This document shows, one piece after another, positions 1 through 64,000 of a stretch of DNA of 64,000 nucleotides. Location of the stretch: IMG/VR virus record IMGVR_UViG_3300029136_000219, positions 56,475 to 120,474 of that record; one strand, written 5' to 3'. The translations under genes and the position numbers were made by a program. The notes below the pieces were generated by a model. The model ran no database searches, was not told the DNA's origin, and saw nothing but the letters and a program-made list of their open reading frames with translations. Positions within the stretch are counted from its first letter, which is position 1. The number at the start of each line of letters is the position of its first letter. This DNA comes from a virus.

Positions 1-1
1 T

Positions 2-373
2 AAAATTGGAATTAACGATTTAGTTTTTGAGTGTCCTGAAAATGAGTTTTACGATGTAATAAGACACGAATATGCTCACGCTGTTGATGCAGTGAAATAC
101 AAAAACAGAGGACATGGCAAGACTTGGAAACAAATTTGTGAAATTGTCGGCTGTATTCCCTCGGCACATATTTCTAAAAATTCAGAATTGCAAAAGAAAT
201 TTGATAAATACACTATGCAAACTGCAAAATACAAAATTACTTGTTCAAATTGTGGTCAAGTATATTACTATCAAAGAAAAAGTTCTGTTGTAAATGATTA
301 TTATGCAGGAAAAAAACTTATATGTCCTGTGTGTCACAAAAAATTTTCAATTAACACAAACGAGAAAAAATAA
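2..373 (+). CDS. SprT-like zinc metallopeptidase domain protein (5-prime partial)
   Basis: Open frame from the window edge. HEYAH (HExxH) motif, then a C-terminal CxxC...CxxC zinc ribbon (CSNCG...CPVCH). Confidence 0.6.
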   Translation, partial: KIGINDLVFECPENEFYDVIRHEYAHAVDAVKYKNRGHGKTWKQICEIVGCIPSAHISKNSELQKKFDKYTMQTAKYKITCSNCGQVYYYQRKSSVVNDYYAGKKLICPVCHKKFSINTNEKK

Positions 374-394
374 AAAATTTAAGGAGAATTATAC

Positions 395-1030
395 ATGGCG
401 TATTATGCTGTAAAAGTTGGCAGAAATCCCGGCGTTTATGAAACTTGGGATGAATGCAATTCACAAGTAAATGGTTTTCCAAAAGCAATATATAAGAAAT
501 TTTCTACTTTAGAGTTAGAGGAAGCTGAAATATTTGCTGACGTGAAAAACAAATCTTCTGCCAAAAAAGATAAAACAGAAAAGAAAAAATCAAAAAACAG
601 TAAAGTCTCTGCTGAAGAAAGAGCAATTGCTTATACAGACGGCTCCGCAATCGGTAATCATGTGATTGAATGTGGCTCAGGTGCAATTATTATTTGGAAA
701 GATAATGTTGTTAAAATCTGTTCTAAGCTTTCAGGACCTATTGTTACATCAAAAAATGTAACAGGTGAGATTTATGCTGCAATGTCGGCTATGAGTTTTG
801 CAGTACAAAATAACATCAAAGAGGTTGTTATTTATCACGACTATGAGGGAATAGCAAAATGGTGTACAGGTGAGTGGGAAGCTAACAAGCAAGTAACTCA
901 TCGGTACAGGGAATTCTTTGATTTCTGTTCGGGCAAAACAAACATTAAATTCAAGAAAGTCAAAGCTCATTCAGGAGATGTTTATAATGAGATGGCTGAT
1001 GAATTGGCTAAAAAAAGTATTAATTTGTAA
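395..1030 (+). CDS. rnhA: Ribonuclease H1 with N-terminal hybrid-binding (caulimovirus-VI-like) domain
   Basis: AGGAG RBS. N-terminal MAYYAVKVGRNPGVYETWDEC...FSTLEEAE module. RNase H core motifs TDGSA...E...D...HSGDxxNExADxLA. Confidence 0.75.
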   Translation: MAYYAVKVGRNPGVYETWDECNSQVNGFPKAIYKKFSTLELEEAEIFADVKNKSSAKKDKTEKKKSKNSKVSAEERAIAYTDGSAIGNHVIECGSGAIIIWKDNVVKICSKLSGPIVTSKNVTGEIYAAMSAMSFAVQNNIKEVVIYHDYEGIAKWCTGEWEANKQVTHRYREFFDFCSGKTNIKFKKVKAHSGDVYNEMADELAKKSINL

Positions 1031-1047
1031 GAAAGGAATTTTAATTT

Positions 1048-1584
1048 ATGCAAAATAAAATTACATACGAATCAATAATCAATAAAAAGGATATTGAATT
1101 TATAGTGACACAAAAGGTATTTATGGATCCGATACTTTGGATTTCAAGGCTTGTATTTGCTTTAGGTGGTATAGGTTTGATGTTATTCTCAGTATTTGGT
1201 TATATGAAAGATAAAGTTAATCTTCCTCTTGCTCTTGTGTTAGGTATTATCGGTTTTTATCTTCTTATTATTGACCCATTCCTCAATCATAAAATTAAGG
1301 TTAACGCTCAGTCTAAAAATAAAATGAACAATTTTCCACATTATATAGAGGTTGATAATGATTCAATTGATATGGTAATTAAGGACAATTCAAGAAAGCC
1401 TTTGACATATAGATATAAACTCAAAAGAATTGATGTTGCTTTTGAAAAAAATAATAATATTTATATGCACTTGGCAAACAGCAAAATGTTTTTTGTTTTT
1501 CATAATGATGAATTTATTTCAGGTAATATTGATGAACTAAAAAAGATTTTAAATTCTAAAAATATTAAACTTATTTCTAAATAA
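1048..1584 (+). CDS. membrane protein (two TM helices), unknown function
   Basis: RBS AGGAA. Hydrophobic segments. 178-aa ORF. Confidence 0.55.
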   Translation: MQNKITYESIINKKDIEFIVTQKVFMDPILWISRLVFALGGIGLMLFSVFGYMKDKVNLPLALVLGIIGFYLLIIDPFLNHKIKVNAQSKNKMNNFPHYIEVDNDSIDMVIKDNSRKPLTYRYKLKRIDVAFEKNNNIYMHLANSKMFFVFHNDEFISGNIDELKKILNSKNIKLISK

Positions 1585-1585
1585 T

Positions 1586-1617
1586 ACTAAAAAGTCACCT
1601 TTTGGTGGCTTTTTTTA
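1586..1617 (+). terminator. rho-independent terminator
   Basis: GTCACCttttGGTGGC stem followed by a T run. Confidence 0.6.
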
Positions 1618-1632
1618 TTTTTTAAAATACAA

Positions 1633-1703
1633 TTTTGTTAATATTTTGCGAACTTTATGGAAAATTACAAATTTTTCATAAATATTTGCGATTTATATAT
1701 TGG
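1633..1703 (+). promoter_or_regulatory. conserved promoter-like cassette (copy identical to 38149-38216)
   Basis: TTTTGCGAAC...ATATTTGCGATTTATATATTG. Same 68-bp sequence recurs at 38.15 kb, and the family recurs at least 10 times. Confidence 0.5.
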
Positions 1704-1717
1704 GTGGTGAAAAAAAT

Positions 1718-1894
1718 ATGTTTTTTGAGATTATTAACAACGAAAAAAGAACAGTTTTTACAACTGATGATAAGAAGTGTATTCCGATGATTGGAATTTT
1801 AAAACTTCAAAATAAAAATGGTTATAAATTCAAATTGGATGGTAAAAATATTTCATTAAATAACCTAATTAATTATGTAAATGAGGAGGAATAA
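1718..1894 (+). CDS. hypothetical protein
   Basis: ATG 8 nt after a GGGTGGTGA RBS. In frame with the track ORF 1700-1894. Confidence 0.5.
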   Translation: MFFEIINNEKRTVFTTDDKKCIPMIGILKLQNKNGYKFKLDGKNISLNNLINYVNEEE

Positions 1895-1896
1895 CA

Positions 1897-2217
1897 TTGG
1901 ATTACAAGAGTAAATGCAATACCAAAGAAGAACTTGCAGTATTAGAGTTAATCAGAGAAGACCAATATATTACTTCTACTGAAATAAGTCTGCACACAAG
2001 GTTGGGTACACAGCAAATAAGAGAACAGATTAATCATATGAGAACTAACGGTATTCCTATCGTTGCTTGTAATAAAGGTTATAGACTAACTGATAGTGCT
2101 CAAGATGTATCTGACCAAATAGAATCACTGCTTGGCAGAATTAACAGCATATATAATGCAATAGATGGCTTGGAAAAAGCCAAAATCATTTTAAAGGAGA
2201 ATAATACGAATGGGTAA
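1897..2217 (+). CDS. putative winged-helix DNA-binding protein
   Basis: TTG start after GAGGAGGA. Predicted HTH segment (ITSTEISLHTRLGTQQIREQINHMR). Confidence 0.5.
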   Translation: MDYKSKCNTKEELAVLELIREDQYITSTEISLHTRLGTQQIREQINHMRTNGIPIVACNKGYRLTDSAQDVSDQIESLLGRINSIYNAIDGLEKAKIILKENNTNG

Positions 2218-2551
2218 TGAAAACGTTTTAAATGACATTTTAGACGGTAAGAAGGTAAAGGTTGACAGAAAGACCAAAAAGGCTGCAAAAAAGCTTGTAA
2301 AAAATAATTTAGGCGGTATCACTTCTCTTGTGAAGGATCTATCTAATTCCGAATTATCGGATGCTGAAATGCAAAATAAATTTAATGACTTTATGTTTGG
2401 TATGTTGGGTTCACTAAAAAAAGACGATACCAATGGTGCTGATGAAGTATCTGAATTTATACCAGATAAAGAAAATAACAGTGATGGTTCAGAGAATGTT
2501 GAATTATCGGAAATGGTAGGTGAAGTTCTTGAAGAAGTCAGCAAGAATTAA
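2210..2551 (+). CDS. acidic hypothetical protein
   Basis: RBS AAGGAGA. D/E-rich 113-aa ORF. Confidence 0.55.
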   Translation: MGNENVLNDILDGKKVKVDRKTKKAAKKLVKNNLGGITSLVKDLSNSELSDAEMQNKFNDFMFGMLGSLKKDDTNGADEVSEFIPDKENNSDGSENVELSEMVGEVLEEVSKN

Positions 2552-3605
2552 TTACGCCACACCAATTGTAGCACTGATATTACTTGTCGTAATAGGCTTA
2601 TTTACTTATTTTGTGTCTTACAATGTAAATATACATAATTATACTTTTACCTTTGATAAAGCATCTTACGAGTACACAGGGCAACAAATAAAGCCTAAGT
2701 TTGTTGCAAAAACAAAAGCCGGTATAAAAATCAATATGGAAAATTACACTGTTGACTACATTGATAATACAGAAGTAGGCACAGGTACGGTAACACTTAC
2801 TAATAAGAACAAACTCTTTGCTATTGGTAAAGCAAAAGGACAATTTAAAATTGTGCCTGCTGCAATTAAAAACACACGAATCACTTCATCAAAAGCATAT
2901 CCAAACGGTAAATATAAATTTGATATTGAATATAACGGAATGAAACTTGAAGAAGGTAAAGATTATGCTGTGAATTTCAACAAAGATACATTAACACCGG
3001 GTGATATTAATATTTTCGAACTTAAAGGTATCGGAAAACATTATCAATCAACTACTAAGGTAAATGTTTTAACAGCACCAAATACGATTAATAAAACAGA
3101 TTTGATTGTATCTACATCATCAACAATTTCTATTCAATGGGATAAAGATAACAATAATGTCAAGTATGATATTTTTAGATGTAATCAAAGTGGTAATGAT
3201 GCTTATTTAATAAGTACGGTTGATAAAAATACGTACACATTTAAAGAATTGCCTCATTCAACATACATTTACTATTATATCAGACCATTTATTGAATTAA
3301 ACGGACAAAAACTCTATGCAGAAGGCAAAAAGGTACTTTCGCAACATACCACTGCACCGGAGATAATTATAAAAGGCGTTAGCCGAAGTGGTAGTACAGT
3401 CTCGATATATTGGAAAGCAGAAAATTGCAAGTTATATGAAGTTCAGTATTCAAATGATAAAAGTTTTTCAAATGCAAGAACTGTAACAGCTACTAAAAAC
3501 AATATTACAATGAAAAATATGTCTAATCCTTGTTATGTAAGGGTTAAATGTGTAACAAACGATTCAAAAATTATTGGCTATTGGAGCCAAGCACAAAAAG
3601 TATAA
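2529..3605 (+). CDS. membrane-anchored protein with FN3/Ig-like repeats
   Basis: Likely TTG start after AGGTGA. The track start (GTG at 2520) overlaps the upstream gene. N-terminal signal anchor. FN3-like segments. Confidence 0.55.
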   Translation: MKKSARINYATPIVALILLVVIGLFTYFVSYNVNIHNYTFTFDKASYEYTGQQIKPKFVAKTKAGIKINMENYTVDYIDNTEVGTGTVTLTNKNKLFAIGKAKGQFKIVPAAIKNTRITSSKAYPNGKYKFDIEYNGMKLEEGKDYAVNFNKDTLTPGDINIFELKGIGKHYQSTTKVNVLTAPNTINKTDLIVSTSSTISIQWDKDNNNVKYDIFRCNQSGNDAYLISTVDKNTYTFKELPHSTYIYYYIRPFIELNGQKLYAEGKKVLSQHTTAPEIIIKGVSRSGSTVSIYWKAENCKLYEVQYSNDKSFSNARTVTATKNNITMKNMSNPCYVRVKCVTNDSKIIGYWSQAQKV

Positions 3606-3619
3606 GGAGAATAAATATT

Positions 3620-3898
3620 ATGGAAATTCCAAACGTAAATGAAAGAATCTTACTTTCACAAATTGAACCGGAAACAATGACAGAATGCGCAATGTATTGC
3701 AAAGAAGGAAGAATAGCCAGTTGCTTAGCACTTGAAGAACTGGTATGCAAAAAGAAATTCTGTCCTTTCTTTAAACGCAATATGAATGACAAGTCAATGA
3801 GCGTTAAAGAACAGAAAAGATACTTACTTGGCAAAAAGCTACAAACACAGGCAAATGCTAATAACGCAGTTGGTAATCAATCTTCGTTGTTCAAGTAA
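3620..3898 (+). CDS. Cys-rich small protein
   Basis: ATG after AAGGAGA. Multiple Cys residues. Confidence 0.55.
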   Translation: MEIPNVNERILLSQIEPETMTECAMYCKEGRIASCLALEELVCKKKFCPFFKRNMNDKSMSVKEQKRYLLGKKLQTQANANNAVGNQSSLFK

Positions 3899-3905
3899 AA
3901 AATAT

Positions 3906-3931
3906 AAGGCAGAATTACCTACTCTGCCTTA
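3906..3931 (+). terminator. hairpin terminator
   Basis: AAGGCAGAattacctaCTCTGCCTT stem. Confidence 0.5.
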
Positions 3932-3964
3932 TTACTTTAATATTATGTATGTGTGAGGAAAATT

Positions 3965-4426
3965 ATGATAGATATATTATTTAAAGGAAAGACAACTGAT
4001 ACAAAAAGATGGATATATGGTTCTCTTGTTGTAGCAATCGTACATCAATGTAAACATTATTATATTACTTCCGGCAGAACCAACATTAATGACGGTAATA
4101 TTGATTTTGAAAAATTTGAGGTTATTCCTGAAACTGTAAGTCAGTTTACCGGTAAATATATTAATAACACTCGAATCTTTGATGGAGACATTTTAGAGTG
4201 GCGTGATGATAGTTGGGGAATCGCAAATGCTGCTGTAACAAGGACTGTTGTATCTTGGGATGAAAATAACTGCCGTTGGATACTAAAACATGACGGTAAG
4301 GACGAATGCATTTGCACATTCACTGAATATGATAAATCTGAGTGGGAAAATATGAATTTAATCGGAAATATTTATGATAACCCGGAATTGTTATTGGATT
4401 ATAACAAACAGGTTACTACCGTTTAA
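3965..4426 (+). CDS. YopX family protein (paralog 1)
   Basis: C-terminal IGNIYDNPELL signature of phage YopX. An alternative GTG start at 3953 is possible. Confidence 0.7.
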   Translation: MIDILFKGKTTDTKRWIYGSLVVAIVHQCKHYYITSGRTNINDGNIDFEKFEVIPETVSQFTGKYINNTRIFDGDILEWRDDSWGIANAAVTRTVVSWDENNCRWILKHDGKDECICTFTEYDKSEWENMNLIGNIYDNPELLLDYNKQVTTV

Positions 4427-4438
4427 GGAGGCAATAAT

Positions 4439-4615
4439 TTGGAAAAATGGTATTACGAAATTATAGATTCAACTAATAACGAAACAGTATTCTATGTATC
4501 TATTGATTTACCTATCAAGGAAGAAAAGGTGTGTAGTATTCTTGGTTTAGACGGTTTTCAAGCAAAAATGATATCAAAAGATGAATATGAAAAAAATACT
4601 GACGATGAAACTTAA
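4439..4615 (+). CDS. small hypothetical protein (58 aa, TTG start)
   Basis: TAAGGAGG, 7-nt spacer, then TTG. Not in the track because it is under 60 aa. Confidence 0.35.
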   Translation: MEKWYYEIIDSTNNETVFYVSIDLPIKEEKVCSILGLDGFQAKMISKDEYEKNTDDET

Positions 4616-4652
4616 AAATTGTTGATAATTTAAAAATTAAGGAGGAAACGAT

Positions 4653-5156
4653 ATGAGAGTACATTTATATAGAGGTAAACCTCTTCGTAAAGAAGACTAT
4701 ATACTCAAAAAAAATATGCAATATAGTGTTGGATACTTTAAAGACGGATTTGTCTATGGTTCTTTGATTGTAAAACATGATAAATACTTTATCTGTGTAG
4801 GCGTTGCAGGAATTTTATTAAACAGTTTAGTAAACAATGCAACGGCAACTCTGATTGAAGTAATACCTGAAACAGTCGGCGAATATACAAATTTGATCGA
4901 TAAGAACGGCAAAAAGATATTTGAGGGCGATATATTAAAGCCAGATTATGATAACAACTCTTATTATAGAGTTGCTTGGGATAGTGGCAAATTACACTTA
5001 AACATAGAAGAATATTGTTTTAATGATTCTGAGGGAAAAGCTTTATGGTCGTGGTGTGAAAATATAGCAGACTATCAAATTAACGGTTGTGTAGATAATT
5101 GTGAAATTATCGGCAACATATACGATAACCCCGAATTGTTGGAGGTAGACGAATGA
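4653..5156 (+). CDS. YopX family protein (paralog 2)
   Basis: AAGGAGG RBS. C-terminal IIGNIYDNPELL. Confidence 0.75.
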   Translation: MRVHLYRGKPLRKEDYILKKNMQYSVGYFKDGFVYGSLIVKHDKYFICVGVAGILLNSLVNNATATLIEVIPETVGEYTNLIDKNGKKIFEGDILKPDYDNNSYYRVAWDSGKLHLNIEEYCFNDSEGKALWSWCENIADYQINGCVDNCEIIGNIYDNPELLEVDE

Positions 5157-5500
5157 AAGCGTGGGAAGTGAAAAACAAATACGAAGGCTTTAATGCTGAA
5201 ATCGTTTTTGCAACAACAGCAGGTAAAGCTAAAACACTTGCTTTAAGTATAAGTGAAGATAATTTTGATGATAGTAACTTCTGTGATCTTGAAGCTCACA
5301 GAGCACCGGCACTTGACAAATATTATAAGTCGGGCAAAACACACATGGATTGGTGTGAACCAAATGACAGGCTTGTGCTTGTTAAGGAATATGATTATTA
5401 CTGTAGTGATGATTGTTTTAGCGTAAAAGAATGCTACAAGTGTATAGCAAACAAATATTGTCAAAGATACAAAGATTATGTAGAAAGGAATAAGGAATAA
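5153..5500 (+). CDS. hypothetical protein
   Basis: Overlaps the upstream stop codon (ATGA). Cys-rich C-terminus. Confidence 0.6.
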   Translation: MKAWEVKNKYEGFNAEIVFATTAGKAKTLALSISEDNFDDSNFCDLEAHRAPALDKYYKSGKTHMDWCEPNDRLVLVKEYDYYCSDDCFSVKECYKCIANKYCQRYKDYVERNKE

Positions 5501-5501
5501 T

Positions 5502-6272
5502 ATGGATGTGGAAATAGCTGAGAAATGCTTTGAAAACCATAAGGCAACATTAACTGATTACGGAAATATTAAAATTTTGGATTTTAAAAACCCAAAATCT
5601 TCTGAATACAGAATAAGATTTCTTTTTGAAGAAGATTATTGCAGACTACATATATCAGGTGATTTAGGTGAACTGATTGCTACTAATTATTACAATATGA
5701 CTTACGAAAAATTTAATGATATGGTAAGAGATGTAGGCTACTTTGAAGGAAAGATAAATTGCCACAGCAGACCTCTTTACATTTATGATGAAGATGCTGT
5801 AAAAGAAGATGTCCTTGAACTTATAAAGGAAAAGTATGGGCTTGAAGAATTAATAGAAGATTATAGAAATTATGATTTTTATTCTAAAGAAGAAGTTTTG
5901 GAAGAATTTTACAATGATATTTTTTCTGATTTTTCTGATGCAACCGGTATAAGTTCTGAAGCTCGTAAAATCTTAGCAAAGTACATTGGTGAGTATGATG
6001 CCTATTCAGACGATATAGGTAAAAGAAAAACAGATATACTTGATTGGTATATGTTTGCTTTTCAGTTGGCACAAAAACAATTAAATGATGACAATGCAGA
6101 AATTAAAACATATCCGGCAGTTGATACAGTAAAACATGCTTATTGGATTGATGTTACCACAGAAGACGATGACGAACCACTTTTCAAATGTTCTAATTGC
6201 GGTAACAAGGGCGGACAATGGAATTATAACTGTGATTATTGCCCTGACTGTGGTTACAAAATGAAAAAGTAA
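5502..6272 (+). CDS. hypothetical protein with C-terminal zinc ribbon
   Basis: CSNCG...CDYCPDCG near the C-terminus. Confidence 0.6.
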   Translation: MDVEIAEKCFENHKATLTDYGNIKILDFKNPKSSEYRIRFLFEEDYCRLHISGDLGELIATNYYNMTYEKFNDMVRDVGYFEGKINCHSRPLYIYDEDAVKEDVLELIKEKYGLEELIEDYRNYDFYSKEEVLEEFYNDIFSDFSDATGISSEARKILAKYIGEYDAYSDDIGKRKTDILDWYMFAFQLAQKQLNDDNAEIKTYPAVDTVKHAYWIDVTTEDDDEPLFKCSNCGNKGGQWNYNCDYCPDCGYKMKK

Positions 6273-6287
6273 AGGAGAATAACAACG

Positions 6288-7283
6288 TTGAGTAAAGATT
6301 ATTATATTTACAAAGCATTAGAAAGGCATAACAGATTTGCAACAGAAATTGTTAATAATCCTCAAAATATTATTGGCTGTTTTCTTATTGGTAGTCAAAA
6401 CTACCATTTAAGTGATAAAGAGTCAGATGTCGATACGGTTGTTTTAGTTGCACCAACACTCAAAGAAATTACTACTAACAAAAAGCCGATAAGCAAGACA
6501 TATATTCAACCTAACGGTGAACATACCACAATTAAGGATATTCGTCTTTTTGTTGAAGGTGTTAAAAAGGGCAGATTGGAATGCCTTGAAATTTTACATA
6601 CTGTTTACTTTATAATCAATGAAAATTGGCGTAATCATTTTGCCTTTAATTATTTTTTCTTTTATTTTATTAAACAAAACAAAGAAAAAATTGCTCGTCT
6701 TAATGAGAGGGCAGTAATTCAAGCTGCAACCGGAATGATTAAAAGTTGTAATCGTAAAAATGCAAAGCCTAAAGATCTTTACCATTCTATGAGATTAAAA
6801 AGTTTCTTGCAAAAATATATGAATAAAGAACCTTATGAGGTATGCCTTGTTGGTGAACCTGATATGATTACTTGTAAAAGAAAGTCAAATTTAACAAATA
6901 ATGATTTAGTAATTCTTCAAAACAATGCAAAAATGGCTCAGGAAATATTAAACAATTTAGACGATTGTGAATATTCCTTAACAGATGAAGAAAAAAGTGA
7001 AATAAAAAAAGAACTTGATGCTTTTGCAATGAATTTTGTTGAATTTGGCTTAATAGGCAAAAATGAAAAAATTTTTAACATACCCAAAAAAACTATAACA
7101 AAAAATATTGTTTGCGGTGATATGAATTACAAAAGATTCTATTGCCCTAATTGTAAGAAACTTATAGTAACAAAGGTTAGTGATAATTTTAATGAAGATT
7201 TTATCGGAGAAAATGGTTTTGTTATAAAAGAATTACAAAGTTATTGTGGCAACTGTGGTCAGCATTTAGATTGGAATGATTGA
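6288..7283 (+). CDS. Pol-beta superfamily nucleotidyltransferase with C-terminal zinc ribbon
   Basis: TTG start after AAGGAGA. GS-x9-SDVD motif (GSQNYHLSDKESDVD). CPNC...CGNC at the C-terminus. Confidence 0.6.
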   Translation: MSKDYYIYKALERHNRFATEIVNNPQNIIGCFLIGSQNYHLSDKESDVDTVVLVAPTLKEITTNKKPISKTYIQPNGEHTTIKDIRLFVEGVKKGRLECLEILHTVYFIINENWRNHFAFNYFFFYFIKQNKEKIARLNERAVIQAATGMIKSCNRKNAKPKDLYHSMRLKSFLQKYMNKEPYEVCLVGEPDMITCKRKSNLTNNDLVILQNNAKMAQEILNNLDDCEYSLTDEEKSEIKKELDAFAMNFVEFGLIGKNEKIFNIPKKTITKNIVCGDMNYKRFYCPNCKKLIVTKVSDNFNEDFIGENGFVIKELQSYCGNCGQHLDWND

Positions 7284-7471
7284 GAGGTGAAAATATTATG
7301 CTTGGTGTTCTTTTACTGATATTTTTATCAATATTTTTGGTTGTTATTTTACTAATAAGTTTAGTGAATTTTGTTTTTTATAATAACGATTCTATAAAAT
7401 TTGAAAACAAAGTTGAAAATTCAAATATAAAAAACATTGATTTTAAGTACAGAAATGTTTTTAAAAAATAA
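7280..7471 (+). CDS. small membrane protein
   Basis: Overlapping start. Two hydrophobic helices. Confidence 0.45.
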   Translation: MRGENIMLGVLLLIFLSIFLVVILLISLVNFVFYNNDSIKFENKVENSNIKNIDFKYRNVFKK

Positions 7472-7483
7472 GAGGCGATAATA

Positions 7484-7990
7484 TTGCAATCCATATTAGT
7501 TAATGTGAAATCCTTGGAAGCTAATTCTATTTGTGAAAAGAAAAATAATTTTATTGAAAGAAAAAGTCAACCAAAATTAGAGCCACCGTTCACTTGTTAT
7601 TTGTACTGTGGTAAAGCAAAAACAAAAAAAGATATAGTGAGCTTTTGTTACTATACCAAAGATGATTTTATTCTTTTTGATAATATTATTAATGGTAGAG
7701 TTTTTGGCAAATTTACCTGCGATTACATTCAAAAAGAAAAAGATTGTCAGAGAAATGATAAATCAGTATATTTTTGGCATATTAGCAACTTGATAATTTA
7801 CAGACAATCTATTGAATTAAATGCATTTCTGTTTCCTAAATGGAATGAAAAAAGACCTTGTGATTATGGTTATTGTGAATTTGAAAATAAATGTTTGAAG
7901 AAGGGTATTTATTATGACAATTGCCCGAAAACAAAATTAAATAAAGCACCGGTATCATGGCGCTATGTAAATAAGGGGAGTTTATTTTGA
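7484..7990 (+). CDS. Cys-rich hypothetical protein
   Basis: TTG start after AAGAGGCGA. 168 aa. Confidence 0.5.
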   Translation: MQSILVNVKSLEANSICEKKNNFIERKSQPKLEPPFTCYLYCGKAKTKKDIVSFCYYTKDDFILFDNIINGRVFGKFTCDYIQKEKDCQRNDKSVYFWHISNLIIYRQSIELNAFLFPKWNEKRPCDYGYCEFENKCLKKGIYYDNCPKTKLNKAPVSWRYVNKGSLF

Positions 7991-8074
7991 TTTTTATAGA
8001 AAAAGGTATTTCTTACTCGTGAAGAAGCAAAAAAATATAAAATCGTATAAATAAATTAAGGTTCGAAAAGTGAA

Positions 8075-9499
8075 GTGAAATACATGAAATATATAACTGA
8101 AATGTTTTTATATATAAATTATTTTAAGAAAAAATTTAATATAAAAACGCAAACCTTTAATCCGTATTATACTGCAATAGAAGGCGTGAAAAAATATTGT
8201 GAAGACAATGATGTGAATTTAGATAACAGAAACGAAATTGAGGATTACATTATTTCTCTGAATGTTCCGAACATTAAAATCAATATATTCAATCTTTTGT
8301 ATCCAAATGTTAAGCACAATGTTACTGACGAAAGAGTTCAAAAATGTGATTTATCTATGTTGTCGGATTCAATTTTATTGAAATATCTTTTTATAATTTT
8401 TTCTACAATAAATTTTGTTTATAAAGATAATCTAATAGGTCTTAAATACAATGCTGTTATATGGACGACAGGATTTCATAATCTTGCAAAACTCTGCAGA
8501 GGAAAAGTAATAGATATTGAAACAATGACAATAGTTTCATATCCCTTTGATAAATTCTTTAATGTAAACGAAGTGTCGGAAACAAAAGAGGATATTATTA
8601 AAAAACTCGTGAGTGAAAGCACTTATGTATATACAACCGACAAAAAAGATGGTTCTACTATTATAGTTTCACTTTATAAGAACAAACCTCTCATCACTAC
8701 AAATGGCTCTTTTGAAAATGACCAGATTGTATTGGCAGAACAACTTCTAAAAAAGAAATATCCAAAATTTTTAAAGGAAATAAAGGAAGGATATACTTAT
8801 ATCTTTGAACTTATACATCCTGAAAACAGAATAGTAATAAATTACGGTAATGAAAAATCACTTTATTTACTTGCCGTAAGAGACTTAAGAACAGAAAAAC
8901 TTCTTTCACTTGATGAAACTCATATCATTGCAAATGATTTTGACTTTCCTGTTCCTCAAACATTTTCTTTTAAAAATCTTTCTGATATTCTTTATCTTGC
9001 TCATACAGAAAGAAATACTAACCGTGAAGGATGGGTACTTCGTATAGGACAAAAAGATGGTGGAGAATTTATGCTCAAAATAAAATTAGATGAATACTTT
9101 GAACTTCACTCGGCTTTTAGTAAAATTACCCTTACATTTGTATATCGGCATTTACTTGCGAATGACCTTGATGATATTATCAGCATTGTCTCCGAAAATC
9201 AACAAAAAGAAATAAAGGAATATATTAAAGAAATTGAAAATATCAGAGAAAAAATAAAAGAAAATTCTGAAAATTTAACCGAAAATATTTGCAAAAAATT
9301 TGCAACTTCTTTGATAGTTGCAAGAACCGACAGAGAACTTACTGTCAAAATTATAAGTGAAATTATAAAAGAAGAAAGTTTGTACGGAAGTTTTGCTATT
9401 GAATATTTGAAATACGGAGATAGTGTTGAGGATAAAATACGGAAAATCCCTACGAAAATATTCAAGAAATTTGTTGAGGTTTTGAACGAAAAGGTTTGA
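8075..9499 (+). CDS. ATP-dependent RNA ligase-like nucleotidyltransferase (Rnl family)
   Basis: Motif I KxDG (TDKKDGSTI). EGWVLR (motif IV) and FMLKIK (motif V), typical of covalent nucleotidyltransferases and RNA ligases. Confidence 0.6.
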   Translation: MKYMKYITEMFLYINYFKKKFNIKTQTFNPYYTAIEGVKKYCEDNDVNLDNRNEIEDYIISLNVPNIKINIFNLLYPNVKHNVTDERVQKCDLSMLSDSILLKYLFIIFSTINFVYKDNLIGLKYNAVIWTTGFHNLAKLCRGKVIDIETMTIVSYPFDKFFNVNEVSETKEDIIKKLVSESTYVYTTDKKDGSTIIVSLYKNKPLITTNGSFENDQIVLAEQLLKKKYPKFLKEIKEGYTYIFELIHPENRIVINYGNEKSLYLLAVRDLRTEKLLSLDETHIIANDFDFPVPQTFSFKNLSDILYLAHTERNTNREGWVLRIGQKDGGEFMLKIKLDEYFELHSAFSKITLTFVYRHLLANDLDDIISIVSENQQKEIKEYIKEIENIREKIKENSENLTENICKKFATSLIVARTDRELTVKIISEIIKEESLYGSFAIEYLKYGDSVEDKIRKIPTKIFKKFVEVLNEKV

Positions 9500-9511
9500 A
9501 AATAAGGAGAT

Positions 9512-10225
9512 ATGTTATCAATGGATGAATTACTTAATAAGTATGAAACTGCTAAAAGAGTTAATCATTTAATAGCAGAAGAAACAAAAAATATTAACCA
9601 AGATTCTTCACCTAATGAAATGTATCAAACAATTAGAACATTGAGAACTGAAATAGGTGAGGCAATTAAAGATTTCCCAACCATAAAAACATTTGAAAGA
9701 GAAACTTATATAGGTCCAAACGGTAGATGTGAAATCTGTGGTGCAAATTTAAACGAAATTTTTGAATCAAAAAACTGTGTGAAAGATATTTCGTATTGTT
9801 GGAGTTGTGGGCGTAAAATTGATAAAAGAAGAATATTAAAATTATATGATAAACCGTTTACAACTATAGAAGATTTGTCTGATAAATTTGATTGTGATTT
9901 AGTAAACTGTTATTTGATTTATATTAAGGACTATAAGTTGATTTTTGATAAAATTGAAGACGATAACAGAAATTCAATAATCAATGAATTGATGACTAAT
10001 TCTGATTACTACGGTTTAATTGATTTTGATAATAAAAATATTATTTCTTTTGATAAAAACAAATATTTTTTGTCTGAAATTGCTGTTGCTACTTTTTACA
10101 ATGGAATTACAAAAACTTTAAATGTGTTTGTACCGTATGTTTTTGATGAAAAATCTTGTGAAAAGTTGATGCTTTGCAAAACAGATATAGAAAACATGAC
10201 GGAGGATTTTTCTTGTGAAAATTAA
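9512..10225 (+). CDS. hypothetical protein with zinc ribbon
   Basis: AAGGAGA RBS. CEICG...CWSCG. Confidence 0.6.
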   Translation: MLSMDELLNKYETAKRVNHLIAEETKNINQDSSPNEMYQTIRTLRTEIGEAIKDFPTIKTFERETYIGPNGRCEICGANLNEIFESKNCVKDISYCWSCGRKIDKRRILKLYDKPFTTIEDLSDKFDCDLVNCYLIYIKDYKLIFDKIEDDNRNSIINELMTNSDYYGLIDFDNKNIISFDKNKYFLSEIAVATFYNGITKTLNVFVPYVFDEKSCEKLMLCKTDIENMTEDFSCEN

Positions 10226-10229
10226 CATT

Positions 10230-10394
10230 ATGATTGCTGCACTGTTCCTGATTTTTAATATTTCATCTATTCTCACATTTATATATTATTGCAAATTACC
10301 ACAGCCTAAAATGTCTGACGATGAGCACAATTTTAACAAGTGTGATTTCAAAGTGAACAATATTATAAAAAATCAGCAAGTTACCGGCAAGTAA
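10230..10394 (+). CDS. small membrane protein (54 aa)
   Basis: ATG ORF with an N-terminal hydrophobic helix. Weak RBS. Confidence 0.25.
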   Translation: MIAALFLIFNISSILTFIYYCKLPQPKMSDDEHNFNKCDFKVNNIIKNQQVTGK

Positions 10395-10477
10395 AATAAC
10401 AAGTAATAAAGCCAAATAGTTGAAAATATATGCTTTTTAGCAAGTTACAAGCAAGTTAAACTGAAAGGAAAAATAAA

Positions 10478-11053
10478 ATGTTATATGTTCTAATATTGTT
10501 AATTATCAATGCATTATTAACGGCTTTTATGTACTTTTTAACCGAAATTCCAATCGTAACAATTATATATATAGTTTTTCTGTTTGTATATGAAGGATTG
10601 ATATATTTTGCATACAGAGTTGTGAACGGTAACTGTGATGAAAAGTCTATGTGGATTGAAAAATGTGAACCAAAATGGTTTGAAGTGAAAAATGAAGTTA
10701 TATACGATCCTATTGATACTAACATTAATGATATTTACAATCTGAAATTGTATGCTAATTATTATCATAGAAAACGAAACGGTAAACTGATTCAGAAACA
10801 TATTAATTTATATAATGAGTCAAAAAATACTTTGGACTTTTCCGAAAAGTACAGTGAACCACACAAAATCACTTATGTGTGTAGCAATACAAAATTAGCC
10901 GTTAAACCTAATTTTTGGACCACATTGCCACACTTATATTTCAAATATCGTGGCACCAAAGTAGGCTCTTATGTCAATTTCAGTGATGAATACATCAATA
11001 TTGTGTTACCTATGGAATACAGAAAAAACATTTATAAAACTGAAAGGAATTAA
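10478..11053 (+). CDS. membrane protein
   Basis: GAAAGGAAA RBS. N-terminal TM helices. Confidence 0.6.
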   Translation: MLYVLILLIINALLTAFMYFLTEIPIVTIIYIVFLFVYEGLIYFAYRVVNGNCDEKSMWIEKCEPKWFEVKNEVIYDPIDTNINDIYNLKLYANYYHRKRNGKLIQKHINLYNESKNTLDFSEKYSEPHKITYVCSNTKLAVKPNFWTTLPHLYFKYRGTKVGSYVNFSDEYINIVLPMEYRKNIYKTERN

Positions 11054-11058
11054 AAATT

Positions 11059-11622
11059 ATGGATAATAAAAATACAGTACAAATTAATTGGAAAACAATG
11101 TTTATTATTTTAGGTATTATAGTAGCTATTGTAGTAGCATTCTTCTTAACAAAACTTTCAATTAATACGACAGCAATAAACAAGGAAGAACAAATCTTTG
11201 AATCAGCATCGTCAATTAATGTTCAAATGGATACTCGAAACAGAAAAATCAAACAGGTTGCTCAGGTTGTTGAAAAATACTCTGATTATGAAAAAGGCAT
11301 TATGACAGATTTCGCAGAAGCAAGGAAAGAAATCTCCTCCGGCACTGATAAAGCATCTACGGTTCTTAATGCTATTTCTGAGCAATATCCTGCGCTTAAA
11401 GCTGACAAGCAATATGAAAAGCTGAGTAATGAAATTATTTCCTGTGAAAACAAAATATCTGATTACAGAGAAGATTATAACCAACAAGTGAAAAATTATC
11501 GAAAATATTGTAGAAATCCGGTAAATAAGTTTTTCCTTGGAAATTATAAAATGATTAATAATTCGGAATATTTGCAGTTTGATGAAAGTGTATCGGAAGT
11601 AGGGGATGTTTTTGAAAACTAA
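11059..11622 (+). CDS. lemA: LemA family protein
   Basis: N-terminal TM helix. YPALKADKQYEKL...ENKIS...REDYNQQVKNYRKYCRNPVNKFFLG matches the LemA C-terminal signature. Confidence 0.75.
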   Translation: MDNKNTVQINWKTMFIILGIIVAIVVAFFLTKLSINTTAINKEEQIFESASSINVQMDTRNRKIKQVAQVVEKYSDYEKGIMTDFAEARKEISSGTDKASTVLNAISEQYPALKADKQYEKLSNEIISCENKISDYREDYNQQVKNYRKYCRNPVNKFFLGNYKMINNSEYLQFDESVSEVGDVFEN

Positions 11623-12478
11623 AAACGATAATGTACTGATTGATTGTGATACTTTTACGGTAACGAAGCGTGAAGCTCTTGTTTCAATAATAATTGTTAT
11701 TTTGCTAATAGGAATAGGCATATATACAACTTCTTCTATTATCAACAAAGTAGACGAACATAATTCCAAAGTAAATCGTATTCAGTGCTGTGATACTCAA
11801 GATATGTTTGACCATTTGGTTGATACCAATGCAGGAAAAGTAATTGCAAAGGCAAATGTAGTATGTACTAAACCCGTAGCTATGAACGATATAATATCAG
11901 GCGAATACTCTTATATTTATTATCAAAGAGAAAAATATGAAATGAAAACAAGAGTGGTTACAGATACATATACCGATGCTAACGGCAATACTCATACAAG
12001 TTCACATACAGAAACATATTACGAATGGAATACGAAGGATTGGGAATCAAAGTCAAGTGATGAAATTACAATTAATAATCATAAGTACAAACCGGAAAAT
12101 GTAACAAAATATTTCCCATATAAGTATTTAAGTGCTAAAGACTATAAAGGTAAATATTCTTATGAAAGTGGGAATTATATTTACTTGTCATCACACGAAA
12201 GAATATCATTTAAGGTCTATGAATTGACTTCTGCCGGCGTAGTGTATTGTAAACTTGACAATAACAAAATTGATTATGTTCGTAAATATTATCTTAACAA
12301 GACAAGTCCAAAAGAAGTCAAAAAATCAATGTTGAAAAACGCCAATTCTGTTTTAGCTGTATTTTGGATAATTGATGCTTTGCTTATATTGGGCGTTGTA
12401 TTTGTATTTGTTTATTTTGACAACGATTGGCTTTATGGTAAAAAGGAGGAGAAAAGTTTTGATGAGTACGATTGGTAA
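11606..12478 (+). CDS. membrane protein, unknown function
   Basis: Overlapping start. TM helices at the N- and C-termini. Confidence 0.6.
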   Translation: MFLKTKNDNVLIDCDTFTVTKREALVSIIIVILLIGIGIYTTSSIINKVDEHNSKVNRIQCCDTQDMFDHLVDTNAGKVIAKANVVCTKPVAMNDIISGEYSYIYYQREKYEMKTRVVTDTYTDANGNTHTSSHTETYYEWNTKDWESKSSDEITINNHKYKPENVTKYFPYKYLSAKDYKGKYSYESGNYIYLSSHERISFKVYELTSAGVVYCKLDNNKIDYVRKYYLNKTSPKEVKKSMLKNANSVLAVFWIIDALLILGVVFVFVYFDNDWLYGKKEEKSFDEYDW

Positions 12479-12860
12479 AATATTATTTGTGGCAATTATA
12501 GTTTTGTTAATTGTAATTGGTATAATTGTTTTTAAATGTGTAAAAAAATCAAACGATTATTTTAAAAAAAGCGGACAAACCGGAACCGCCGTGATTGTTG
12601 GATACGATAGTGAATCTACAAGCACAAATGTAAGACTTTCTGTTAAGGTTCTTAACTCTGCTGATGAACATTCATACAATTTAAAAGGCATATATAATGT
12701 AAAGAAAATTGACGGCTCGTTAGATGAAAGATATCCACATTTTTCTATTGGTGATGAAGTTAAAGTTATTTATGCAAAAAAGAAAACTTTAGGCATCGAA
12801 ATGCTTGATGTCAGAATTGATCAAAGTCAATATGATTATCCTAAAAAACAGGAAAAATAA
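12462..12860 (+). CDS. membrane protein (DUF3592-like)
   Basis: ATG after AAAGGAGGAG. In frame with the track ORF 12372. Confidence 0.5.
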   Translation: MSTIGKILFVAIIVLLIVIGIIVFKCVKKSNDYFKKSGQTGTAVIVGYDSESTSTNVRLSVKVLNSADEHSYNLKGIYNVKKIDGSLDERYPHFSIGDEVKVIYAKKKTLGIEMLDVRIDQSQYDYPKKQEK

Positions 12861-12980
12861 TTAATGGGTAAAGAATGTCAACTGCCACACACCGTAAAGG
12901 AATGTGGTTTTACGGAAAGCTATTTATATGATTTTCACAATTATATGGTGAAAGATTAATTTCTGTAACCTTTTTTAATA

Positions 12981-13042
12981 AATTGCGAATTTTAAGCAAT
13001 ATTTCAAATTTTTTCAAAATATTTGCGATTAATTATATAGAA
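12981..13042 (+). promoter_or_regulatory. conserved promoter-like cassette
   Basis: AATTGCGAATTTTAAG...AAATATTTGCGATTAATTATATAG. Confidence 0.5.
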
Positions 13043-13068
13043 ACAAAAAACAAAAGGAGATTTTTATT

Positions 13069-13329
13069 ATGACATACGAAGAAGTTTTAGAAAAAGATTT
13101 AGAACATTGTACAGGCTGTGAGAATTTTTATAAAGATGATTGTACAAAAACTTGTGCATATGGTATTCACAGAAATTCTGTACAAAAACAGATACCGGTA
13201 CAAGCAACGGTATATAACTTTCCAAAGGCTCAAATTGCATTTTGTCCTGAATGTGATAACTTACTTGGAAAAGATTCAAAATACTGTGATAAATGCGGTC
13301 AGAGGGTGAGAATTAATGCAGATGCTTGA
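13069..13329 (+). CDS. zinc-ribbon protein
   Basis: AAAGGAGA RBS. CTGCENFYKDDC...CPECDNLLGKDSKYCDKCG. A frameshifted paralog lies at 24071. Confidence 0.65.
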   Translation: MTYEEVLEKDLEHCTGCENFYKDDCTKTCAYGIHRNSVQKQIPVQATVYNFPKAQIAFCPECDNLLGKDSKYCDKCGQRVRINADA

Positions 13330-13699
13330 TTCAATAAGGAAGACAATGCTTGTCTTTCCAAAAAGTTATATTAATTACAATAATGAACTGATTTTAATTC
13401 CAAAATTCAATGTTTATATCTGTTTGGATAATATCATTTCTGACGAAGATTTCTATGTTGAACTTTGTGAATATTTTAGTAGGGAATGTTCATCAGCGTT
13501 AAGGAGTTCATCAAAACCAACACTTTACAGATATTACAATAATAATACAAGAGATTTTAACAAAATTTGCAGCACTTCATTTTCAACCAAAGATATGGAT
13601 ACGATTTATGCAAAGTTAGGCAATGGTATTAATCATCAAATGGCTGTAGATTTTGTTAAATCAGGTTTTGATTTAAGCGTTTTAGGAGAGAATCAATGA
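13316..13699 (+). CDS. hypothetical protein
   Basis: Overlapping start. 127 aa. Confidence 0.55.
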   Translation: MQMLDSIRKTMLVFPKSYINYNNELILIPKFNVYICLDNIISDEDFYVELCEYFSRECSSALRSSSKPTLYRYYNNNTRDFNKICSTSFSTKDMDTIYAKLGNGINHQMAVDFVKSGFDLSVLGENQ

Positions 13700-14175
13700 T
13701 TAAAGAAGATATGGCAAAACTATGTCCGTTCTATTCTTGTGTTGATGATGGTAATGTTAATTGTTTTGACCATCCGGTTTACATACAAACTTGTACTAAA
13801 ACTAATCAAAAAACTTCACTCATTAATTGTAGCCGTTGTAAATGTGGTAATGTTTACAGACAATTAATCGAAAAGGAATTTAAAAAGATACAAAATTTAT
13901 CTGTCGAGACTTTTGCAAATTGGTTATGCAACAATTTGTTACAATGCAAGAACTGCGGACTCAAATACCATAATTGTAAAAAACAATTAGCTTTTAATCT
14001 TAGCCAACCTTTGTCTGGTGTCTATGGTAATAAGCATTACAACGAGTTATCAACAGAGTTATTCTATGAATTTTTAGAAACACAGTGGCTTTTTAATGAC
14101 AGCAATAATATTAACAAAAATTTCAGTAAAAAGTTAATTACGATAATCAAAAAGGAGAAAAATAATGAAAGTTAA
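13696..14175 (+). CDS. Cys-rich hypothetical protein
   Basis: Overlapping ATGA. Many Cys pairs. Confidence 0.55.
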   Translation: MIKEDMAKLCPFYSCVDDGNVNCFDHPVYIQTCTKTNQKTSLINCSRCKCGNVYRQLIEKEFKKIQNLSVETFANWLCNNLLQCKNCGLKYHNCKKQLAFNLSQPLSGVYGNKHYNELSTELFYEFLETQWLFNDSNNINKNFSKKLITIIKKEKNNES

Positions 14176-14857
14176 TAATGCTAAAGAATATTGTATTTTT
14201 CCGGAAATTAACAATAATTTAGAATTAAAACAAACCTGTAAAGAAATAAAGAAGAACAAAAGACAAGATTTTTTTTCTGAATTAAAAGAGACATTTAATT
14301 CAAAAAAGTTTAAATACATAGTTGTTAATATTATATTGGCAATTATTATAGTTCTTTGTAGCTATGCTTGTTCTAATTTTATTAATCCAATTGATTATGA
14401 TTCTGTTCCACCTGATAAAAGAATTATGCTAAAAATTGCTGCTGGGTTTTTATGGGTTCTTTGTGTACCATTAGCAGCACTTGCATTGAGATTGGTCGAA
14501 AGTAAAATTCAAGATTTAATAATAGAAAAAAAGTTAAGTAAAATGTCATATAAGAAAATGCAATATATACCTTTAACCAAATCTGAATTTATCAAATTAG
14601 AAATTCATAACATTACTGATTATGTAACTTTTTTAAATGAATTTTTAAAAGTGAAAACGAAATATCATGATATATATGATTTTGAAACTGTTTATAGAGC
14701 TGTAACTGCCGCACCGCCACAAATGGTTTTAGATAAAATCAATGAATCATTGATATATCTTGCAGAACTACCTGAAAGCGGACAACAAATTGGATTTAAT
14801 GATGTTAATAAATTCATTGTTAAGAAAGGAGAGAATTATGGAACATTACACGACTAA
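14165..14857 (+). CDS. membrane protein (paralog family with 24339 and 34025)
   Basis: Shared segment (L/Y)xPLSxxE...DYxxFxNxFLKVK with the other two. Confidence 0.6.
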   Translation: MKVNNAKEYCIFPEINNNLELKQTCKEIKKNKRQDFFSELKETFNSKKFKYIVVNIILAIIIVLCSYACSNFINPIDYDSVPPDKRIMLKIAAGFLWVLCVPLAALALRLVESKIQDLIIEKKLSKMSYKKMQYIPLTKSEFIKLEIHNITDYVTFLNEFLKVKTKYHDIYDFETVYRAVTAAPPQMVLDKINESLIYLAELPESGQQIGFNDVNKFIVKKGENYGTLHD

Positions 14858-15086
14858 AATTAATAAGATTAAAGTAAAAAATATACCAAGACTATGTACA
14901 ATATTAAGAGGCTGTGACCAATTTGTAATTTCATCCGGTAATTATAGATTGGAAACAGCATCGTTGCTTATGATGAAGTCACTTATCGGTCTTAGAAACG
15001 GTTTTAATCTTGATATTTATAATTATGATACTGAACGGCAAAAGTTCATTATAAGGGAAATTGAGGCTCTTAAGAAAATCCTCTAA
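14838..15086 (+). CDS. hypothetical protein
   Basis: ATG after AAAGGAGAG. In frame with the track ORF 14760. Confidence 0.5.
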   Translation: MEHYTTKINKIKVKNIPRLCTILRGCDQFVISSGNYRLETASLLMMKSLIGLRNGFNLDIYNYDTERQKFIIREIEALKKIL

Positions 15087-15349
15087 CGGCCTTGACAGTT
15101 TTAATTTATTGTGCTACACTAAGTGTATAGTAATTATTATTTATGATTTAATTTTATATATTTTAAATTCAAGGAATGTACTTTTTGAGAAAAGTGCGTT
15201 CCTTTTTTTATTATAAATTTAATAAAAGTAAATTTTGAGCAGATACTTTTGGGTATTTGCTTTTTGTTTTTTCATAATAAAAAATAACAGACATATTAAA
15301 TTTATGCTCAGTTTGTTATTTTGTTGTGAGCACAACAGGAGGTAGAATT

Positions 15350-15670
15350 ATGAAGAACGTTATTACAAAAAATGAGATGCAGTCTATTCAAAATCTTATT
15401 TATGCTATTACAAAATCTTGTGCAATTGATATTCGTAAATATCGTATTTTTGTTGATAAACATGGTACGGAATTTATGGATAAGAAAATGCAAAAGGAGT
15501 TTGAAAAGTATTTGGAAAATTTTGAAGAATCAAAAGATTGGTTACTTGCTTCTGATATTGGTGTTGCAATTTTTGATAAACTTATGAATGAGAGCATTCA
15601 GGAAGCTAAGAAAAATTTGCATAACATGTATACATCAAAATCAGAAGAATACATTGAGGATGTTGCATAA
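15350..15670 (+). CDS. hypothetical protein
   Basis: ATG after ACAGGAGG. Confidence 0.55.
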   Translation: MKNVITKNEMQSIQNLIYAITKSCAIDIRKYRIFVDKHGTEFMDKKMQKEFEKYLENFEESKDWLLASDIGVAIFDKLMNESIQEAKKNLHNMYTSKSEEYIEDVA

Positions 15671-15682
15671 TTTAATCAAACT

Positions 15683-15712
15683 AAAAAGAGCCACCGGAAG
15701 GGTGGCTTTTTT
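15683..15712 (+). terminator. rho-independent terminator
   Basis: GCCACCggaagGGTGGC, then a T run. Confidence 0.65.
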
Positions 15713-15732
15713 TATGCCTTGATTTACTCTTT

Positions 15733-15803
15733 TGTAAACAATTTGCGAAAATTGAGAAAATTTTCAAATTTTTTTGAAATATTTGCGATTAATTATATAG
15801 AGA
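15733..15803 (+). promoter_or_regulatory. conserved promoter-like cassette
   Basis: TGTAAACAATTTGCGAAAATT...GAAATATTTGCGATTAATTATATAGAG. Confidence 0.5.
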
Positions 15804-15823
15804 CTATTTTAGGAGGGGATTAT

Positions 15824-16198
15824 ATGGAATATAACACTAAATTTTTTTCAAAACCATTGCCTGTATTAAGCGAAGTTGTAAAAAACAAGTCAATAGATAA
15901 GGTCTATTTGAGGGTAATGCTTTTAAATGATTATTTTGATGCAGTTGCAAAATACAATTCGTTAAATGTTAAAGATAATTCATTACTTACATATTTAGCA
16001 AATAAATCACATTTTTGGGGCTTATTTGGCGTTAAGAATGGAAAAATCTTTTCACTTGATGGAGATAGTTATTCAGACAAGAATTTAGTTGCAGCAATTT
16101 CGGAATTTAAAGAAGACGACAAACATTGTGCAACAATAATTCTTCCTGCGGTAGAAGAAAGCAATCGGTATGTACAAAAAATATGGAGAGTGTTGTGA
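15824..16198 (+). CDS. hypothetical protein
   Basis: ATG after AGGAGGGG. Confidence 0.55.
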   Translation: MEYNTKFFSKPLPVLSEVVKNKSIDKVYLRVMLLNDYFDAVAKYNSLNVKDNSLLTYLANKSHFWGLFGVKNGKIFSLDGDSYSDKNLVAAISEFKEDDKHCATIILPAVEESNRYVQKIWRVL

Positions 16199-16214
16199 GA
16201 AAGAAGGTTTATAT

Positions 16215-16457
16215 ATGGAAAACAAAGGTTATACAATTGCAACCGGAAACATCAATTGGCTGATAAAAGGCTCACGAGAAGTACCTAAATATGTATCAAA
16301 ACTTGAAGGCTTTTTAGGCGTTCATCCGATGCCACCACAGGGCACATTATGGATATTTGATACTGAGAATAATGCAAAGATTGCAAGAAACAAAATGCGT
16401 GCTATGGGTATTCAGTGTGGTGATAACATCACCGAAATTACATATAGTCTTGATTAA
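16215..16457 (+). CDS. hypothetical protein
   Basis: ATG after GAAGG. In frame with the track ORF. Confidence 0.5.
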   Translation: MENKGYTIATGNINWLIKGSREVPKYVSKLEGFLGVHPMPPQGTLWIFDTENNAKIARNKMRAMGIQCGDNITEITYSLD

Positions 16458-16475
16458 TTGAGAGGTGATTGACTA

Positions 16476-16658
16476 TTGAACAAATTAGCTTTGGTGATGA
16501 ATATTTTAGCAATGTTGTATTCTACTAATTCTATAACATTAGATATTGCAAAAAACAATGTAGACTTTTTAACATTTATATTAATTTTTGGTTGGTTTGC
16601 AAATTTGTATTTTGCAATCTTAAATATCAAATGTATTTATGATAAGGGGGGAAAATAA
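16476..16658 (+). CDS. small membrane protein
   Basis: TTG after GAGAGGTGA. Two TM helices. Confidence 0.4.
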   Translation: MNKLALVMNILAMLYSTNSITLDIAKNNVDFLTFILIFGWFANLYFAILNIKCIYDKGGK

Positions 16659-16661
16659 GAT

Positions 16662-17291
16662 TTGATTAGTAAAAACCACACTGAGGAAAATTTACTTTGG
16701 CAATTGCTGTTGGATATTAAGCAGGTAAGACTTAATGTATTAAAACTTTCAAATAATGGTAAGGAAAAAATTAGTTCTAAAGAAATACTTAATCATTTGG
16801 AATGTTTGCTCCCACCGGAATACAATTATATGGTTGGCGAGCAATGGACTGATTCTTTTCCTGTTTGGATTAAAAGATGCTATATACCGTCATTATTTAA
16901 CACATATCAAAAAAGTGGTATGGAAAAAATTGATAAAAAACATGGTCAAAGAAACGCTTATATAGAATCGTATATTATGACGTATACAAAGATTTTGGAA
17001 ACAATTCTCTTTGATGATTCTAAAAAATTCTATGAATATGATGCTTATCTGAGGTATATGGAAAATTGTGAATTGGAAATTATCAAAAAATACAGAATAA
17101 GAAGCGCTGATAATATCTTTTACAAGCTTTTTTGTGGCACAGAGTTTACACAAACTTATACATATTTGAAAGCATGTCAGTTAGCAAAAAGCTGTCAAGA
17201 AATTATTAAAAATTACAGCAATATTGCTAAAGATATAACAAAAACAAACAAATCAAAAACAGTCAACAAAAATGTTGACCCATTATTATAA
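16662..17291 (+). CDS. hypothetical protein
   Basis: TTG after AAGGGGGG. Confidence 0.55.
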   Translation: MISKNHTEENLLWQLLLDIKQVRLNVLKLSNNGKEKISSKEILNHLECLLPPEYNYMVGEQWTDSFPVWIKRCYIPSLFNTYQKSGMEKIDKKHGQRNAYIESYIMTYTKILETILFDDSKKFYEYDAYLRYMENCELEIIKKYRIRSADNIFYKLFCGTEFTQTYTYLKACQLAKSCQEIIKNYSNIAKDITKTNKSKTVNKNVDPLL

Positions 17292-17307
17292 TACGGAGGA
17301 AAATATT

Positions 17308-17976
17308 ATGTTACTTAAAAAAAATCAAACCATTGCTTATTATGGCGGAGCAAAGAATCTTGGAATTATCGATAAGGATGATGAAGTTCTTGAATCACAG
17401 GGAATTCTTATTTTGGAAAATCAAAATGATGAGAAGCAAGAAAAAATCAAGGTAGGCTTTAATCTTAATTACGATTGTGAAGAAGTTGATATTGATAAGA
17501 TAATTTCTTTAATGTCACCTGAACAGACAAATGTTGATGAAATCAATAAGAAGTTGGAAAACTTGCTTTTAAAAGAGTCTGAATCCTTTTGTAAATATTA
17601 CAAAAATACGAAACAAACATTTTTAAAAAAGACAAAGCAGGAAAATAAGCCAAGTATTATGAAATGTTACACTTATGACTTATGTAAAATTTTAGGAGAC
17701 TTTTTTGGTTCAGGTTTTTGCGTTACCTCACCAAGACATATTGATGGTCATTATCTTCTTTATTCTAATATTCTTAATAATAAGGCTTTACATTTGGAAG
17801 TAAAATACGAAGGAAATAGATTTGATTATTACGATGCTTTAGCTGATTTAAAAAATGGTGATTCAACAAAGTTTACTAACGGCGTTTTATACAATTGGAA
17901 ACCACTTCCGATGAACATTGAAAAAATTGCTGATATTATCAATGAGCAAAGCGGACAGATTGATTGGAGAAGGTGA
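17308..17976 (+). CDS. hypothetical protein
   Basis: ATG after ACGGAGGA. Confidence 0.55.
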   Translation: MLLKKNQTIAYYGGAKNLGIIDKDDEVLESQGILILENQNDEKQEKIKVGFNLNYDCEEVDIDKIISLMSPEQTNVDEINKKLENLLLKESESFCKYYKNTKQTFLKKTKQENKPSIMKCYTYDLCKILGDFFGSGFCVTSPRHIDGHYLLYSNILNNKALHLEVKYEGNRFDYYDALADLKNGDSTKFTNGVLYNWKPLPMNIEKIADIINEQSGQIDWRR

Positions 17977-17978
17977 AC

Positions 17979-18458
17979 ATGTCAAAGATAGATAAAAAAG
18001 AAGTTACAGAAATATTACGAGCGTTTTTAATTCTTTTTATCATCGGACTTCTAATGATTATAGGCATTAGGGCAATAATCTTTAATTTTGGCAATTATGA
18101 TATTGTTAATCCTAAAGAAACAATAATTGCTGCATATTCTAATAGTGATATTTCAAATCAAATTAAAAACAATAAAGAAAACAAATATATTTTTTATGAT
18201 GATGAAAATAATGTCAAACTATTGAATTTGTATAATATGGACGAATATAGTGATTACCATAAATACAAATATGAGATTGATGATACTTTAGGAAATACTG
18301 TTGTTATTAAAGATGTAATTGCAACAGGTAGAAAAGATTTAAGTCAATTAAACAAATTTGAAAGGAAATTGGTCTTTAAAAAAAACAAAAATCAAAGTTA
18401 TTACATTGTAACCGGAAGTAAAGAAAACATTGAAAAAATATTAAGGCAAATTGATTAA
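17979..18458 (+). CDS. membrane-anchored hypothetical protein
   Basis: ATG after GGAGAAGGTGA. N-terminal TM helix. Confidence 0.55.
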   Translation: MSKIDKKEVTEILRAFLILFIIGLLMIIGIRAIIFNFGNYDIVNPKETIIAAYSNSDISNQIKNNKENKYIFYDDENNVKLLNLYNMDEYSDYHKYKYEIDDTLGNTVVIKDVIATGRKDLSQLNKFERKLVFKKNKNQSYYIVTGSKENIEKILRQID

Positions 18459-18498
18459 TATTAACATTAAAATAAATTATTGAAAGGATTTTTAATTT

Positions 18499-19044
18499 AT
18501 GAAAAAACAAAAATATAATTTTCAATTGAACAAAGAAACAAATGGTACATATTCAGTTACTTTACAAATTGATAATACACAATTTAATTCGACCGTTATA
18601 ACTACGTTGCTTTGGCGGTTAAGTCATATTTATTCTTCTTATTATTCCGGTGAAATGTCTTTGTCTTATAATGAGCAAAAGTATGTTGAGCAGTTTAAGT
18701 ATATTACAACAAATGTTGATGATTTTAAGGCTGTATGCAAAATTCTTACTGATTATATCACTAAATATACTGAATTAAAATGTACACCTAACATTAATGA
18801 TAGGCAGTATTTTGACAGTAAAACCATTTTTCAAAAAGATAAGAAATATCAAGAGGATTTTGATAAATATCTTCTCAACAATGTTTATTTGGTTGAAAAA
18901 GATTGTAAAGTTTTCAAACACCCGAATATTATTATCTTAGATAACAACAAGAAAATTTATGCACTGGATTGTGTTTCTGATAAGTTATATGTATCATCAC
19001 ATAAGAGAAAAACACCTATTGTTGTAAACAGAATTTACAATTAA
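18499..19044 (+). CDS. hypothetical protein
   Basis: GAAAGGA RBS. Confidence 0.55.
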   Translation: MKKQKYNFQLNKETNGTYSVTLQIDNTQFNSTVITTLLWRLSHIYSSYYSGEMSLSYNEQKYVEQFKYITTNVDDFKAVCKILTDYITKYTELKCTPNINDRQYFDSKTIFQKDKKYQEDFDKYLLNNVYLVEKDCKVFKHPNIIILDNNKKIYALDCVSDKLYVSSHKRKTPIVVNRIYN

Positions 19045-19216
19045 TCACCCAAAATGTTAAAAAAAGAACTACCTTAATTGGTGGTTCTTTTTCTGTTTGT
19101 AAACAATTTGTGAAAATTACGAAATATTTCAAAAAAAATGAAATATTTGCGATTTATATAGTGAAGGCTGAAAAAGAATAAGTAACTTTTTTGTAATTTT
19201 AGGAGGATTTTTTATG
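19025..19216 (+). repeat. ~190-bp direct repeat, copy 1 (gene 3-prime end, terminator, promoter cassette, RBS, start codon)
   Basis: Near-identical to 20262-20451. Includes the terminator GAACTACCttaattGGTGGTTC and the promoter cassette TGTAAACAATTTGTGAAAATTACG...TTTGCGATTTATATAGTG. Confidence 0.75.
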
Positions 19217-19663
19217 AGAAGTACAAAAATTTTAAAAGAAAATAAAGAAAATATAATTTCTGACGAGACAGAAACTCAAAAAAACAAAAAGCTTAATGTA
19301 AAAATTACTTTGCTAACAATATTCTTTCTGCTATTTGTAATATTTTTAGGAATATTCAACCAAATGTCACAAGTTCCTGAAGGAACAAAACTATACAAAC
19401 AAGATATTGATGTTGTAGTTACAGAAATAAGCAAATCAGAAACACCGAGATATACAGGTATAAGCGTTATATATGATTATGATGTGGATGTAACAGTTTA
19501 CAGTAAAGAATTTAATACAACTGAAAATTTCAGTTACGGTAGTTTATTTCATAACAAATATTTTGACTTGGAAAAGGGCGACATAATCCAAGCTGAGCTA
19601 TATACATACAAAAATGAATCAACAGGGGAAATCGTAAAGAAGGAAATTAATAGACTTTATTAA
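19214..19663 (+). CDS. membrane-anchored hypothetical protein
   Basis: AGGAGGA RBS. TM helix. Confidence 0.55.
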   Translation: MRSTKILKENKENIISDETETQKNKKLNVKITLLTIFFLLFVIFLGIFNQMSQVPEGTKLYKQDIDVVVTEISKSETPRYTGISVIYDYDVDVTVYSKEFNTTENFSYGSLFHNKYFDLEKGDIIQAELYTYKNESTGEIVKKEINRLY

Positions 19664-19678
19664 AAGGGGAGTTTTATT

Positions 19679-20278
19679 ATGAAAATTATAATTGCTTGTG
19701 GAGCTGTTGTGTTGGTTATTATGTGTCTTGTGATAAACCACCAAAAAAATATGAAAAATAAGAAAAAGAAAGATGAAATTGTGAAATTTATTCAAAATTT
19801 ATCTTTAGATGATTTTGATTTTATCTTATCAAAAAAAGAAAATGCAATTGAAATATCAAAATATAATATAAGCAAAATTGTTTATCCTGATAAAAAAATT
19901 CGCTTAAAAATTAGCAATATTATATCACCATGTCGCTCTTTTATGGAAATATTTAATGATATTAAAGAATTAACTATTGATGCAAATGAAAAAGAAATTA
20001 AAGAATTTTATCTTCTTTTGAATGATGCTGATTCTATGAAATTAGATATATGTTATTTAAGAGCAATTGTCAAAAATCAAAAACTAAAAGAAGTAATTAA
20101 AATTATAAACAAAAATTATAACTTTGTTAGGACTCCTAAATATTTTGCGTTTTACAATATTGATTTAAGTCCTTATTTTGAAAGTCAAAAATTTCTATTC
20201 ACAGATAAAAACAAAGAAGCGTTATTGGAAGAAATCAAAAGCTTTTTCTTGGTACGAGTAAACGGAATTTACAATTAA
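19679..20278 (+). CDS. hypothetical protein
   Basis: GGGGAG RBS. N-terminal TM helix. Confidence 0.55.
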   Translation: MKIIIACGAVVLVIMCLVINHQKNMKNKKKKDEIVKFIQNLSLDDFDFILSKKENAIEISKYNISKIVYPDKKIRLKISNIISPCRSFMEIFNDIKELTIDANEKEIKEFYLLLNDADSMKLDICYLRAIVKNQKLKEVIKIINKNYNFVRTPKYFAFYNIDLSPYFESQKFLFTDKNKEALLEEIKSFFLVRVNGIYN

Positions 20279-20451
20279 TCACCCAAAATGTCAAAAAAAG
20301 AACTACCTTAATTGGTGGTTCTTTTTCTGTTTGTAAACAATTTGTGAAAATTACGAAATATTTCAAAAAAAAATGAAATATTTGCGATTTATATAGTGGA
20401 GACTGAAAAAGAATAAACAACGTTTTCGTAATTTTAGGAGGATTTTTTATG
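20262..20451 (+). repeat. ~190-bp direct repeat, copy 2
   Basis: See 19025-19216. Confidence 0.75.
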
Positions 20452-21930
20452 AGAACAACAGGAAAATTAAATTTACACAAAATAATTCAAGATAACTTGA
20501 ATTTATATATCAAAAAAATTAACGAAAAATACATATATCCTATTGATTACGCTTCACCATGTATTATTTTGTTTGACTTAATTATGGATATTATAAGAAA
20601 GAATAAAGATAATTTCTTGTTTTATAATTCATCACATAGTCTCAACGGAAGATTTACCAGTTTTGAATTTATATATTTTAATAAAGATAATTATGATATT
20701 GTAAAACAATTTGCCAAAACTTATGAAGAAATATATAAAACAGGCAAAAATCCGGGCGATGTGGAATTGAAAATAAGGACTATGAGGCTTGAAATAACAA
20801 TTTCAGATTATATTGCAATAACTGTGCAACCTTATCAATGGGTTGAATTATATTGGGATAGAAGTTTTAAAAAACTTAAAATATCTACAACTACAAAAAT
20901 TGGTAATAAACAATTAATGTTAATATACAATGACGGAAGTATATATTCTCAAAAGAAAAATTCAAAACAGTTTTATCCGTCTTCAATACATAAAGTTTTA
21001 GATCTTCCACCTGAAATTGCAGAATTAATATTTAAATTTTGCACATATAAAAATTATTTTTACAAAGATTTTTTGAATGAAAATTATCAATCAACTTTGG
21101 CACTAAATAATTTACAAAAATACCACAGTAAAAGTGAATACATGAATGATGTATTTCCTATCGCTAATTTTCCAAACAAAAGTAACAAACTTGAATTCTT
21201 GAATTTGTATATGATAGGTAGCGCGGCTAAATATATTTTACCGGAGCAAATATCATTATTATTTGAAGATGCATTTTTGTGTGACAATTATGATCATAAA
21301 TTTATGCCGGTCAGAATTAATCAAAAAGTTTGTGCCGAAGAATATTTAAAAGCAATATTAAAAAAGAGGTTTCACGATAAAGGAGATATAGATTGGTATA
21401 ATTCATACTATTATATAATTGATGATTATATAGATATGGCAATAGAACTTGGCGAAAAAATCAATTTAAAGGAAAGAAAAAGAAATATTCTTCAACTTCA
21501 CGATTATTATTGTGATAGGATAGCTGCCAAAAAAGCAGCTAAAGGCAGAAAAAAATTACAAATTCCTGAAACACCATTAAAGTATTTAGAATTGCCTGAT
21601 AACTATAAAAAGCTTGAAAGATATAATGAATTTGTATCAGAAGGCAAAAAACAACACAATTGTGTTGCAAGCTATATAAGCGATGTGGAAGATGGCAAAT
21701 GCATGATTTTTAGTGCAACTGTGAATGATGAACGATTGACAATCGAAATCTGTAAAACAAAGACATCGTTTAAAATTAGTCAGTGCTTAAAACATTTTAA
21801 CGAAAGATGCTTACCTGAAACATTTAAAATCGTAGAAACAGATGTAAAAAATGCAACAGAAAACGCTTATAAAAAATATAACACCATTCAAAAAAGAAGA
21901 AAAAACAAAGAATTAAAGGCAAAATTATAG
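20449..21930 (+). CDS. PcfJ-like domain protein
   Basis: C-terminal segment EFVSEGKKQHNCVASYISDVEDGKCMIFSATV resembles the PcfJ-like domain of conjugative-plasmid proteins. Confidence 0.55.
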   Translation: MRTTGKLNLHKIIQDNLNLYIKKINEKYIYPIDYASPCIILFDLIMDIIRKNKDNFLFYNSSHSLNGRFTSFEFIYFNKDNYDIVKQFAKTYEEIYKTGKNPGDVELKIRTMRLEITISDYIAITVQPYQWVELYWDRSFKKLKISTTTKIGNKQLMLIYNDGSIYSQKKNSKQFYPSSIHKVLDLPPEIAELIFKFCTYKNYFYKDFLNENYQSTLALNNLQKYHSKSEYMNDVFPIANFPNKSNKLEFLNLYMIGSAAKYILPEQISLLFEDAFLCDNYDHKFMPVRINQKVCAEEYLKAILKKRFHDKGDIDWYNSYYYIIDDYIDMAIELGEKINLKERKRNILQLHDYYCDRIAAKKAAKGRKKLQIPETPLKYLELPDNYKKLERYNEFVSEGKKQHNCVASYISDVEDGKCMIFSATVNDERLTIEICKTKTSFKISQCLKHFNERCLPETFKIVETDVKNATENAYKKYNTIQKRRKNKELKAKL

Positions 21931-21943
21931 AAAGGACTAAATT

Positions 21944-22432
21944 ATGGAAGAATTCAAGGTAGAATTAGAAAATTTAACTGATAAAGAAAAGAAAACTTTT
22001 CTTCACTTGGTTAAAAAAAGTAAAAAAAGTCGCAGAAAACATATGAACGAAATATATTACAGTATTGCTGAAGATGGAAATATTGTCGGCAGTGTTGAAA
22101 ACGATACCTTCTACGATGAAAGCTGTTGGAAATTTGGAAATTATTATAACACCAAAGAAGAAGCTGAATTTGCAAAGCAAAAGCAATTAGTATATCAAGA
22201 GTTGAAAAAATATGCCTTAGAACATAATACTGAGAAAATTGATTGGACTAATAATTGTTCAAGCAAATTTTATATTACTTATGGTTATCAAAATAACGAA
22301 TTATTTATTTATAATATGCAGACAGTTAAATGTCCAAACACGGTATATTTTACCTCTGAAAAGATTGCAGAAAATGCAATTAAAGATATTGGTGAAGATA
22401 GAATTAAGAAATATTTATTTGAAATTGATTAA
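21944..22432 (+). CDS. hypothetical protein
   Basis: GAAAGGA RBS. Confidence 0.55.
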   Translation: MEEFKVELENLTDKEKKTFLHLVKKSKKSRRKHMNEIYYSIAEDGNIVGSVENDTFYDESCWKFGNYYNTKEEAEFAKQKQLVYQELKKYALEHNTEKIDWTNNCSSKFYITYGYQNNELFIYNMQTVKCPNTVYFTSEKIAENAIKDIGEDRIKKYLFEID

Positions 22433-22447
22433 AAGGAGACAAAGACA

Positions 22448-22879
22448 ATGCCAATTAAAAACTATACAACAAAAATTGATTGTTACCAGTCAATTGGAGA
22501 AATACAAGGCGCTCTTGCAAAACACGGCGCAAGACAGATAATGATTGATTATGATGAAAACGGTAAGCCTACCGGAATTGCATTTAAGCTTGTAAACGGT
22601 AATCAGTCGCAAGCATTTATATTGCCGGCAAATATAGACGGCGTGCTTGAAACATTTAAAAAACAAAAAATCAAAGTTGATAGGGAACAGGCAGAAAAAA
22701 CAGCTTGGCGTAATGTACGAGATTGGATTCTTGCACAAATGGCATTTATCGAATCGGGTAATGTAGAAGTTGATGAAATATTCTTACCTTATCTGACTGA
22801 CGGTAAAAAAACGCTGTATCAAGCATATAAAACAGGACAACTACTATTAAGTGACGGAGGAAATACTTATAGTGCTTGA
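22448..22879 (+). CDS. hypothetical protein
   Basis: AAAGGAGA RBS. Confidence 0.55.
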   Translation: MPIKNYTTKIDCYQSIGEIQGALAKHGARQIMIDYDENGKPTGIAFKLVNGNQSQAFILPANIDGVLETFKKQKIKVDREQAEKTAWRNVRDWILAQMAFIESGNVEVDEIFLPYLTDGKKTLYQAYKTGQLLLSDGGNTYSA

Positions 22880-23753
22880 ATTTAACAAAATTTATGATAT
22901 GGAAGGCACAGAAGGGCTATATGCACTTGAACCTCACTCGGTTGACCTGATTGTTGCCGACCTGCCTTACGGCGTTACAAAGAACAAATACGATATACCT
23001 ATTCCTTTTCACAAAATGTGGGAAGCAATTGATTATGCACGAAAACCAAATACAGCTATTCTTCTGTTCGGGCAGGGTAAGTTTTATATTAATTTATGTG
23101 CAAGTAATATTGATATGTTTCGATATGACTATTGCTGGAACAAAATACTTACATCAGGTTTTCTTAATGCATCGAGTATGCCATTACGACAGCATGAGAA
23201 TATTGCTGTATTTTACGAACAAAGACCTACATACAATCCGCAATTTACAATAGGTCAACCTTTACATTCGAGGGGCAATTATACTCAAGACAAAGTTAAT
23301 TCAAATTATTCTGATTATAAACTAAACGATAACAGAAAAGGATGTGTAGATAAATATCCTACGGATATATTAAGCTTTCCGATTGCTGATGAAGATGTTG
23401 AATTTTATGTTGACGGCTTGGATTATGAAAATCAAATATTCTATATTAATGACTTTATAGAATTTCAAAAAGTCAATCCAAGCAAAGCTATTCATCAAAC
23501 AGAAAAACCGGCAGGACTTATGGATTTTCTTATTCGTACATATTCTAATCCCGGCGATTTAGTAGTTGACTTTACTTGTGGTTCTGCATCTACAAATTTA
23601 GCTGCAATAAGAAACAAAAGAAAAACAATTGGATTTGATTTCGGTAAATGTTTAAATCCAAAAAGTAAATATTATTTACAAAAATGGGCTGACATCGGAA
23701 ATCAAAGAATAAAAGAGCTGATGGATATGCCTGAACAGATTACATTTGTATAA
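22851..23753 (+). CDS. DNA methyltransferase, beta-class (N6-adenine or N4-cytosine)
   Basis: Motif IV DLPYG precedes motif I (VVDFTCGSAST), which is the beta-class order. The start may be GTG 22872 or ATG 22899. Confidence 0.75.
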   Translation: MTEEILIVLEFNKIYDMEGTEGLYALEPHSVDLIVADLPYGVTKNKYDIPIPFHKMWEAIDYARKPNTAILLFGQGKFYINLCASNIDMFRYDYCWNKILTSGFLNASSMPLRQHENIAVFYEQRPTYNPQFTIGQPLHSRGNYTQDKVNSNYSDYKLNDNRKGCVDKYPTDILSFPIADEDVEFYVDGLDYENQIFYINDFIEFQKVNPSKAIHQTEKPAGLMDFLIRTYSNPGDLVVDFTCGSASTNLAAIRNKRKTIGFDFGKCLNPKSKYYLQKWADIGNQRIKELMDMPEQITFV

Positions 23754-23763
23754 GGGAGAGATT

Positions 23764-24051
23764 ATGATAACAAATTATAACAACAAAGTAGCAAATTACA
23801 TTATTATACCAAATAATTTAAAAGAAATTTTAATAGAAAAATTCAAATCGTTAAATATTGAGAGCACCGTTTTAAGTTCAAGCGGTATCTATCTCAACAA
23901 AGGTCAAACAATGTTTTTGGCTGTGACTAATTTTACTAAGTCGGATGAAATTAAATCAATTCTTACAGAATTTGAAATTGATAATAATGATAAGTTGAAA
24001 CAACATATTATTTTCTTTACCGTACCGGTACTTGATTTTAATGTTATCTAA
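23764..24051 (+). CDS. hypothetical protein
   Basis: ATG after AGGGAGAG. Confidence 0.5.
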   Translation: MITNYNNKVANYIIIPNNLKEILIEKFKSLNIESTVLSSSGIYLNKGQTMFLAVTNFTKSDEIKSILTEFEIDNNDKLKQHIIFFTVPVLDFNVI

Positions 24052-24070
24052 ATTAGAGAGGAAACTTTTT

Positions 24071-24330
24071 ATGACAAATAAAAATTATTAGAACAAAATT
24101 TAGCTCATTGTGAAGATTGTGAGAATTTTTATCAAGATAATTGCAAAGACACTTGTGCATACGGAATTTACAGAACTGCCATGGAAAAGCAAATACCTGA
24201 AGAAGCTATAATATACAACTTTCCTAAAGCAACAGTAGGTTTTTGCCCTGAATGTGGTAATTTACTTGGCAAACACTCGAAATACTGTGACATGTGCGGA
24301 CAAGCTGTAATTAACAGCTAATTATAGGAG
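24071..24330 (+). pseudogene. frameshifted paralog of the zinc-ribbon gene 13069-13329
   Basis: ATG-ACA-AAT-AAA-AAT-TAT-TAG stops after 6 codons. The -1 frame continues as LEQNLAHCEDCENFYQDNCKDTCAYGIYRT...CPECGNLLGKHSKYCDMCGQ, colinear with the 13069 protein. Confidence 0.55.
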
Positions 24331-24338
24331 ATTTTGTT

Positions 24339-24893
24339 GTGGAGAATAATTATAATTTAGAAAACAAAAGTAGACAAAACCGAAGACTAAAAAAACTATA
24401 TTTCAAAGAAAAATTCATCAAAATGATAAAGGATAACAAGACTTCTATAATTATATTATTTGTGTACTTTTTGATAGGATTGGCAGTCGTTCTTATTAAA
24501 AATTACAAACATGAGCTTACAGAAGACTTCTTTTTGGTTTTTGCTACATCTTACTTGGCTTGTGCTATGATTTTTTACGCCTGTTTATCATTGATAATTG
24601 GTTGGATGACGGGGAAAAGGGAATTTAATAAAAAAATGGCTTGTTTACCGTTGTCAAGTGATGAAATTTCTGCAAACAATATTAAGTCTGCTGATGATTA
24701 TATTGAATTTCTTAATAAATATCTTTCAGGTGAAAAAATGCCCGGATATTTAGAAAAAGCAATTGAAGAAGATATAAAAAGTCGTTTTCGTACAGAGGGC
24801 AATCTGTATTATGATTATCGGTATTTCCCAACTCTCCCAATGAAATATTGCTGGAACGGTAAAAAAACTCAAACAGAAGAGGAACAAAAATGA
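24339..24893 (+). CDS. membrane protein (paralog family with 14165 and 34025)
   Basis: GTG after TAGGAG. Shared LPLSSDEI...DDYIEFLNKYL module. Confidence 0.6.
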   Translation: MENNYNLENKSRQNRRLKKLYFKEKFIKMIKDNKTSIIILFVYFLIGLAVVLIKNYKHELTEDFFLVFATSYLACAMIFYACLSLIIGWMTGKREFNKKMACLPLSSDEISANNIKSADDYIEFLNKYLSGEKMPGYLEKAIEEDIKSRFRTEGNLYYDYRYFPTLPMKYCWNGKKTQTEEEQK

Positions 24894-25002
24894 GTTATAT
24901 CATATTTATTCAGAATATAAAAGAACTTATTAAACAATACCCAGTCACATTTATATTCCAAAAAGAACTTCCGGAAAAATGTGAATCAAAAGAGGAACAA
25001 AA

Positions 25003-25392
25003 ATGACATTTGAACATATGACTGCTGAGGAATATCAAAAAGAAATACTTGGCAAATGTAATAATAAAAGTGCTAAATATAAAAACAAATGTATTTGGTA
25101 TGATGGCTTGTATTTTCAATCACAGAAAGAACTTGATGATTATTTGGACCACAAAAGAATGCTTATGGCAGGTGAAATCGCAGGTTTTTTATGGCAGGGA
25201 ACACTTGTACTTGTTGAAGGTGGAAATACCTCAAAAGAACGTGCGGTGACTTATAAACCTGATGTTGTAACACTGTTTAATGATGGTACATACGAAATGA
25301 GAGAAGATAAAGGAAAGAAAACAAAAGACTATATCATCAAAAAGAAATTAATATTAAAAAAATATCCAAGAGTTAATTTCAAAGAGGTGTGA
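25003..25392 (+). CDS. hypothetical protein (possible PD-(D/E)xK-like nuclease)
   Basis: PDVV...EMREDKG pattern. Weak evidence. Confidence 0.45.
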   Translation: MTFEHMTAEEYQKEILGKCNNKSAKYKNKCIWYDGLYFQSQKELDDYLDHKRMLMAGEIAGFLWQGTLVLVEGGNTSKERAVTYKPDVVTLFNDGTYEMREDKGKKTKDYIIKKKLILKKYPRVNFKEV

Positions 25393-25396
25393 TATA

Positions 25397-25558
25397 TGTA
25401 CTTTATTCTTGCAATGCTTTTTACTACATTATATATTGGATTCTATTTTTTTATTTATGGGAAAAAAGAAAAAGATTTCAGAAAAGCTAAAATACTTTTT
25501 TCTTTAACATTATTTTTTTATGCTACTTTTATTATAACTATTATAGTGCAAAAATAAG
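25397..25558 (+). CDS. small membrane protein (53 aa)
   Basis: AAGAGGTG RBS. Two hydrophobic helices. Confidence 0.35.
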
Positions 25559-25587
25559 CGACATTTAAGAAAAGGAGGAAATAATTA

Positions 25588-27564
25588 ATGTTTATAGAAC
25601 ATGAGAATGTAATTGATGTTTTAAAATATTCTATGAAAAGAATGCCAAAATCAGCAGACGATGATGATATTATAAATTTCTTTCCTAAAAAATATATTGA
25701 TTATACGAAATTTCGATATGCAAAACCTGAATGTGTGAATAAAGAAGTTTGCTTAAAATTGCATCTTAAAGATTTTGATATTGGTAGAGCCTCTACCTAT
25801 GTTCAATATTCTTTGGGTCGTTGTGTTGATGAATTTACAAAAAGAAGAGTAAATGTTATGTGGTTCGATCAAGAAGACATAATTGATTTTCTTCGTAATA
25901 GATGCGGAAAAACAATATATGTATGTGGAACTTTGAACTATAGTGAAGAATATAACATTTATTCTATAACAAATCCTAATATAACAACTGAATATGAAAA
26001 TACGGCTTTGACTATTTTTCCGGCGTATGTCGGAGTACCAAGCACGGACTATTTCAATTACAAAGATTACAGAAAAAATTTAAGAGAAATTCTTGATGTT
26101 TATTATTTTGATGAATGGATTCCTGAGTACATAAGAAAAGAATGTAACCTTATGACTTTGGAAGAAGCATATAAGGAAATTCATTTTCCTACAACTTTTA
26201 GAAGATTAAAAAGAGCACTTTCAACAGTAGATTTCAATAAAATGTTGAAGTATTCTATTAATCTTGCAAAACAAAAAGATAGAAATTGTACAACTACAGC
26301 ATTTATTCCTAAAAATTTAAAAATTGTAAGTGAAATTGCTAAAAAACTGCCGTATGAATTAACTAATGACCAAAAGCAAACGATTAATTCTATTCTTTCA
26401 AATATGAAAACCGGTAATTGCGAAACAGCATTGGTCCAAGGTGATGTTGGTTCAGGCAAAACTATTGTAGCTGTTATGCTTATGGCAACAATGGCAAAAT
26501 CAGGCTATCAATCTGTTTTAGTTGCTCCTACTACTGTATTAGCAGAACAACATTATAAAAACATAAAAGAATTATGTGAACCATTTGGAATTAAAACCGT
26601 TTTCTTAACATCAAGTATTAAAACTGCTGAAAAAAGAAAAATTACGAAAGAAATCAATGAAGGCAAATACGATATTATAGTTGGAACTCATTCAGTTCTT
26701 AATGATGATATTGAATATAACAATTTGGCTTTAATTGTAACGGATGAAGAACATAAATTTGGCGTAGCTCAAAGAGAAAAGTTGAGAAATAAATCAACAG
26801 AAAATGTTCATTCAATTTCTATGACTGCCACACCTATCCCAAGAACCCTTGCAACAACACTTTACGGTGATTGGATAAATGTATATACGATAAAAGAAAA
26901 GCCTAAAGGAAGATCTCCTGTAAAAACAATAATTGATAATGATTATGAAAGTAGCTTTGAATTTTTAAACGAGGAAATAAAAAAAGGTCATCAATGTTAT
27001 GTCGTTGCTCCTAAAATTGAAAAGGATACCAAAAGAAAAAGCAGCGTTCTTTCCGTAAAACAATTAACAGAAAAACTTGAAGATTTTTTTGATGAAGTAA
27101 ATCCTTCTGTTAAGATTCAAAGTTTAACCGGAAAAACAAGTGCTGAAAGCAAATCAAATATTTTGAATGATTTTTCAGATAATAAAATTCAAATCTTGGT
27201 TTCAACAACTGTTATTGAGGTTGGCGTTAATATTCCTAATGCAACTGTAATTGCTATTTCAAATGCTGAAATGTTTGGCTTGGCTTCTTTACATCAGCTT
27301 AGAGGTAGGGTAGGCAGAAGCAACTTGCAGTCATATTGTTTGTTGATTTCAGATAAAGGCAATAATGAGCGACTTAATGCTCTTGTTTCAACAAATGACG
27401 GCTTTGAAATTGCAAAGCAAGATTTCTATCAGCGTGGCTCAGGTGATTTGGTAGGTGTTACGCAATCCGGTTTTACGGAAGAAATTGCAATTATGCTCAA
27501 TCGACCAAAAATGTTTGAATTTGCACAAAGGTATGCTAAAAATTTAAAGAATTTGTCTGTTTAA
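25588..27564 (+). CDS. RecG-like ATP-dependent DNA helicase
   Basis: LVQGDVGSGKTIVA Walker A. DEEH box. TATPIPRTLA motif typical of the RecG/Mfd family. 658 aa. Confidence 0.8.
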   Translation: MFIEHENVIDVLKYSMKRMPKSADDDDIINFFPKKYIDYTKFRYAKPECVNKEVCLKLHLKDFDIGRASTYVQYSLGRCVDEFTKRRVNVMWFDQEDIIDFLRNRCGKTIYVCGTLNYSEEYNIYSITNPNITTEYENTALTIFPAYVGVPSTDYFNYKDYRKNLREILDVYYFDEWIPEYIRKECNLMTLEEAYKEIHFPTTFRRLKRALSTVDFNKMLKYSINLAKQKDRNCTTTAFIPKNLKIVSEIAKKLPYELTNDQKQTINSILSNMKTGNCETALVQGDVGSGKTIVAVMLMATMAKSGYQSVLVAPTTVLAEQHYKNIKELCEPFGIKTVFLTSSIKTAEKRKITKEINEGKYDIIVGTHSVLNDDIEYNNLALIVTDEEHKFGVAQREKLRNKSTENVHSISMTATPIPRTLATTLYGDWINVYTIKEKPKGRSPVKTIIDNDYESSFEFLNEEIKKGHQCYVVAPKIEKDTKRKSSVLSVKQLTEKLEDFFDEVNPSVKIQSLTGKTSAESKSNILNDFSDNKIQILVSTTVIEVGVNIPNATVIAISNAEMFGLASLHQLRGRVGRSNLQSYCLLISDKGNNERLNALVSTNDGFEIAKQDFYQRGSGDLVGVTQSGFTEEIAIMLNRPKMFEFAQRYAKNLKNLSV

Positions 27565-27580
27565 TGAAAAGGAGAAAAAA

Positions 27581-28315
27581 ATGAAACCAATTTACGAACC
27601 TAAAGGTGCCGCAAAAGAATATGGCAATTATGCTGTTAATATCTACACAGGCTGTCCTCATAACTGTTTTTACTGCTTCGCACCAAATGTATTGCATAAG
27701 AAAAAAGATGATTTTCACAGCCTTGTAGAACCTCGTAAAGACATTGTAAACGAAGTAAAAAAGCAAATAGAAAGAGAAAAAATAACAGGTAAAACTATTC
27801 ATTTATGCTTCACTTGTGACCCTTATCCATTTGGATATGATTCAACACCAACAAGAGAAATTATTAAAATTATTAAAAATTCCGGCAATCATGTTCAAAT
27901 TCTTACTAAAAACGGCAAAGATGCAATGAGAGATTTTGATTTGCTTGATAGTAATGATTGGTTTGGTGTAACCTACGCAGGTTATTCTGTTCAGGCAAAT
28001 TTAGATATTTCTCCTGATGAACCTAATGCCGGTAAAATTTCAGACAGATTAACAGCTTTAAAAACAGCTCATTCAAAAGGTATTAAAACATGGGTATCTG
28101 CTGAACCGGTACTTAATGCAGAAAGTGTATTAAATTTATTTAAAAAAGCTGATTATGTTGATTTATTTAAAGTGGGTAAGCTTAATTATCATAAGTCTGA
28201 TATTGATTGGAAATCTTTTGGCAAAAGTGCAGTTGAGTTATTGGACCTTAACAAGAAGTTATATGGTTCTGATTACTATATCAAAGATAGCTTAAGAAAA
28301 GAAATGGAAAAATAA
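27581..28315 (+). CDS. radical SAM protein (COG1533/SplB-like)
   Basis: YTGCPHNCFYCFA gives the CX3CX2C cluster in the context typical of SplB-like 'DNA repair photolyase' radical SAM proteins. Confidence 0.65.
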   Translation: MKPIYEPKGAAKEYGNYAVNIYTGCPHNCFYCFAPNVLHKKKDDFHSLVEPRKDIVNEVKKQIEREKITGKTIHLCFTCDPYPFGYDSTPTREIIKIIKNSGNHVQILTKNGKDAMRDFDLLDSNDWFGVTYAGYSVQANLDISPDEPNAGKISDRLTALKTAHSKGIKTWVSAEPVLNAESVLNLFKKADYVDLFKVGKLNYHKSDIDWKSFGKSAVELLDLNKKLYGSDYYIKDSLRKEMEK

Positions 28316-28318
28316 CTT

Positions 28319-28867
28319 ATGGAAACTGAACTTACAAAAACGCTGAAAAAATTAACACATTATTTTAAGCCTATAATGCATACTCAAATGAGAACTTTGA
28401 GATATGCTGACGAAGTTTGGACTCCTACCGGCATTGTTGATAGCATTCGTTTTGAGGATTTTCCGACTAAAGAATTAAACGATTGCAGAAAACTAAAACA
28501 TAACGAGCCTTGTAAATTAGGACAAAAAGAAGTCGGCAAATGTTGCAAAGGGTGTGTATTTTATCAACATGCCGTTTTAGAAACAGGTATTTGTGTTACT
28601 TGCTTTGAAGTAAAAATTACATTTGAAGATTTTAAAAGCCCACACGGACATAATTTTTGTGGTAACAGAAATTATTATGTTGTACCTAAAGAATTAGCTA
28701 CTAAAATAGTGGATTTAGTACCAGATGATATTGGTATTATTACATATCATGGTCATAACTATATGAGGGTTTATAAGGAATGTAAATTTAAGGAAATTAC
28801 TGAAGAATTAAAATGCCGATTGCTATATGACGGACTGAAAAAATGGTGTGATGGAAATCAAAAATAA
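28319..28867 (+). CDS. Cys/His-rich hypothetical protein
   Basis: 182-aa ORF tightly coupled to the radical SAM gene. Confidence 0.55.
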   Translation: METELTKTLKKLTHYFKPIMHTQMRTLRYADEVWTPTGIVDSIRFEDFPTKELNDCRKLKHNEPCKLGQKEVGKCCKGCVFYQHAVLETGICVTCFEVKITFEDFKSPHGHNFCGNRNYYVVPKELATKIVDLVPDDIGIITYHGHNYMRVYKECKFKEITEELKCRLLYDGLKKWCDGNQK

Positions 28868-28884
28868 TTAAGGAGAAATTTAAT

Positions 28885-29076
28885 ATGACAAATACCAAAA
28901 CAGTTTCACCAAGTGTAAAATCCGGCTATTCAGATGATTATAAAAGAATTAGAAACGATGCTGAGCGCAATTGGCCAGAATGGAAAATTGCTGCATACAA
29001 TGAAAACTTTGCAGTTTCTATATATGCAAAAAAACTAACATCAATTAAAGAAATATTGACGGTTACGAAGGAATAA
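28885..29076 (+). CDS. small hypothetical protein
   Basis: AAGGAGA RBS. Confidence 0.5.
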   Translation: MTNTKTVSPSVKSGYSDDYKRIRNDAERNWPEWKIAAYNENFAVSIYAKKLTSIKEILTVTKE

Positions 29077-29221
29077 TAGTAAATACTCTTCTTGGCAGTA
29101 ATCATTCTCAAAATGATAATATTCCTGCTGTACAGAATATTTACATTGAACGAACTGATATTTTAAAAAAATTACACTTATTGGAATTGAAAAATTATAT
29201 GATTGTTTGGAGGTCTAAACT

Positions 29222-29725
29222 ATGAGTAGCACAAAATTATTAGGAATAAAAAAAGAAGGATGGTTGGGAGAGGAAATTAAATCTTATAAAAATGGCATGT
29301 TATTCGTGCCTACTGTTTGCGATAAACTTCTACACAAATATGTGCCGGAAAGTGAAAGAACAAAAATTGATTTTGATTTTTCAATTATTGATTCATATTT
29401 ATTTGTTGGCAATTGGAAAAAACTTAACGACAAGATTAGTGATTCTAATTGTTTTGAAGATCGTATTGTATGGAATTTATGTCGTTCTTGTATTTTCTCC
29501 GCAAAAGATAAAGAAAAGGTAGCTAACTGTATTATTAAGTTTATGAATGATAATTCTTCTGATGATTATTTACTTGATGTTAAAAGAGCCAAAGAAATTG
29601 CTGAGGATATACGAAATCTTGATGAAAAATATAAATATTTTTGTATTCATTCCACTTCTTGTGATGATTTTGTGGTAATTACATCAGATAATAAAATTTC
29701 ACATATTAATACTTCTATAGGATAG
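29222..29725 (+). CDS. hypothetical protein (tandem paralog A)
   Basis: Upstream AAAAATTATATGATTGTTTGGAGGT is shared with paralog B. About 60% identical to 29802. Confidence 0.6.
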   Translation: MSSTKLLGIKKEGWLGEEIKSYKNGMLFVPTVCDKLLHKYVPESERTKIDFDFSIIDSYLFVGNWKKLNDKISDSNCFEDRIVWNLCRSCIFSAKDKEKVANCIIKFMNDNSSDDYLLDVKRAKEIAEDIRNLDEKYKYFCIHSTSCDDFVVITSDNKISHINTSIG

Positions 29726-29801
29726 TAACAAAATTTTATATATAAATAATTGAAAATAAAGAAATAATAAAAATTATATGATTGTTTGGAGGTATGAAAA
29801 T

Positions 29802-30431
29802 ATGAGTTATACTGAACTTTGGGGCATTAAAAAAAATTGGTACGGTGAAGAAATCAAATCGTATCAAAACAGCTATATATTTGTGCCTGTTATTTGTGAC
29901 AAACTACTTTGTGAATACATATCGGAAAGTGAAAGAAGAAAAATGATCGGCTTCGATTCGGAAGCTATTAATTCTTATTTGTTCTTTTGTTTTATCGGTA
30001 TTGGTAATTGGGAAAAGCTTAACAATAAGATTAATGATTCTGATTGTTTCACTAACCGTATTATGTGGGATTTATGTAATTCAGGTATTTTTTCTGCAAA
30101 AGACAAAGAAAAGGTGGCTGACTGTATTATCAAATTTTCTGAAAAATATTTTTCTGATGAAGAATATGCCATTACTGCCAAAAGACTTCACGAAGTTGCA
30201 GAAGATATACAAAATCTTGACAAAAAATATAAATATTTTTGTATTCATGGAACTTCTTGTGATGATAATGTTGAGCGTTGGTTTTACGACTTGGAAGGAG
30301 AAGCAGCACCACTATCTGATTGCTGTGACCCCGAATGTTGTTTTGTGACAATTTCAGATAATAATGAAATTTCATATAAGAATTGTTCGGAAGTGACAAA
30401 AAGAATTAAATTAAGGTGCAAAAATATATGA
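29802..30431 (+). CDS. hypothetical protein (tandem paralog B)
   Basis: ATG after TGGAGGT. WGIKKNWYGEEIKSYQN...VADCIIKF...KYKYFCIHGTSCDD parallels paralog A. Confidence 0.6.
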   Translation: MSYTELWGIKKNWYGEEIKSYQNSYIFVPVICDKLLCEYISESERRKMIGFDSEAINSYLFFCFIGIGNWEKLNNKINDSDCFTNRIMWDLCNSGIFSAKDKEKVADCIIKFSEKYFSDEEYAITAKRLHEVAEDIQNLDKKYKYFCIHGTSCDDNVERWFYDLEGEAAPLSDCCDPECCFVTISDNNEISYKNCSEVTKRIKLRCKNI

Positions 30432-30454
30432 GAAAAAAGATAGAATGGAAAATA

Positions 30455-30492
30455 GATAAAAGGCAGCAGGTAAATATATCTGCTGCTTTTTT
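30455..30492 (+). terminator. rho-independent terminator
   Basis: GCAGCAGgtaaatatatCTGCTGC, then a T run. Confidence 0.65.
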
Positions 30493-30495
30493 ATT

Positions 30496-30565
30496 TGTAA
30501 ACAATTTGTGAAGATTTAAGAATATTTCAAATTTTTCCGAAATATTTGCGATTTATATAGTGAAG
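30496..30565 (+). promoter_or_regulatory. conserved promoter-like cassette
   Basis: TGTAAACAATTTGTGAAGATT...GAAATATTTGCGATTTATATAGTGAAGGC. Confidence 0.5.
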
Positions 30566-30611
30566 GCTCAAAAAAATGGGTCGAAGTTTCATATTATAGG
30601 AGGAATTTTTT

Positions 30612-30926
30612 ATGGAAACTACAATCTTAGAAATCAAAAGAAACAAAGAAACAAATCAAATTACTGACAAAATTGAAATTCGTAATTCTTTCACATTTGG
30701 CATTCAAGAAATTACATATTTCACAACAAACAAATCAAAGTTTAGAAAAGCTTTGATTATACTTAATGAAATGGCATTGCCTAACTTGATTTGTAAAGAA
30801 CTAAGAACAACTGAAGGATATACAATTATGTGTTATTCAAATGATACAGATATTGAAAAGACTGTGCATTGCGTTTTTTCTGATTGCCTTCAAGGTAAAA
30901 AAGTTAAGATTATTAAAATAGGTTAA
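30612..30926 (+). CDS. hypothetical protein
   Basis: AGGAGGAA RBS. Confidence 0.55.
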   Translation: METTILEIKRNKETNQITDKIEIRNSFTFGIQEITYFTTNKSKFRKALIILNEMALPNLICKELRTTEGYTIMCYSNDTDIEKTVHCVFSDCLQGKKVKIIKIG

Positions 30927-30942
30927 AAAAGGAGAAAAAAAT

Positions 30943-31539
30943 ATGAACACATTTTTAGTTGGAATAGGAATAGCATTCTCTATTATTATTGGCGTTTTGG
31001 CAATTATTTTTATCATTAGTCAAACGATTGAAAATTATGAATACAACGACTTTGGTACGTATTTATTAGATGGAATGATAATTATATTCATTATTTCTGC
31101 GGTTATTGTGGGTTGTTTAGGCATTTATGAATTAAAAGATGATAATAAAGCTGAAATTACTCCATATTATTCACAAGGTCATATTGTCGGTGGGAAATTT
31201 GTTAGTTCTAATGAATTATTACCGTTTGAGGACGGTTCGTATGTAAAAAAATCAGAAGTTAATGATTTTTCTGAAAATTCTGATACATATTACATTCGTA
31301 TTTATATCAATGACAGTGGTGATTTCGTTGAGCAAACAATAGAAGGTGAACTTACTTATTCTTATACAACGGATAAGCCACATATTGAAAAGTATTTGTC
31401 TAAAGAAAAAACAATTATAAGTGATGAAGAATATTCGTATAAGATTTATATTCCCAAAACTGAAAAATCAACAGAAACAACTCAGAGTACCACTAATACT
31501 GAAACAACTACTGATAATGCAGTAGAAAATAATAATTAA
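30943..31539 (+). CDS. membrane protein
   Basis: AAGGAGAAA RBS. Two TM helices. Confidence 0.55.
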   Translation: MNTFLVGIGIAFSIIIGVLAIIFIISQTIENYEYNDFGTYLLDGMIIIFIISAVIVGCLGIYELKDDNKAEITPYYSQGHIVGGKFVSSNELLPFEDGSYVKKSEVNDFSENSDTYYIRIYINDSGDFVEQTIEGELTYSYTTDKPHIEKYLSKEKTIISDEEYSYKIYIPKTEKSTETTQSTTNTETTTDNAVENNN

Positions 31540-31556
31540 AAAAGAAAGGAAAAATT

Positions 31557-32468
31557 ATGAGGAAGATAGAACAAAACAAGTATTATAACAATTTTGATGA
31601 GGACAATGATGAGATGTATGTTGTACATAACAACGGAAGTTTTACAAAAAAATGGATAATCATCGGAGTTATTGCGTTTCTTTTTGTTGTTTTAATCGGA
31701 ACAAGTATGACACAAGTAAGAGCCGGTCATACAGGTGTTGTATCAACATTTGGTAAAATTAGTTCAAATGTATTGCAGGAAGGTTTACACTTTAAAGCAC
31801 CTTGGCAAAAGGTAACTAAGGTTGATAACCGTATTGTTAAACTTGAAATTGAAACAGAATCATCTACAAAGGATTTGCAGACTGTATCGGCAAAGTTAGC
31901 AACAAGTTATCGTATTAATACCAATATGTCATATTCGATTATTAAGAATGTCGGTAAGAACTATGAAGATGTTTTGGTAACACCGGCAGTAAATGAGGTC
32001 CTTAAAGCCGTAACAGCTAAATATACAGCAGAAGAATGTATTTCATCAAGAAGTAAAGTATCAAAAGAACTTGTTGATGAGATTAATAAAAAGCTTAACG
32101 CTCAAGGTATTTATGTAAATGATGTAAATATTATTAATTTTGATTTCTCTGAGGCATATAATAAGGCAATTGAGGACAAGCAGGTTGCAGAGCAGAAATT
32201 AAAGAAAGCTGAAACAGATAAGCAGTCGGCAGTTGTAAAAGCACAGGCTGAGGCTGAAAAGAAAAAAATTGCTGCTGAGGCAGAAGCCGCTGCTACAAAG
32301 GTTAAAGCAGATGCACAAGCTGAGGCAAACGAAAAACTTAACAAATCAATTAATAAAAGCCTTATTGATTATGAAATTGCTAATAAGTGGAACGGTGAAC
32401 TTCCTAAAGTATCAGGTTCAAATGGTACACTTATTAATTCAGACAGCTTGTTAAACGGCAAAAACTAA
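31557..32468 (+). CDS. SPFH/band-7 (prohibitin/HflC-like) domain protein
   Basis: N-terminal TM helix. SPFH core (GHTGVVSTFGKIS...LHFKAPWQKV). A/E/K-rich coiled-coil tail. Confidence 0.7.
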   Translation: MRKIEQNKYYNNFDEDNDEMYVVHNNGSFTKKWIIIGVIAFLFVVLIGTSMTQVRAGHTGVVSTFGKISSNVLQEGLHFKAPWQKVTKVDNRIVKLEIETESSTKDLQTVSAKLATSYRINTNMSYSIIKNVGKNYEDVLVTPAVNEVLKAVTAKYTAEECISSRSKVSKELVDEINKKLNAQGIYVNDVNIINFDFSEAYNKAIEDKQVAEQKLKKAETDKQSAVVKAQAEAEKKKIAAEAEAAATKVKADAQAEANEKLNKSINKSLIDYEIANKWNGELPKVSGSNGTLINSDSLLNGKN

Positions 32469-32477
32469 CAAAAAAAC

Positions 32478-32506
32478 AGCCAAGATATTATTTTTCTTGG
32501 CTGTAC
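32478..32506 (+). terminator. hairpin terminator
   Basis: CAGCCAAGAtattatttttCTTGGCTG. Confidence 0.5.
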
Positions 32507-32517
32507 GAGGATTTTTT

Positions 32518-33198
32518 ATGTCAAACGATATGTATAAAAATAATTTAAAAAATTGGGTTGATAATTTTGACGAACAAACAAAGATTGAATCAGGCAAAGC
32601 TTTTAATACTTATTATAAGATGAAATCACAAAATGTTATTTATCCAAACAGTGCTGATATTTATAACGCTTTTATGAAAACTTCTTATGATGATGTTAAG
32701 GTTGTAATTTTAGGTCAAGACCCATATCACGAAGAAGGACAGGCAAACGGTTTGGCTTTTTCAGTCAACAACGGTGTGAAAATGCCACCTTCATTAAAGA
32801 ATATTTTTAAAGAACTTCAAGATGATATTGACGGTGAACTTCGTACTAATACTGATTTGACCGATTGGGCTAAGCAGGGTGTATTTCTTTTGAACTCGTC
32901 TTTAACTGTTATAGAGGGTAGACCTAACTCGATGGCTGATATTTGGAATACTTTTACCGACAGTATCATTAAACTACTGAACGGTAAAGAAAAGCCTATT
33001 GTATTTGTTCTTTGGGGCAAAAATGCAAGAGATAAGAAAAAGTTAATTGATACAAATAAACATTTTATTATTGAATCTGCACATCCAAGTCCATTATCGG
33101 CATACAGAGGTTTCTTTGGTTCAAAGCCGTTTTCAAAAGTAAATGAATATCTTATTTCTACCGGTCAAGTACCGATTGATTGGGTAGGTGAATGCTAA
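32518..33198 (+). CDS. ung: uracil-DNA glycosylase (family 1)
   Basis: GQDPYHEEGQANGLAFSV and HPSPLSAYRGFFGSKPFSKVNEYL match the UNG water-activating and leucine-loop motifs. Confidence 0.85.
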   Translation: MSNDMYKNNLKNWVDNFDEQTKIESGKAFNTYYKMKSQNVIYPNSADIYNAFMKTSYDDVKVVILGQDPYHEEGQANGLAFSVNNGVKMPPSLKNIFKELQDDIDGELRTNTDLTDWAKQGVFLLNSSLTVIEGRPNSMADIWNTFTDSIIKLLNGKEKPIVFVLWGKNARDKKKLIDTNKHFIIESAHPSPLSAYRGFFGSKPFSKVNEYLISTGQVPIDWVGEC

Positions 33199-33199
33199 A

Positions 33200-33865
33200 A
33201 TGGATTTGCGTTTACAATTGTTCATTTTGGGTATTGGTATTGGCTTATTACTAAATTTTAGTATTAAGAGCCTTTATAATTTGCTGAAATATAAGCCTGA
33301 AAATAATAAGAAAGCAAGTGCAAAAATCATTGATAGTTCATACGACTATGTTTACATACACGAAGCAGGGCATGCGTTTCTTGCACACATGTTTTGCAAT
33401 GAATATTCCGTTGAGGCTGATATATCTAAAGATAAAAGTCCTTGTGTTACATATAGCAAAGAAATTTGTACAAAAGATGATGTTAAAAATCTAATTCTTA
33501 TATGTTATGCAGGGGCGGCGGCAGAAGAAGTTATTTTAGGTGAATTTAGTGCCGGTTCTATAATCAGTAACAAATATAATGATAGTGATTTTGTAAAGTG
33601 TGTTGATTTTTTAAAAGCATATATTCTTTTAGAAGAAAATAATTCTTCACATCCTAAAGAATCAAGACACAGTAAAACAATGCTTGACAGTGATTTTAAC
33701 GATTTAATAGTTGAAAAAAGCAAGCTATTTTATAATGAAACACTTAAAATCATTGAACAGAACAAAAAAGTGATTATAGAATTTGCTAATTTGATTAAAA
33801 AGAAAAGACAATTGTCAAAGGATGAAATTGATGAATTTCTTATCAAAAAGGATTTGAACTTATGA
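33200..33865 (+). CDS. stand-alone FtsH-type (M41) zinc peptidase domain protein with N-terminal TM helix
   Basis: HEAGHAFLA (HExxH) and a downstream AGAAAEEVILGEFSAGSIISN block resemble the FtsH protease domain. No AAA ATPase domain. ATG after AGGTGA. An alternative GTG at 33188 is possible. Confidence 0.6.
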   Translation: MDLRLQLFILGIGIGLLLNFSIKSLYNLLKYKPENNKKASAKIIDSSYDYVYIHEAGHAFLAHMFCNEYSVEADISKDKSPCVTYSKEICTKDDVKNLILICYAGAAAEEVILGEFSAGSIISNKYNDSDFVKCVDFLKAYILLEENNSSHPKESRHSKTMLDSDFNDLIVEKSKLFYNETLKIIEQNKKVIIEFANLIKKKRQLSKDEIDEFLIKKDLNL

Positions 33866-34024
33866 TATATTTTGTGATTATAATTTTTGTAATCGTAGTT
33901 GTTTGTTCAGCATGGTTTTTGATTGAAGATTATAAACTAACTAAAGAATTTAACAATGAAATACAAAAATTAAGTGATAATTTAGATTCTGTTATAGAAA
34001 AATTAACTAAAGGAGAAAATAATT

Positions 34025-34810
34025 ATGAAGAATAACACATACAATTTTGAGAAAAAACAATCTGTTTTTGGATTGTTGAAAATGATAATTAGCATATATA
34101 AGGTATTTGATGCCGGAATGATTATCATAAGTTTTGCTTTATCTGTACTGTTTAATATATTCCTTAATAATCAATACTTTAAGGAAAGTGAGACTTGGAC
34201 TAATACATTAAAATATGAACGACTATTTACTAACATTATATATTCTTTTATATTTGTAGTAAGTTTTTTCATTATCTTATTTGCTTTGTCTTGGATTGTA
34301 AGAGGCATTACATACGGCTGCGCAAAAATTAAGTCATTCTTAAAAATGAGATACTTACCATTATCAAGTAAGGAAATCGAAGAAACTCTTGGTGAAAAAT
34401 CTAAATATTATGACTATATTAATTTTATCAATGATTTTCTTAAGGTGAAATTATTCTATTTTGACTCATCTGTAATCTCTACTTTTACTTTTATAAATGA
34501 ATGGAGCAAAAAATATTGTATAATTAAAATCCCAAGTGAATTATTTGATCAAATTGCGGAAAGTGCAGTTAAATATTACAATTGTACTAAAGACGAATTT
34601 ATTGATTCTTTTGAATATGAGAAAGCAAAATATGAGATGATAGATGATAGTAAGGACCTTTATATTGGCAAAATTTCTTTTGCAAAAAACGGCGAAATAA
34701 TAACCCTTATCGAGTATAATAGCTGTAATGATATTAAAGTGCAATTTAAGGATGGAACTATTGTTAGCACAACATATTATAAATTTATAATCGGGGATAT
34801 TGACAAATAA
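34025..34810 (+). CDS. membrane protein (paralog family) with C-terminal repeat module shared with 38233
   Basis: RYLPLSSKEIEE...YYDYINFINDFLKVK. C-terminal ...IIEYNSCNDIKVQFKDGTIVSTTYYKF. Confidence 0.6.
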   Translation: MKNNTYNFEKKQSVFGLLKMIISIYKVFDAGMIIISFALSVLFNIFLNNQYFKESETWTNTLKYERLFTNIIYSFIFVVSFFIILFALSWIVRGITYGCAKIKSFLKMRYLPLSSKEIEETLGEKSKYYDYINFINDFLKVKLFYFDSSVISTFTFINEWSKKYCIIKIPSELFDQIAESAVKYYNCTKDEFIDSFEYEKAKYEMIDDSKDLYIGKISFAKNGEIITLIEYNSCNDIKVQFKDGTIVSTTYYKFIIGDIDK

Positions 34811-34824
34811 TGCAGGAAAAAAAT

Positions 34825-35586
34825 ATGATTTATGTAACAGGTGATTGTCACGGCGATTGGAGAAGATTTCAACCAAACTGTTTCCCCGAACAGAAAAATA
34901 TGAACCGTAACGATTATGTAATTGTATGCGGTGATTTTGGTATATGGCATGATACATATGGCAAAGAAACAGAAGAACTTAACAAACTTGCAAAGTTGCC
35001 ATTCACTATTCTTTTTGTGGATGGCAACCACGAAAATTATGACCGTCTTGAAAGTGAATTCCCTGAAGTTGATTTTCATGGCGGTAAAGCACATAAGATA
35101 AGAGAAAATATATATCATCTTGAAAGAGGATATGTGTTTGACCTGCAAGGTAAAAAGTTTTTCTGCTTTGGTGGTGCATCTTCTCACGATATAAGTGATG
35201 GTATTCTTGATCCAAATAATTATGAATCAAGAGAAGATTTCGTTAAGGTGTATAACGAATATGATTTATCCGGTAAAATGTTTAGGGTAAAAAATATATC
35301 TTGGTGGGAAAGAGAATTACCAAGTGAAGAAGAAATGCAACGAGGGTTAGATAATCTGAAAGAAAATAACAATAAGGTCGATTTCATAATATCTCATTGT
35401 GCTCCACAATCTATTGCAGATATTATAGGCTGTGGACTGTATCAAGAAGATATTCTTACAGATTATTTTGAAAAAATCAAAAATACGGTCCATTTTACAA
35501 AATGGATATTTGGCCACTACCATGATGATATTAAATTTTTAGATGATTATATCTTATTGTATTATCAATTTGTGAGAATTGTATGA
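34825..35586 (+). CDS. calcineurin-like metallophosphoesterase (PPP-type phosphatase)
   Basis: GDCHGD, GDFG and GNHE motifs. ATG after AGGAAA. The track start 34810 is in frame. Confidence 0.75.
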   Translation: MIYVTGDCHGDWRRFQPNCFPEQKNMNRNDYVIVCGDFGIWHDTYGKETEELNKLAKLPFTILFVDGNHENYDRLESEFPEVDFHGGKAHKIRENIYHLERGYVFDLQGKKFFCFGGASSHDISDGILDPNNYESREDFVKVYNEYDLSGKMFRVKNISWWERELPSEEEMQRGLDNLKENNNKVDFIISHCAPQSIADIIGCGLYQEDILTDYFEKIKNTVHFTKWIFGHYHDDIKFLDDYILLYYQFVRIV

Positions 35587-35605
35587 CGGAAAGAAGGTAG
35601 ATATA

Positions 35606-35800
35606 TTGACGATTGTTCATTACAAAGGCTATTCGGGGGAAATTCATTTTTCTAAAAAAGATAATCTGTTTGTCGGTCAGGTGATAAATATTGTTGACTC
35701 AATCAATTTTCACGGAAAAACAATCGAAGAATGTATTAAGTATTTCCACAAATCTGTTGATGAGTATATATTAATTCAGAAAGATTGTGCACAACGGTAA
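35606..35800 (+). CDS. HicB-like antitoxin-family protein (orphan)
   Basis: HYKGYSGEIHFSKKDNLFVGQVINIVDSINFHGKTIEECIKYFHKSVDEYI matches the HicB/UPF0150 N-terminal domain. TTG after GAAAGAAGG. An alternative TTG at 35579 is possible. Confidence 0.55.
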   Translation: MTIVHYKGYSGEIHFSKKDNLFVGQVINIVDSINFHGKTIEECIKYFHKSVDEYILIQKDCAQR

Positions 35801-35866
35801 AAACAAATATTTACTTTTTTATAAAAAAAGTGTAATATAAACACAAGAAAATATAAGAGGAAAATT

Positions 35867-36190
35867 ATGGAACAGAAAAGTATCAAAGAAAAATTACATA
35901 ATCACATTAAACCGTTAGGCACCGGCGATTTGTACTTTTTGTATTATAAAATATATGGGCTTAGTGAGGTATCAACTACGGCATTTCTTAACGACATATA
36001 TAATCATTTTACTATTTTTGTAAAGAAATATGATTGCACTTGTAAAAAATCGAATCTTTTAAAGCCCCAAAAAAATGAAATTGGTTTTGCGGTAAAAGTA
36101 GAAGGTGCTCCTGAGAAGATTAACAAATTAGCGTATGCTATTGCTGATATTTTGCAACAAAACTCAATTGAGGATTTTAGTAATGCGTAA
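35867..36190 (+). CDS. hypothetical protein
   Basis: AGAGGAAAA RBS. Confidence 0.55.
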   Translation: MEQKSIKEKLHNHIKPLGTGDLYFLYYKIYGLSEVSTTAFLNDIYNHFTIFVKKYDCTCKKSNLLKPQKNEIGFAVKVEGAPEKINKLAYAIADILQQNSIEDFSNA

Positions 36191-37142
36191 AAAATTAACA
36201 TTAAAAATACTTACGATTTTAACTTCATTCCTGCTGCTGTTTGGTTGTTCAGCTAATGTAGTTAATAATACAACACAGCAAAGTATATCTGATACTTTAT
36301 CAACTACAAACAGTCAAAATAGTAGCAAAAATAACATTACAAGTAGCACGACAACACAACAGACTTTTGATATTTCTTCGATACCTGAATACAATGGTTC
36401 ACCTTATGTTGAAATTAATGACAATGTACCGCAATTTACAAAGAGTGAGATTACTACATCATCATTTGAGATATATGGTAGTTTAGACGGTCTTGGACGG
36501 TGCACAACGGCTTTTTCCTGTATAGGTAAAGACTTAATGCCAACAGAAAAAAGAGAAGAAATAGGCTCAGTAAAACCGACAGGCTGGCACCTTGCTAAAT
36601 ATGATTTCATTGACGGCAAATATCTTTACAACAGGTGTCATTTGATAGGTTATCAACTTACAGGTGAGAATGCTAATGAAAAGAATCTGATTACAGGCAC
36701 GAGATACCTTAATATTCAAGGTATGCTGCCTTTTGAGAACGAAGTAGCTGAATATATTAAAAATACAAACAACCATGTTATGTACCGTGTAACACCTATA
36801 TTTGAGGAAGATAATCTTCTTGCCGATGGTGTGCAAATGGAAGGATATTCAGTTGAAGATAAGGGCAGAAGTATTTCATTCAATGTATTCTGTTACAATG
36901 TTCAACCCGGCGTGAATATTAATTATGTAACCGGCGATAATTCTACATCAGGAGAATATACAACAACGACTGATAAAGATATAACGGACACATATATTGT
37001 AAATCTCAATACAAAGAAATTCCACAAACCAAGTTGTAGTTCAATATCTCAAATGAGTAAGAAAAATAAAAAACAATACAAAGGAAAAAGAAGCAGTTTG
37101 ATTAACAATGGTTACGAGCCTTGTAAAAACTGCAATCCGTAA
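36183..37142 (+). CDS. secreted lipoprotein DNA/RNA non-specific endonuclease (EndA/NucA-like)
   Basis: Lipobox LLLFGC. YNRCHLIGYQL(x)N active-site-like block. C-terminal Cys motif KFHKPSC...GYEPCKNCNP. Confidence 0.55.
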   Translation: MRKKLTLKILTILTSFLLLFGCSANVVNNTTQQSISDTLSTTNSQNSSKNNITSSTTTQQTFDISSIPEYNGSPYVEINDNVPQFTKSEITTSSFEIYGSLDGLGRCTTAFSCIGKDLMPTEKREEIGSVKPTGWHLAKYDFIDGKYLYNRCHLIGYQLTGENANEKNLITGTRYLNIQGMLPFENEVAEYIKNTNNHVMYRVTPIFEEDNLLADGVQMEGYSVEDKGRSISFNVFCYNVQPGVNINYVTGDNSTSGEYTTTTDKDITDTYIVNLNTKKFHKPSCSSISQMSKKNKKQYKGKRSSLINNGYEPCKNCNP

Positions 37143-37145
37143 GAT

Positions 37146-37385
37146 ATGACGAATTATACATCATCTAATAAAACAAAAAGTACAGAATATACATATTTTG
37201 TTGCAACAGCAGTGAATAGTAAGGATAATTCTACAAGCAAACAGTTATTCAGAGAACAGTTTGCTACTGTTGAGGTATATAATATACATAACGGTCATTT
37301 CGTAGAAAATACTAATTATGTTCCTATTAGAACACATTTCATTTCATCTTCCTTTGATTCTGCTTTGTCATATCACTTACGGTAA
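37146..37385 (+). CDS. hypothetical protein
   Basis: 79-aa ORF. Confidence 0.4.
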   Translation: MTNYTSSNKTKSTEYTYFVATAVNSKDNSTSKQLFREQFATVEVYNIHNGHFVENTNYVPIRTHFISSSFDSALSYHLR

Positions 37386-37461
37386 ACTACCACATATCTA
37401 AAGAAATATAGTTTTGCGGATAAAAATTTATAAATAAAAATTTTTAGGAGAGAAAGCAGAT

Positions 37462-37941
37462 ATGGAACAAAATATATTTAGAGGCAAACCTGTGAATGAA
37501 GAAGATTATTTCTATTTCAAAAAGGTTTGTTCATACAGTGATGATTATTGCAAAGAAGGTTTCTTCTTTGGCACATTAGTTGTAAACAACGATAAATATT
37601 ATATTTGCTTGAATATGAATATAAATATGTCAGGTAGTCTTTTAAAAAACAAAATTGGTAATGTGACTGCAACAATGGTAGAGGTAATACCTGAAACAGT
37701 AGGAAAATTCACCAAAATTACGGATAAAAATGGTAAAAAAATTTTTGAAGGAGATATTGTAACGTACAACGGTGTTAAAGAAAATTATAATGAAGAATTT
37801 TCAAACTGTGGTGAAATCGAAATTTCAATGAAGAACAAAATCACTTTTTCAAACAGAGAAACCATTGATATGGATGATTTATATGAAAGTGACACAATTG
37901 CTAATTGTGAGATTATTGGTAATATTTATGAGAAGCATTAA
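37462..37941 (+). CDS. YopX family protein (paralog 3)
   Basis: TAGGAGAGAAAG RBS. C-terminal EIIGNIYE. Confidence 0.7.
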   Translation: MEQNIFRGKPVNEEDYFYFKKVCSYSDDYCKEGFFFGTLVVNNDKYYICLNMNINMSGSLLKNKIGNVTATMVEVIPETVGKFTKITDKNGKKIFEGDIVTYNGVKENYNEEFSNCGEIEISMKNKITFSNRETIDMDDLYESDTIANCEIIGNIYEKH

Positions 37942-37943
37942 TT

Positions 37944-38102
37944 ATGAGATATAAAGTAATTTGTAATGGTAAAATCAGTTATCATACACAAAAAGAAACA
38001 AAAAAATTAATACAAGAATGGGGCAAAAAGAATAATGATCCAATCTATTTACTCGATGAGACTTGGATATTGAGAGATACAATATATTTGAACAAAATAT
38101 AA
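37944..38102 (+). CDS. small hypothetical protein (52 aa)
   Basis: ATG overlapping the upstream TAA (TTAATTATG). Below the track cutoff. Confidence 0.35.
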   Translation: MRYKVICNGKISYHTQKETKKLIQEWGKKNNDPIYLLDETWILRDTIYLNKI

Positions 38103-38110
38103 TATTTTTT

Positions 38111-38140
38111 AGAGTAACCTTTATGGTTGCTCTTTTTTTA
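38111..38140 (+). terminator. rho-independent terminator
   Basis: GAGTAACCtttatGGTTGCTC, then a T run. Confidence 0.55.
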
Positions 38141-38148
38141 TGCCCTTT

Positions 38149-38216
38149 TTTGTTAATATTTTGCGAACTTTATGGAAAATTACAAATTTTTCATAAATAT
38201 TTGCGATTTATATATT
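38149..38216 (+). promoter_or_regulatory. conserved promoter-like cassette (identical to 1633-1703)
   Basis: 68-bp exact repeat. Confidence 0.5.
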
Positions 38217-38232
38217 GAAAGGAGCGTTTATA

Positions 38233-38994
38233 ATGCCTTATCCAAATAGACTTTATGAAACAAATATTTCTAATCGAGGTCAAAAAATGAGAATTGTTGC
38301 ATATCGAAGTGCAACTGATATTGACGTAGAATTTGAAGATGGTACTGTTGTTGAACATCGAACATACAGAAGATTTAAAGAAGGCCATATTTCTAACCCT
38401 AATTATAGCGACTACGACAAAGTGGGAGAGGAAAATATATCAAATTACGGTCAGAAAATGAAAGTAATTGCCTGCCATAATCTTAACAACGTTGATATTC
38501 AATTTGAGGACGGCACTATAGTTACCGGAAGAAGATATTCTTCATTTAAAAAAGGAAGCATTTTTAATCCAAATTTGAAAAGATTATATTTGAATCAAAG
38601 CCAAAAAGCAAATAACGGTCAGTTGATGAAAATAATTGAATACAAAAATGCTAATGATATTGTCGTTGAGTTTGAAGATGGCACTATAACAAAAACATCA
38701 TATCGTGCTTTTAGGAAAGGCAGTGTTGCAAATCCTAATGTTAAAACAAAATATAATAGAAGCTTTTGGAACAATATGGCAAAAAGCAGAATCGGCGAAA
38801 CAAACATTGCTTCTTGTGGTATGGAAATGACAATTGTTGAATATAACGGAGCAAATGATATTATCGTTGAATTTAAAGACGGCGCAAGAACTCATACCAC
38901 ATACAGTAATTTTAAAAGCGGTATAGTGAAAAACAAGAATATCAGTAAAACTAATTATGCAAAAAAAAGATATTCGTCTTGTTTTAGTAAATAA
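38233..38994 (+). CDS. protein made of four tandem ~55-aa repeats
   Basis: Four repeats of NxSNxGQKMxIVxYxxAxDIxVEFEDGTxxxxxYxxFKKGxIxNPN. ATG after AAAGGAGCG. Confidence 0.65.
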   Translation: MPYPNRLYETNISNRGQKMRIVAYRSATDIDVEFEDGTVVEHRTYRRFKEGHISNPNYSDYDKVGEENISNYGQKMKVIACHNLNNVDIQFEDGTIVTGRRYSSFKKGSIFNPNLKRLYLNQSQKANNGQLMKIIEYKNANDIVVEFEDGTITKTSYRAFRKGSVANPNVKTKYNRSFWNNMAKSRIGETNIASCGMEMTIVEYNGANDIIVEFKDGARTHTTYSNFKSGIVKNKNISKTNYAKKRYSSCFSK

Positions 38995-39013
38995 TAGAAA
39001 GGAAATTTGTTTT

Positions 39014-40129
39014 TTGAAAAAAATATTATCAATTATTATATCAATCATGTGTTTTACAGCTTTATGTACCATTGCTGTTGTATCTTATGCAGATGAAATA
39101 GAGCCGTTGTTGAATATTACAAATTATTCAAGTGAAAGCAAAGAAAATCAAAATTTATCACCAACCTCAAATGATTATTCATTACAATGCTATTATTTAA
39201 ACAACAGTATTAAAGTTAATGCATCGTCAATTTATGATAATCAAATATTAACTTGCAGTTTGTATGAGGATAATTTTGATACAGATATTAATATGGATTC
39301 ACTTGTAGTTAAACCGGCAATTGATAGCACACAAATAACTTCAAATTGCTGTTTTGAATTTAATCTTGATAAATTACACAGTGAATATACAGTTATTCTT
39401 ACCAAGTTAATAAATAATCAGGAAACTATTGTTGCGCAGTCAACTGTAAAAGTAAATATAGAAACGCCTAAAATTGAAATAAAGGAAATAAGTGGTAAAT
39501 CAGTAGTGCTTCAGTTCTCTAATGAAAATACCGAAGGCTATGAGTTATATAGAAATGATAAATTGGTTGCAAACTTTAATCAAAATACTTATGAAGATAC
39601 TGATTTACAGCCTGAAACTTCTTATACATATAAAGTAAGAAGTTACAAAAAAATTGATAATAAAAAGGTATATTCTGACTTTTCTAAAGAAGTTGAAGTA
39701 AGAACATTAAGCCAGTATGGTTTACCTGATGTATCAGGTGAATGTAAAACTTATGCATATTACACAGCCGTAACAGCAACAGGAAGCCCACAGTATAAAC
39801 TACTTAACGGACCGAATTGCTATACAGATACCAAAACAGGTATTCGTATGGTTGATGATTGTTATTGTATTGCTCTTGGCTCGTATTATGGTTCTACAAT
39901 CGGTACTAAATATAAAATAAGACTTTCATCAGGAAAGTCGTTCAATGCAATTCTATGCGACCAAAAGTCTAATAGACACACAGATGACAATCATCAATAC
40001 GCTGTGAAAAATAAAGATATTATCGAATTCTATGTTCAGGGAGGATATATACCTTCATCAGTAAATGGTTCATATAATACTATATTTAGTGGTTCTGTTG
40101 TAAGTATTGAGCAATTATCAATTATGTAG
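39014..40129 (+). CDS. secreted FN3-domain protein
   Basis: Signal peptide. FN3-like segment (VVLQFSNENTEGYELYRND...YTYKVRSY). TTG start inferred. The track ATG at 38957 is in frame. Confidence 0.5.
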   Translation: MKKILSIIISIMCFTALCTIAVVSYADEIEPLLNITNYSSESKENQNLSPTSNDYSLQCYYLNNSIKVNASSIYDNQILTCSLYEDNFDTDINMDSLVVKPAIDSTQITSNCCFEFNLDKLHSEYTVILTKLINNQETIVAQSTVKVNIETPKIEIKEISGKSVVLQFSNENTEGYELYRNDKLVANFNQNTYEDTDLQPETSYTYKVRSYKKIDNKKVYSDFSKEVEVRTLSQYGLPDVSGECKTYAYYTAVTATGSPQYKLLNGPNCYTDTKTGIRMVDDCYCIALGSYYGSTIGTKYKIRLSSGKSFNAILCDQKSNRHTDDNHQYAVKNKDIIEFYVQGGYIPSSVNGSYNTIFSGSVVSIEQLSIM

Positions 40130-40157
40130 TTTTTATTTACAAAAATATTTTAAATTT

Positions 40158-40180
40158 TCTTGCGCGATAAATATATAGAA
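40158..40180 (+). promoter_or_regulatory. short promoter-like motif (TTGCGCGATAAATATATAG)
   Basis: Shares the TTGCGCGAT-(A/T)-TATA core with 53.2-53.6 kb. Confidence 0.35.
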
Positions 40181-40230
40181 AGACTTTTTTTAAAAACAAG
40201 TCAAATATTAAAGAAAAGGAGGAAATTTAT

Positions 40231-40566
40231 ATGGACTTAGATAATAAGGTCGGTGAAACTGTTGAAAATGCATCTGTAGAAGCAGACGGAAAAGATGTTA
40301 CTAATACATATGTCACAGAATCAGCACAATACACCGAGGAGCAAGATGCTTCAAAAGAAAAAATGGCAAATATGGCACTTGGTTTTGGCGTCGCTTCGTT
40401 GTTTATTGTTTTATTTGCTATTCCAAGTCTGATTTATGGATACGAGTATAAGAAACAATCTGCAATAACGGAAAATGGTCTAAAAAAAGCAAAAGCCGGT
40501 ATTATTATCAGCTATGTTGCCATTGGCATTGTCTTGCTCACTCAATTTGCTAAACTTTTGGTTTAA
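40231..40566 (+). CDS. DUF4190-like small membrane protein (paralog 1)
   Basis: Two TM helices. LIYGYEYKKQSAITENGLKKAKAGIIISYV parallels 44884. Confidence 0.6.
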   Translation: MDLDNKVGETVENASVEADGKDVTNTYVTESAQYTEEQDASKEKMANMALGFGVASLFIVLFAIPSLIYGYEYKKQSAITENGLKKAKAGIIISYVAIGIVLLTQFAKLLV

Positions 40567-40667
40567 ACAACAAATACGTTTCACAATGTACGGCAAAGAA
40601 ACATTGTTTAGAAAATAAGGTAAACATTATTGTTTGCCTTATTTTCATACAAAAATATTTAGAAAGG

Positions 40668-43475
40668 ATGATTTATATTGAAAAAATATTGTCAATTGTA
40701 CTTGCAATGGCAGTTATGCTTAGCACTGTTGTTATAAGCGGAACTGCATTTGCGGAAGAAAGTACAGAAAAAATCTACACTATGGTGTCAGGTAGACTAA
40801 ATATTAAAACCGGAGTCGAAACAATACCTTCAAATTTTTTGGATAAAGACGATGTTAATAATGTTATAAGTATTACAATGCCTGATACTGTTACCGATAT
40901 TGGTTCAAGAGCCTTTAAAAACTGTGCTAATTTGTCTTATGTTAAATTATCAAAAAACATTACACAAATTAATGACAGTACGTTTTATGGATGCTCACGA
41001 TTAACAGACATTACAATTCCGGCAAAAGTAGAATGTATTGATAAATATGCATTTTATGGTTGCACCAATTTATCAAATATGAATTTTGAATCAAATACAA
41101 CACTAACACAAATTTTATCATACGCATTTTATAATTGTATCTCTTTATCTAACTTTAGTATACCTGATTCGGTTACAACATTGGGAACATATGCTTTTTA
41201 TAATTGTTCTTCACTTACTAATATAACGATTCCTGACAGTGTAAGCGTAGTGCCGGAAAAATGTTTTTATGGTTGTATTAATGCAACTGATTTAAAATTG
41301 TCAAAAACATTAACAGAAATAGGCAATAATGCATTTGAAAATTGTAAAACAATTAAAAGTATAAATATGCCTAATACTGTTGAAAAAGTAGGCGTGGCCG
41401 CATTTAACGGATGTAAGAATGTTAGAAATATTCATATTTCAACGAATCTTGGAAGTTTATCTAAGTCAGTATTTAAAAGTTGTTCAAGTCTAACTTCGTT
41501 AACAATTCCAAATAATATTTACGTAATTAACAGCAATGCATTTACTGATTGCAAATCACTCTTAAATATTATCGTTCCGGAAAATGTTTATATACTTGAC
41601 AATGAAGCTTTTAAAGGATGTACAAATCTTAAAACTTGCCAGTTGCCAACAAAACTCACTTCGATACCGTCAGGATTATTTAGTGGTTGTACTTCACTTG
41701 AAGCTATAACAATTCCTAAAACTGTTAAGTCAATTTCGGCATCGGCATTTTATAATTGTCAATCACTCAAAAATATTGATATTCCTGATACTGTTAAAAC
41801 AATCGGTTCAAGTGCATTTTCAGGTTGCAAGAATATTGAAACATTAAAATTATCAAATAATTGTGAGACAATAGGTGCAAATGCTTTTTACAATTGTTCC
41901 AAAATTCAAAATGTTGAATTGCCTGAGACTGTTAATACAATCGGCGAAAGTGCATTTGCTTATTGCTCTTCACTTTCTGATGTTACTGTAAAATCAAACC
42001 TCGATGCAATAGGTAATAACGCATTTAGCAAAATTAATCGAAATTGTGTATTTCATTGTTATTCAAATGGATATTCGTTTAATTATTTCAAATCTCTTGG
42101 CTATAACGTTGAATGTATAAATCATGACAAAGGCTCATATCAAGTTATAAAGGCAACTCCAAATACAAATGGCTCTTATGGTATTAGATGTAATGCTTGT
42201 GGTGCTATTCTTGAAGATAATAAAGTGATTTTAAGACCTTCATCAATTCATCTATCAACCAATTCTACACCGTATACAGGTAATGAGATAAAACCTGATG
42301 TAACTGTATATGATGCAAAAGGTAATGCTATTAGTAAATCTAATTATGAAGTTGTTTACAATAATAATGTTCATCCCGGTAATGCAACAGTAACAGTTAA
42401 TTTCAAGGGAAAATATTATGAGGGTTCAATGACCTCTGAATTTACAATTAGAACAACTGCAAATATTAATAATCCAATTTATGATTGGGATAATGCTACA
42501 GTAGTTGATTTTTCAAAATCAAAAACATACAAATATACAATTACAAATGATAATTCACTTTCTTATTTTAAAATTAATTCAGCAGATGCAGGATATTATG
42601 AAGTAAGAATATCGGGATATTATCCGGCAACTCCAGATTACAGTTGCTCTATGTTTATTAATAATACTCCTTTTGCAAACAATGCATCATATATTACAAA
42701 CAACGGAATTATAAATGTAAATTCAGCTAATTCAAACGGTGTACTTAAAAGTATTATGCGGTTAGAGCAGGGAAACAACTATGGTGTAATTAATGTTCAA
42801 TATGCTGCTAATAAAAATGCAGGGAAAACTATAACAGTTTCATTTACAAAACATACTTCACATTCAACAGTTGAAAATATAATACCGGCAAGTACAAGCA
42901 CTAACGGTGCAATAGTTAAAAAGTGTAAGGTATGTGGTGAAACAATATCAACTACCGTAATACCCCGAATAAGAAATGTTTCTTTAACTAAAACGAAATT
43001 TGTATATGACGGTAATTCAAGAACACCGTATGTAACTGTTTATAATACAAACGGTAATAAAATTTCATCAGGTTACTATGATGTTACATATAAAAATAAT
43101 AAAAATGTGGGTAAAGGTACAGTGATTATCACTTTAAAAGGTAATTATTCCGGTACTATTACAAAAACATTTAAAATTGTACCAGCAAGCATCAATATTT
43201 CAAGACTTTCGGTCAAAGGAAAGACAGTTACCGTTAAATGGAAAAAGCAGAAAAAACAAGTCACAGGCTATCAAATTAGGTATTCAACTAAATCTAATAT
43301 GAAGTCTTCAAAAACAATTACAATATCTAAAAAATCTACGTCTTCTAAAAAAATTTCTAAACTAAAAAAGAAAAAGAAATACTATATCCAAATAAGAACA
43401 TACAAAAAGATTGGTAAAACTAAGTATTATTCTAATTGGTCTAAAAAAGGTGTAGCTAAAATCGGCAAAAAATAA
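40668..43475 (+). CDS. BspA-like leucine-rich-repeat surface protein with Ig/FN3 modules
   Basis: Signal peptide. At least 15 repeats of IPxxVxxIGxxAFxxCxxLxxI. C-terminal K-rich FN3 module (GYQIRYSTKSN...YYIQIRTYKK) like the 52152 protein. Confidence 0.75.
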   Translation: MIYIEKILSIVLAMAVMLSTVVISGTAFAEESTEKIYTMVSGRLNIKTGVETIPSNFLDKDDVNNVISITMPDTVTDIGSRAFKNCANLSYVKLSKNITQINDSTFYGCSRLTDITIPAKVECIDKYAFYGCTNLSNMNFESNTTLTQILSYAFYNCISLSNFSIPDSVTTLGTYAFYNCSSLTNITIPDSVSVVPEKCFYGCINATDLKLSKTLTEIGNNAFENCKTIKSINMPNTVEKVGVAAFNGCKNVRNIHISTNLGSLSKSVFKSCSSLTSLTIPNNIYVINSNAFTDCKSLLNIIVPENVYILDNEAFKGCTNLKTCQLPTKLTSIPSGLFSGCTSLEAITIPKTVKSISASAFYNCQSLKNIDIPDTVKTIGSSAFSGCKNIETLKLSNNCETIGANAFYNCSKIQNVELPETVNTIGESAFAYCSSLSDVTVKSNLDAIGNNAFSKINRNCVFHCYSNGYSFNYFKSLGYNVECINHDKGSYQVIKATPNTNGSYGIRCNACGAILEDNKVILRPSSIHLSTNSTPYTGNEIKPDVTVYDAKGNAISKSNYEVVYNNNVHPGNATVTVNFKGKYYEGSMTSEFTIRTTANINNPIYDWDNATVVDFSKSKTYKYTITNDNSLSYFKINSADAGYYEVRISGYYPATPDYSCSMFINNTPFANNASYITNNGIINVNSANSNGVLKSIMRLEQGNNYGVINVQYAANKNAGKTITVSFTKHTSHSTVENIIPASTSTNGAIVKKCKVCGETISTTVIPRIRNVSLTKTKFVYDGNSRTPYVTVYNTNGNKISSGYYDVTYKNNKNVGKGTVIITLKGNYSGTITKTFKIVPASINISRLSVKGKTVTVKWKKQKKQVTGYQIRYSTKSNMKSSKTITISKKSTSSKKISKLKKKKKYYIQIRTYKKIGKTKYYSNWSKKGVAKIGKK

Positions 43476-43477
43476 CC

Positions 43478-43517
43478 AGTTCGTCCTCCGGATTGCTTCG
43501 GCACCGGGGGCTTTTTT
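43478..43517 (+). terminator. rho-independent terminator
   Basis: GC-rich hairpin CCGGattgcttcggcaCCGGGGGC, then a T run. Confidence 0.55.
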
Positions 43518-43519
43518 AT

Positions 43520-43588
43520 TAACATTTTGCGAATTTTGGCAAAAACAGCAAATTTTTTTGAAATATTCGCGATTAATAATATAGAACG
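43520..43588 (+). promoter_or_regulatory. conserved promoter-like cassette
   Basis: TTTTGCGAATTTTGGC...GAAATATTCGCGATTAATAATATAGAAC. Confidence 0.5.
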
Positions 43589-43629
43589 ACTGAAAAAAGT
43601 CTGAGTTTTAATAGGAAGGGTGGAATTAA

Positions 43630-44862
43630 GTGGAGTATAAAATCGCAAAACCGGTAAGACTAATTGAGCTTTTTGCAGGTATTGGAAGTCAAGCTAAAGC
43701 ACTTGAATTACTTGGTGTTGATTTTGAACATTGGAAAGTTTGTGAATTTGATGATTATGCTATGAAAAGCTATAACGCAGTTCATAATACAAATTTTAAA
43801 ACATCAGATATTCAAAATCTTACCGCATCCGACTTGGAAATAAAAGATAAAGATAAATATGAATATATAATGACTTATTCATATCCCTGTACTGATATTT
43901 CGATTGCCGGCAAGAAAGAAGGTATGGAAAGAAACAGTGGTACTCGTTCAAGTCTATTATGGGAAGTCGAAAGACTTTTGAAAGAATGTGGTGATAACAA
44001 ACCTCAAATTCTATTGATGGAGAATGTAAGAGAATGCCATAACGGAAAAAATGCTCCATTGTTTTTTGAATGGACTTCATTTCTCCGCTCTATAGGATAC
44101 AAAAACTTTTACACAGATATGGATGCTAAAAATTATGGTATTCCACAAACAAGAAAAAGATGTTTTATGTTATCTATTCTTGATGAAAATGCTTATTATG
44201 AATTTCCACAAGCTTGTGATTTAAACTATTCAGTAAAAGAATTTCTCAAAGATAAAGTTGATAAAAAATACTATGTAAAAGAAGAAACGGCATTACCACT
44301 TATAAAAAAGATGGAAAAAGAGTGCCCCAGTGCAACTATCATTGATGATACATACGGCTTTGATAACAGTGAGGTAAGATTTTTTCCTAATGTGTGCCCG
44401 ACACTTAGAGCTGCAAAGGCTAACTTAAAATGTATTGTCGCTATGAGAGGAAGAAATTCTGATAGCCTAAATCAAACACCCGGTGCTTCTACTGAACAAC
44501 GGCTTGAAAAAAATAAAACCAATTGCTGTAATACAATTACAACAGTACAAAAAGATAATCTTATTTTTGAAAACAAACAGTTGAGAACTCTTACACCAAA
44601 AGAAGTATGGAGATTGTTTGGTTTTGAGGATAAAGATGTAGAAAATGCATCTGAATTTGTTCCTGATACACAATTATATAAACAGGGAGGTAATTGTATT
44701 GTTGTCAATTGCCTTGTTGCCATATTAGGACAGCTATTTAAAGGTAAAGAAAGCGTATATCGTGAAATTGCCAAAAAGCCTTTATTTGATGTTGATTCTC
44801 AGAGTCAATTGACTTTTTCAAATGATTCTGATGACATAAATTTATTTAATTTAACAGCTTGA
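43630..44862 (+). CDS. dcm: DNA (cytosine-5)-methyltransferase
   Basis: GTG after AGGAAGGGTGG. Motif I ELFAGIGS, motif IV YPCTDIS (PC), motif VI LLMENV, motif X QGGN. Confidence 0.8.
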   Translation: MEYKIAKPVRLIELFAGIGSQAKALELLGVDFEHWKVCEFDDYAMKSYNAVHNTNFKTSDIQNLTASDLEIKDKDKYEYIMTYSYPCTDISIAGKKEGMERNSGTRSSLLWEVERLLKECGDNKPQILLMENVRECHNGKNAPLFFEWTSFLRSIGYKNFYTDMDAKNYGIPQTRKRCFMLSILDENAYYEFPQACDLNYSVKEFLKDKVDKKYYVKEETALPLIKKMEKECPSATIIDDTYGFDNSEVRFFPNVCPTLRAAKANLKCIVAMRGRNSDSLNQTPGASTEQRLEKNKTNCCNTITTVQKDNLIFENKQLRTLTPKEVWRLFGFEDKDVENASEFVPDTQLYKQGGNCIVVNCLVAILGQLFKGKESVYREIAKKPLFDVDSQSQLTFSNDSDDINLFNLTA

Positions 44863-44883
44863 TAAGAAAGGAGGAAAAACATA

Positions 44884-45324
44884 ATGGATGTTGAAAAAAA
44901 TGCTCAAATTAACAGCCAAAACAGCGTAAATAATGAAAATCAAGGTAACGTCTACTATTCTCCACCTCAACAAAATAGGGACATCAATAATGATCAATAT
45001 GTCGAAGTAAAAGGAAGTGCTGTTAATAACAACTCACAAAGCACATGTTCTGTTTCGGACAATGAAAATACATCTAATGACGGCTTGTCAATCACTTCAT
45101 TGGTATGTGGTATTCTATCGCTCTTTTTTGTACTTTTAGCAGTACCCGGTCTTATTACAGGTTACTTATATAAGAATAAGCCAATTACTTCTACTCAAGG
45201 AAGAAAATATGCAAAAGCAGGAATTATTTGCAGTTGGATTTCTTTTGGAATCTATATTCTATTATATATTTTGTTGCTAATATGCTTTCTTTTTCCATTG
45301 TTCCATGATGAGGTGATATTTTGA
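44884..45324 (+). CDS. DUF4190-like membrane protein (paralog 2)
   Basis: LITGYLYKNKPITSTQGRKYAKAGIICSWISFGIYIL. Confidence 0.6.
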   Translation: MDVEKNAQINSQNSVNNENQGNVYYSPPQQNRDINNDQYVEVKGSAVNNNSQSTCSVSDNENTSNDGLSITSLVCGILSLFFVLLAVPGLITGYLYKNKPITSTQGRKYAKAGIICSWISFGIYILLYILLLICFLFPLFHDEVIF

Positions 45325-45641
45325 CTGAACTCGAAAAAAATAATTTAGATATTGCAGTAGATAATATTATCTGTTTGTGCGACAAAGAAAGATGGAATTA
45401 TTTCTTTTTTGGTTACACGTTTTTTGTGTTTACACCATTCTCCGGTTGGAAGTTTGACCTTGATGCAAACAAAATTGAGCTTTACCATAAAAATTCTCGT
45501 ATTGAGCCAAATGCTGAAAAGCATAAACAAGAATATCATAACCAAAATAAATCTTTTTCCATTAATGATTTGTTCAGCTATATCAAAAATCATGATAATG
45601 TCTATTTACATAAGAAAAAAAGAGGTTTTGGCGCAATATGA
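45321..45641 (+). CDS. hypothetical protein
   Basis: TTG after GAGGTGA. Confidence 0.5.
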   Translation: MTELEKNNLDIAVDNIICLCDKERWNYFFFGYTFFVFTPFSGWKFDLDANKIELYHKNSRIEPNAEKHKQEYHNQNKSFSINDLFSYIKNHDNVYLHKKKRGFGAI

Positions 45642-46429
45642 AAAGCAAAAAGTTTAAAATTGCAATAGTGATACTCATTATATCTATATTAATAGGTATA
45701 GTAAGTGGAAGTTATTTGGTATACAAACATAATCTGTTAAATGATTACAACACAACAATTTCTCAAATTAAGGATAAAACTACTGACGAAGATAAAAAGT
45801 CTATTTCAAAGAAAAAGCTGAATTTTAAATCTTTAAAGAAAATTAATTCAGATGTAAAAGGATGGCTTTCAATTCCTAATACATATATTGATACACCGGT
45901 TACACAAACTAAAAACAATACATTTTATCTTAAACATAATTTTTATAAAAATTATAGTTTTTACGGAAATGCATTTCTTGACTACCAATGTAATGATAAA
46001 TCTCATTTGAAAATCATTTACGGTCATAATATGAGAGATAATGCACAATTTGGAACTTTGCATGATTTATACAAAAATCCTAATAAAGCAAAAAGCAATT
46101 CCATGATTACTTATGAAACTTCATCCGGAAAATCAGAATGGATTGTTGTTGGTGCTTATTATACAAACGGCACTGAGTTTGCACAAACCAGTGAACAATT
46201 ACGTAATGCTCTTGATAGCAATAGTGTTAATTCTATTGAAAACAAAACGAAACAACTTGATAAGCTTAAAAATAAATTTATTTATACTTCAGATGTTATA
46301 TTTGATGAATATGACAACTATATGGAGCTATACACTTGCTCTTATCAGGTTAAAGGTCAGCGCTTTGTCGTTGTTGCAAGAGAAAAACGTGAAAATGAAC
46401 TTATAACAAACATTGATTACAAAAAATAA
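45638..46429 (+). CDS. sortase (class B-like)
   Basis: N-terminal TM helix. GWLSIPNTYIDTPV, YGHN, LYTCSY (TLxTC-like catalytic Cys), RFVVVA. Confidence 0.7.
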   Translation: MKSKKFKIAIVILIISILIGIVSGSYLVYKHNLLNDYNTTISQIKDKTTDEDKKSISKKKLNFKSLKKINSDVKGWLSIPNTYIDTPVTQTKNNTFYLKHNFYKNYSFYGNAFLDYQCNDKSHLKIIYGHNMRDNAQFGTLHDLYKNPNKAKSNSMITYETSSGKSEWIVVGAYYTNGTEFAQTSEQLRNALDSNSVNSIENKTKQLDKLKNKFIYTSDVIFDEYDNYMELYTCSYQVKGQRFVVVAREKRENELITNIDYKK

Positions 46430-46442
46430 GGAGATTGTTACT

Positions 46443-46607
46443 ATGGAAAAAAATGAAATTATTGAACAAATCGAAAAAATGTCGGATAAACAAAAGGCTA
46501 AGGTTTTAAGTATAGTTTTGGATGAATATCAACATTCAAACTCTAATGATGATTTTGGTCAAAAAGCTGCTGCCGCATTTGAATCGGCTGTAAGATGGTT
46601 ACTCTAA
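46443..46607 (+). CDS. small hypothetical protein
   Basis: ATG after TAAGGAGA. Confidence 0.5.
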   Translation: MEKNEIIEQIEKMSDKQKAKVLSIVLDEYQHSNSNDDFGQKAAAAFESAVRWLL

Positions 46608-46640
46608 TATAGTTTTGAGGGCAGTAATTTATATTACTGC
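46603..46640 (+). terminator. rho-independent terminator
   Basis: GGGCAGTAATttatATTACTGCC, then a T run. Confidence 0.6.
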
Positions 46641-46664
46641 CTTTTTTTATTGTGTTTTTTCTTC

Positions 46665-46735
46665 ATTCTGCGAACTTTTTGCGAATATTGACGATTTTTT
46701 CAAATTTTTCTGAAATATTTGCGATTATATAATGT
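46665..46735 (+). promoter_or_regulatory. conserved promoter-like cassette
   Basis: TCTGCGAACTTTTTGCGAATATTG...GAAATATTTGCGATTATATAATGTAAGG. Confidence 0.5.
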
Positions 46736-46750
46736 AAGGAGAAAAAAGCA

Positions 46751-47371
46751 ATGGGATCAAGCTTTAATAAGTTCAAAATTGTTGATAAAGAAACAACAAT
46801 AGTTTACACACAAGATGTAAATGGAAACATCAATGGTAAATTCTATATTGATACTGAAGATTTGTCAAAAGTCCTTATGGTTAAATGTCGTATTTATAAC
46901 GGCAGAGTAATCTACGACCATCCGGCTGAGGATGGAAAATGTAGGGGGCAAAGACAACTTAGTAGATACATTATGGGTATTGCCGAAGATTACGATGTCA
47001 ATGACAGAAAAAGCTCAGTAGTTGTGGACCATATAGACCACAATCCTTTTAACAATAAAAAATCAAATTTAAGAATTATTACATATAAAGAAAACTTAAA
47101 AAATAGAACAAATGCAAATGATTGTGAATTTTTTAAAGGCATAGCTTTTCGTAATAATTATTATATTGTGAGTATCTGTTACAAGAAAAATTCTGTTTAT
47201 TTAGGACAATACAAAAAATTTCATGAGGCTCTTTTTGCTCGTTTTTTTGCGGAAAAAATGATTTTCGGTGAAGTTAAACAAATGGAAAGACCTACAAAAT
47301 TGAGTGAAGATAGAGAAAAGGAAATAGCTAATAAGGTTATTGCCAAGGTTGTGCTCCTCCAAACTGCCTGA
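46751..47371 (+). CDS. HNH homing-type endonuclease
   Basis: VVVDHIDHNPFNNKKSNLRII gives an HNH motif (DH...N...N). Confidence 0.65.
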   Translation: MGSSFNKFKIVDKETTIVYTQDVNGNINGKFYIDTEDLSKVLMVKCRIYNGRVIYDHPAEDGKCRGQRQLSRYIMGIAEDYDVNDRKSSVVVDHIDHNPFNNKKSNLRIITYKENLKNRTNANDCEFFKGIAFRNNYYIVSICYKKNSVYLGQYKKFHEALFARFFAEKMIFGEVKQMERPTKLSEDREKEIANKVIAKVVLLQTA

Positions 47372-47382
47372 AATTGTTAATG

Positions 47383-47444
47383 TTTTGTAAACACTGAGAA
47401 AAATCACAAATTTTTTTGAAATATTCGCGATTTATATAATGTAA
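47383..47444 (+). promoter_or_regulatory. conserved promoter-like cassette
   Basis: TTTGTAAACACTGAG...GAAATATTCGCGATTTATATAATGTAAGG, directly upstream of the TnpB/Cas12-like gene. Confidence 0.5.
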
Positions 47445-47467
47445 GGCGGTAAAAAGGAGGAATTACT

Positions 47468-49264
47468 GTGCCGGAAAAAGAAAAAAAGAATCAATATATT
47501 TTATCAATGGGCTTAGAAATTAATGCTGATGATAAAATTTATCTTGATAAGTATTTTGAATTTGTAAGAAAAATGCAAAATTATTTTATTTCTTATCAGC
47601 TAAAAAAATATAACAAAATGGTAAGAGAAACAAATTATCAAGAATTAAAAATTCAAATTGATAATATTGATAAAGCTATTTCTAATTTTTACAGACAAAT
47701 TATAAACCGTCAAAAAGTTATTGATGAAGGTGAAATATCTAAATGTGAAATCACTTCATACAAGAATGAAATTGCAGAATTGAAAAAAGATATTTCTTCT
47801 TTGAAAAAAGAAAAATCAAAATATCAAAAGCAAATTTATGAACTTTTGAAAGAATACAGGTTTAGTGATTTAAGTTTTAAATCCGATGTAGCTATATTTG
47901 ACAAAATTGATTATTTCACAAAACCTTGTTACAAAACAAAGAATGGTAAGCTTGCAAGAGATAAAAATGGTAACAAAATTCCTATTCTCGATGAAAACGG
48001 AAATGTAAAAAGAAAATGTTTTGTCTCTTCATTAGTGAGAAAATATTCTATTGCTGCACCGATTTGGTCAGCATTTGATAAAAAGTTCAAGGAAAACGGT
48101 GCAGTCCATTTTAAAAGCTTTTTTAATAAAAAATCAGTCAGCTCTATTGCATTCCCAGTTGGTAATTCTTTCAAAGGTAACAATGCTTTTGTTATTCCTT
48201 CTGTAGGCAAAATAATTAAATATAAAATACCAAGAACCCAATACGAAAAGGAAGTATTTAACAAAGAAAATGTTAATGTTATCCGAATTAAAAGGATTTG
48301 GAAGAATACAAAATACAGCTATTCGGTTCAGTTTACTATAACAGGTGAACCTGTGTTAAGGAAAGACAAAGATAATTGTGTCAAACATCCACTTGGCACT
48401 GGTGTAGCAGGTGTAGGTATAAGTTTAAATGAATGTTGGATTTGCACTGAGAACACATTAAAAAGAGTTTCTTTAGTTCCACCTGATGCTTATGAGTTTG
48501 ATAATGAAATAAAACAAATTGAAAGAGCAATGGATAGAAGTAAGCGTGCTACTAATCCAAATAATTTTGATGAAAAGGGTAGGGCAAAGAGCTTTTACGA
48601 AACGCCTGACCCTGATAACCCAGACAAAATCATCAAGTCAAAGCTCCGTTGGAGATTTTCAAAGCATTACAGAAAACTAAGTCAAAGAAAAGCTTATTTG
48701 GAAGGTATTAATGCCAGAAAGCGTAAGCTTTATGACGAAAACCTTGTGAATGAATTATTGCTGTATTTCAATGAAATCAATATTCAAAAGAATGATTTCA
48801 AGAGAACTCAAATGAGTAAACAAAAAGTCGGTGACAGCGCCGATGAAAAGAAAAAGGCTGGTTTACATATTAAAGAAGCATCACCTTCACAGTTCGTTGA
48901 AATTCTTAAAAGAAAAGTCATCAGCCACGGTGGTAAAGTAAATATCATTACTAAAAAGGAATGTCAAGCAACAGAATTCAATCATATAGACGGTAAGTTC
49001 TATGATATGCCTGTTTCTAACAGGTGGTTTGGTATGAGTGATGGTAATGTTCTTCAAAGAGATGCTCATACGGCTTTTAATCTATTGACACTTAATGATA
49101 TAGAAAAAAGCAACAAACTTTATGATGACTTTTTAAAACAACATTCTGCCGAACTTGAAAAGTTTAATGTTGTTGCACCTGAACAGGTAAATATGGTTAC
49201 TTGCAGTCAGGCAAAAGAAAAAAGAAAGTCAGCAAGAAAAACAAAAAAGAAAAATATTGCATGA
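47468..49264 (+). CDS. TnpB/Cas12-like RuvC-fold protein (candidate compact type V effector)
   Basis: GTG after AAAGGAGG. C-terminal QRDAHTAFNLL matches the RuvC-III RDxNAAxNI motif. GVGISLNE occupies the RuvC-I GIDLG position, and NELLLYFNEINIQKND the RuvC-II position. Beta-rich WED-like block (NTKYSYSVQFTITGE). N-terminal coiled-coil. Degenerate zinc-finger region. Confidence 0.55.
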   Translation: MPEKEKKNQYILSMGLEINADDKIYLDKYFEFVRKMQNYFISYQLKKYNKMVRETNYQELKIQIDNIDKAISNFYRQIINRQKVIDEGEISKCEITSYKNEIAELKKDISSLKKEKSKYQKQIYELLKEYRFSDLSFKSDVAIFDKIDYFTKPCYKTKNGKLARDKNGNKIPILDENGNVKRKCFVSSLVRKYSIAAPIWSAFDKKFKENGAVHFKSFFNKKSVSSIAFPVGNSFKGNNAFVIPSVGKIIKYKIPRTQYEKEVFNKENVNVIRIKRIWKNTKYSYSVQFTITGEPVLRKDKDNCVKHPLGTGVAGVGISLNECWICTENTLKRVSLVPPDAYEFDNEIKQIERAMDRSKRATNPNNFDEKGRAKSFYETPDPDNPDKIIKSKLRWRFSKHYRKLSQRKAYLEGINARKRKLYDENLVNELLLYFNEINIQKNDFKRTQMSKQKVGDSADEKKKAGLHIKEASPSQFVEILKRKVISHGGKVNIITKKECQATEFNHIDGKFYDMPVSNRWFGMSDGNVLQRDAHTAFNLLTLNDIEKSNKLYDDFLKQHSAELEKFNVVAPEQVNMVTCSQAKEKRKSARKTKKKNIA

Positions 49265-49280
49265 CAGCAATGTTGATATA

Positions 49281-49427
49281 GGTAGACTTAGCTACCTAAA
49301 ACTACCGGTAAACGCATTTTTGTGTTTGGTAGTAATGAAATAATTAAGGTTAAGCAGTTAGTTGGTTTGCGTTTGTCAGAACTTAATAGAGCTGTTTGAC
49401 AAGATTATACAGTGTAATTAATTTGAG
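49281..49427 (+). promoter_or_regulatory. conserved structured leader 1 (~147 nt) with sigma70-like promoter TTGACA-17-TAATTT abutting the first repeat
   Basis: Three copies (49281, 50588, 51416) about 90% identical. Hairpin GGTAGacttagCTACC, which shows compensatory change to GGCTG/CAGCC in copy 2. Confidence 0.6.
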
Positions 49428-49529
49428 GTTTTGGTACTGTAGTAGATTACACTACTCTAAAAGAAATATATTGGGAGTGTCTGAAAAATCCATGTTTTGG
49501 TACTGTAGTAAATTACACTACTCTAATTA
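49428..49529 (+). CRISPR. mini CRISPR array 1 (2 repeats, 1 spacer)
   Basis: 36-bp repeat GTTTTGGTACTGTAGTAGATTACACTACTCTAAAAG. 30-bp spacer AAATATATTGGGAGTGTCTGAAAAATCCAT. Second repeat is degenerate at its 3-prime end. Confidence 0.7.
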
Positions 49530-49578
49530 CACCATTTGGTGTGTTTTATATAAAAAATAATTTAGGAGGAAAAAATAT

Positions 49579-49680
49579 ATGTCATTCAATATGGTTATGG
49601 TTATTATTTGTGCTGTAATTCTTGTTGCTTGCATTATTGCTCTTATTGTAAGAGGCATTAAGAGTAAGCGCAATAAGTAA
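49579..49680 (+). CDS. tiny membrane peptide (33 aa)
   Basis: TAGGAGGA RBS. MSFNMVMVIICAVILVACIIALIVRGIKSKRNK. Paralog at 53224. Confidence 0.4.
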   Translation: MSFNMVMVIICAVILVACIIALIVRGIKSKRNK

Positions 49681-49735
49681 TTAAGTACAAATACAGCATC
49701 CCCGGATACGCTGATTAAACATTATCCGGGAATGT

Positions 49736-49823
49736 GACAATGTAGTTTAACGGTAAAACACAAAAGTTGTTTTTTTGATCCTCCTTCGACTTTTGGATGT
49801 AAGTTCAAATCTTACCATTGCCA
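49736..49823 (+). tRNA. atypical tRNA-like gene (class-II-like long variable arm, anticodon loop GTTGTTT, no encoded CCA)
   Basis: Acceptor stem GACAATG/CATTGCC with one mismatch. D-stem GTTT/AAAC. Anticodon stem CAAAA/TTTTG. Variable arm ATCC...GGAT. T-arm GTAAG-TTCAAAT-CTTAC. Anticodon identity ambiguous. Confidence 0.4.
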
Positions 49824-49832
49824 ATAAGATAT

Positions 49833-49915
49833 GCTGATGTGATGGAATGGCAGACAGAAGAGACTTAAAATCTCTTGGTGGAAACATCGTGTGAGTTCGA
49901 CTCTCACCATCAGCA
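49833..49915 (+). tRNA. tRNA-Leu(TAA)
   Basis: Acceptor GCTGATG/CATCAGC. Anticodon stem-loop AGAGA-CTTAAAA-TCTCT. Long variable arm. T-arm GTGAG-TTCGACT-CTCAC. CCA encoded. Confidence 0.75.
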
Positions 49916-50266
49916 CCACTGCAGGGCCCAAGTGAAAGGTCTAAGAAGTTTCACAACGGTATAAGATATTTCTTGGCTGGTTTTTGCCGTGTGCTGGAAT
50001 GCACTGAATCAATAACCTTACAGACAGTATCAAAAAAGTTAGGACTTTTTGTATTGGAAGGGTTGCTGACCTTTCCGTAGTTTTTCTAATGATTTAAAGG
50101 AAGTTAAGCAAAAGTGTACATATTACTTTACTGAATTTAATCACCGTATTAACACGCTGATAGACAGTATTTCTCCCACAATTCGGGAAGTAAAGAGATC
50201 TATTGGTTGAAAGTAAATGGATACGGCAGAACAGTGCACATCTGCCGTATCACGATTATTAAATAC

Positions 50267-50338
50267 GCAGATATGATGTAATCGGTAGCATACAACTCTT
50301 CCACAGTTGGTGTGCGAGTTCAAACCTCGTTATCTGCT
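50267..50338 (+). tRNA. tRNA-Gly(TCC)
   Basis: Acceptor GCAGATA/TATCTGC. Anticodon stem-loop CAACT-CTTCCAC-AGTTG. T-arm GCGAG-TTCAAAC-CTCGT. CCA encoded. Confidence 0.75.
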
Positions 50339-50347
50339 CCAAAATAT

Positions 50348-50420
50348 TCTCCATTAGTTCAGAAGGTAGAACGGTAGACTGTTAATCTATATGTCATTGG
50401 TTCAAATCCAATATGGAGAG
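50348..50420 (+). tRNA. tRNA-Asn(GTT)
   Basis: Acceptor TCTCCAT/ATGGAGA. Anticodon loop CTGTTAA. T-arm ATTGG-TTCAAAT-CCAAT. CCA encoded. Confidence 0.75.
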
Positions 50421-50426
50421 CCAAAC

Positions 50427-50499
50427 GGACCGTTAGCTTAGTAGGTAAAGCAACCGGCTCATAACCGGTAAACCATGGGTTCAAATCCTATACGGTCCA
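50427..50499 (+). tRNA. tRNA-Met(CAT), elongator-type (or Ile-lysidine)
   Basis: Acceptor GGACCGT/ACGGTCC with base-paired 1:72. Anticodon stem-loop ACCGG-CTCATAA-CCGGT. CCA encoded. Confidence 0.75.
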
Positions 50500-50505
50500 C
50501 CATAT

Positions 50506-50578
50506 GTGTCATTAGCTCAGTAGGTAGAGCAACAGACTTTTAATTTGCAGGTCAAGGGTTCAATTCCCTTATGACACA
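50506..50578 (+). tRNA. tRNA-Lys(TTT)
   Basis: Acceptor GTGTCAT/ATGACAC. D-arm GCTCAGTAGGTAGAGC. Anticodon loop CTTTTAA. T-arm AAGGG-TTCAATT-CCCTT. CCA encoded. Confidence 0.75.
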
Positions 50579-50587
50579 CCACTTAAT

Positions 50588-50736
50588 AGGGCTGAATTAG
50601 CAGCCTGATGCTACTGGTAAACACATTTTTGTGTTTGGTAGTAATGAAATAATCAAGGTTAAGCAGTTAGTTGGTTTGCATTTGTCAGAACTCAATAGAG
50701 CTGCTTAACAAGATTATATAGTGTAATTAATTTGAG
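50588..50736 (+). promoter_or_regulatory. conserved structured leader 2 with promoter TTAACA-17-TAATTT
   Basis: See leader 1. Hairpin GGCTGaattagCAGCC. Second stem AAACAC/GTGTTT, where copy 1 has a G-U wobble. Confidence 0.6.
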
Positions 50737-50904
50737 GTTTTTGTACTGTAGTAAATTACACTACTCTAAAAGCGCCGCAGAATTGCTTCCACGGTGGTCT
50801 TTGTTTTGGTACTGTAGTAAATTACACTACTCTAAAAGGACAGCTACAGTTTTAGGCACGGTTTTCTTGTTTTTGTACTGTAGTAAATTACACTACTCTT
50901 AACG
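50737..50904 (+). CRISPR. mini CRISPR array 2 (3 repeats, 2 spacers)
   Basis: Repeats GTTTTTGTACTGTAGTAAATTACACTACTCTAAAAG, GTTTTGGTACTGTAGTAAATTACACTACTCTAAAAG and a degenerate terminal repeat ...CTCTTAACG. Spacers CGCCGCAGAATTGCTTCCACGGTGGTCTTT and GACAGCTACAGTTTTAGGCACGGTTTTCTT (30 bp each). Confidence 0.75.
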
Positions 50905-50967
50905 TTGTTTGTTTTGAGAAATGCAAGACAAAGAGTAGTAAATTTCATTTAAAAGAGGAAAAAATAA

Positions 50968-51408
50968 ATGCATTTAGATACAGCAGTAATATTTTTTATT
51001 GGTGTTCCTGTATATTTGCTAATGGCATTATTATCAAGAAAATTTGCGTATGTTGAAGCATCAATTGGATTGCTAATATGTTCAATTGTTAGCCTATTTA
51101 CAGAAAACACAGGAATAATTTGTTTGGTGATATATTTTGGACCATTCATTGTTTCAGCTATTATGAAACCAATAGAAAATAGGATAAATAAAAAGAAACA
51201 AGAAAAAGAATTGCATAAATTTGCGGATATGCAAAAAGGAAAGGTGGGTGTTATCCATGAATTAGAAGATGGCAACTTATATTTATTCCTCTCAGGTAGA
51301 TATTGGCAAATATCCGAACAGTCGAGAATTAAATATAATTGTGAGGAACAAGATGCCGTTAAGGTATTAGATATTAATACAGATAGACTTATCGTTAAGC
51401 CTATTTAG
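50968..51408 (+). CDS. membrane protein
   Basis: AAGAGGAAAAAA RBS. Three TM helices. Confidence 0.55.
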   Translation: MHLDTAVIFFIGVPVYLLMALLSRKFAYVEASIGLLICSIVSLFTENTGIICLVIYFGPFIVSAIMKPIENRINKKKQEKELHKFADMQKGKVGVIHELEDGNLYLFLSGRYWQISEQSRIKYNCEEQDAVKVLDINTDRLIVKPI

Positions 51409-51415
51409 TATATAT

Positions 51416-51563
51416 GGGTAGACTTAGCTACCTGAAACTACCGGTAAACGCATTTTTGTGCTTGGTAGTAATGAAATAATCGAGATTAAGCAGTTAGTTG
51501 GTTTGCATTCGTCAGAACTTAATAGAGCTGTTTGATAAGATTATGTAGTCGTAATAATTTGAG
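51416..51563 (+). promoter_or_regulatory. conserved structured leader 3 with promoter TTGATA-17-TAATTT
   Basis: See leader 1. Coordinates +/-1. Confidence 0.55.
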
Positions 51564-51727
51564 GTTTTAGAACCATATATAACTACACTACTCTAAAAGG
51601 ACGAGGCTTATGTTGATTTCGGCGGCACGGTTTTAGAACCATATATAACTACACTACTCTAAAAGGTCTGAGATAGTTGCAACAATAAAAAACTTTGGAA
51701 CTGTATTATATTACACTATTTTTTAAA
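51564..51727 (+). CRISPR. mini CRISPR array 3 (2 good repeats plus a degenerate third, 2 spacers)
   Basis: Repeat GTTTTAGAACCATATATAACTACACTACTCTAAAAG. Its 3-prime 18 nt are shared with arrays 1 and 2; the 5-prime part is divergent. Spacers GACGAGGCTTATGTTGATTTCGGCGGCACG and GTCTGAGATAGTTGCAACAATAAAAAACTT. Coordinates +/-1. Confidence 0.65.
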
Positions 51728-51744
51728 AAAAGGAGATAAAAATT

Positions 51745-52149
51745 ATGCTAAAAATTGCAAAACCAAACTTCTTCGTAAATGAAGAAAAGAGAACAATCGT
51801 TGGTAAGTTGATTATGCCGGATGATAAAGAATTATTTGATGTTGCTCAATTAGTTGACGAGGTTGACGAAGATTTCTGTTATGAAAATCTTAAAAATTCC
51901 TATGACTTTACTATTTTTGAAGCAAAGGCAAAGTGCTGCCCCGAAGACAAGTGGGATGTAGAAAAAGGAAAGGCCATTGTTAATGAACGATTGGGTAAAA
52001 TGATTATTCAAAGAGTTAAACGTCAGGCTAAAGAAGAAAGAACAAAAATTATTAATCGTATCAGTGAACTCGATGAAATCATAAAGCATTGTGATAAAAG
52101 CATCGACAATTCAAACAAACATATTGATAAAATTATCAAGGGGGAATAA
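51745..52149 (+). CDS. hypothetical protein
   Basis: AAGGAGATAA RBS. Confidence 0.55.
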   Translation: MLKIAKPNFFVNEEKRTIVGKLIMPDDKELFDVAQLVDEVDEDFCYENLKNSYDFTIFEAKAKCCPEDKWDVEKGKAIVNERLGKMIIQRVKRQAKEERTKIINRISELDEIIKHCDKSIDNSNKHIDKIIKGE

Positions 52150-52151
52150 TT

Positions 52152-53102
52152 ATGAGTTTAGCTAAGAAAGTATTATCGGTTGGTATTGCTTCTATTATGG
52201 CAATGTCAGCTATTGGAGTTGGCACTACTGCACTTGCCGAACCAATTAATTCTGTTCAGTCGGCTACTTCAATTTCACTAAATGAGAGTAAAACTGTGAC
52301 CTTGAAATATGGTGATATTGGTAATTATGATGACATCTCGGAAGATACTGTTTACTATAAGTTTACTGCTCCGACCACTAATTATTATGAATTTACCTTA
52401 ACAGGTTACAAGACAAGAATTGATAATAATGACCCAAGTGCTTATATTGATATAACAGATGAATATGGCGTCAATGCATCGTCAAGTGGGGGCTTATTTA
52501 ATCCGTATTTTAATGATGTAAAATCAATTGCCTATTTGGAACAAGGAAAGTCATATATAATCAATGTCTTTTACTCACCAATTGGTACTCAAGAGTACAA
52601 TTCAAAGGACTATGCCGAAACAGCAATTACACTAACTGTTTCTCCACATACACATGACATTACAAGTGTCGTTAATGACGGATATACAGACTACACCTGC
52701 AAGCGTTGCAATTATTCATATACCGAATTTAAACCGTTACCGACATCTCCTTCACAGCCTACACAGGCTCCTACAAGCACTGTTACTCCAATAACAGCAA
52801 GTAAGGTATCAAAGCCAAAAAAGACTAAAATTAAAAAGGTAAAGGCTGCTAAGAAGGCATTGGCAGTTACTTGGAATAAAGTATCCGGCGTAAAAGGTTA
52901 TCAAGTACAGGCTGCAACAGACAAAAAGTTCAAAAAGAACAAGAAAACTGTTACAATCAAGAAGCAAAAAACTACTAAGACAACCGTAAAGAAACTTAAA
53001 GCTAAGAAAAAGTATTACGTAAGAGTAAGAACTTACAAGACCATAAATGGAAAAAAGGTTTACTCGGCTTGGTCAAGTGTAAAAAATGTAAAAACTAAAT
53101 AG
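52152..53102 (+). CDS. secreted protein with C-terminal K-rich FN3 module
   Basis: Signal peptide. C-terminus KGYQVQAATDKKF...YYVRVRTYKTINGKKVYSAWS parallels the LRR protein tail. Confidence 0.65.
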   Translation: MSLAKKVLSVGIASIMAMSAIGVGTTALAEPINSVQSATSISLNESKTVTLKYGDIGNYDDISEDTVYYKFTAPTTNYYEFTLTGYKTRIDNNDPSAYIDITDEYGVNASSSGGLFNPYFNDVKSIAYLEQGKSYIINVFYSPIGTQEYNSKDYAETAITLTVSPHTHDITSVVNDGYTDYTCKRCNYSYTEFKPLPTSPSQPTQAPTSTVTPITASKVSKPKKTKIKKVKAAKKALAVTWNKVSGVKGYQVQAATDKKFKKNKKTVTIKKQKTTKTTVKKLKAKKKYYVRVRTYKTINGKKVYSAWSSVKNVKTK

Positions 53103-53117
53103 ACTTTTTTGTAAATC

Positions 53118-53160
53118 TAAAAAGCACCATAGAATTTTGATTTTCTATGGTGCTTTTTTA
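53118..53160 (+). terminator. rho-independent terminator
   Basis: AAGCACCATAGAAttttgattTTCTATGGTGCTT, then a T run. Confidence 0.7.
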
Positions 53161-53175
53161 TTTTTCTAAAAATAA

Positions 53176-53600
53176 AAAACTTGCGCGATATATATATTGA
53201 ACGAAGCAGTTAGGAGGAATGTTATGACACTTACAGGAAACATAATTTTGCTGATTGTATGTTCAATTACATTTATTGCAAGTTTGACGGCTCTCATTTT
53301 GAGAAGTGTCAAAAAACACAAAAAATGAAAAAATTTAATATTCAAAAATTTTAAAAAGTTGCGCGATATATAAAGTGAAAGGTGAATAACACTCATTTGA
53401 TATTAGAAATTTGGAGCTTGATTATAACCTTTCTGAAAATAAAAAAATTGCGCGATATAGAAAATGGTGAGGTTAAACCGCACTGGCGTAAATATCGTAT
53501 TGAAAATTATAAAAAATCAAATAGAACCTGCTTTGAGTGTATATTTTGAGGATTTGTATTTGATTTTATGAAAAAAAATTTTCTTGCGCGATATCTTAAG
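53176..53600 (+). repeat. four short promoter-like repeats (A/T-run + TTGCGCGATAT + A/T) within 430 bp
   Basis: Copies at about 53176, 53357, 53443 and 53578. Core shared with the long cassette (TTGCGATTTATATAG). Confidence 0.5.
53224..53328 (+). CDS. tiny membrane peptide (34 aa)
   Basis: AGGAGGAA RBS. MTLTGNIILLIVCSITFIASLTALILRSVKKHKK. Paralog of 49579. Confidence 0.4.
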   Translation: MTLTGNIILLIVCSITFIASLTALILRSVKKHKK

Positions 53601-53843
53601 TGACAGCACTAATAATCGAGCTGTTCAAAAGGCTGGATAAGCCGTTATTATGATTGTTTTAGTCTGAATATTACATAAAAATACTTGAATTAAAGGGCTT
53701 ATACAAACATTGTTATTTACTCTTCGGGCAAAAATAATTCACTTTTTTGATGATATCAGGCTTGAACATATATCTATTCAATGCATCTAAACAAAATACT
53801 ACTTTCCGCATTGGAAATCTAATGAAAGGAGAACATATAGTAC

Positions 53844-54011
53844 ATGAAAACTATTTTCGAGGAATACGGTACAGTAATCATCGTTGCAATTGCTATCGTT
53901 GCTCTTATTGCTATCGTAACATTTATCCTTGGCGATGACCAGATTAAGGGCAAGTTCAAGGATCTTGTAACAAGCTTCTTCAATCAGGTTAAGTTTGACG
54001 CAGCAGCTTAA
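53844..54011 (+). CDS. Flp-family pilin-like peptide (leaderless)
   Basis: MKTIFEEYGTVIIVAIAIVALIAIVTFILG resembles the Flp mature N-terminus (AIEYGLIAxxIAV...LG). AAAGGAG RBS. Confidence 0.55.
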   Translation: MKTIFEEYGTVIIVAIAIVALIAIVTFILGDDQIKGKFKDLVTSFFNQVKFDAAA

Positions 54012-54049
54012 TTAAATTGATTTGAAAAGGTTTTAAGTCTTGAACAGAC

Positions 54050-54097
54050 ACGTGCCACACCTTGTTTCTTGATGGACGAGGTGTGGCTTTTTCTTTG
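54050..54097 (+). terminator. hairpin (terminator/attenuator)
   Basis: GCCACACCttgtttcttgatggacgaGGTGTGGC, then a T run. Confidence 0.5.
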
Positions 54098-54123
54098 AAA
54101 ATGATTTTTGTGGGTGAATTTAT

Positions 54124-55419
54124 ATGGGAATTTTTAGTAAGAAAAATAATGATTTAGAGAATATAGAAAATACAGAAATCGTTACTCTGATAGAAGAAAA
54201 GAAAGAGAAAACGGAATCTCAGATTATAAATGAGATGCAAAAGGATTATTTATCTAAAAGAGAAAATCTTGGCGATTGGGATTTAGAGCCTAAAGATTTC
54301 GGACCGGTATGGAGTTATGTTGCAGATGAAAATGTCACAGATATTAACTTGAATATGGACGGTCACGATTTGTGGATTACTGATTTAAACAAGGGTAAAT
54401 ATCGAGTTGAACCGGAAACATTTAAACAAAAATGTGATGAATGGTTAGAAACACAGGATGCACTTGAATTTGGAAATACAGAGCAGCAGGATTCAAACAG
54501 TTTATTTGTAAAGCAATTCGTACACAGAGTTGGTAATAAGCAAAGTAGGCAATTTAATAAACAAAAACCGTTACTTGAAGCAGAAACAGGAAATCTTCGT
54601 ATATCGTGCGTTCATTCATCTGCGGCAGTATCCGGTATATCAATATGCATAAGAAAAACACCACCTGTAATGAGAATTACACCTAAAAAAGCATTAGAGC
54701 AAAAATATTTTACAGAAGATATTTTGTGTTTGCTAACCAATTGCGTTAAGGCAAAAATGAATTTTGTCTTTTGTGGTGAACCGGGTGTAGGTAAAACAGA
54801 ATGTGCAAAATTCTTTTCCCAATTTATTAATGCTGAGGATAGAGTTATTACAATCGAAGATAACCCTGAATTACACTACAGAGAAATTAATCCCGGCAAG
54901 GATTGTGTTGAATTGAAAGTATTTGAGCCTATGTTTACATACAGTACAGCTATTAAGGCTTGCCTTCGTCAAAACCCTCAATGGATTATGCTTTCTGAGG
55001 CACGTTCAACAGAAGTTAAATATCTTCTTGAATGTTGGTCAACCGGTGTATCAGGTTTTACTACACTTCATACTGATGATGTAAGAAAAATCCCAGACCG
55101 TATTCAAAACATGATGGGAGATAGCAGAGATGCCGAAAGACTTGAAAATGATATTTTTTCTTTCGTAAATATTGGAATACTACTTCGTAAAAAGAAGGAT
55201 GAAAACGGCAATACATATCGTTATATTGATCAAGTTTGCTTTTTTGATAGAAGTAATGGTAAAAACAATATTGTGATGATGGTTGAAAACGGACAGATGA
55301 TTAACAACAATGGAGAAAAACCAAAAATTCCTGACTATATTTTAAAGCGGTTAAGCTTTGTAGATATAACTGATCCTTATTCGGGATTAAACGAAATTTT
55401 GAAGGGAGAAAAAGATTAA
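54124..55419 (+). CDS. CpaF/TadA/VirB11-family secretion ATPase
   Basis: Walker A GEPGVGKT. Asp box RVITIEDNPEL. RQNPQWIMLSEARSTE (His-box region). Confidence 0.7.
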   Translation: MGIFSKKNNDLENIENTEIVTLIEEKKEKTESQIINEMQKDYLSKRENLGDWDLEPKDFGPVWSYVADENVTDINLNMDGHDLWITDLNKGKYRVEPETFKQKCDEWLETQDALEFGNTEQQDSNSLFVKQFVHRVGNKQSRQFNKQKPLLEAETGNLRISCVHSSAAVSGISICIRKTPPVMRITPKKALEQKYFTEDILCLLTNCVKAKMNFVFCGEPGVGKTECAKFFSQFINAEDRVITIEDNPELHYREINPGKDCVELKVFEPMFTYSTAIKACLRQNPQWIMLSEARSTEVKYLLECWSTGVSGFTTLHTDDVRKIPDRIQNMMGDSRDAERLENDIFSFVNIGILLRKKKDENGNTYRYIDQVCFFDRSNGKNNIVMMVENGQMINNNGEKPKIPDYILKRLSFVDITDPYSGLNEILKGEKD

Positions 55420-57275
55420 TGGATAAACGTGAAAAAATCGAAAAGAAAAAGGAACGTCTTGAAACTAAAATCAAAGATTGTGATGACCAAATTGCGGAAA
55501 TCGAAAAAGCAAAAGCTTTAAAAGCAAAAATTGAAAAGATGAAACAAGAGGAACGTCTTGAAAAAGCCGAACAGAAAAAATTAAAGCAATTGCAAAGAGA
55601 ATATGCAAGAGAGCAGGATAAAATCCGTAAGAAGAACGAACAGATTGCTCAAAAGAATAAAGTTGTTGAAAAACGTGAAGCTGAAAAAGAAACAAAGGTT
55701 AAAAAAGATTTCAACAAAAGAGAAAAGTATCTTAAATACGGCGTTGATCCTAATATAAAAACATTACCAAAAAAGAAAAAAGTAAATGTTTTTAAAATGC
55801 TTGATTACAATCAATTGCAGATGGAAGTAAATAAATACGGATATCATTATTCGTTTAAGAAAATTCTTATGCATTACCTTATTGCAGTTATTCTTGCTGT
55901 TGCAGTCGGTATGGTATTTAAACTCAAATTCTATCTTATCGGAGTCATTGTCCTTGCCGCAATTATCTTTACACCGTCAATAATTCTTACTTCTGTAAAA
56001 GGAATGTATGAAGGTAAACGATTTTATGACGTAGCAAATTATATTGAAACTCTCTTATATTCTTTCAGACGTAAGGAAAAAATCCTTGATGCACTTGAAG
56101 ATACATATACGTCATATGAAAAAGACAAAGGTAAAATGGGTGACTGTATTGCAAAGGCAATAAATCATATTAAATTTTCCAACTCTGTCGGTGATGTTTC
56201 AAAAGAAGCTTTATCAATCATTGAGGATGAATATGAACATAATGAAAGAATGGTTAATGTTCACAACTTCCTTATTGCTGTTGAAAATAACGGTGGTGAT
56301 GTTCGTAGACCGGTTGATTTACTTCTTAAAGAAAGAAATATGTGGGATGAAAGAAACCATTCGTTCCAGAAAGAAAAGACAACTGTAAGAAGAAATATTG
56401 CTATTTCAATTATATGCTCAGTTGGACTTTGTGTATTCCTTCTTTATATCCTTGGAACAGGACAAATGGCTGAACTTGATATTATTCACAATAATCTTGT
56501 TCAAATTACATCAACCGTTGCAATTATTGCAAGTATGGGTATGTATGTAATGGCTATAAACAAATTATCTCAGAGCTGGTTGGCTAAAAATACTAAATAC
56601 AGTGATTATCAGGTATTAAGAAACTACTTTAATGCAAAAGATTTTGACTTTGTTTCTGAAATGAAATCAAGCTTATTGTTTTCTATAATTGGTATATTAC
56701 TGATTGTCCTTGGTATTTCAAGAGGAATTAAAATTACGATTATTCTTGGTGCTGCACTGACAATTTTCTTTATTTGTGCACCTCTTATTGCTCATTCAAC
56801 AGCAAAGAAAGTAACAAACAAAGAAATTACAAAAGCGTTCCCTGAATGGCTTATGAACGTTGCACTTCTTATGCAACAAGATAATGTTCAGGTGGCTATT
56901 GCTAAGAGTGTTAATACTGCACCTGCAGTATTAAGACCTGATCTTACAAAACTTGTTAAAGATTTCTACAAAGAGCCTAACAGTATTAAGCCATACCAAA
57001 ACTTTTTATCGGATTTTGACTTTCCTGAAATTCAGGGTGCTATGTGTATGCTTTATTCAATAACCGAAACAGGTGACGATGCCGGTGGAGAGCAAATTAA
57101 CGACCTTATTGATAAACAAAATATTCTTATGGATAAGGCAGAAAGAACGGCAAATGAAGATACCATAGCAAGCTATTCGGCATATCAAATGATGCCTATG
57201 CTTATATGTATATTCAAAGCTCTCCTTGATATGACAGTCCTTGTAATGGGATTGATGTCATATATGAATAATTAA
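55419..57275 (+). CDS. GspF/TadB-TadC-like inner-membrane platform protein (fused, with N-terminal K/E coiled-coil)
   Basis: Start overlaps the upstream stop (TAATGG). Two blocks of 3-4 TM helices separated by a cytoplasmic domain. 618 aa. Confidence 0.5.
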   Translation: MDKREKIEKKKERLETKIKDCDDQIAEIEKAKALKAKIEKMKQEERLEKAEQKKLKQLQREYAREQDKIRKKNEQIAQKNKVVEKREAEKETKVKKDFNKREKYLKYGVDPNIKTLPKKKKVNVFKMLDYNQLQMEVNKYGYHYSFKKILMHYLIAVILAVAVGMVFKLKFYLIGVIVLAAIIFTPSIILTSVKGMYEGKRFYDVANYIETLLYSFRRKEKILDALEDTYTSYEKDKGKMGDCIAKAINHIKFSNSVGDVSKEALSIIEDEYEHNERMVNVHNFLIAVENNGGDVRRPVDLLLKERNMWDERNHSFQKEKTTVRRNIAISIICSVGLCVFLLYILGTGQMAELDIIHNNLVQITSTVAIIASMGMYVMAINKLSQSWLAKNTKYSDYQVLRNYFNAKDFDFVSEMKSSLLFSIIGILLIVLGISRGIKITIILGAALTIFFICAPLIAHSTAKKVTNKEITKAFPEWLMNVALLMQQDNVQVAIAKSVNTAPAVLRPDLTKLVKDFYKEPNSIKPYQNFLSDFDFPEIQGAMCMLYSITETGDDAGGEQINDLIDKQNILMDKAERTANEDTIASYSAYQMMPMLICIFKALLDMTVLVMGLMSYMNN

Positions 57276-57291
57276 TGTGAGGTAAACAACT

Positions 57292-57609
57292 ATGAGTAGT
57301 GTTATCAAATCTTATACTTCAATCATTTTTATCATTATTGCTTTTGTTGTGTCAATTGGTGTTATTTCAATGAGTGTTGATATTCAAAACGCAAGAAATT
57401 TTTATAGCACTGCTGTTACCGAAATCGAAAACAGTGATGCTAACGACAAAGTTATTGAAGCGTTACAAAATGATGCCAAGAAAAATAAGTACAAACTCAC
57501 AGTCACTAAAACAACCGGCGGTACAGCTAAAGTTGTTCTTGAATACAAATATTCCTTCAGATTTTTAAATATATCAAATAATCAAAAAATTGAAGGATAT
57601 GCCCGATAA
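57292..57609 (+). CDS. TadE-like pilus-assembly protein (N-terminal TM helix)
   Basis: AGGTAAACAAC RBS. SIIFIIIAFVVSIGVISM anchor. Confidence 0.4.
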   Translation: MSSVIKSYTSIIFIIIAFVVSIGVISMSVDIQNARNFYSTAVTEIENSDANDKVIEALQNDAKKNKYKLTVTKTTGGTAKVVLEYKYSFRFLNISNNQKIEGYAR

Positions 57610-57621
57610 GGAGGTAAAGCA

Positions 57622-57720
57622 ATGCGTTTAATTATTGAAGAATATGGACTTGCTGTTGTTTTTACTATCTTTATCGGGGGATTAATCGGCTTGCTTTTTA
57701 AATTAGTGACTCAATTGTAG
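57622..57720 (+). CDS. Flp-family pilin-like peptide (32 aa)
   Basis: AAGGAGG RBS. MRLIIEEYGLAVVFTIFIGGLIGLLFKL. Confidence 0.5.
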   Translation: MRLIIEEYGLAVVFTIFIGGLIGLLFKLVTQL

Positions 57721-57732
57721 GGGGGATTGTTT

Positions 57733-57876
57733 TTGAAAGATATATTTGAAGAATACGGAGATTTCATATTACAGATTATCGGAGGTTTTGCCGTATTGGG
57801 AATTGTATTCTCACTTTTTTCAAAAAACGGTTTGCTCAACGAAGCACTTGCCTCAGTCTTTAATTCTGTTACATAA
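57733..57876 (+). CDS. Flp-family pilin-like peptide (47 aa)
   Basis: TTG after AGGGGGG. LKDIFEEYGDFILQIIGGFAVLGIVFSLF. Confidence 0.5.
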   Translation: MKDIFEEYGDFILQIIGGFAVLGIVFSLFSKNGLLNEALASVFNSVT

Positions 57877-57889
57877 GGAGTGATTTGCT

Positions 57890-58093
57890 TTGAAAATAAT
57901 TTTTAGTGAATCTGGTAAAACAATTATTGCTATTTTGGTAGCACTAATAATGATTGGTACATTTGCTATGGGCGGTTTCTTTGCCGACTTGCTATCTGAT
58001 TATGGTAATAAAAATAATAATGTATCATATTCAGATAGTGATAAAGCTTTTGCCGATTATATTCCGGATGAAAGTACAACATCAAATACTTAA
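57890..58093 (+). CDS. Flp-like/pseudopilin-like peptide
   Basis: TTG after AAGGAG. MKIIFSESGKTIIAILVALIMIGTFAMGG. Confidence 0.45.
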   Translation: MKIIFSESGKTIIAILVALIMIGTFAMGGFFADLLSDYGNKNNNVSYSDSDKAFADYIPDESTTSNT

Positions 58094-58109
58094 TAGGGGG
58101 TAACTTAAA

Positions 58110-58757
58110 TTGAAAAACGCAATTATTTCGGTTGGACTTGTTATTATAATGATATTATCCTTATGTGGTATTCTCAGTGTTGTTACAAACATAACAAGGA
58201 CTAATGAATTGGAAGAAAATATTAATACAGCAACATATCAAACTATGGATAAATTCTTTATGGATACAACGGTTGAATCAAATCAAGAAAATGAAAATAG
58301 ATTTGTATCTGAATTTACGGCAAATTTAATGAATTTAATTGATAGCGATTCTGAAATCAATGTAAAAGTCGTTAAAATTGACCTCTCTAACGGCGTATTT
58401 CGTGTAAACGCTACAGAAAAATACAAAGGTATGTTTAAAATAAAAAAGTCAATTAAAGCTGACAGAACAATGATTTTGGACTTTGGTTCAAGTGATGTAT
58501 ATAAAAAGAATAATATTACTGTTACGTTCTATTGGGATAAGGATAAAGTTGTGAAAAAAATAAGAGCAACGGCAGGGGATAGCGTTTCGGCACCAAATGA
58601 ATACATTTATGTAGATAATGCTGATTATCTGATTCCTAATGGCTTTCATGATTTTAAAGGTTGGACCAAAAATAAAGAAACAAATGAACTTGTTGAATTT
58701 GAAGACGGAAAAGAAAGAGTAACCGAAGATACGGTTTACTATGCTGTATTTGAGTAA
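58110..58757 (+). CDS. TadE/TadG-like membrane-anchored protein
   Basis: TTG after AGGGGGG. N-terminal TM helix, then a beta-rich domain. Confidence 0.45.
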   Translation: MKNAIISVGLVIIMILSLCGILSVVTNITRTNELEENINTATYQTMDKFFMDTTVESNQENENRFVSEFTANLMNLIDSDSEINVKVVKIDLSNGVFRVNATEKYKGMFKIKKSIKADRTMILDFGSSDVYKKNNITVTFYWDKDKVVKKIRATAGDSVSAPNEYIYVDNADYLIPNGFHDFKGWTKNKETNELVEFEDGKERVTEDTVYYAVFE

Positions 58758-58761
58758 GAGC

Positions 58762-58792
58762 AAGGAGATGTCAAGATGGCATCTCCTTTTTT
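58762..58792 (+). terminator. rho-independent terminator
   Basis: GGAGATGtcaagatggCATCTCC, then a T run. Confidence 0.7.
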
Positions 58793-58908
58793 GACAAATA
58801 AATTGTATGATTACAATTATAATGTTGATAGACAAATATACAACAATTGTCGAATAATGTAGAAAAAACGTAAAAAATATTGTATTTTGGAAAGGTTTAT
58901 GGTAAATT

Positions 58909-59745
58909 ATGGATGTAAAGGTATATATATTTACACACGATGATAGCAAAAACAGGAGAATTAAATTGAATAACCCAATAGCAAAAATTAATAATGATTT
59001 ATTGAAAGATAATAAAAATGACGATTTTGAGAAGTTATACAAGCAATTATTTAATATCTTTGACAGCACTAATTTAACTGTTGATGAATTATGTGCTCTG
59101 CTTAATGAACGCCAAAATAGAGCATCACAAAAAAGCAATAATATTGACGAATCAAAATATTATGTAAAGAAAACAAGCGATATTGACAAGGTATCATTAT
59201 ATGCCAACTATGTTGTGGATTTATTTTCATATTTTAAAGATAAGAATGGCATAACTTTTAATTGTCCGGAAATTAAAATTCATAAGATGATTTTGATTTT
59301 ACAAATTGCTCAAGCTTATAATTACATAGATTTTTTCAATCTGAATTATCAAATCGAAATATGTCCTTGCGGATTTAAAATTCCTAATTTAGCTATACAT
59401 ACAGAAAAATTTGTTAATAATGACTGTTCTGATAAAGAAGTTGATTTTACCTTTGAGGAAAAATATTTATATATAGAAAATTCAGGATGTTTCAATAACA
59501 GCCTAATAACAAATGAAAACAAAAAGAAACTATTTGTATTGTTTAAAAACTTTGCTAATTCTAATCCGCTTGTGTTAGGACAATTCCTTGATACGATTAA
59601 AACAGATACAATGAAAGAGGAAATAGGTAAGAAAATATCTTCAAAAGATTTTGAAAAATTAGCTACCGATGGAAAAGAAAAAGTGAAAAATTTTAATGGC
59701 TTAAATGTATTTTCATTCTTTAAGGAATTGGAATCAACAAAGTAA
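58909..59745 (+). CDS. hypothetical protein
   Basis: 278-aa ORF. Confidence 0.55.
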   Translation: MDVKVYIFTHDDSKNRRIKLNNPIAKINNDLLKDNKNDDFEKLYKQLFNIFDSTNLTVDELCALLNERQNRASQKSNNIDESKYYVKKTSDIDKVSLYANYVVDLFSYFKDKNGITFNCPEIKIHKMILILQIAQAYNYIDFFNLNYQIEICPCGFKIPNLAIHTEKFVNNDCSDKEVDFTFEEKYLYIENSGCFNNSLITNENKKKLFVLFKNFANSNPLVLGQFLDTIKTDTMKEEIGKKISSKDFEKLATDGKEKVKNFNGLNVFSFFKELESTK

Positions 59746-59765
59746 CTAAAATTGGAAAAGAACTT

Positions 59766-61070
59766 ATGAGTAGGATTGATAATAAATATTTACAAAGTTT
59801 TATAGATATAATCAGTGAAGAAAACAGAGTCTTTTCGGTTTTAAATGACAATGATAAAACATTTTGTAAACGACTTTTTGAAAATTATAGTGAAGTACAG
59901 AAAATATCAAGTGGTGAAGATATTTTTTCTTTTCATTACATATATCTATTAGATGAATTAATAATAAACAAACTAAAATGTAACAATTCACTTTGCATAG
60001 ATGAATTTGAATGCAAATTGTCTGTTGATTATTACAAGTTGCTAAAAGATTATTCAAATACACTTGCTGAAAATAATATAAAAGAGCCAGATAAACCTGC
60101 GAATCCTTCAAATGATACACAGCCTTCAAACCAGACTGGTACAACAAAACCAAGTGAATATTCAGATATTTCAATGACAGAAGAAACTTTTGACTTGGAT
60201 AATATTCCTTGGGTATTGGAAACATTAAAATACATTGACATAAAGTGTGAAATGCTTTCTCATGCAAGTTCTTTAACAAATGTATATACCGATGATGCTG
60301 TATCTCAAAATTTAAAAAACTTAAATGAAGTAAATAAAAAAATCACTGATGTTAATGGCTATATTGATGAAATTGCCAATAATTCTGCTCAAAAGATCAC
60401 TGAAATTGAAAAACAATACAATACTCTCGATAATCAAATTAAATTACAGAAAAAATCGTACAAAAAACAAAATGAAAAGTTAAAGCATCAAGAACAAAAA
60501 GCAACAGAAAATTATATTACTATTTTAGGTATATTTGTTGCAATTGTAACAGTTTTAATTGCTGGTGTGTCATTCACCGGACTTGTTACTAAAGAATTGC
60601 TAATGGCAAACCCAATAAAATCCTTAATGTTTATTGGAATGATTAGTATTATTTTATATGATGCTTTGCTATCTTTATTTTACTATTTATCAAAATTAAC
60701 AGGCAAACCGATACATAATACAGATTATTGCAATTTTTGCTGTTCAAAAAACAGTTTAAAAAAATTGATTTGTCCGATTGCTCATAATTATAAATTTGCT
60801 TTTTGGTCAAATGTGATTCTTGGTTTATTTATGTTGTTTTTATTTAATCTTTATTTATTAACCAATAACCATATAAATATAGGCTTTACTTCAAATGGAA
60901 TTTCGTTTATGAATGTTTTTATTTCAATGTCAATTCCTGTGTTAATCATAATTTTGTTACTTATTTTTACAAGACCTTGCCAAGAACATATTGATGAATT
61001 AAATTCTTCAAAACAATCAAGTAAAATTCATGTTAAAAAAAGTGAAAAGTCAAATAAAAATGAACAATAG
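59766..61070 (+). CDS. membrane protein with coiled-coil and C-terminal multi-TM region
   Basis: 434-aa ORF. Five C-terminal TM helices. Confidence 0.55.
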   Translation: MSRIDNKYLQSFIDIISEENRVFSVLNDNDKTFCKRLFENYSEVQKISSGEDIFSFHYIYLLDELIINKLKCNNSLCIDEFECKLSVDYYKLLKDYSNTLAENNIKEPDKPANPSNDTQPSNQTGTTKPSEYSDISMTEETFDLDNIPWVLETLKYIDIKCEMLSHASSLTNVYTDDAVSQNLKNLNEVNKKITDVNGYIDEIANNSAQKITEIEKQYNTLDNQIKLQKKSYKKQNEKLKHQEQKATENYITILGIFVAIVTVLIAGVSFTGLVTKELLMANPIKSLMFIGMISIILYDALLSLFYYLSKLTGKPIHNTDYCNFCCSKNSLKKLICPIAHNYKFAFWSNVILGLFMLFLFNLYLLTNNHINIGFTSNGISFMNVFISMSIPVLIIILLLIFTRPCQEHIDELNSSKQSSKIHVKKSEKSNKNEQ

Positions 61071-61077
61071 ACCTTAA

Positions 61078-61106
61078 AAAGCAGCAGGAATTCTGCTGCT
61101 TTTTCT
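61078..61106 (+). terminator. rho-independent terminator
   Basis: GCAGCAGgaattCTGCTGC, then a T run. Confidence 0.7.
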
Positions 61107-61206
61107 TTCTTTTTTAATTGTAAAACATATGCGAACTTATTCATATCAACATTGACACTATGTACTCCGTGCGGTATAATTTAAGTATAGAAAGGAACGA
61201 AAAATT

Positions 61207-64000
61207 ATGAAGAAAACGTTGAGTTTTTTACTTGCTTTTGCATTGATATTTTCAACTGTAATTGTACCGGTTTCAGCAATGGCAGATACAACCAATACAA
61301 ATGATTTTGAAAAATATGTTTATAATTCTGATACAGATGAAATTGATTATAATAAAGTTGCTGTATTTGAGGATGGATATGATTTAAAAAACTATATAAA
61401 ATCACTTAATCTTAGATTAAATAATACACCAGAGCTTATTGATGGACTTGTTTGCTATTTGAAATCTCCTTTACAAACTTCTCCTTACGGCAAAGACGGA
61501 AAATTAGAAGAATCGTTTTTATATATGGATGACCATAGTGGATATTCCGGTCCGTATAAAATCAAAGCTCACTGGCTTGGATTAAATACTGAAATGTATA
61601 GAACTTGTCACTTACTTCGTTTGGAAGTTACACATGACTATACAACCGAACAAATTAACGAATATTATAAAACAATTAACAGAGCTTTTGATGAAATGAA
61701 CCTTTATGATAAGTCTGATTATGCAAAGGCTACTTCTATTGTTTCTTGGATTGGTAATAATATTAGTTACAACGGTGATAATTATCAAAATGTTGCAACG
61801 GCTATGCTTATCAACAAAGACGGTATCTGTTCTGGCTTTACAAGTTTAGTAAATTATTTTTGTAACATAGCAGGAATTGAAAGCTATATAATGGGTAGTA
61901 TAGGTCATGAATGGAATGTAATAAAAATTAACGGTAAATATTACTATGCAGACTGTTCTAATACTATTAATGCAAGGCTTATGTCAGCTAAAGTTTATGG
62001 ACGTGTAGATGAAAAAACTTGGGTTGGTGGAGATTCAAATAATTATTATATTGAAATGACAAATTCAGCACCATATGCTACATTACACATTGTAGATGAG
62101 GAAGCATGGAACGATTTTAAAAGTCAAAAGCAGTTTGTTCTTGACTTTATGGATAATCTTACGTTAGTTGGTATTGATACTATAGGCCTTGTTGGAGATG
62201 TTCGTTATCACACACATTCATCTCCATATGCAATTAGTAAAACTCAAATAAAAAAATCAAATACATCTTCAAATAATTTAATTTCTGATGATAATTGTAA
62301 TCTTAAATATGAAAACATTGACGAGAAATTTACTCAAACCAGTAAAAGTAGTGTCAATGGCTATATGACAGGCTATTTTACCAATAGAACAGCATATTAT
62401 ACTGACAATGATGTTATAACAGAAAATGCACGTCCTATTAAGGATTGTATCCTTAACGGTAATACCGGTGATAAAGCAGTTAAACTTATCACAACAGAAA
62501 CTCAGGTTGACCAGTTTGATAACCCAACCAATAAGACTGTTAATTTCACGGAAAACCGTGTAATTGAAACCGGTAAAGTTATAAAGAACACCAAAACTTC
62601 TCATAATTATTACAAGAGGACAATCAAAAATTATACTTGTGATAAAGATACCGTAATTGAATTTGTATGTAAGGATTGTGGTGAAAGATTTTGTCTTGTA
62701 AAATATTGTGACAATCATCAGTTTAAAACTTATGTTGACGTTACACCAAATACATGTACTTCTGACGGCAAAATTAACATTTATGACGGAAACGCAACGG
62801 ATTATGATTTTAAGTCGAAGTCTTTTAAAGGTGTTTCATTGAACAAGCTTAATCATAATATTAAGACTGAGGTTGTTGATAATGGCACATTAGAAAGAAC
62901 TTATTGTGATAATACTTCTAATGAAATTACATTAACAACCGATGATATTAAAAATAATCTTATGAATTGCTTGTCTTCCAGTGATTATGACGGTGTAGAC
63001 GATTTAAAGTGGAATAAAACTCAAGACCGTAGATTTTGGGAATTTAATTGTGATAATCAAAACGGTCAAACACCGACTATTACAATGAAACTCCTTGCTA
63101 AAGGTATCAGTGACGGTGTAAGCAATTATGGCACATCTCTTTATTTTACAATTAAAGATGATGAAACAAATGAAGTAAAGACATATAATTTCTGTTATAA
63201 CGACAAAACGAAAGTAGCAACTCTTACCAATGTAAATGATAAGACGGATGTATTACCGGCTGAAGCAAAAATTGAGGGTGTAACCATTACCCTCAGTGTT
63301 AAGGCTAATTCAGTATATAAAGGATATGGTTATAGTTACTCTTATCTTAACGGAAGATTTTACGAAATAAGAACCAATGGTGCATTTTCGGATATGTTTG
63401 GTTCAAACTGCTATATCAAATTTACATACGATAATTGTAATTATGAAACTACTAAAGAGTTAGATCATTTTTATCAGGAAAGTAACAGAACACCTGCTTC
63501 TTGTATCAAAGAGGGTACAGTAGAGTATACTTGTAAGCACTGTGGTGCTAAGAAATATGATACTTTACCATTAGCAGAACATACTGCTATAATTCAAAAT
63601 AAAAAGGATTCTACGTGTGCTGAGGAAGGCTATACAGGTGATACTGTTTGTAGTGTATGTGGTAAAACACTTAAAAAGGGAACACCAGTTCCTAAAAAGG
63701 ACCACACGTATAAAATCACAACCGTAAGTGCTAATTGTACTTCTCAGGGTTATGATGAATACACTTGTATTTATTGCGGCTATTCGTATAAAACAAATTA
63801 TGTAGAACCTAACGGTAAGCACGTTCCTAAATATGGCGTAAACAAAAAGGAAGCAACATGTACCGAAAAGGGCTACACCGGTGATACAGTTTGTACTGTT
63901 TGTAACAAAGTAATTGAAAAGGGTAGTGAAACAAATCCTAAAAATCACAGCTATGTTCTTACAACTGTATCTGCAACGTGTGTATCTGAGGGATATGACC
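61207..64000 (+). CDS. secreted transglutaminase-like cysteine peptidase with C-terminal CxxC repeat modules (3-prime partial)
   Basis: Signal peptide MKKTLSFLLAFALIFSTVIVPVSAMA. DGICSGFTSL...GHEWNVIKINGKYYYADCS is a Cys-His-Asp transglutaminase-like core. At least four repeats of CxxCG(x)n...TGDTVCxVC. The ORF continues beyond the window end. Not in the track because it has no stop. Confidence 0.65.
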   Translation, partial: MKKTLSFLLAFALIFSTVIVPVSAMADTTNTNDFEKYVYNSDTDEIDYNKVAVFEDGYDLKNYIKSLNLRLNNTPELIDGLVCYLKSPLQTSPYGKDGKLEESFLYMDDHSGYSGPYKIKAHWLGLNTEMYRTCHLLRLEVTHDYTTEQINEYYKTINRAFDEMNLYDKSDYAKATSIVSWIGNNISYNGDNYQNVATAMLINKDGICSGFTSLVNYFCNIAGIESYIMGSIGHEWNVIKINGKYYYADCSNTINARLMSAKVYGRVDEKTWVGGDSNNYYIEMTNSAPYATLHIVDEEAWNDFKSQKQFVLDFMDNLTLVGIDTIGLVGDVRYHTHSSPYAISKTQIKKSNTSSNNLISDDNCNLKYENIDEKFTQTSKSSVNGYMTGYFTNRTAYYTDNDVITENARPIKDCILNGNTGDKAVKLITTETQVDQFDNPTNKTVNFTENRVIETGKVIKNTKTSHNYYKRTIKNYTCDKDTVIEFVCKDCGERFCLVKYCDNHQFKTYVDVTPNTCTSDGKINIYDGNATDYDFKSKSFKGVSLNKLNHNIKTEVVDNGTLERTYCDNTSNEITLTTDDIKNNLMNCLSSSDYDGVDDLKWNKTQDRRFWEFNCDNQNGQTPTITMKLLAKGISDGVSNYGTSLYFTIKDDETNEVKTYNFCYNDKTKVATLTNVNDKTDVLPAEAKIEGVTITLSVKANSVYKGYGYSYSYLNGRFYEIRTNGAFSDMFGSNCYIKFTYDNCNYETTKELDHFYQESNRTPASCIKEGTVEYTCKHCGAKKYDTLPLAEHTAIIQNKKDSTCAEEGYTGDTVCSVCGKTLKKGTPVPKKDHTYKITTVSANCTSQGYDEYTCIYCGYSYKTNYVEPNGKHVPKYGVNKKEATCTEKGYTGDTVCTVCNKVIEKGSETNPKNHSYVLTTVSATCVSEGYD

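What the first reader, a model, noticed from the sequence alone, without database searches (positions are those of the whole stretch)
1633..53600. A conserved ~65-bp terminator-proximal promoter-like cassette repeated at least 10 times, plus a short TTGCGCGATAT variant at least 5 times
Consensus is about TTGTAAACAATTTG(T/C)GAAAATT(A/G)(C/A)GAAATATTTCAAA(T/A)TTTTT(C/T)GAAATATT(T/C)GCGATT(T/A)ATATAG(T/A)G. Copies lie at 1633, 12981, 15733, 19097, 20329, 30496, 38149, 43520, 46665 and 47383. Two copies, 1633 and 38149, are 68/68 identical although 36 kb apart. Each sits downstream of a rho-independent terminator and 20-60 nt upstream of an RBS. The core TTTGCGATTTATATAG lacks canonical -35/-10 spacing. 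It resembles single-element late promoters such as T4 TATAAATA, so it may be read by an element-encoded sigma factor or activator. It drives the TnpB/Cas12-like gene, the HNH gene, Dcm and many small ORFs. That suggests a co-regulated, temporally controlled regulon.
Basis: seen in the sequence. Interest (0 to 1): 0.55.

Follow-up and report, generated by a model that had tools for sequence, protein, structure and literature searches.

The report
Repeated terminator–promoter cassettes, non-standard core
A huge uncultured gut mobile element punctuates its accessory-gene region with copies of one terminator-plus-promoter cassette whose core does not look like a standard bacterial promoter. These copies also act as break-and-join points where gene modules are gained and lost, a pattern already known from T4-like phages.

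Summary
A profile search finds exactly 10 full copies of about 75 nt, all on the + strand and all intergenic (E 1e-13 to 1e-18). There are also 5 short-core copies. Eight of the 10 long copies directly follow a strong hairpin-plus-T-run terminator.

The invariant core is AAATATTYGCGAT followed by an A/T-rich TATA box and a purine. It has no sigma-A -35/-10 geometry, although a perfect TTGACA-17-TATAAT promoter exists at 61152. The best fit is a group-3 (sigma-28/SigD-like) layout: nnCAAAT, 14 nt, yGCGATww, with a projected +1 purine in 14 of 15 copies. This is inferred only. No sigma or RNA polymerase gene was found in about 130 kb surveyed, so the reading enzyme is unresolved.

Close relatives differ by indels whose junctions lie inside the cassettes, and one copy has been converted to match another 36 kb away. 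This is behaviour like the PeSL cassettes of T4-like phages. A sister lineage carries a different cassette (nTGTAn-N17-TTACTATATA), so the motif is lineage-specific.

The element is at least 318 kb. It is labelled viral in IMG/VR but carries conjugation-type genes. Verdict: promoter cassettes, a new variant of a known kind, of moderate interest.

The parts
1589..1614 (+). intrinsic terminator preceding copy 1
   Evidence: 11-bp stem, dG -13.3 kcal/mol, followed by a T-run
1634..1707 (+). long cassette copy 1. -35-like TACAAAT, -10-like TGCGATTT at 1687-1694, projected +1 G at 1702. The SD GGTGGTGA starts at +2 and the ATG is at 1718.
   Evidence: nhmmer E 9.2e-17; layout table; 70-nt exact identity with copy 7
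12971..13043 (+). long cassette copy 2 (GCGATTAAT-TATATAG class). It lies upstream of the 86-aa zinc-ribbon ORF 13069-13329.
   Evidence: nhmmer E 1.8e-13; only a weak hairpin upstream
15685..15711 (+). intrinsic terminator preceding copy 3
   Evidence: dG -16.3 kcal/mol
15730..15804 (+). long cassette copy 3. It is the left junction of the 4.5-kb module that is absent from the 114.8-kb relative.
   Evidence: nhmmer E 8.2e-17; L003 joins window 15803 to 20330 inside the motif
19061..19092 (+). intrinsic terminator preceding copy 4
   Evidence: dG -16.0 kcal/mol
19095..19169 (+). long cassette copy 4. It is part of a roughly 200-nt repeat (19024-19236 matches 20258-20471).
   Evidence: nhmmer E 4.6e-15; repeat families D12 and D14; L058 and L060 lack 19221-20257, with the junction in this repeat
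20295..20326 (+). intrinsic terminator preceding copy 5
   Evidence: dG -16.0 kcal/mol
20329..20404 (+). long cassette copy 5, upstream of the PcfJ-like gene 20449-21930
   Evidence: nhmmer E 8.7e-16; PF14284
30458..30491 (+). intrinsic terminator preceding copy 6
   Evidence: dG -19.0 kcal/mol
30494..30568 (+). long cassette copy 6, upstream of ORF 30612-30926
   Evidence: nhmmer E 2.5e-18
38111..38133 (+). intrinsic terminator preceding copy 7
   Evidence: dG -12.4 kcal/mol
38149..38223 (+). long cassette copy 7. In this genome its sequence has been converted to that of copy 1. The SD AAAGGAG starts at +2.
   Evidence: nhmmer E 5e-17; the orthologous copy in relatives L004 and L007 differs; 70-nt identity with copy 1
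40142..40178 (+). short-core copy (TTGCGCGATAAATATATAG), upstream of the DUF4190 gene 40231-40566
43485..43510 (+). intrinsic terminator preceding copy 8
   Evidence: dG -14.4 kcal/mol
43515..43588 (+). long cassette copy 8 (TTCGCGATTAATAATATAG), upstream of the C5 DNA methylase 43630-44862
   Evidence: nhmmer E 4.6e-16; PF00145 9.6e-53
46609..46653 (+). intrinsic terminator preceding copy 9
   Evidence: dG -16.7 kcal/mol
46667..46740 (+). long cassette copy 9, upstream of the HNH gene 46751-47371. The SD AAGGAG abuts the TATAAT-G box.
   Evidence: nhmmer E 3.8e-16; phrog_99; its orthologue in L052 carries the short-type core
47374..47447 (+). long cassette copy 10, upstream of the TnpB-family 598-aa gene. 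It has no terminator and overlaps the end of the HNH ORF.
   Evidence: nhmmer E 1.4e-16
53119..53158 (+). intrinsic terminator preceding the first copy of the short-core cluster
   Evidence: dG -21.8 kcal/mol
53163..53199 (+). short-core copy (TCTAAAA-N12-CGCGATAT, projected +1 G), upstream of a 34-aa hydrophobic ORF
53341..53377 (+). short-core copy (TTCAAAA-N14-CGCGATAT, projected +1 G)
53430..53466 (+). short-core copy (TCTGAAA-N12-CGCGATAT, projected +1 G)
53566..53602 (+). short-core copy (CGCGATAT, projected +1 G). There is no clear ORF downstream for about 160 nt.

Best explanation
**What it is.** Each copy is a self-contained transcription punctuation cassette. It consists of an intrinsic terminator that stops the upstream unit, about 50 nt of helically phased A/T boxes, and a lineage-specific core promoter that starts the next unit.

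**Shown.**
- The cassettes are repeated, strand-specific and intergenic, and most are coupled to a terminator.
- AAATATTYGCGAT is invariant among paralogues that are otherwise about 66% identical.
- The upstream half is dispensable.
- The cassettes are recombination junctions between close relatives.

**Inferred.**
- The core is read by bacterial RNA polymerase carrying a specificity factor other than sigma-A.
- The layout that best fits all copies is a group-3 (sigma-28/SigD-like) promoter: -35-like nnCAAAT (or TCTRAAA), 14 (or 12) nt of spacer, -10-like yGCGATww, an A/T-rich TATA discriminator, and initiation at the conserved purine 8 nt after the -10 block.
- Whether the factor is a host flagellar-type sigma or one encoded in the unread part of the element is unknown.

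**Second role.** Because the copies are 70-200 nt of near-identical DNA, they also serve as substrates for homologous recombination. This deletes, duplicates and swaps the gene modules between them, as PeSL cassettes do in T4-like phages.
For: **Repetition and placement.**
- There are ten full copies and no partial ones, all on the + strand.
- yGCGATww occurs 17 times on the + strand and 2 times on the - strand, and 15 of the 17 lie in the cassettes.
- YGCGATWW-N6-TR gives 13 hits, all on the + strand, against 2.15 expected.
- A terminator with dG of -12 kcal/mol or lower precedes 8 of 10 long copies, and the stop-codon-to-core distance is a uniform 93-116 nt in those eight.

**Selection on the core.** Mean pairwise identity of non-duplicate copies is 0.66, yet the 13-nt core never varies.

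**Geometry.**
- nnCAAAT sits exactly 14 nt from the 8-mer in 10 of 11 long copies.
- The projected +1 is G in 11 of 15 copies and A in 3 of 15.
- The published sigma-28 layout is (-36)TCTAAAG(-30) and (-15)GCCGATAA(-8) (PMC12784957). For B. subtilis SigD it is TAAA-N15-GCCGATAT (PMC5200910).
- In copies 1, 7 and 9 the SD begins at +2 or +3 of this projected start.

**Not sigma-A.** The sigma-70 scan is at chance level (126 found, 125 expected). Only copy 1 scores 9/12. The same window holds a 12/12 sigma-A promoter at 61152.

**Modularity.** In an 88%-identical relative, the orthologue of copy 9 has the short-type core on the long-type upstream half. The orthologue of copy 10 lacks the upstream half.

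**Recombination.**
- L003 joins window 15803 to 20330 inside the motif.
- L058 and L060 lack 19221-20257, with the junction in the 198-nt cassette repeat.
- Copy 7 equals copy 1 over 70 nt, whereas relatives keep a different sequence at that locus.

**PeSL definition and behaviour:** PMC2839356, PMC4122927.

**Lineage specificity.** A sister lineage has a different terminator-proximal repeat, and neither motif occurs in the other element.
Against: - There are no transcript data, so every start site is projected.
- The match to sigma-28 is partial. Only CGAT plus two A/T positions of the -10 element and AAA of the -35 element are shared. The extended -10 GC is replaced by yG.
- Several short copies have a 12-nt spacer or no recognisable -35 element.
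- The spacer block AAATATT is invariant, which sigma-28 does not explain.
- The TATA box plus G shifts as a unit in copy 9 and in the GCGATTAAT class. A TATATA box is also the one feature shared with the sister lineage's motif. Both points suggest the TATA box may be more than a discriminator.
- No sigma-70-family, gp55-like or RNA polymerase subunit gene was detected in about 130 kb.
- Not all indels between relatives lie at cassettes. Examples are 7293-11036 and 24045-24996.
- Long conservation among paralogues could partly reflect recent duplication and gene conversion rather than function.
Confidence: 0.7

Rival explanations
1. **Sigma-A promoter with an operator or activator site.** The TATA(A/T/G)T box is the -10 hexamer for host sigma-A. 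There is no usable -35 element. The invariant AAATATTYGCGAT block is the binding site of an element-encoded regulator, for example one of the small winged-helix proteins. That regulator either substitutes for the -35 contact or represses all cassettes together. This would resemble KorA/KorB-type global control, with zygotic induction after transfer.
For: - The hexamers read TATAAT, TATAGT, TATATT or TATAGA, usually followed by G.
- The TATA box plus G moves as a unit when spacing to GCGAT changes, in copy 9 and the GCGATTAAT class.
- TATATA is the only element shared with the sister lineage's motif, which has a sigma-A-like nTGTAn-N17-TATATA layout.
- TTGCGA[AT] recurs 40 nt apart, at -56 and -16. 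It occurs 17 times on the + strand and 3 times on the - strand.
- The upstream half also sits next to sigma-A-type promoters, at window 61118 and at the end of L157.
- Small wHTH ORFs are present, at 1897-2217 (HTH_11, E 4.6e-4) and L066 6022-6336.
- The element carries conjugation genes.
Against: - The distance from the GCGAT block to the TATA box varies over 7 nt (-2 to +5). This is hard to reconcile with a factor that must contact polymerase bound at that box.
- With the hexamer at -12 to -7, the start falls inside the SD in copies 1, 7 and 9.
- The 13-mer has no dyad symmetry.
- No regulator has been linked to the motif.
Confidence: 0.22
2. **Promoter for a dedicated element-encoded RNA polymerase.** The enzyme would be a phiKZ/AR9-type multisubunit polymerase or a single-subunit polymerase. 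It would recognise one contiguous, highly conserved AT-rich element at a fixed distance from a G start.
For: [quoted passage not shown]
- Here the layout is AAATATTYGCGAT-(9N)-G, with a 13-nt invariant block.
- The motif is strictly lineage-specific.
Against: - No RNA polymerase subunit or single-subunit polymerase gene was found in about 130 kb surveyed.
- Short-core copies lack the AAATATT part.
- Spacing to the TATA-plus-G unit is variable.
- The flanking terminators are classical intrinsic terminators of bacterial polymerase.
- Conjugation-type gene content argues against a phiKZ-like virus.
Confidence: 0.08
3. **T4-late-type single-element promoter.** A TATAAATA-like box at -10 is read by a gp55-like factor with a gp33-like co-activator and the sliding clamp.
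For: - TATA-rich 8-mers match TATAAATA at about 6 of 8 positions.
- A DnaN-type clamp gene lies just upstream of the window and is itself preceded by a cassette.
Against: - No gp55 or gp33 homologue was found in Pfam or PHROGs scans.
- The invariant part of the motif is GCGAT and its upstream flank, not the TATA box.
- A start 6 nt after the box would truncate the SD in three copies.
- The genes driven are accessory and early-type, not virion genes.
Confidence: 0.05
4. **Not primarily a promoter.** The repeats would be cis sites for recombination, partition, replication or DNA uptake (iterons or parS-like sites), or a transcribed RNA element.
For: - The copies are demonstrably recombination junctions.
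- Four short copies cluster within 420 nt at 53.2-53.6 kb.
Against: - The copies show strict co-orientation with the downstream gene and a fixed position between terminator and SD. They are dispersed over more than 100 kb at operon starts.
- There is no consensus RNA structure (-1.57 kcal/mol, no covariation), and Rfam finds only tRNAs.
- Separate iteron-like non-coding DNA exists elsewhere (L157 6371-7945).
Confidence: 0.04

Closest known systems
PeSL (promoter-early stem-loop) cassettes of T4-type phages (Arbiol et al. 2010, PMC2839356; Comeau et al. 2014, PMC4122927)
   Same: - It is a composite of a stem-loop terminator, an A/T-rich upstream region, a strong promoter and an SD.
- It is repeated many times in the plastic, ORFan-rich part of a large genome.
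- Insertion, deletion and replacement differences between close relatives have their junctions in the cassettes.
   Different: - PeSL promoters match the host sigma-70 consensus, and these do not.
- Here the terminator always lies upstream of the promoter. In PeSLs it is often interleaved with the -35 and -10 boxes.
- The host is Gram-positive-type.
- The element is not a T4-type phage and carries a T4SS coupling protein.
- Mini-circle formation was not tested.
Sigma-28 / FliA / SigD-dependent promoters (TAAA-N15-GCCGATAT, PMC5200910; (-36)TCTAAAG(-30) and (-15)GCCGATAA(-8), PMC12784957)
   Same: - The layout is bipartite with the same spacing.
- A CGAT(A/T)(A/T) -10 core is present.
- The -35 element contains AAA, and in several short copies it reads TCTAAAA or TCTAAAT.
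- A purine lies at the position where sigma-28 promoters start.
   Different: - The extended -10 GC is replaced by TG or CG.
- The -35 element is usually TTCAAAT.
- The spacer is itself invariant.
- The genes driven have nothing to do with motility.
- No cognate sigma factor has been identified.
SigN (ZpdN) regulon of plasmid pBS32 in Bacillus subtilis (PMC6751061)
   Same: It is a precedent for a mobile-element-encoded sigma factor whose regulon is confined to that element. It has its own long consensus (TTTACGTTT ... CCAGATATAAT) at many operon starts.
   Different: - The consensus sequence is different.
- A sigma gene is known there and not found here.
- No terminator coupling or recombination role was described there.
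Early promoters of phiKZ/AR9-type jumbo phages (AAATATATATTAT-(6N)-G, PMC5312081)
   Same: It is an extended, highly conserved AT-rich element at a fixed distance from a G start. It is repeated tens of times and is specific to one phage lineage.
   Different: - Those promoters are read by a virion-packaged multisubunit polymerase, and no such genes were seen here.
- This motif has a GC-containing core and a second upstream block at sigma-like spacing.

Membership tests
PeSL cassettes | Composite of a stem-loop terminator/attenuator and a promoter in one short intergenic unit | tested here: met
   8 of 10 long copies follow a hairpin with dG of -12 to -19 kcal/mol plus a T-run. The stop-codon-to-core distance is 93-116 nt.
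PeSL cassettes | Promoter part matches the host sigma-70 consensus, with an A/T-rich region upstream of -35 | tested here: not met
   No copy reaches 10/12 with a 16-18 nt spacer. An A/T-rich phased upstream region is present.
PeSL cassettes | Concentrated in plastic, ORFan-rich regions, immediately upstream of ORFans | tested here: met
   The first gene after 5 of the 10 long copies has no Pfam hit at E of 0.001 or lower.
PeSL cassettes | Indel or replacement junctions between close relatives lie in the cassettes | tested here: met
   Two clean cassette-to-cassette junctions were found. Three more indels have one end within 45 nt of a cassette, and at least two indels are unrelated to cassettes.
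PeSL cassettes | Carried by a T4-type myovirus | tested here: not met
   The element has a T4SS coupling protein, ArdC/LPD11, PcfJ, sortase and a TED/SpaA adhesin. No T4 core genes were seen.
Sigma-28/SigD promoters | -10 element GCCGATA(A/T) at -15 to -8 | tested here: inconclusive
   yGCGATww matches CGAT plus two A/T positions in 15 of 15 copies. The first two positions differ in all copies.
Sigma-28/SigD promoters | -35 element TAAA / TCTAAAG about 14-15 nt upstream of the -10 8-mer | tested here: inconclusive
   nnCAAAT lies at 14 nt in 10 of 11 long copies. TCTRAAA lies at 12 nt in 5 short copies. Some short copies have none.
Sigma-28/SigD promoters | Transcription depends on a sigma-28-family factor | not testable with these tools
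   No sigma gene was found in about 130 kb read. The host is unknown, and the genome-contig scan gave only chance hits.
Sigma-A promoters | TTGACA-like and TATAAT-like hexamers 16-18 nt apart | tested here: not met
   In contrast, window 61152-61180 is a 12/12 match.
T4 late promoters | TATAAATA at -10 as the sole element, with gp55, gp33 and the clamp | tested here: not met
   There is no exact TATAAATA. The invariant block lies upstream of the TATA box. No gp55 or gp33 hit was found.
phiKZ/AR9 vRNAP early promoters | Element encodes split beta/beta'-like polymerase subunits | tested here: inconclusive
   None were found in about 130 kb of an element of at least 318 kb. The rest was not readable.
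Single-stranded (Frpo/ssi-type) promoters or RNA leader elements | Extensive conserved secondary structure of one strand | tested here: not met
   The consensus fold is -1.57 kcal/mol with 0 compensatory pairs. Rfam gave no hit.

The most novel reading that the evidence does not exclude
A giant (318 kb or larger) uncultured gut element runs a regulon of more than 100 kb from one private promoter class. The class would be read either by a sigma-28-family factor it encodes or by the host's flagellar sigma, which it hijacks. Its sister lineage has switched to a different private promoter. Promoter specificity would then co-evolve rapidly with the element, while the cassettes double as the recombination joints that shuffle its accessory genes.
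Probability: 0.25. Interest if true: 0.55.

Novelty: new variant of a known kind. Interest (0 to 1): 0.38.

Why it matters
- If the cassettes are promoters of a private specificity class, they give a ready-made map of transcription units for a very large, uncultured and widespread human-gut element. Its proteins appear in 74-99 index blocks of the metagenome contig collection.
- The cassettes also offer a handle for finding the factor that reads them.
- They extend the PeSL idea, regulatory cassettes acting as joints for modular gene shuffling, from T4-like coliphages to a Gram-positive-type giant element with conjugation genes.
- The cassettes drive a TnpB/Cas12-like nuclease, DNA methylases, an HNH nuclease and many ORFans. 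Knowing how they are switched on bears on how such elements deploy defence and counter-defence genes.
- None of this overturns current concepts.

Tried and rejected
- **RNA element.** RNAalifold on 11 copies gave -1.57 kcal/mol and no covariation. Rfam found only 6 tRNAs.
- **CodY box in the spacer.** The best matches were 11-12 of 15 at inconsistent offsets. Forty-six sites scoring 12/15 or better occur window-wide.
- **Spo0A 0A boxes (TGNCGAA).** None lie in the cassettes.
- **Reverse-strand promoter.** No consistent hexamers were found.
- **Independent occurrence of the upstream half.** Hits at up to 3 mismatches are at chance level, 14 against 9.3 expected.
- **Host or prophage copy.** The genome-contig scan returned 21 single chance hits in unrelated taxa. 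Megablast against cultured phages gave no match.
- **IMG/VR hits outside the lineage.** L001, L002, L012, L015 and L019 are coding-sequence coincidences.
- **Hunt for a sigma, polymerase or late activator.**
  - I ran Pfam on all window ORFs of 50 aa or more and PHROGs on most of them.
  - I also covered 10 kb downstream (precomputed Pfam only) and about 55 kb upstream.
  - The upstream stretch was reached by walking the 192-kb IMG/VR contig with all 8 viral scans.
  - Nothing was found.
- **T4SS coupling-protein homologues.** They carried no organism names, so no host could be inferred.
- **More distant relatives.** Relatives with 55% Cas12-like identity and 47-65% coupling-protein identity lack the motif.

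Full report

Yes. A profile built from the ten listed sites and run over both strands of the window returns exactly those ten. They lie at 1634, 12971, 15730, 19095, 20329, 30494, 38149, 43515, 46667 and 47374. All are on the + strand, with E 1.8e-13 to 2.5e-18, and the next hit has E 0.012. Shuffled sequence gave no match to the 22-nt core.

The copies at 1633 and 38148 share 70 identical bases. The short form TTGCGCGATAT occurs four times exactly, at 53181-53584, and once with one mismatch at 40160. That is 5 hits against 0.45 expected.

Two details in the finding need correction.
- A strong intrinsic terminator (dG -12 to -19 kcal/mol plus a T-run) precedes 8 of the 10 long copies and 1 of the 5 short ones, not every copy.
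- The Shine-Dalgarno (SD) sequence begins 2 to about 40 nt after the TATA box, and in three copies it abuts the box.

**2. Anatomy**

Read 5' to 3', a long cassette has these parts:
- the stop codon of the upstream gene;
- a terminator hairpin and T-run;
- a series of TTnnnAA boxes phased about 10 nt apart at -67, -56, -37, -27 and -16 (TTGTAAA, TTGCGAA or TTGTGAA, TTTCAAA, TTTTGAA, TTGCGAT);
- the invariant block AAATATTYGCGAT;
- an A/T-rich TATA(T/A/G)(T/A) box;
- a purine.

Non-duplicate paralogues are on average only 66% identical over -81 to -8, yet the 13-nt block never varies. That points to selection on the block rather than mere recent copying.

The eight-mer yGCGATww is strongly strand-biased, with 17 on the + strand and 2 on the - strand. 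Fifteen of the 17 are the cassette copies. YGCGATWW-N6-TR gives 13 hits, all on the + strand, against 2.15 expected.

The single strand has no meaningful fold (-1.57 kcal/mol, no compensatory pairs). Rfam finds only the six tRNAs. The signal therefore acts at the DNA level.

**3. What surrounds it**

The window has 29% GC, and essentially all its genes are on the + strand.
- Genes have strong GGAGG-type ribosome-binding sites.
- Gene products include YopX (three copies), sortase, LemA, RNase H, T4-type RNA ligase and a RecG-like helicase.
- They also include two DNA methylases, UDG, a radical-SAM protein, a BspA-LRR protein, an HNH nuclease and a TnpB-family 598-aa protein.
- Many ORFs hit PHROG families of unknown function.

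The window is 99.98% identical to part of a 317,903-bp ENA scaffold. The same proteins occur on contigs of 265-817 kb from many human-gut samples.

IMG/VR lists two close relatives (114.8 and 192 kb) as viral. However, walking the 192-kb contig upstream revealed the following:
- a T4SS coupling protein (PF02534, 9.7e-48);
- a 1954-aa thioester/SpaA adhesin;
- an ArdC/LPD11 polyvalent protein;
- RecD2 and a ribosome hibernation factor.

Whether the element is a huge phage, a megaplasmid or a hybrid is open. I call it a giant mobile element.

**4. Distribution of the motif**

Beyond the 15 sites in the window, further copies occur upstream of these genes or positions in relatives:
- the DnaN-type clamp gene (L020 7615-7687);
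- the hibernation-factor gene, and a second site with the hybrid core AAATATTTGCGATAT;
- three sites with the short core, upstream of surface-protein and other operons;
- a 2564-aa giant gene downstream of the window.

The class therefore spans at least 120 kb.

Only this lineage has it.
- All other exact-pattern hits in IMG/VR and in 185,579 representative genomes are single coincidences.
- Relatives whose Cas12-like protein is 55% identical lack it, as do relatives whose coupling protein is 47-65% identical.
- An 88%-identical relative and a 90%-identical relative keep it.

The sister lineage (a 166-kb contig, coupling protein 47% identical) has a different terminator-proximal repeat at equivalent places, nTGTAn-N17-(TTAC)TATATA. 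It has six copies in 64 kb, all on the coding strand. That motif is absent from the window.

**5. Is it a promoter, and for what enzyme?**

Position and orientation make a promoter by far the simplest reading. But it is not a sigma-A promoter.
- The consensus scan is at chance level, and only one copy scores 9/12.
- The window does hold a perfect TTGACA-17-TATAAT promoter, at 61152. It lies behind a terminator and in front of a 1252-aa secreted protein.

Two readings of the core remain.

*Reading A.* The two blocks that keep constant spacing are the recognition elements. nnCAAAT lies 14 nt from yGCGATww in 10 of 11 long copies. TCTRAAA lies 12 nt from it in five short copies.
- This is the geometry of sigma-28/SigD promoters: (-36)TCTAAAG(-30) and (-15)GCCGATAA(-8) (PMC12784957), and TAAA-N15-GCCGATAT (PMC5200910).
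- Projecting that geometry places +1 on G in 11 of 15 copies and on A in 3 of 15. It leaves every SD intact, and in three copies the SD then starts at +2 or +3.

*Reading B.* The TATA(n)T box is a sigma-A-type -10 element and the GCGAT block is a regulator site.
- In its favour, the box plus the following G moves as a unit when spacing changes. TATATA is also the one feature shared with the sister motif.
- Against it, the box floats over 7 nt relative to the rigid upstream blocks. A start 6-7 nt after it would also fall inside, or at the first base of, the SD in copies 1, 7 and 9.

I favour A, but only modestly. The sigma-28 match is partial: CGAT plus A/T, and AAA. The invariant AAATATT spacer is unexplained.

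No sigma-70-family, gp55/gp33-like or RNA polymerase subunit gene was found in about 130 kb. At least 190 kb of the element could not be read with the tools.

SigN of plasmid pBS32 is a precedent for an element-encoded sigma with an element-restricted regulon (PMC6751061). AR9 and phiKZ early promoters are a precedent for long private AT-rich promoters (PMC5312081).

The phased A/T boxes upstream resemble the phased A-tracts known upstream of strong Gram-positive promoters. This rests on my own knowledge of Helmann 1995 and was not checked here.

The upstream part is dispensable. In the 88% relative, the orthologue of copy 10 lacks it, and the orthologue of copy 9 combines it with the short-type core.

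**6. Second role: recombination joints**

Comparison with close relatives shows the following.
- (i) The 114.8-kb contig joins window 15803 directly to 20330. It thus lacks 4.5 kb between copies 3 and 5, with the junction inside the motif.
- (ii) Two ENA contigs lack 19221-20257, with the junction in the 198-nt repeat that contains copies 4 and 5.
- (iii) Three contigs lack 18460-19189, ending 20 nt after copy 4.
- (iv) 37433-38104 and 46881-47334 are absent from relatives and end 40-45 nt before copies 7 and 10.
- (v) Copy 7 in this genome has the sequence of copy 1, whereas relatives keep another sequence there. This is gene conversion.

Other indels (7293-11036, 24045-24996) are not at cassettes. 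The cassettes are therefore one route of plasticity, not the only one. This is the behaviour described for PeSL cassettes of T4-type phages (PMC2839356, PMC4122927).

**7. Comparison and verdict**

Functionally this works like PeSLs: terminator-plus-promoter punctuation that doubles as a shuffling joint. It is not a PeSL family member, because the promoter is not sigma-70-type and the carrier is not a T4-type phage.

The T4-late analogy is not. The element-encoded sigma remains untested.

Novelty is that of a new variant of a known kind. Interest is moderate, raised somewhat by three things:
- the private, lineage-switching core;
- the size and prevalence of the element;
- the cargo it drives.

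Start-site mapping and a full-genome search for the specificity factor would settle the mechanism.

Noticed in passing
window 49276-51724: There are three mini CRISPR-like arrays. The repeat is 36 nt (GGTTTTGGTACTGTAGTAAATTACACTACTCTAAAAG) with a 66-nt period, in 2+3+3 units. Each array sits behind a roughly 150-190-nt conserved leader. They are interleaved with six tRNA genes (49735-50581) and lie directly downstream of the 598-aa TnpB-family ORF 47468-49264. No cas1 or cas2 was seen.
   Followed up: partly
window 61075-61210: A terminator is followed by a perfect sigma-A promoter, TTGACA-17-TATAAT, at 61152-61180. A secreted protein of more than 930 aa starts at about 61207 and runs off the window. 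In relatives it is 1252 aa with transglutaminase-core and fn3 domains. A sequence resembling the cassette's upstream half (TTGTAAAACATATGCGAAC) lies just upstream of this promoter.
   Followed up: partly
window 53800-58800: A T2SSE/VirB11-family ATPase (54124-55419) is followed by a 618-aa ORF and is flanked by several small hydrophobic, pilin-like ORFs (for example 53844-54011 and 57292-57609). This may be a pilus or secretion operon.
   Followed up: no
L150 13668-15815; L150 4739-10603; L020 982-3481: The identity of the element is ambiguous. Upstream of the window in relatives there are a T4SS coupling protein, a 1954-aa thioester/SpaA adhesin and an ArdC/LPD11 polyvalent protein. Yet IMG/VR labels the contigs viral and many ORFs hit PHROGs. 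The same proteins sit on independent contigs of 585-817 kb.
   Followed up: partly
L065 1194, 2435, 6175; L067 19688; L155 14217, 22195: The sister lineage (166-kb contig) has its own terminator-proximal repeat, nTGTAn-N17-(TTAC)TATATA. It is on the coding strand upstream of genes and is absent from this window.
   Followed up: partly
L157 6371-7945: A 1.5-kb non-coding stretch lies downstream of the coupling-protein operon. It contains iteron-like repeats (AAAAGTATCAAA(C/A)GATTTTTAAAAGT) and may be an origin of replication or transfer.
   Followed up: no
window 29222-30431; 13079-13301 and 24080-24302; 38215-38994: There are local gene duplications. These include tandem paralogues 29222-29725 and 29778-30431, of which one relative has only one copy. 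There is also a 223-nt repeat between 13.1 and 24.1 kb. A 259-aa ORF is built of four or five repeats of about 56 aa of the GQKM(K/R)I..Y....DI.V.F.DGT type.
   Followed up: no
L026 15330-17081: Downstream of the window there is an HATPase_c protein (275 aa), then a STAS-like DUF4325 protein (116 aa), then a PIN/terminase-like 181-aa ORF. The first two could form a partner-switching or defence pair.
   Followed up: no
L066 4616-5272: A cassette copy with the hybrid core (AAATATTTGCGATAT) drives a ribosome hibernation factor homologue (S30AE/HPF, PF16321 2e-15) carried by the element.
   Followed up: no

What the first reader, a model, noticed from the sequence alone, without database searches (positions are those of the whole stretch)
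47383..51727. Mobile-element-borne compact type V-like CRISPR locus: 598-aa TnpB/Cas12-like protein plus three leader/mini-array units interleaved with tRNAs
A 598-aa protein carries a C-terminal RuvC-III-like motif (QRDAHTAFNLL, compare RDxNAAxNI), a GIDLG-position block (GVGISLNE), a RuvC-II-position Glu block, and a WED-like beta region. This is the TnpB/Cas12 architecture, at a size like Cas12f, Cas12j or Cas12-lambda. It is followed within 4.5 kb by three mini CRISPR arrays on the same strand. Repeats are 36 bp and the five spacers are unique and 30 bp long. Terminal repeats are degenerate at the leader-distal end. Each array is preceded by a conserved ~147-nt leader. No cas1, cas2 or cas4 genes are present in the window. 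This matches the 'adaptation-less mini-array plus compact single effector' pattern reported for huge phages (CasPhi/Cas12j-like). The protein is smaller than those and shows no obvious zinc finger, so it could be a new compact subtype or a TnpB-to-Cas12 intermediate.
Basis: partly seen in the sequence, partly recalled or inferred. Interest (0 to 1): 0.92.

Follow-up and report, generated by a model that had tools for sequence, protein, structure and literature searches.

The report
Nuclease-dead TnpB-like protein with CRISPR mini-arrays
A large phage-like mobile element carries a Cas12/TnpB-type protein that has lost its DNA-cutting residues, next to three small but actively changing CRISPR arrays, each headed by a folded RNA, and at least one spacer targets rival gut phages; this looks like a natural RNA-guided DNA binder or silencer rather than a cutter.

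Summary
ORF 47468-49264 encodes a 598-aa protein with a TnpB/Cas12 fold. Three units follow on the same strand, each a ~150-nt conserved block plus 36-nt repeats spaced 66 nt apart.

The interpretation needs three corrections.

1. The protein lacks two of the three RuvC carboxylates (D->G317, E->Q440; D532 kept). All its relatives of at least 54% identity lack them too, and the gene is under purifying selection. It is therefore probably nuclease-dead.
2. The "leader" is a + strand structured RNA: 45 pairs, 99.8% of cells paired, 3 compensatory pairs. It resembles an omega-RNA or tracrRNA scaffold more than a plain leader.
3. The leader-repeat junction (ATTTGAG|GTTTT, 36/30 geometry) is that of type II-A arrays, not of any known type V system.

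The arrays are genuine. In six related genomes the leader-proximal spacers differ while a distal one is fixed. One spacer matches 22 gut phage contigs at 28/30.

A distant nuclease-dead clade (~26% identity, Lachnospiraceae elements) has the same layout of gene, scaffold, ATTTGAC and GTTTTGG repeats. That supports a functional link between protein and arrays.

Best reading: a CRISPR-associated, TldR/Cas12m-like binder used in conflicts between mobile elements. Adaptation genes, PAM and activity remain untested.

The parts
47383..47454 (+). Promoter-like element upstream of the gene, duplicated upstream of the neighbouring HNH/AP2-like ORF (46677-46747)
   Evidence: families D4 and D9 (74% and 87% identity). 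Its function is inferred.
47468..49264 (+). 598-aa TnpB/Cas12-fold protein, predicted nuclease-dead (G317, Q440, D532). It has a coiled-coil insertion at about aa 55-130 and a beta insertion at about aa 150-185.
   Evidence: dN/dS is 0.09-0.25.
49280..49408 (+). Scaffold RNA, unit 1 (helices P1, P2 and long P3). It begins 16 nt after the stop codon.
   Evidence: 45 pairs, 99.8% of cells paired, many G-U pairs so the structure is + strand specific. Covariance model R1 scores 175.8 bits.
49409..49427 (+). Linker with a possible -10 box (TAATTT; the -35 TTGACA lies in the P3 3' strand). It ends in ATTTGAG, the type II-A group-1 leader-end motif.
   Evidence: Sequence. Motif from PMC5382924. The promoter is inferred; it was not picked up by the strict scan.
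49428..49529 (+). Array 1: repeat, 30-nt spacer, terminal repeat with a degenerate 3' end
   Evidence: The spacer differs in L026, L077 and L129.
49528..49553 (+). Intrinsic-terminator-like hairpin plus T run after array 1
49735..50581 (+). Six tRNA genes (Thr, Leu, Gly, Asn, Met, Lys). tRNA-Lys ends 7 nt before the first paired base of scaffold 2, so 3' tRNA processing could free the scaffold 5' end (inference).
50589..50736 (+). Scaffold RNA unit 2 plus linker ending in ATTTGAG
   Evidence: 180.6 bits
50737..50904 (+). Array 2: three repeats and two 30-nt spacers. Spacer 1 (50773-50802) matches 22 phage contigs at 28/30.
51416..51563 (+). Scaffold RNA unit 3 plus linker ending in ATTTGAG
   Evidence: 177.5 bits
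51564..51727 (+). Array 3, with a variant repeat (GTTTTAGAACCATATATAAC + the shared TACACTACTCTAAAAG). It holds one variable 30-nt spacer, one fixed 26-nt spacer and a very degenerate last repeat.

Best explanation
This is a CRISPR-associated derivative of an IS605-type TnpB that has lost DNA cleavage. It is carried by a large phage-like mobile element of the human gut.

Proposed mechanism, with each step marked:
- Each of the three units is transcribed on the + strand. The product is a ~130-nt folded scaffold, a short linker, and a repeat-spacer mini-array (fold shown; transcription inferred).
- Scaffold plus first repeat would form an omega-RNA-like guide whose variable 3' part is the leader-proximal, newest spacer. 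The conserved 3' 16 nt of the repeat (TACACTACTCTAAAAG) would serve as the handle next to the guide, in the type V orientation (inferred).
- The 598-aa protein binds this RNA and is directed to matching DNA of competing phages (one target family shown).
- Because RuvC-I Asp and RuvC-II Glu are replaced, it most likely acts by binding, blocking transcription or replication as Cas12m and TldR do, rather than by cutting (inferred). Recruitment of a separate nuclease is possible.
- New spacers are added at the leader-proximal end (polarity shown). No integrase is in the window, and the junction ATTTGAG|GTTTT with 36/30 geometry is that of type II-A arrays. The element therefore probably borrows a host, or distally encoded, type II-A-like Cas1-Cas2 machinery (inferred).
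For: Fold and homology:
- The AF2 model has mean pLDDT 82.6.
- Foldseek PDB top hits are TnpB, Cas12f, Cas12m2, Cas12p and LaTranC.
- phmmer gives E about 1e-24 to annotated TnpB.
- The closest active relative, P0010, sits next to a Y1 TnpA.

Dead RuvC:
- The family profile aligns its D/E/D columns to those of RdCas12n and LaTranC.
- The window protein has G317, Q440 and D532 at those columns.
- The positions fall on strand 313-318, strand 436-440 and the start of helix 531-541 of the model.
- The substitutions are shared by all relatives of at least 54% identity, while dN/dS is 0.09-0.25.

Real arrays:
- Six genomes carry 97-99.8% identical protein.
- They hold 17 distinct spacers. The leader-proximal spacer of array 3 is unique in 6/6 genomes and the distal one is fixed.

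Target:
- Spacer 50773-50802 matches 22 IMG/VR contigs at 28/30. Both mismatches (positions 23 and 26) lie outside a 20-nt 5' guide.
- The target contigs resemble Oscillospiraceae and Acutalibacteraceae phages.

Structured scaffold:
- Searches show 13 variable pairs with one unpaired cell and 0/500 shuffles reaching the observed score.

Link between protein and arrays:
- The scaffold starts 16 nt after the stop codon.
- The two repeat variants differ in their 5' halves but share the 3' 16 nt.
- No array with that 3' half exists in 185,579 species genomes.
- No tracrRNA-like anti-repeat occurs in the window.
- A distant dead clade (P0013, P0016, P0018; more than 100 clusters; E->N at RuvC-II, C-terminus missing) has the same order: gene, ~105-nt covarying scaffold, GATTTGAC, then 36-nt GTTTTGG repeats at a 66-nt period.
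- Of three array-less loci with 54-56% homologues, two carry a truncated or IS-disrupted gene.
Against: - No experiment or RNA data are available. Binding of the crRNA by this protein is inferred from synteny only.
- The 54-56% homologues in L001 and L025 have no array or scaffold nearby.
- L033 keeps arrays with unique spacers although its protein has an in-frame deletion of aa 182-366.
- No convincing scaffold:repeat (anti-repeat) pairing that covaries between unit 3 and units 1-2 was found.
- Spacers taken up by a type II-A machinery would carry 3' PAMs, not a 5' TAM. Only one protospacer has known flanks on both sides, so no PAM or TAM could be derived.
- A crude NJ tree does not join the two dead clades (2/100 bootstraps), so the recurrence may be convergent or due to transfer.
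- Only 64 kb of a ~190-kb element was visible. Cas genes may lie elsewhere.
Confidence: 0.55

Rival explanations
1. Orphan type II-A arrays. The three mini-arrays are decoy or hijacker arrays that use the host's Cas9, tracrRNA and Cas1-Cas2-Csn2. The dead TnpB-like protein is then an unrelated neighbour, for example a TldR-like regulator with its own guide.
For: - ATTTGAG|GTTTT is the group-1 type II-A leader-repeat junction.
- The 36-nt repeat and 30-nt spacer geometry fits type II-A.
- The first 11 nt of the unit-2 repeat equal the start of the S. thermophilus CRISPR1 repeat (sequence known to the literature).
- The terminal repeats of arrays 1 and 2 keep an intact 5' part, as type II crRNAs need.
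- Arrays persist with new spacers in L033, where the protein is deleted internally.
- 55% homologues occur without arrays.
Against: - The two repeat variants differ at about half of the first 20 nt, the part that must pair with a tracrRNA. They are identical in the 3' 16 nt, which type II trims away.
- No anti-repeat is present in the window.
- No bacterial species genome has arrays with this repeat 3' half.
- The mismatches at spacer positions 23 and 26 would fall in a Cas9 seed.
- The three known or reconstructed 3' flanks (GTTGGGT, ACCTGCT, TAGTACA) share no PAM.
- The same gene-scaffold-array order recurs beside a protein only 26% identical.
Confidence: 0.2
2. Repeat-directed guide. The scaffold is a complete omega-RNA whose guide is the start of the CRISPR repeat itself. 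The dead protein would then bind leader-repeat junctions, of host type II-A arrays or of its own. It could silence host CRISPR transcription (an RNA-guided anti-CRISPR), or mark the junction for spacer integration.
For: - In TnpB systems the guide is whatever follows the scaffold 3' end. Here that is always GTTTT(G/T/A)G..., preceded by a TAM-like TTGAG.
- The scaffold is duplicated in front of every array.
- Two repeat 5' variants would allow two array types to be recognised.
Against: - It does not explain the strict conservation of the repeat 3' half.
- It does not explain the rapid spacer turnover or the phage-matching spacer.
- The element's own three junctions would be perfect self-targets.
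- No host array with a matching repeat was found.
Confidence: 0.08
3. RNA-guided recruiter. The dead protein finds the target, and a partner enzyme cuts or modifies it. The partner could be the co-regulated HNH/AP2-like protein at 46751-47371 or a host factor bound by the coiled-coil insertion.
For: - The HNH_3 ORF lies directly upstream, is syntenic in all close relatives and shares the duplicated promoter element (D4 and D9).
- The protein has a ~75-aa coiled-coil insertion absent from active relatives.
Against: - HNH/AP2 ORFs are common free-standing homing endonucleases in phages.
- The neighbour is not conserved beside the 55% homologues or the P0013 clade.
Confidence: 0.1

Closest known systems
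TldR (TnpB-like nuclease-dead repressors; bioRxiv 10.1101/2023.11.30.569447 and 10.64898/2026.09.22.753285)
   Same: Both are TnpB-derived, with RuvC residues lost or the C-terminus truncated, and no transposon ends or TnpA. Some are phage-borne. The presumed action is RNA-guided binding without cleavage.
   Different: TldRs use one fixed guide aimed at a host promoter (fliC, oppA or csrA contexts), and no CRISPR array is described for them. Here the guides sit in mini-arrays that turn over between strains, and at least one targets other phages.
TranC, the transposon-CRISPR intermediates (for example LaTranC, PDB 9jfo; cited in 10.64898/2026.03.27.714800)
   Same: Both are close to IS605-type TnpB and are next to a CRISPR array plus an omega-RNA-derived scaffold. 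LaTranC is found by both fold and profile searches.
   Different: TranCs are active nucleases with a separate tracrRNA. Here RuvC-I and RuvC-II are inactivated. The scaffold is fused in cis upstream of each array and is present in three copies. No anti-repeat was demonstrable.
Cas12m (type V-M; PMC10442227) and Cas12k (type V-K)
   Same: Both are type V effectors that bind but do not cut dsDNA. Cas12m silences invading elements by binding. Cas12m2 is among the best structural matches (TM 0.49).
   Different: There is no sequence-level membership (no HMM hit). Cas12m keeps a RuvC site used for crRNA processing. Cas12k works with Tn7-like transposition genes, and none are present here.
Type II-A CRISPR arrays of the S. 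thermophilus CRISPR1 group (PMC5382924)
   Same: The leader end ATTTGAG followed by GTTT, 36-nt repeats, 30-nt spacers, polarised acquisition, and partly palindromic repeat ends.
   Different: The window has no cas9, cas1, cas2 or csn2 and no tracrRNA anti-repeat. The repeat 3' half is conserved rather than the 5' half. A 130-nt folded RNA precedes the junction.
Phage-encoded compact type V systems (CasPhi/Cas12j, Cas-lambda, Cas12p 'hacker', Cas12r of Thermus phages)
   Same: A mobile-element-borne single effector with small arrays, no adaptation module, and spacers against rival elements.
   Different: Those are active nucleases of unrelated Cas12 lineages. CasPhi is only a weak fold match (E 2e-4, TM 0.27).

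Membership tests
Type V CRISPR-Cas (Cas12) effector | Single large protein with a TnpB-like WED/REC/RuvC fold | tested here: met
   AF2 pLDDT 82.6. Foldseek finds TnpB at 2e-11 and Cas12f, Cas12m2 and Cas12p at about 1e-10 or below.
Type V CRISPR-Cas (Cas12) effector | Adjacent CRISPR array whose spacers vary between strains | tested here: met
   17 distinct spacers in six genomes.
Type V CRISPR-Cas (Cas12) effector | Intact RuvC D-E-D catalytic triad | tested here: not met
   G317, Q440, D532.
Type V CRISPR-Cas (Cas12) effector | Match to a profile of a named Cas12 subtype | tested here: not met
   No hit in Pfam, NCBIfam or PADLOC. Only the active relative P0010 weakly hits Cas12u2 and Cas12f.
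Type V CRISPR-Cas (Cas12) effector | crRNA with a repeat-derived 5' handle bound by the protein, and a 5' PAM | not testable with these tools
   Indirect only: the 3' 16 nt of the repeat is conserved between variants. One protospacer has the 5' flank TTT[A/T]G[A/G]C.
TldR | TnpB homologue with inactivated or truncated RuvC, under selection | tested here: met
TldR | No TnpA or transposon ends | tested here: met
   No Y1_Tnp among the 25 best-scoring of the 30 Pfam families hit by the 74 ORFs. The omega-RNA 3' end motif of active relatives (GGGAGTrTCAG) is absent downstream of the gene.
TldR | Single fixed guide complementary to a host promoter | tested here: not met
   The guides are array spacers that differ between strains. 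The one identified target is in other phages.
TranC | TnpB-lineage protein with a CRISPR array and a split omega-RNA (tracrRNA plus crRNA) | tested here: inconclusive
   Array and scaffold are present, but no covarying anti-repeat:repeat duplex was found.
TranC | RNA-guided DNA cleavage | tested here: not met
   Catalytic residues are missing. Activity itself was not assayed.
Type II-A CRISPR locus | ATTTGAG/GTTT leader-repeat junction with 36-nt repeat and 30-nt spacer | tested here: met
   Motif definition from PMC5382924.
Type II-A CRISPR locus | cas9, cas1, cas2 and csn2 next to the array | tested here: not met
   None in the 64-kb window, and no ORF exceeds 935 aa. The rest of the ~190-kb element was not visible.
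Type II-A CRISPR locus | tracrRNA with an anti-repeat to the repeat 5' part | tested here: not met
   RNAduplex scan of both strands of the window. The best hits, about -19 kcal/mol, lie inside coding regions.
   Foldseek to 7odf gives E 2e-4 and TM 0.27, far below TnpB and Cas12f. The RuvC is inactivated.

The most novel reading that the evidence does not exclude
A previously undescribed class of CRISPR system carried by mobile elements. A nuclease-dead TnpB derivative uses omega-RNA-like scaffolds fused in cis to short, adaptive arrays. The arrays are refilled by a borrowed type II-A-like integrase. The system would give phages and conjugative elements of gut Firmicutes a heritable, programmable 'CRISPRi' against rival elements. 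It would be a living intermediate that links TnpB, TldR and type V CRISPR, and a hybrid of type II adaptation with type V-like interference.
Probability: 0.35. Interest if true: 0.9.

Novelty: new variant of a known kind. Interest (0 to 1): 0.8.

Why it matters
- It would show that nuclease-dead TnpB descendants are not limited to fixed-guide gene regulators (TldR) or transposition helpers (Cas12k). They can also be coupled to adaptive spacer arrays.
- It would give a natural example of an omega-RNA scaffold physically joined to a CRISPR array, the step postulated between TnpB and Cas12.
- It would show a type V-like effector paired with type II-A-style array architecture.
- The family is widespread. 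The window protein's 90% cluster has 170 member sequences, and the sister-like clade has more than 100 clusters in Lachnospiraceae. All members with a source name are labelled only as hypothetical or helix-turn-helix proteins.
- In practice it offers compact (458-598 aa), naturally cleavage-free, RNA-guided DNA binders.

Tried and rejected
- Rfam search (E<=1) of 47000-52500 found only the tRNAs.
- A tracrRNA or anti-repeat search by RNAduplex found nothing consistent in the scaffolds or in the whole window. One marginal site lies at 4186-4203.
- Covariance model R1 of the scaffold found nothing near the 55% homologues or near active TnpB loci.
- Spacer targets:
  - BLAST of 9-11 spacers against INPHARED phages and PLSDB plasmids gave no meaningful hit.
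  - Four further 20-23-mer scans of IMG/VR gave only self hits or none.
  - There are no self-targets in the window or in related loci.
- The host-array search with the repeat 3' half in 185,579 species genomes returned six single chance matches.
Only L077, L129 and L139 were real.
- An NJ tree to test whether the two dead clades are sisters was unresolved (2/100). An earlier run timed out.
- dN/dS involving L003 was discarded because an indel broke the ungapped codon alignment.
- The CasPhi-like reading was rejected on fold scores.
- The 'dispersed repeat with invariant inserts' reading was rejected on spacer turnover.

Full report
**What is there**

ORF 47468-49264 (+, GTG start) encodes 598 aa. 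Three direct copies of a ~188-nt block follow on the same strand, at 49276, 50585 and 51412, and are 87-88% identical.

Each block ends in a 36-nt repeat that opens a short array with a 66-nt period.
- Array 1 (49428-49529) has one 30-nt spacer.
- Array 2 (50737-50904) has two.
- Array 3 (51564-51727) has one 30-nt spacer, one 26-nt spacer and a badly decayed last repeat.

Six tRNA genes lie between units 1 and 2 only. A terminator-like hairpin follows array 1.

**The protein**

Pfam, NCBIfam, PADLOC and a PDB sequence search give nothing specific for it.

phmmer against the large collections links it to proteins annotated as TnpB or transposase, at E about 1e-24. A search of 1.84 billion representatives finds 678 relatives, but only one cluster above 50% identity.

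An AlphaFold model built on 30 sequences is confident (mean pLDDT 82.6, pTM 0.70). Foldseek against the PDB returns the following:
- ISDra2 TnpB at 2e-11
- CnCas12f1
- Cas12m2 (TM 0.49)
- ISFba1 TnpB
- Cas12p
- LaTranC
- CasPhi only at 2e-4

The nearest active relative (P0010) sits beside a Y1 TnpA, so it is a normal IS200/IS605 TnpB. The TnpB/Cas12 fold is therefore confirmed.

**The nuclease is probably dead**

A profile of the family aligns its GxDxG, VE(T/D)M and QRDxxSAF columns with the RuvC-I, -II and -III motifs of RdCas12n and LaTranC. At those columns the window protein has Gly317 (GVGIS), Gln440 (NIQKND) and Asp532 (QRDAHTAF).

These residues sit on strand 313-318, on strand 436-440 and at the start of helix 531-541 of the model. 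That is the expected RuvC topology.

The 54-56% identical relatives also lack the Asp and Glu (GLGIG or LIVG; NIQKP or NIKKP), and one lacks the whole C-terminus. Among close relatives from other metagenomes, the five compared by dN/dS and the partial L077 and L139 copies are 97-99.8% identical in protein, and a further homologue (P0004) is 88-89% identical. dN/dS among those five is 0.09-0.25. The gene is therefore maintained, not a pseudogene.

The missing zinc finger is a trait of the whole surrounding TnpB clade.

**The arrays are genuine CRISPR arrays**

Related genomes were recovered from:
- IMG/VR: UViGs of 115 kb and 192 kb
- ENA, Logan and JGI: L033, L077, and L129 on a 198-kb contig

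In all of them the gene, the three scaffolds and the repeats are nearly identical, but the spacers are not.
- There are 17 distinct spacers in six genomes.
- The leader-proximal spacer of array 3 is different in all six.
- The distal 26-nt spacer is the same in all six.

This is polarised turnover at the leader end. It refutes the 'dispersed repeat with invariant inserts' alternative.

The spacer at 50773-50802 matches 22 other IMG/VR contigs (5.9-74 kb; five of the fetched stretches measure 50-53% GC) at 28/30. The protospacer lies on a terminator-like hairpin after a sigma-like gene. Those contigs resemble Oscillospiraceae and Acutalibacteraceae phages from human faeces.

Two leader-proximal spacers from different genomes overlap by 11 nt on opposite strands, so the same unknown target was sampled twice. 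The other spacers found no target.

**The 'leader' is a folded RNA**

Fourteen distinct copies of the unit align without gaps. RNAalifold predicts three helices: P1, P2 and a long P3.

On the named structure, 99.8% of 630 cells form standard pairs. Thirteen pairs vary and only one cell is unpaired. Three pairs change on both sides. No shuffle of 500 reaches the observed pairing or covariation, and slid controls fall to 28-49% paired.

Eleven of the 45 pairs are G-U in most sequences, so only the + strand RNA can form the structure. That is the strand of the gene and the arrays.

The fold starts 16 nt after the stop codon in unit 1 and 7 nt after tRNA-Lys in unit 2. A 19-nt linker follows. It holds a possible -10 box, TAATTT, placed 17 nt after TTGACA/TTAACA/TTGATA, and it ends in ATTTGAG.

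**Type II-A flavour**

ATTTGAG followed by GTTT is the group-1 type II-A leader-repeat junction, the group that includes S. thermophilus CRISPR1 (PMC5382924). The 36/30 geometry is also type II-A. The first 11 nt of the unit-2 repeat equal those of the CRISPR1 repeat (for the published sequence).

No cas1, cas2, cas9 or csn2 Pfam hit appears among the 25 best-scoring of the 30 families hit by the 74 + strand ORFs of the window. The window's other matches are phage-like families, 43 PHROGs in all.

No tracrRNA-like anti-repeat is found anywhere in the window. No array with the repeat's 3' half exists in 185,579 species genomes.

**Is the protein linked to the arrays?**

Four arguments favour a link.
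1. *Position.* The scaffold follows the gene as an omega-RNA does.
2. *Repeat conservation.* The two repeat variants differ at about half of the first 20 nt. They share the last 16 nt (TACACTACTCTAAAAG), the part that flanks the guide in type V crRNAs and is trimmed away in type II.
3. *Recurrence in a distant clade.* This is the strongest point.
   - Members: P0013, P0016 and P0018, 458-465 aa, about 26-28% identical to the window protein. More than 100 clusters are known, including Butyrivibrio isolates.
   - They are also nuclease-dead: Tyr at the RuvC-I column, Asn for the RuvC-II Glu, and no C-terminal RuvC-III region.
   - In the one contig that extends far enough (L180), the stop codon is followed by a ~105-nt hairpin-rich segment, then GATTTGAC, then 36-nt GTTTTGG repeats at a 66/63-nt period.
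   - The other two contigs (L178 and L181) end inside the first repeat.
   - Across just three sequences, 11 of 38 predicted pairs show compensatory changes. These include a hairpin inside the repeat and a stem that uses the GGATT of the junction.
   - The repeats of the two clades are about 60-64% identical without gaps and share AAATTACAC at positions 17-25. This is my reading.
4. *Decay where arrays are absent.* Of three array-less loci with 54-56% homologues, one gene is C-terminally truncated and one is split by an IS605.

Four points count against a link.
- The full-length 55% homologue in L001 has no array or scaffold within 2.2 kb.
- L033 keeps arrays with new spacers despite an internal in-frame deletion in the protein.
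- No covarying anti-repeat pairing was found.
- A crude NJ tree does not unite the two dead clades.

**Most likely mechanism (inference)**

The scaffold, the first repeat and the newest spacer form an omega-RNA-like single guide. This would explain why the element carries three short scaffold-headed arrays instead of one long array. A new spacer always enters directly behind the scaffold plus first repeat.

The protein binds this RNA and matching DNA of rival phages. Lacking two RuvC carboxylates, it would interfere by occupancy, as Cas12m and TldR do, or by recruiting a partner.

The two mismatches to the known protospacers lie at positions 23 and 26. That is outside a 20-nt guide read from the 5' end, but inside a Cas9 seed.

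Spacer uptake presumably relies on a type II-A-like Cas1-Cas2 machinery. It could be supplied by the host or encoded outside the window.

**Rivals**

- *Orphan type II-A arrays served by host Cas9 (0.2).* This explains the junction motif and the L033 variant. It does not explain the pattern of repeat conservation, the missing anti-repeat, the lack of a shared 3' PAM in three flanks, or the recurrence beside a distant protein.
- *A scaffold whose guide is the repeat itself, directing the dead protein to leader-repeat junctions (0.08).*
- *A recruiter model with the syntenic HNH/AP2-like neighbour (0.1).*

**Comparison and novelty**

The system combines traits of four known kinds.
- TldR: a dead TnpB, but with fixed guides.
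- TranC: TnpB plus an array and a split omega-RNA, but active.
- Cas12m and Cas12k: non-cutting type V effectors, but unrelated in sequence.
- Type II-A arrays: the junction and geometry, but no Cas9 or tracrRNA.

It fails at least one defining feature of each. I rate it a new variant of a known kind, namely type V-like, TnpB-derived, RNA-guided systems.

**Limits**

- Only 64 kb of a ~190-kb element was visible.
- Only one spacer has a known target.
- There is no RNA or biochemical evidence.
- The wider clade is represented by only three short contigs.

Noticed in passing
window 46677-46747 and 47383-47454: A ~70-nt element (TTTTG..ATTT..GAAATATT.GCGATT + TTATATAATGTAAGG) is duplicated upstream of the HNH/AP2-like ORF 46751-47371 and of the TnpB-like ORF. 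It may be a shared phage promoter or operator that co-regulates the two genes.
   Followed up: partly
window 4186-4203 (+), inside ORF 3953-4426: This stretch is complementary to the conserved 3' half of the CRISPR repeat (16 of 17 pairs, including 2 G-U; -18.3 kcal/mol, about 7 SD from the window mean). My rough estimate of the chance probability is 0.02-0.05. It could be a distal anti-repeat or a coincidence.
   Followed up: no
L035 1597-3371: A 55% homologue of the protein (P0008, 443 aa) is truncated by an inserted IS200/IS605 element (Y1 TnpA plus TnpB, on the opposite strand). A dead TnpB descendant has been disrupted by a live one.
   Followed up: partly
L033 10001-11218; L034 3877 (equivalent to window 49190-52941): There are two structural variants of the locus. 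One is an in-frame deletion of aa 182-366, between the short repeats DENGNVK and DEKGRAK. The other is a 3.75-kb deletion that removes all three arrays, the tRNAs and three ORFs. Either may be real or an assembly artefact.
   Followed up: partly
L026 14067-14096 and L077 (minus strand), array 3 spacer 1: Two leader-proximal spacers from different genomes overlap by 11 nt on opposite strands (ACACCAAGAGT). This implies repeated sampling of one unidentified target region.
   Followed up: partly
L129 7376-7405 and L033 11484-11513: In these genomes array 1 ends with an intact repeat followed directly by unique sequence (GTTTAAAAAGGTTAATAG...) and a terminator. The first 12 nt equal those of an array-2 spacer in L026. 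This would be a usable guide only in the repeat-then-spacer (type V) orientation.
   Followed up: no
window 49735-49824 and 49919-50266: tRNA-Thr(TGT) is unusually long at 90 nt, and ARAGORN calls it tRNA-??? in L026. A 347-nt gap between tRNA-Leu and tRNA-Gly has a terminator-like hairpin (50055-50077), no ORF and no Rfam hit.
   Followed up: no
L020 3160-3200, L179 2120-2155, L182 1660-1694: The active TnpB relatives share a conserved omega-RNA 3' end (GAACCC-hairpin-GGGAGTrTCAG). It is absent from both nuclease-dead, array-associated clades.
   Followed up: partly
cluster of the window protein: The exact protein occurs on contigs of up to 505 kb, and cluster members on contigs of up to 849 kb. 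These are much longer than the 115-198-kb viral contigs. Some copies may therefore be integrated in a chromosome, or the element may be larger than assumed.
   Followed up: no
window 49580-49681: A 33-aa hydrophobic ORF (MSFNMVMVIIICAVILVACIIALIVRGIKSKRNK) with a good Shine-Dalgarno sequence sits directly after array 1. It is conserved in L033 and L129.
   Followed up: no

What the first reader, a model, noticed from the sequence alone, without database searches (positions are those of the whole stretch)
47468..49264. RuvC-I position appears to carry Ser instead of the catalytic Asp, so the protein may be a nuclease-dead RNA-guided DNA binder
Where TnpB/Cas12 proteins have GIDLG with the catalytic D, this protein reads G-V-G-I-S-L-N-E. 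The RuvC-III Asp (RDAHTAFNL) is retained. The canonical CxxC...CxxC zinc finger between RuvC-II and RuvC-III is replaced by a single-Cys/His segment (KKECQATEFNHIDGKFYDMPVSNRWFGMSDGN). If the alignment holds, this resembles catalytically inactivated relatives such as Cas12k or TldR-type TnpB-derived repressors. It would suggest guide-directed binding or repression, for example of a competing element or host gene, rather than cleavage.
Basis: inference. Interest (0 to 1): 0.6.

Follow-up and report, generated by a model that had tools for sequence, protein, structure and literature searches.

The report
Phage-borne nuclease-dead TnpB/Cas12-like guide-RNA protein
A large gut phage carries a small Cas12-like protein that has lost two of its three DNA-cutting residues but is still conserved and sits beside three tiny CRISPR-like guide cassettes aimed at other phages, so it most likely silences rival phages by binding their DNA, not by cutting it.

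Summary
The ORF (47468-49264, +, 598 aa) is real. Sequence and predicted fold both place it in the TnpB/Cas12 family. The missing zinc finger is real but is shared with intact relatives, so it says nothing about inactivation.

The gene is under purifying selection (dN/dS 0.12). It is followed by three copies of a structured ~145-nt scaffold RNA, each fused to a CRISPR-like array of one or two spacers. Seven near-identical phages carry at least 16 different spacers. One spacer matches a terminator hairpin in 22 gut Clostridia-type phage contigs. A sibling phage's spacer matches this window perfectly at 17490-17519.

Best reading: a phage-borne, nuclease-inactivated, RNA-guided DNA binder used in conflict between phages. 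It works like Cas12m, Cas12c or TldR but appears to be a separate lineage. Binding and silencing are inferred, not shown. A Q503E change paired with E440Q leaves a rearranged pocket possible.

The parts
47468..49264 (+). Effector gene: 598-aa TnpB/Cas12-fold protein, GTG start, with a degenerate RuvC triad G317/Q440/D532
48416..48418 (+). Codon for Gly317, at the position of the RuvC-I catalytic Asp (ISDra2 TnpB D191)
48785..48787 (+). Codon for Gln440, at the position of the RuvC-II catalytic Glu (ISDra2 TnpB E278)
48974..48976 (+). Codon for Glu503. It replaces the near-invariant Gln of the 'KASQFNH' motif after beta5, so it pairs with E440Q as an apparent E/Q swap. Possible relocated carboxylate (unresolved).
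   Evidence: precedent for relocated RuvC-II Glu in PMC10691335
49061..49063 (+). Codon for Asp532, the retained RuvC-III Asp (LQRDAHTAF)
49280..49427 (+). Scaffold RNA copy 1: three stem-loops followed by a stretch that can pair with the repeat. It starts 16 nt after the effector's stop codon.
49428..49529 (+). Mini-array 1: two 36-nt repeats and one 30-nt spacer (49464-49493). The same spacer is present in four of the seven sibling phages.
50588..50736 (+). Scaffold RNA copy 2. It starts 7 nt after tRNA-Lys.
50737..50904 (+). Mini-array 2: three repeats and two spacers. Spacer 50773-50802 matches 22 phage contigs at 28 of 30 positions.
51415..51563 (+). Scaffold RNA copy 3
51564..51728 (+). 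Mini-array 3: variant repeat GTTTTAGAACCATATATAACTACACTACTCTAAAAG present twice, plus a degenerate third repeat (about 51693-51728). Spacers are at 51600-51629 and about 51666-51692.
17490..17519 (-). Protospacer inside ORF 17272-17976. It matches 30 of 30 positions of the array-3 spacer of sibling phage L001.

Best explanation
The gene encodes a compact derivative of an IS200/IS605 TnpB from a branch that lacks the zinc finger. It keeps the WED-REC-RuvC fold but has lost the RuvC-I Asp (Gly317) and the RuvC-II Glu (Gln440). It therefore cannot perform canonical two-metal DNA cleavage.

It is encoded by a large, AT-rich gut phage. Directly downstream are three modules, each a structured ~145-nt scaffold RNA fused to a CRISPR-like array of 36-nt repeats with one or two spacers.

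Proposed mechanism (inferred):
1. The scaffold plus the conserved 3' part of the repeat (TACACTACTCTAAAAG) acts as an omegaRNA/tracrRNA-like handle, and the 30-nt spacer that follows is the guide.
2. The ribonucleoprotein binds complementary DNA in rival phages, including close relatives.
3. Binding blocks transcription or replication without cutting, as shown for Cas12m and Cas12c and, for host genes, TldR.

Spacers are exchanged quickly between otherwise near-identical phages although no adaptation genes are nearby. This suggests acquisition in trans or cassette recombination.

What is shown: the fold, the homology, the residue substitutions, purifying selection, the conserved RNA structure, spacer diversity and two protospacer matches. 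What is inferred: RNA loading, DNA binding, lack of cleavage and the silencing outcome.
For: Family and fold:
- Sequence homology to proteins that sources name TnpB or transposase.
- The active relative P0010 sits next to a Y1 TnpA fragment.
- AF2 model pLDDT 83.6, pTM 0.71.
- Foldseek: ISDra2 TnpB E 4e-11, Cas12m2 TMq 0.49.

Dead site:
- G317/Q440/D532 by MAFFT and hhalign, anchored on ISDra2 D191 and E278.
- 120 of 175 relatives keep DED.
- No conserved acidic substitute on beta1-beta3.

Still functional:
- dN/dS 0.116 against an 88%-identical homolog and 0.22 against a 55%-identical one.
- 32 of 60 strongly conserved non-catalytic columns are retained.

Guide RNA:
- Three scaffold-plus-array modules.
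- 52 base pairs, 99.4% of cells paired, three compensatory pairs.
- The inner stem of stem-loop 2 has a different sequence but is still paired in L029.

Targets:
- At least 16 distinct spacers in seven phages whose effectors are 97-99% identical.
- Spacer 50773-50802 matches 22 IMG/VR phage contigs at 28 of 30 positions. Both mismatches are U:G wobbles at positions 23 and 26, far from the repeat side.
- The sibling phage's spacer matches the window 30 of 30.
- Two spacers from different phages overlap on opposite strands of one unknown target.

Context and precedent:
- No Cas1, Cas2, Cas4, TnpA or Tn7 genes within about 10 kb, by the precomputed Pfam annotation of the syntenic locus.
- DNA binding without cleavage as an interference mechanism is established for V-M and V-C (PMC10442227, PMC12669027).
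Against: - No biochemical data exist. Binding, guide loading and absence of cleavage are all inferred.
- Asp532 is retained, and Q503E pairs with E440Q, so a rearranged pocket with residual activity is not excluded.
- Only 2 of about 17 spacers have identifiable targets, and no shared 5' flank (TAM) emerges from them: TTTWGRC versus TGTTCA.
- The 55%-identical homolog P0006 has no detectable repeats or scaffold in its 4.7-kb contig.
- Two other members of that sub-clade are truncated: P0008 next to an IS200/IS605 element, and P0007, which breaks off before RuvC-III in the alignment.
- One sibling phage (L001) carries an in-frame deletion of aa 177-369 of the effector.
- With RuvC dead, it is unclear how units with two spacers are processed.
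Confidence: 0.62

Rival explanations
1. The RuvC site is rearranged, not dead. The E440Q/Q503E swap and the retained D532 keep a working or one-metal pocket. The protein would then still nick or cut DNA, or process its own scaffold-array transcripts, or clamp the non-target strand as Cas12m2 does with its HDD triad.
For: - E503 replaces a Gln that is present in 115 of 132 relatives with an intact RuvC-II. This occurs in all 7 clade members, including the 55%-identical one.
- Relocated RuvC-II glutamates are described for whole TnpB clades (PMC10691335).
- The Cas12m2 HDD site binds one Mg2+ and the non-target strand (PMC10442227).
- D532 and its motif QRDAHTAF are conserved.
Against: - The RuvC-I Asp is replaced by Gly, and no conserved acidic residue lies nearby on beta1-beta3.
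- From general knowledge, RuvC-I Asp-to-Ala mutants of Cas12, TnpB and Cas9 are nuclease-dead.
Confidence: 0.15
2. The arrays do not belong to this protein. They are phage mini-arrays that borrow a host Cas nuclease, as in virus-borne mini-CRISPR arrays. The TnpB-like protein would be an unrelated domesticated regulator with its own unseen guide.
For: - The 55%-identical homolog has no repeats in its contig.
- There are no adaptation genes in the locus, yet spacers turn over.
- The 36-nt repeat and 30-nt spacer geometry is common in host class 2 systems (general knowledge).
Against: - Scaffold 1 starts 16 nt after the effector's stop codon, and the same holds in the 88%-identical homolog.
- Each array has its own structured scaffold, which a host-dependent array would not need.
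- The repeat has no exact match in 185,579 species-representative genomes.
- The mismatches of the one well-sampled protospacer lie far from the repeat, which fits a type V/TnpB seed and not a Cas9 seed.
Confidence: 0.1
3. The dead effector is a targeting module that recruits another enzyme. Candidates are the HNH homing-endonuclease-like gene just upstream (46751-47371), a host factor, or RNA polymerase/sigma as in dCas12f-sigmaE.
For: - An HNH_3 / homing-endonuclease gene lies directly upstream in the window and in sibling phage L001. The 88%-identical locus L029 has an unannotated 201-aa gene in that position.
- The gene upstream of the 55%-identical homolog gives weak Sigma70_r4 and RNAP alpha-CTD hits.
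- Precedents exist in Cas12k and dCas12f-sigmaE (PMC13472631).
Against: - The HNH gene is not conserved next to the 55%-identical homolog.
- Such HNH genes are common selfish elements in phages (general knowledge).
- The sigma-like hits are below the Pfam thresholds and come from a truncated ORF.
- No Tn7 genes are present.
Confidence: 0.08
4. The gene is a decaying remnant of an IS200/IS605 TnpB with no current function.
For: - Its relatives are IS-borne TnpBs.
- One sibling phage has an internal deletion, and two distant homologs are truncated.
Against: - dN/dS is 0.12 at dS 0.51.
- The full-length ORF is kept in at least six independent assemblies.
- The clade has specific insertions and conserved residues.
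- The scaffold and arrays are conserved alongside it.
- No TnpA or IS ends are nearby.
Confidence: 0.03

Closest known systems
Cas12m (type V-M), e.g. Cas12m2, PDB 8HHL
   Same: Similar size (about 596 aa versus 598 aa). It is derived from TnpB, has a degenerate RuvC triad, has a coiled-coil REC expansion relative to TnpB, and interferes with mobile elements by tight DNA binding and transcriptional silencing without cleavage (PMC10442227). It is the best full-length Foldseek match (TMq 0.49).
TldR (TnpB-like nuclease-dead repressors; Wiegand et al., PMC10705468)
   Same: It meets the operational definition: a TnpB-like protein with two or more RuvC DED substitutions. Like some TldRs it is non-transposon, phage-encoded and next to a structured guide RNA, and it is predicted to bind DNA without cutting.
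   Different: TldRs use one omegaRNA-like guide with a conserved guide sequence aimed at a host promoter (fliC, oppA), and they often lack the C-terminal RuvC/ZnF part. Here the guides sit in repeat-flanked mini-arrays, differ between sibling phages, target other phages, and RuvC-III is retained. The protein's closest relatives are catalytically intact TnpBs at about 25-36% identity, which points to a separate inactivation; it was not compared directly with the fliC/oppF TldR sequences.
IS200/IS605 TnpB of the branch without a zinc finger, and Cas12n (RdCas12n, PDB 9J09/9UDI)
   Same: These are the closest relatives by sequence (E 1e-24 to 1e-36). They share the MDRSKRATNPNN and QRD..AF motifs and the absence of CxxC pairs. 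RdCas12n is the best PDB hit for the family profile.
   Different: Those proteins keep D/E/D and are about 480 aa. At least P0010 sits beside a Y1 TnpA gene. The window protein has G/Q/D and about 110 extra residues (a longer coiled coil and two beta-hairpin insertions), has no transposase nearby, and is linked to arrays.
Phage-encoded type V systems (Cas12j/CasPhi, CasLambda, Cas12r of Thermus Lalka phages)
   Same: A compact Cas12-like effector and short arrays carried by a phage, no adaptation module, and spacers aimed at competing mobile elements (Cas12r: bioRxiv 10.64898/2026.04.20.719267).
Plasmid type IV-A3 CRISPR-Cas (bioRxiv 10.1101/2023.06.23.546257)
   Same: A functional analogy only: a system carried by a mobile element that has no nuclease and no adaptation module. 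Its title and abstract report inter-plasmid conflict and spacer acquisition in trans.
   Different: It is a class 1 multi-subunit complex with a DinG helicase and has no evolutionary relationship to this protein.

Membership tests
TnpB/Cas12 superfamily (RuvC-fold RNA-guided proteins) | Detectable sequence homology to TnpB/Cas12 proteins | tested here: met
   phmmer E 1e-24 to 1e-34 to proteins named TnpB or transposase. hhalign to the profile of intact relatives gives probability 99.94%, E 1e-36. The window protein itself has no direct Pfam, NCBIfam or PADLOC hit.
TnpB/Cas12 superfamily (RuvC-fold RNA-guided proteins) | WED-REC-RuvC bilobed fold | tested here: met
TnpB/Cas12 superfamily (RuvC-fold RNA-guided proteins) | Intact RuvC D-E-D catalytic triad | tested here: not met
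   G317 / Q440 / D532, anchored on ISDra2 D191 and E278.
TnpB/Cas12 superfamily (RuvC-fold RNA-guided proteins) | C4 zinc finger (TNB) between RuvC-II and RuvC-III | tested here: not met
   There is a single Cys in aa 441-531. The same holds for intact relatives: 92 of 175 have no Cys there. Loss of the zinc finger in some TnpB branches is described (PMC10691335).
Type V CRISPR-Cas effector (Cas12, including candidate V-U variants) | TnpB-derived effector gene adjacent to a CRISPR array | tested here: met
   Three arrays lie within 2.5 kb downstream. This is conserved in seven related phages. The 55%-identical homolog has none in its short contig.
Type V CRISPR-Cas effector (Cas12, including candidate V-U variants) | Variable spacers that match mobile genetic elements | tested here: met
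   At least 16 distinct spacers. One matches 22 phage contigs and one matches a sibling phage, i.e. this window. The rest have no match in GenBank phages or PLSDB plasmids, and the eight spacers scanned against IMG/VR by their first 20 nt gave no further match.
Type V CRISPR-Cas effector (Cas12, including candidate V-U variants) | Adaptation module (cas1/cas2/cas4) in the locus (optional for many V-U variants and phage systems) | tested here: not met
   The precomputed Pfam annotation of the syntenic locus L001, +/-10 kb, shows no Cas1, Cas2 or Cas4.
Type V CRISPR-Cas effector (Cas12, including candidate V-U variants) | Placement in a named subtype (V-M, V-O, V-P, V-U*) on the Cas12/TnpB tree | not testable with these tools
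   Reference sequences and trees for V-O, V-P and V-U6-50 are not available here. PADLOC Cas12 models hit the active relative P0010 (Cas12u2, 5e-14) but not the window protein.
Cas12m (V-M) | Sequence membership in the Cas12m family, with an HCCC zinc finger | tested here: not met
   No sequence hit to Cas12m chains in the PDB. Identity in Foldseek alignments is 8-9%. There is no zinc-finger ligand set.
Cas12k (V-K CAST) | Association with Tn7-like tnsB/tnsC/tniQ genes | tested here: not met
TldR (TnpB-like nuclease-dead repressor) | TnpB-like protein with two or more substitutions in the RuvC DED motif, outside a transposon | tested here: met
   D->G and E->Q. No TnpA nearby. The definition is taken from PMC10705468.
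TldR (TnpB-like nuclease-dead repressor) | A single omegaRNA-like guide with a conserved guide sequence aimed at a host promoter, with a linked partner gene (fliC, oppF) | tested here: not met
   Guides are repeat-flanked and differ between sibling phages. The identified targets are phage sequences. There is no fliC or oppF neighbour.
dCas12f-sigmaE RNA-guided transcription activators | Operonic ECF sigma factor (rpoE) next to the dead effector | tested here: not met
   There is no sigma gene next to the window gene. Only weak, sub-threshold Sigma70_r4 and alpha-CTD hits were found in a truncated ORF upstream of the 55%-identical homolog.

The most novel reading that the evidence does not exclude
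This is a phage-borne adaptive silencing system. The RuvC pocket has been remodelled, not merely broken: RuvC-I Asp is lost, the RuvC-II Glu has moved to position 503 through an E/Q swap, and Asp532 is kept. The remodelled pocket would form a one-metal clamp for the displaced DNA strand, or an RNase that matures the scaffold-array transcripts. The one- or two-spacer cassettes, each with its own omegaRNA-like scaffold, would be renewed in trans, capturing the step at which an omegaRNA becomes a tracrRNA plus CRISPR array inside a virus.
Probability: 0.2. Interest if true: 0.75.

Novelty: new variant of a known kind. Interest (0 to 1): 0.58.

Why it matters
Inactivated TnpB/Cas12 proteins that act by binding (Cas12m, Cas12c, Cas12k, TldR, dCas12f) are known. 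Phage-borne active Cas12 systems aimed at rival elements are also known. This locus combines the two: a nuclease-dead effector with fast-changing guides inside a large gut phage, aimed at other phages.

If confirmed, it would show three things:
- Viruses use programmable silencing, not only cutting, against competitors, possibly including their own close relatives.
- A natural, compact (598 aa), zinc-finger-free DNA binder with a defined guide scaffold exists and could be used for CRISPRi or base-editor fusions.
- There is a living intermediate between an omegaRNA and a tracrRNA plus CRISPR array, which bears on how type V systems arise from transposons.

The paired E440Q/Q503E change is also a testable case of active-site remodelling.

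Tried and rejected
- **Direct library searches with the window protein.** Pfam, NCBIfam, PHROGs, PADLOC and PDB sequence searches gave only coiled-coil noise. Homology was found only through the large protein databases.
- **A deeper profile search.** It added no new sequences.
- **E322 as a relocated catalytic residue.** Rejected, because it is not conserved.
- **Zinc-finger loss as evidence of inactivation.** Rejected, because intact relatives share it.
- **HNH neighbour as a conserved partner.** It is not conserved next to the 55%-identical homolog.
- **Self-targeting by the window's own spacers.** None within the window at up to 3 mismatches.
- **Further protospacers.** Seven of the eight spacers scanned against IMG/VR by their first 20 nt gave nothing beyond the arrays themselves. 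The conserved spacer 1 had no match in GTDB genomes. Spacers had no match in GenBank phages or PLSDB plasmids.
- **A host CRISPR with the same repeat.** No exact match in GTDB genomes.
- **A TAM.** The two protospacers share no clear 5' or 3' flank.
- **Rfam.** Only tRNAs.
- **A covariance model of the scaffold.** It found nothing next to P0006, P0007, P0011 or the IS-borne relative P0010. Homology of the scaffold to an omegaRNA therefore remains unshown.
- **The closest named phage.** No GenBank phage resembles the window.
- **The sibling phage's own copy of the 17.5-kb protospacer.** The look-up returned only one contig, probably the window's own source.
- **The literature.** No paper describing this family was found.
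Full report
**Observation.** It contains every quoted peptide. The window protein has no significant hit in Pfam, NCBIfam, PADLOC or PDB sequences; the only hits are low-complexity coiled-coil matches to its N-terminal helices. A search of the large protein collection shows what it is. Eight close homologs (54-98% identity) are followed by about 480-aa proteins that their sources call "transposase" or "RNA-guided endonuclease TnpB family protein", at E 1e-24 and below. An exhaustive HMMER pass found 678 relatives at E<1e-3. One active relative (P0010) lies beside a Y1 TnpA fragment, so it is a true IS200/IS605 TnpB.

**Fold.** An AlphaFold2 model built on 32 sequences is confident (pLDDT 83.6, pTM 0.71).
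- Foldseek against the PDB returns ISDra2 TnpB (E 4e-11), Cas12m2 (TMq 0.49), ISFba1 TnpB, Cas12p, Cas12f, LaTranC and Fanzor2.

The protein is therefore a TnpB/Cas12-fold protein. Compared with its ~480-aa relatives it has about 110 extra residues: a longer N-terminal coiled coil and two beta-hairpin insertions. The Cas12m2 structure paper ties a comparable coiled-coil REC2 insertion to recognition of a longer heteroduplex (PMC10442227).

**Catalytic residues.** The intact relatives read VG(I/L)DIGTST, (I/V)xVE(T/D)M and QRD(L)YSAF. A profile of the family aligns these columns with ISDra2 TnpB D191 and E278 and with the RDL motif of RdCas12n (9J09/9UDI). In those columns the window protein has Gly317, Gln440 and Asp532. 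Three alignments agree:
- MAFFT with 20 and 32 sequences.
- MAFFT with 175 sequences.
- hhalign against a profile built only from 19 DED-intact relatives (probability 99.94%, E 1e-36, 459 aligned columns).

Ser319 replaces the following Gly. The proposed refuting residue, E322, is E,E,C,Y,R within the clade and Thr in active relatives, and no other acidic residue on beta1-beta3 is conserved.

The missing CxxC...CxxC is real. However, 92 of 175 family members, mostly DED-intact, have no Cys there. Zinc-finger loss in some TnpB branches is also documented (PMC10691335). It is therefore not evidence of inactivation.

**Not a pseudogene.** Against the 88%-identical homolog (L029), dN is 0.059 and dS 0.51, giving dN/dS 0.116. 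Against the 55%-identical homolog, dN/dS is 0.22. Of 60 columns conserved at 90% or more in active relatives, 32 are retained, including the MDRSKRATNPNN block. G/Q/D is shared by the 55%-identical P0006. Across the wider subfamily, 120 of 175 sequences keep DED and about 45 show various losses (Y/N with C-terminal truncation, A/C-Y/M-T, N/N and others). This TnpB branch has therefore produced dead derivatives repeatedly, in line with the polyphyletic pattern reported for TldRs (PMC10705468) and for TnpB/Cas12 in general (PMC10691335; PMC12669027).

**An unresolved detail.** In the window's clade, the Gln of the post-beta5 motif KASQFNH is Glu (E503) in all 7 members. That position is Gln in 115 of 132 relatives with an intact RuvC-II. 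Together with E440Q this looks like an E/Q swap. Whole TnpB clades are known in which the RuvC-II glutamate has moved elsewhere (PMC10691335). The degenerate HDD site of Cas12m2 still binds one Mg2+ and the non-target strand. I could not measure distances because the model coordinates are not exposed. A remodelled pocket that is non-nucleolytic, or only an RNase, therefore remains possible. The loss of the RuvC-I Asp still argues strongly against canonical DNA cleavage (general knowledge of RuvC two-metal catalysis).

**Guide RNA modules.** Downstream of the gene lie three modules, not one array.

| Module | Scaffold | Array | Spacers |
|---|---|---|---|
| 1 | 49280-49427 | 49428-49529 | 1 |
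| 2 | 50588-50736 | 50737-50904 | 2 |
| 3 | 51415-51563 | 51564-about 51728 | 2 |

- Array 3 uses a variant repeat.
- The 3' 16 nt of the repeat (TACACTACTCTAAAAG), which abut the spacer, are identical in all functional repeats.
- The so-called leaders are 82-91% identical and fold into three stem-loops.
- On 13 distinct copies from seven phages, 52 predicted pairs are 99.4% paired. There are three compensatory pairs, about ten wobble-compatible one-sided changes, and no shuffle reaches the observed covariation score.
- The 88%-identical homolog has the scaffold directly after its stop codon, with a different but still paired inner stem in stem-loop 2.
- The scaffold's 3' end can pair with the repeat: 9-10 bp in modules 1 and 2, and a shifted 6 bp in module 3 (direct reading).

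This anatomy looks like an omegaRNA or tracrRNA fused to the first repeat, not like a plain CRISPR leader. Scaffold 2 starts 7 nt after tRNA-Lys, so tRNA processing could release it (inference). Rfam has no matching family.

**Spacers and targets.** Six further assemblies of closely related phages carry the effector at 97-99% identity. Their contigs range from 10.9 kb to 413 kb; the larger ones are 115, 192, 198 and 413 kb.
- Together with the window, they hold at least 16 different spacers in arrays that never exceed two spacers. Only spacer 1 is shared widely.
- Spacer 50773-50802 matches 22 IMG/VR contigs of 5.9-74 kb at 28 of 30 positions. The one examined, L027, is visibly much more GC-rich than the window. 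Both mismatches are U:G wobbles at positions 23 and 26, on the side away from the repeat. This fits a type V/TnpB seed.
- That target is a terminator-like hairpin just after a sigma-factor-like gene.
- The target phages resemble Christensenellales and Acutalibacteraceae phages and human faecal phage contigs.
- The array-3 spacer of sibling phage L001 matches this window perfectly at 17490-17519 (minus strand), inside ORF 17272-17976.
- Two spacers from different phages overlap by 11 nt on opposite strands of one unidentified, HTH-like target.
- The other spacers have no match in GenBank phages or PLSDB; eight were scanned against IMG/VR by their first 20 nt and only the one above matched, and only spacer 1 was scanned against GTDB genomes.
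- The two protospacers share no obvious flank (TTTWGRC versus TGTTCA), so no TAM can be called.
- No cas1, cas2, cas4, tnpA or Tn7 genes lie within about 10 kb, and the repeat has no exact match in 185,579 species-representative genomes.

**Mechanism.** The most economical reading has three steps:
1. The protein loads scaffold-repeat-spacer RNA.
2. It binds complementary DNA in competing phages, possibly including close relatives, as in superinfection exclusion.
3. It interferes by occupancy, not by cleavage.

This is experimentally established for Cas12m and Cas12c and predicted for other inactivated type V subtypes (PMC10442227, PMC11013384, PMC12669027). Spacer renewal without an adaptation module recalls plasmid type IV-A3 systems, whose title and abstract report spacer acquisition in trans. 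The steps shown are the fold, the substitutions, selection, RNA structure, spacer turnover and two target matches. RNA loading, binding, non-cleavage and the biological outcome are inferred.

**Weaknesses.**
- P0006 (55% identity) shows no repeats or scaffold in its 4.7-kb contig.
- P0008 ends next to an IS200/IS605 element, and P0007 breaks off before RuvC-III in the alignment.
- The L001 effector has an in-frame deletion of aa 177-369, between two similar peptide motifs. This may be real or an assembly artefact.

**Comparison and novelty.**
- By function it resembles Cas12m, Cas12c and TldR.
- By descent it appears to be a separate inactivation within a zinc-finger-less IS200/IS605 TnpB branch whose nearest solved relative by sequence is RdCas12n.
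- It fails the defining features of Cas12m (sequence, HCCC zinc finger), Cas12k (Tn7 genes), dCas12f-sigmaE (rpoE) and the characterised TldRs (single conserved guide, fliC/oppF).
- It meets the operational TldR criterion (two or more DED substitutions) and the minimal type V criterion (a TnpB-derived effector beside arrays whose spacers match mobile elements).
- I could not test whether it falls in a catalogued V-U*, V-O or V-P group.
- No paper describing it was found.

I classify it as a new variant of a known kind: a phage-borne, nuclease-inactivated, TnpB-derived effector with scaffold-fused mini-arrays. Interest is moderate to fairly high. It is a natural compact DNA binder, a possible case of viral programmable silencing, and an apparent intermediate between an omegaRNA and a CRISPR array.

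Noticed in passing
window 49735-50581: Six tRNA genes (Thr-TGT, Leu-TAA, Gly-TCC, Asn-GTT, Met-CAT, Lys-TTT) lie between guide modules 1 and 2. Scaffold 2 begins 7 nt after tRNA-Lys, so the tRNAs and guide RNAs may be co-transcribed and separated by tRNA-processing enzymes.
   Followed up: partly
window 48974-48976 (E503) and 48785-48787 (Q440): An apparent E/Q swap. The RuvC-II Glu has become Gln, while the near-invariant Gln of the KASQFNH motif has become Glu in all 7 clade members. This may be a relocated carboxylate. Distances could not be measured.
   Followed up: partly
L001:10001-11218 (sibling phage, THOM19-1 scaffold_577): The effector carries an in-frame deletion of aa 177-369 (WED and RuvC-I region) between two similar peptide motifs (DENGNVK / DEKGRAK). 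The arrays are intact. This is either a genuine loss or an assembly artefact.
   Followed up: partly
L030:194-3371: The 56%-identical homolog P0008 is cut short at its 3' end. An IS200/IS605 element (Y1 TnpA plus a canonical zinc-finger TnpB) lies immediately downstream on the opposite strand.
   Followed up: no
L036:8001-9398 (P0016), also P0013 and P0018: A second dead clade of the same TnpB subfamily: Tyr at RuvC-I, Asn at RuvC-II, and the C-terminal RuvC-III region missing. Here it lies next to a TraG/VirD4-type coupling protein, which suggests a conjugative element. At least 12 of the 175 relatives share this pattern.
   Followed up: partly
L002:2-691: The truncated ORF just upstream of the 55%-identical homolog P0006 gives weak, sub-threshold hits to Sigma70_r4 and the RNA polymerase alpha CTD. 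This recalls the dCas12f-sigmaE systems but is far from established.
   Followed up: no
L006:1270-1299 and L033:3737-3766: Two spacers from different sibling phages overlap by 11 nt on opposite strands. They reconstruct a 49-nt target, GATCAAGGAGGCAGCAGGTACTCTTGGTGTTAGTACAGATTGGATGAGT (reading frame IKEAAGTLGVSTDWMS, HTH-like). No source for it was found.
   Followed up: partly
window 50773-50802 versus L027:4433-4462; window 17490-17519: In both identified targets the guide would be antisense to the local transcript, because it pairs with the coding strand. With only two cases this may be chance.
   Followed up: no
window 46751-47371: An HNH_3 / homing-endonuclease-like gene lies directly upstream of the effector. 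It is also annotated there in sibling phage L001; the 88%-identical locus L029 has an unannotated 201-aa gene in that position. It is absent next to the 55%-identical homolog.
   Followed up: partly
window 49579-49681: A small ORF (MSFNMVMVIIICAVILVACIIALIVRGIKSKRNK, a predicted single membrane helix) with its own ribosome-binding site lies between array 1 and the tRNA cluster. Array 1 is followed by a terminator-like hairpin at 49528-49543.
   Followed up: no
window 40668-46429 and 52152-57275: The neighbourhood is unusual for a phage: a 935-aa leucine-rich-repeat protein, a C5 DNA methylase, a DUF4190 membrane protein, a sortase-like protein, an fn3-like secreted protein and a T2SSE-type ATPase. 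Related contigs reach 192-413 kb, so the element may be a jumbo phage.
   Followed up: partly
window 50737-50772 (repeat of array 2): From memory only, not tested: the 5' end of the repeat (GTTTTTGTACT...) resembles the start of the Streptococcus thermophilus CRISPR1 type II-A repeat. This could hint at which host adaptation machinery renews the spacers.
   Followed up: no
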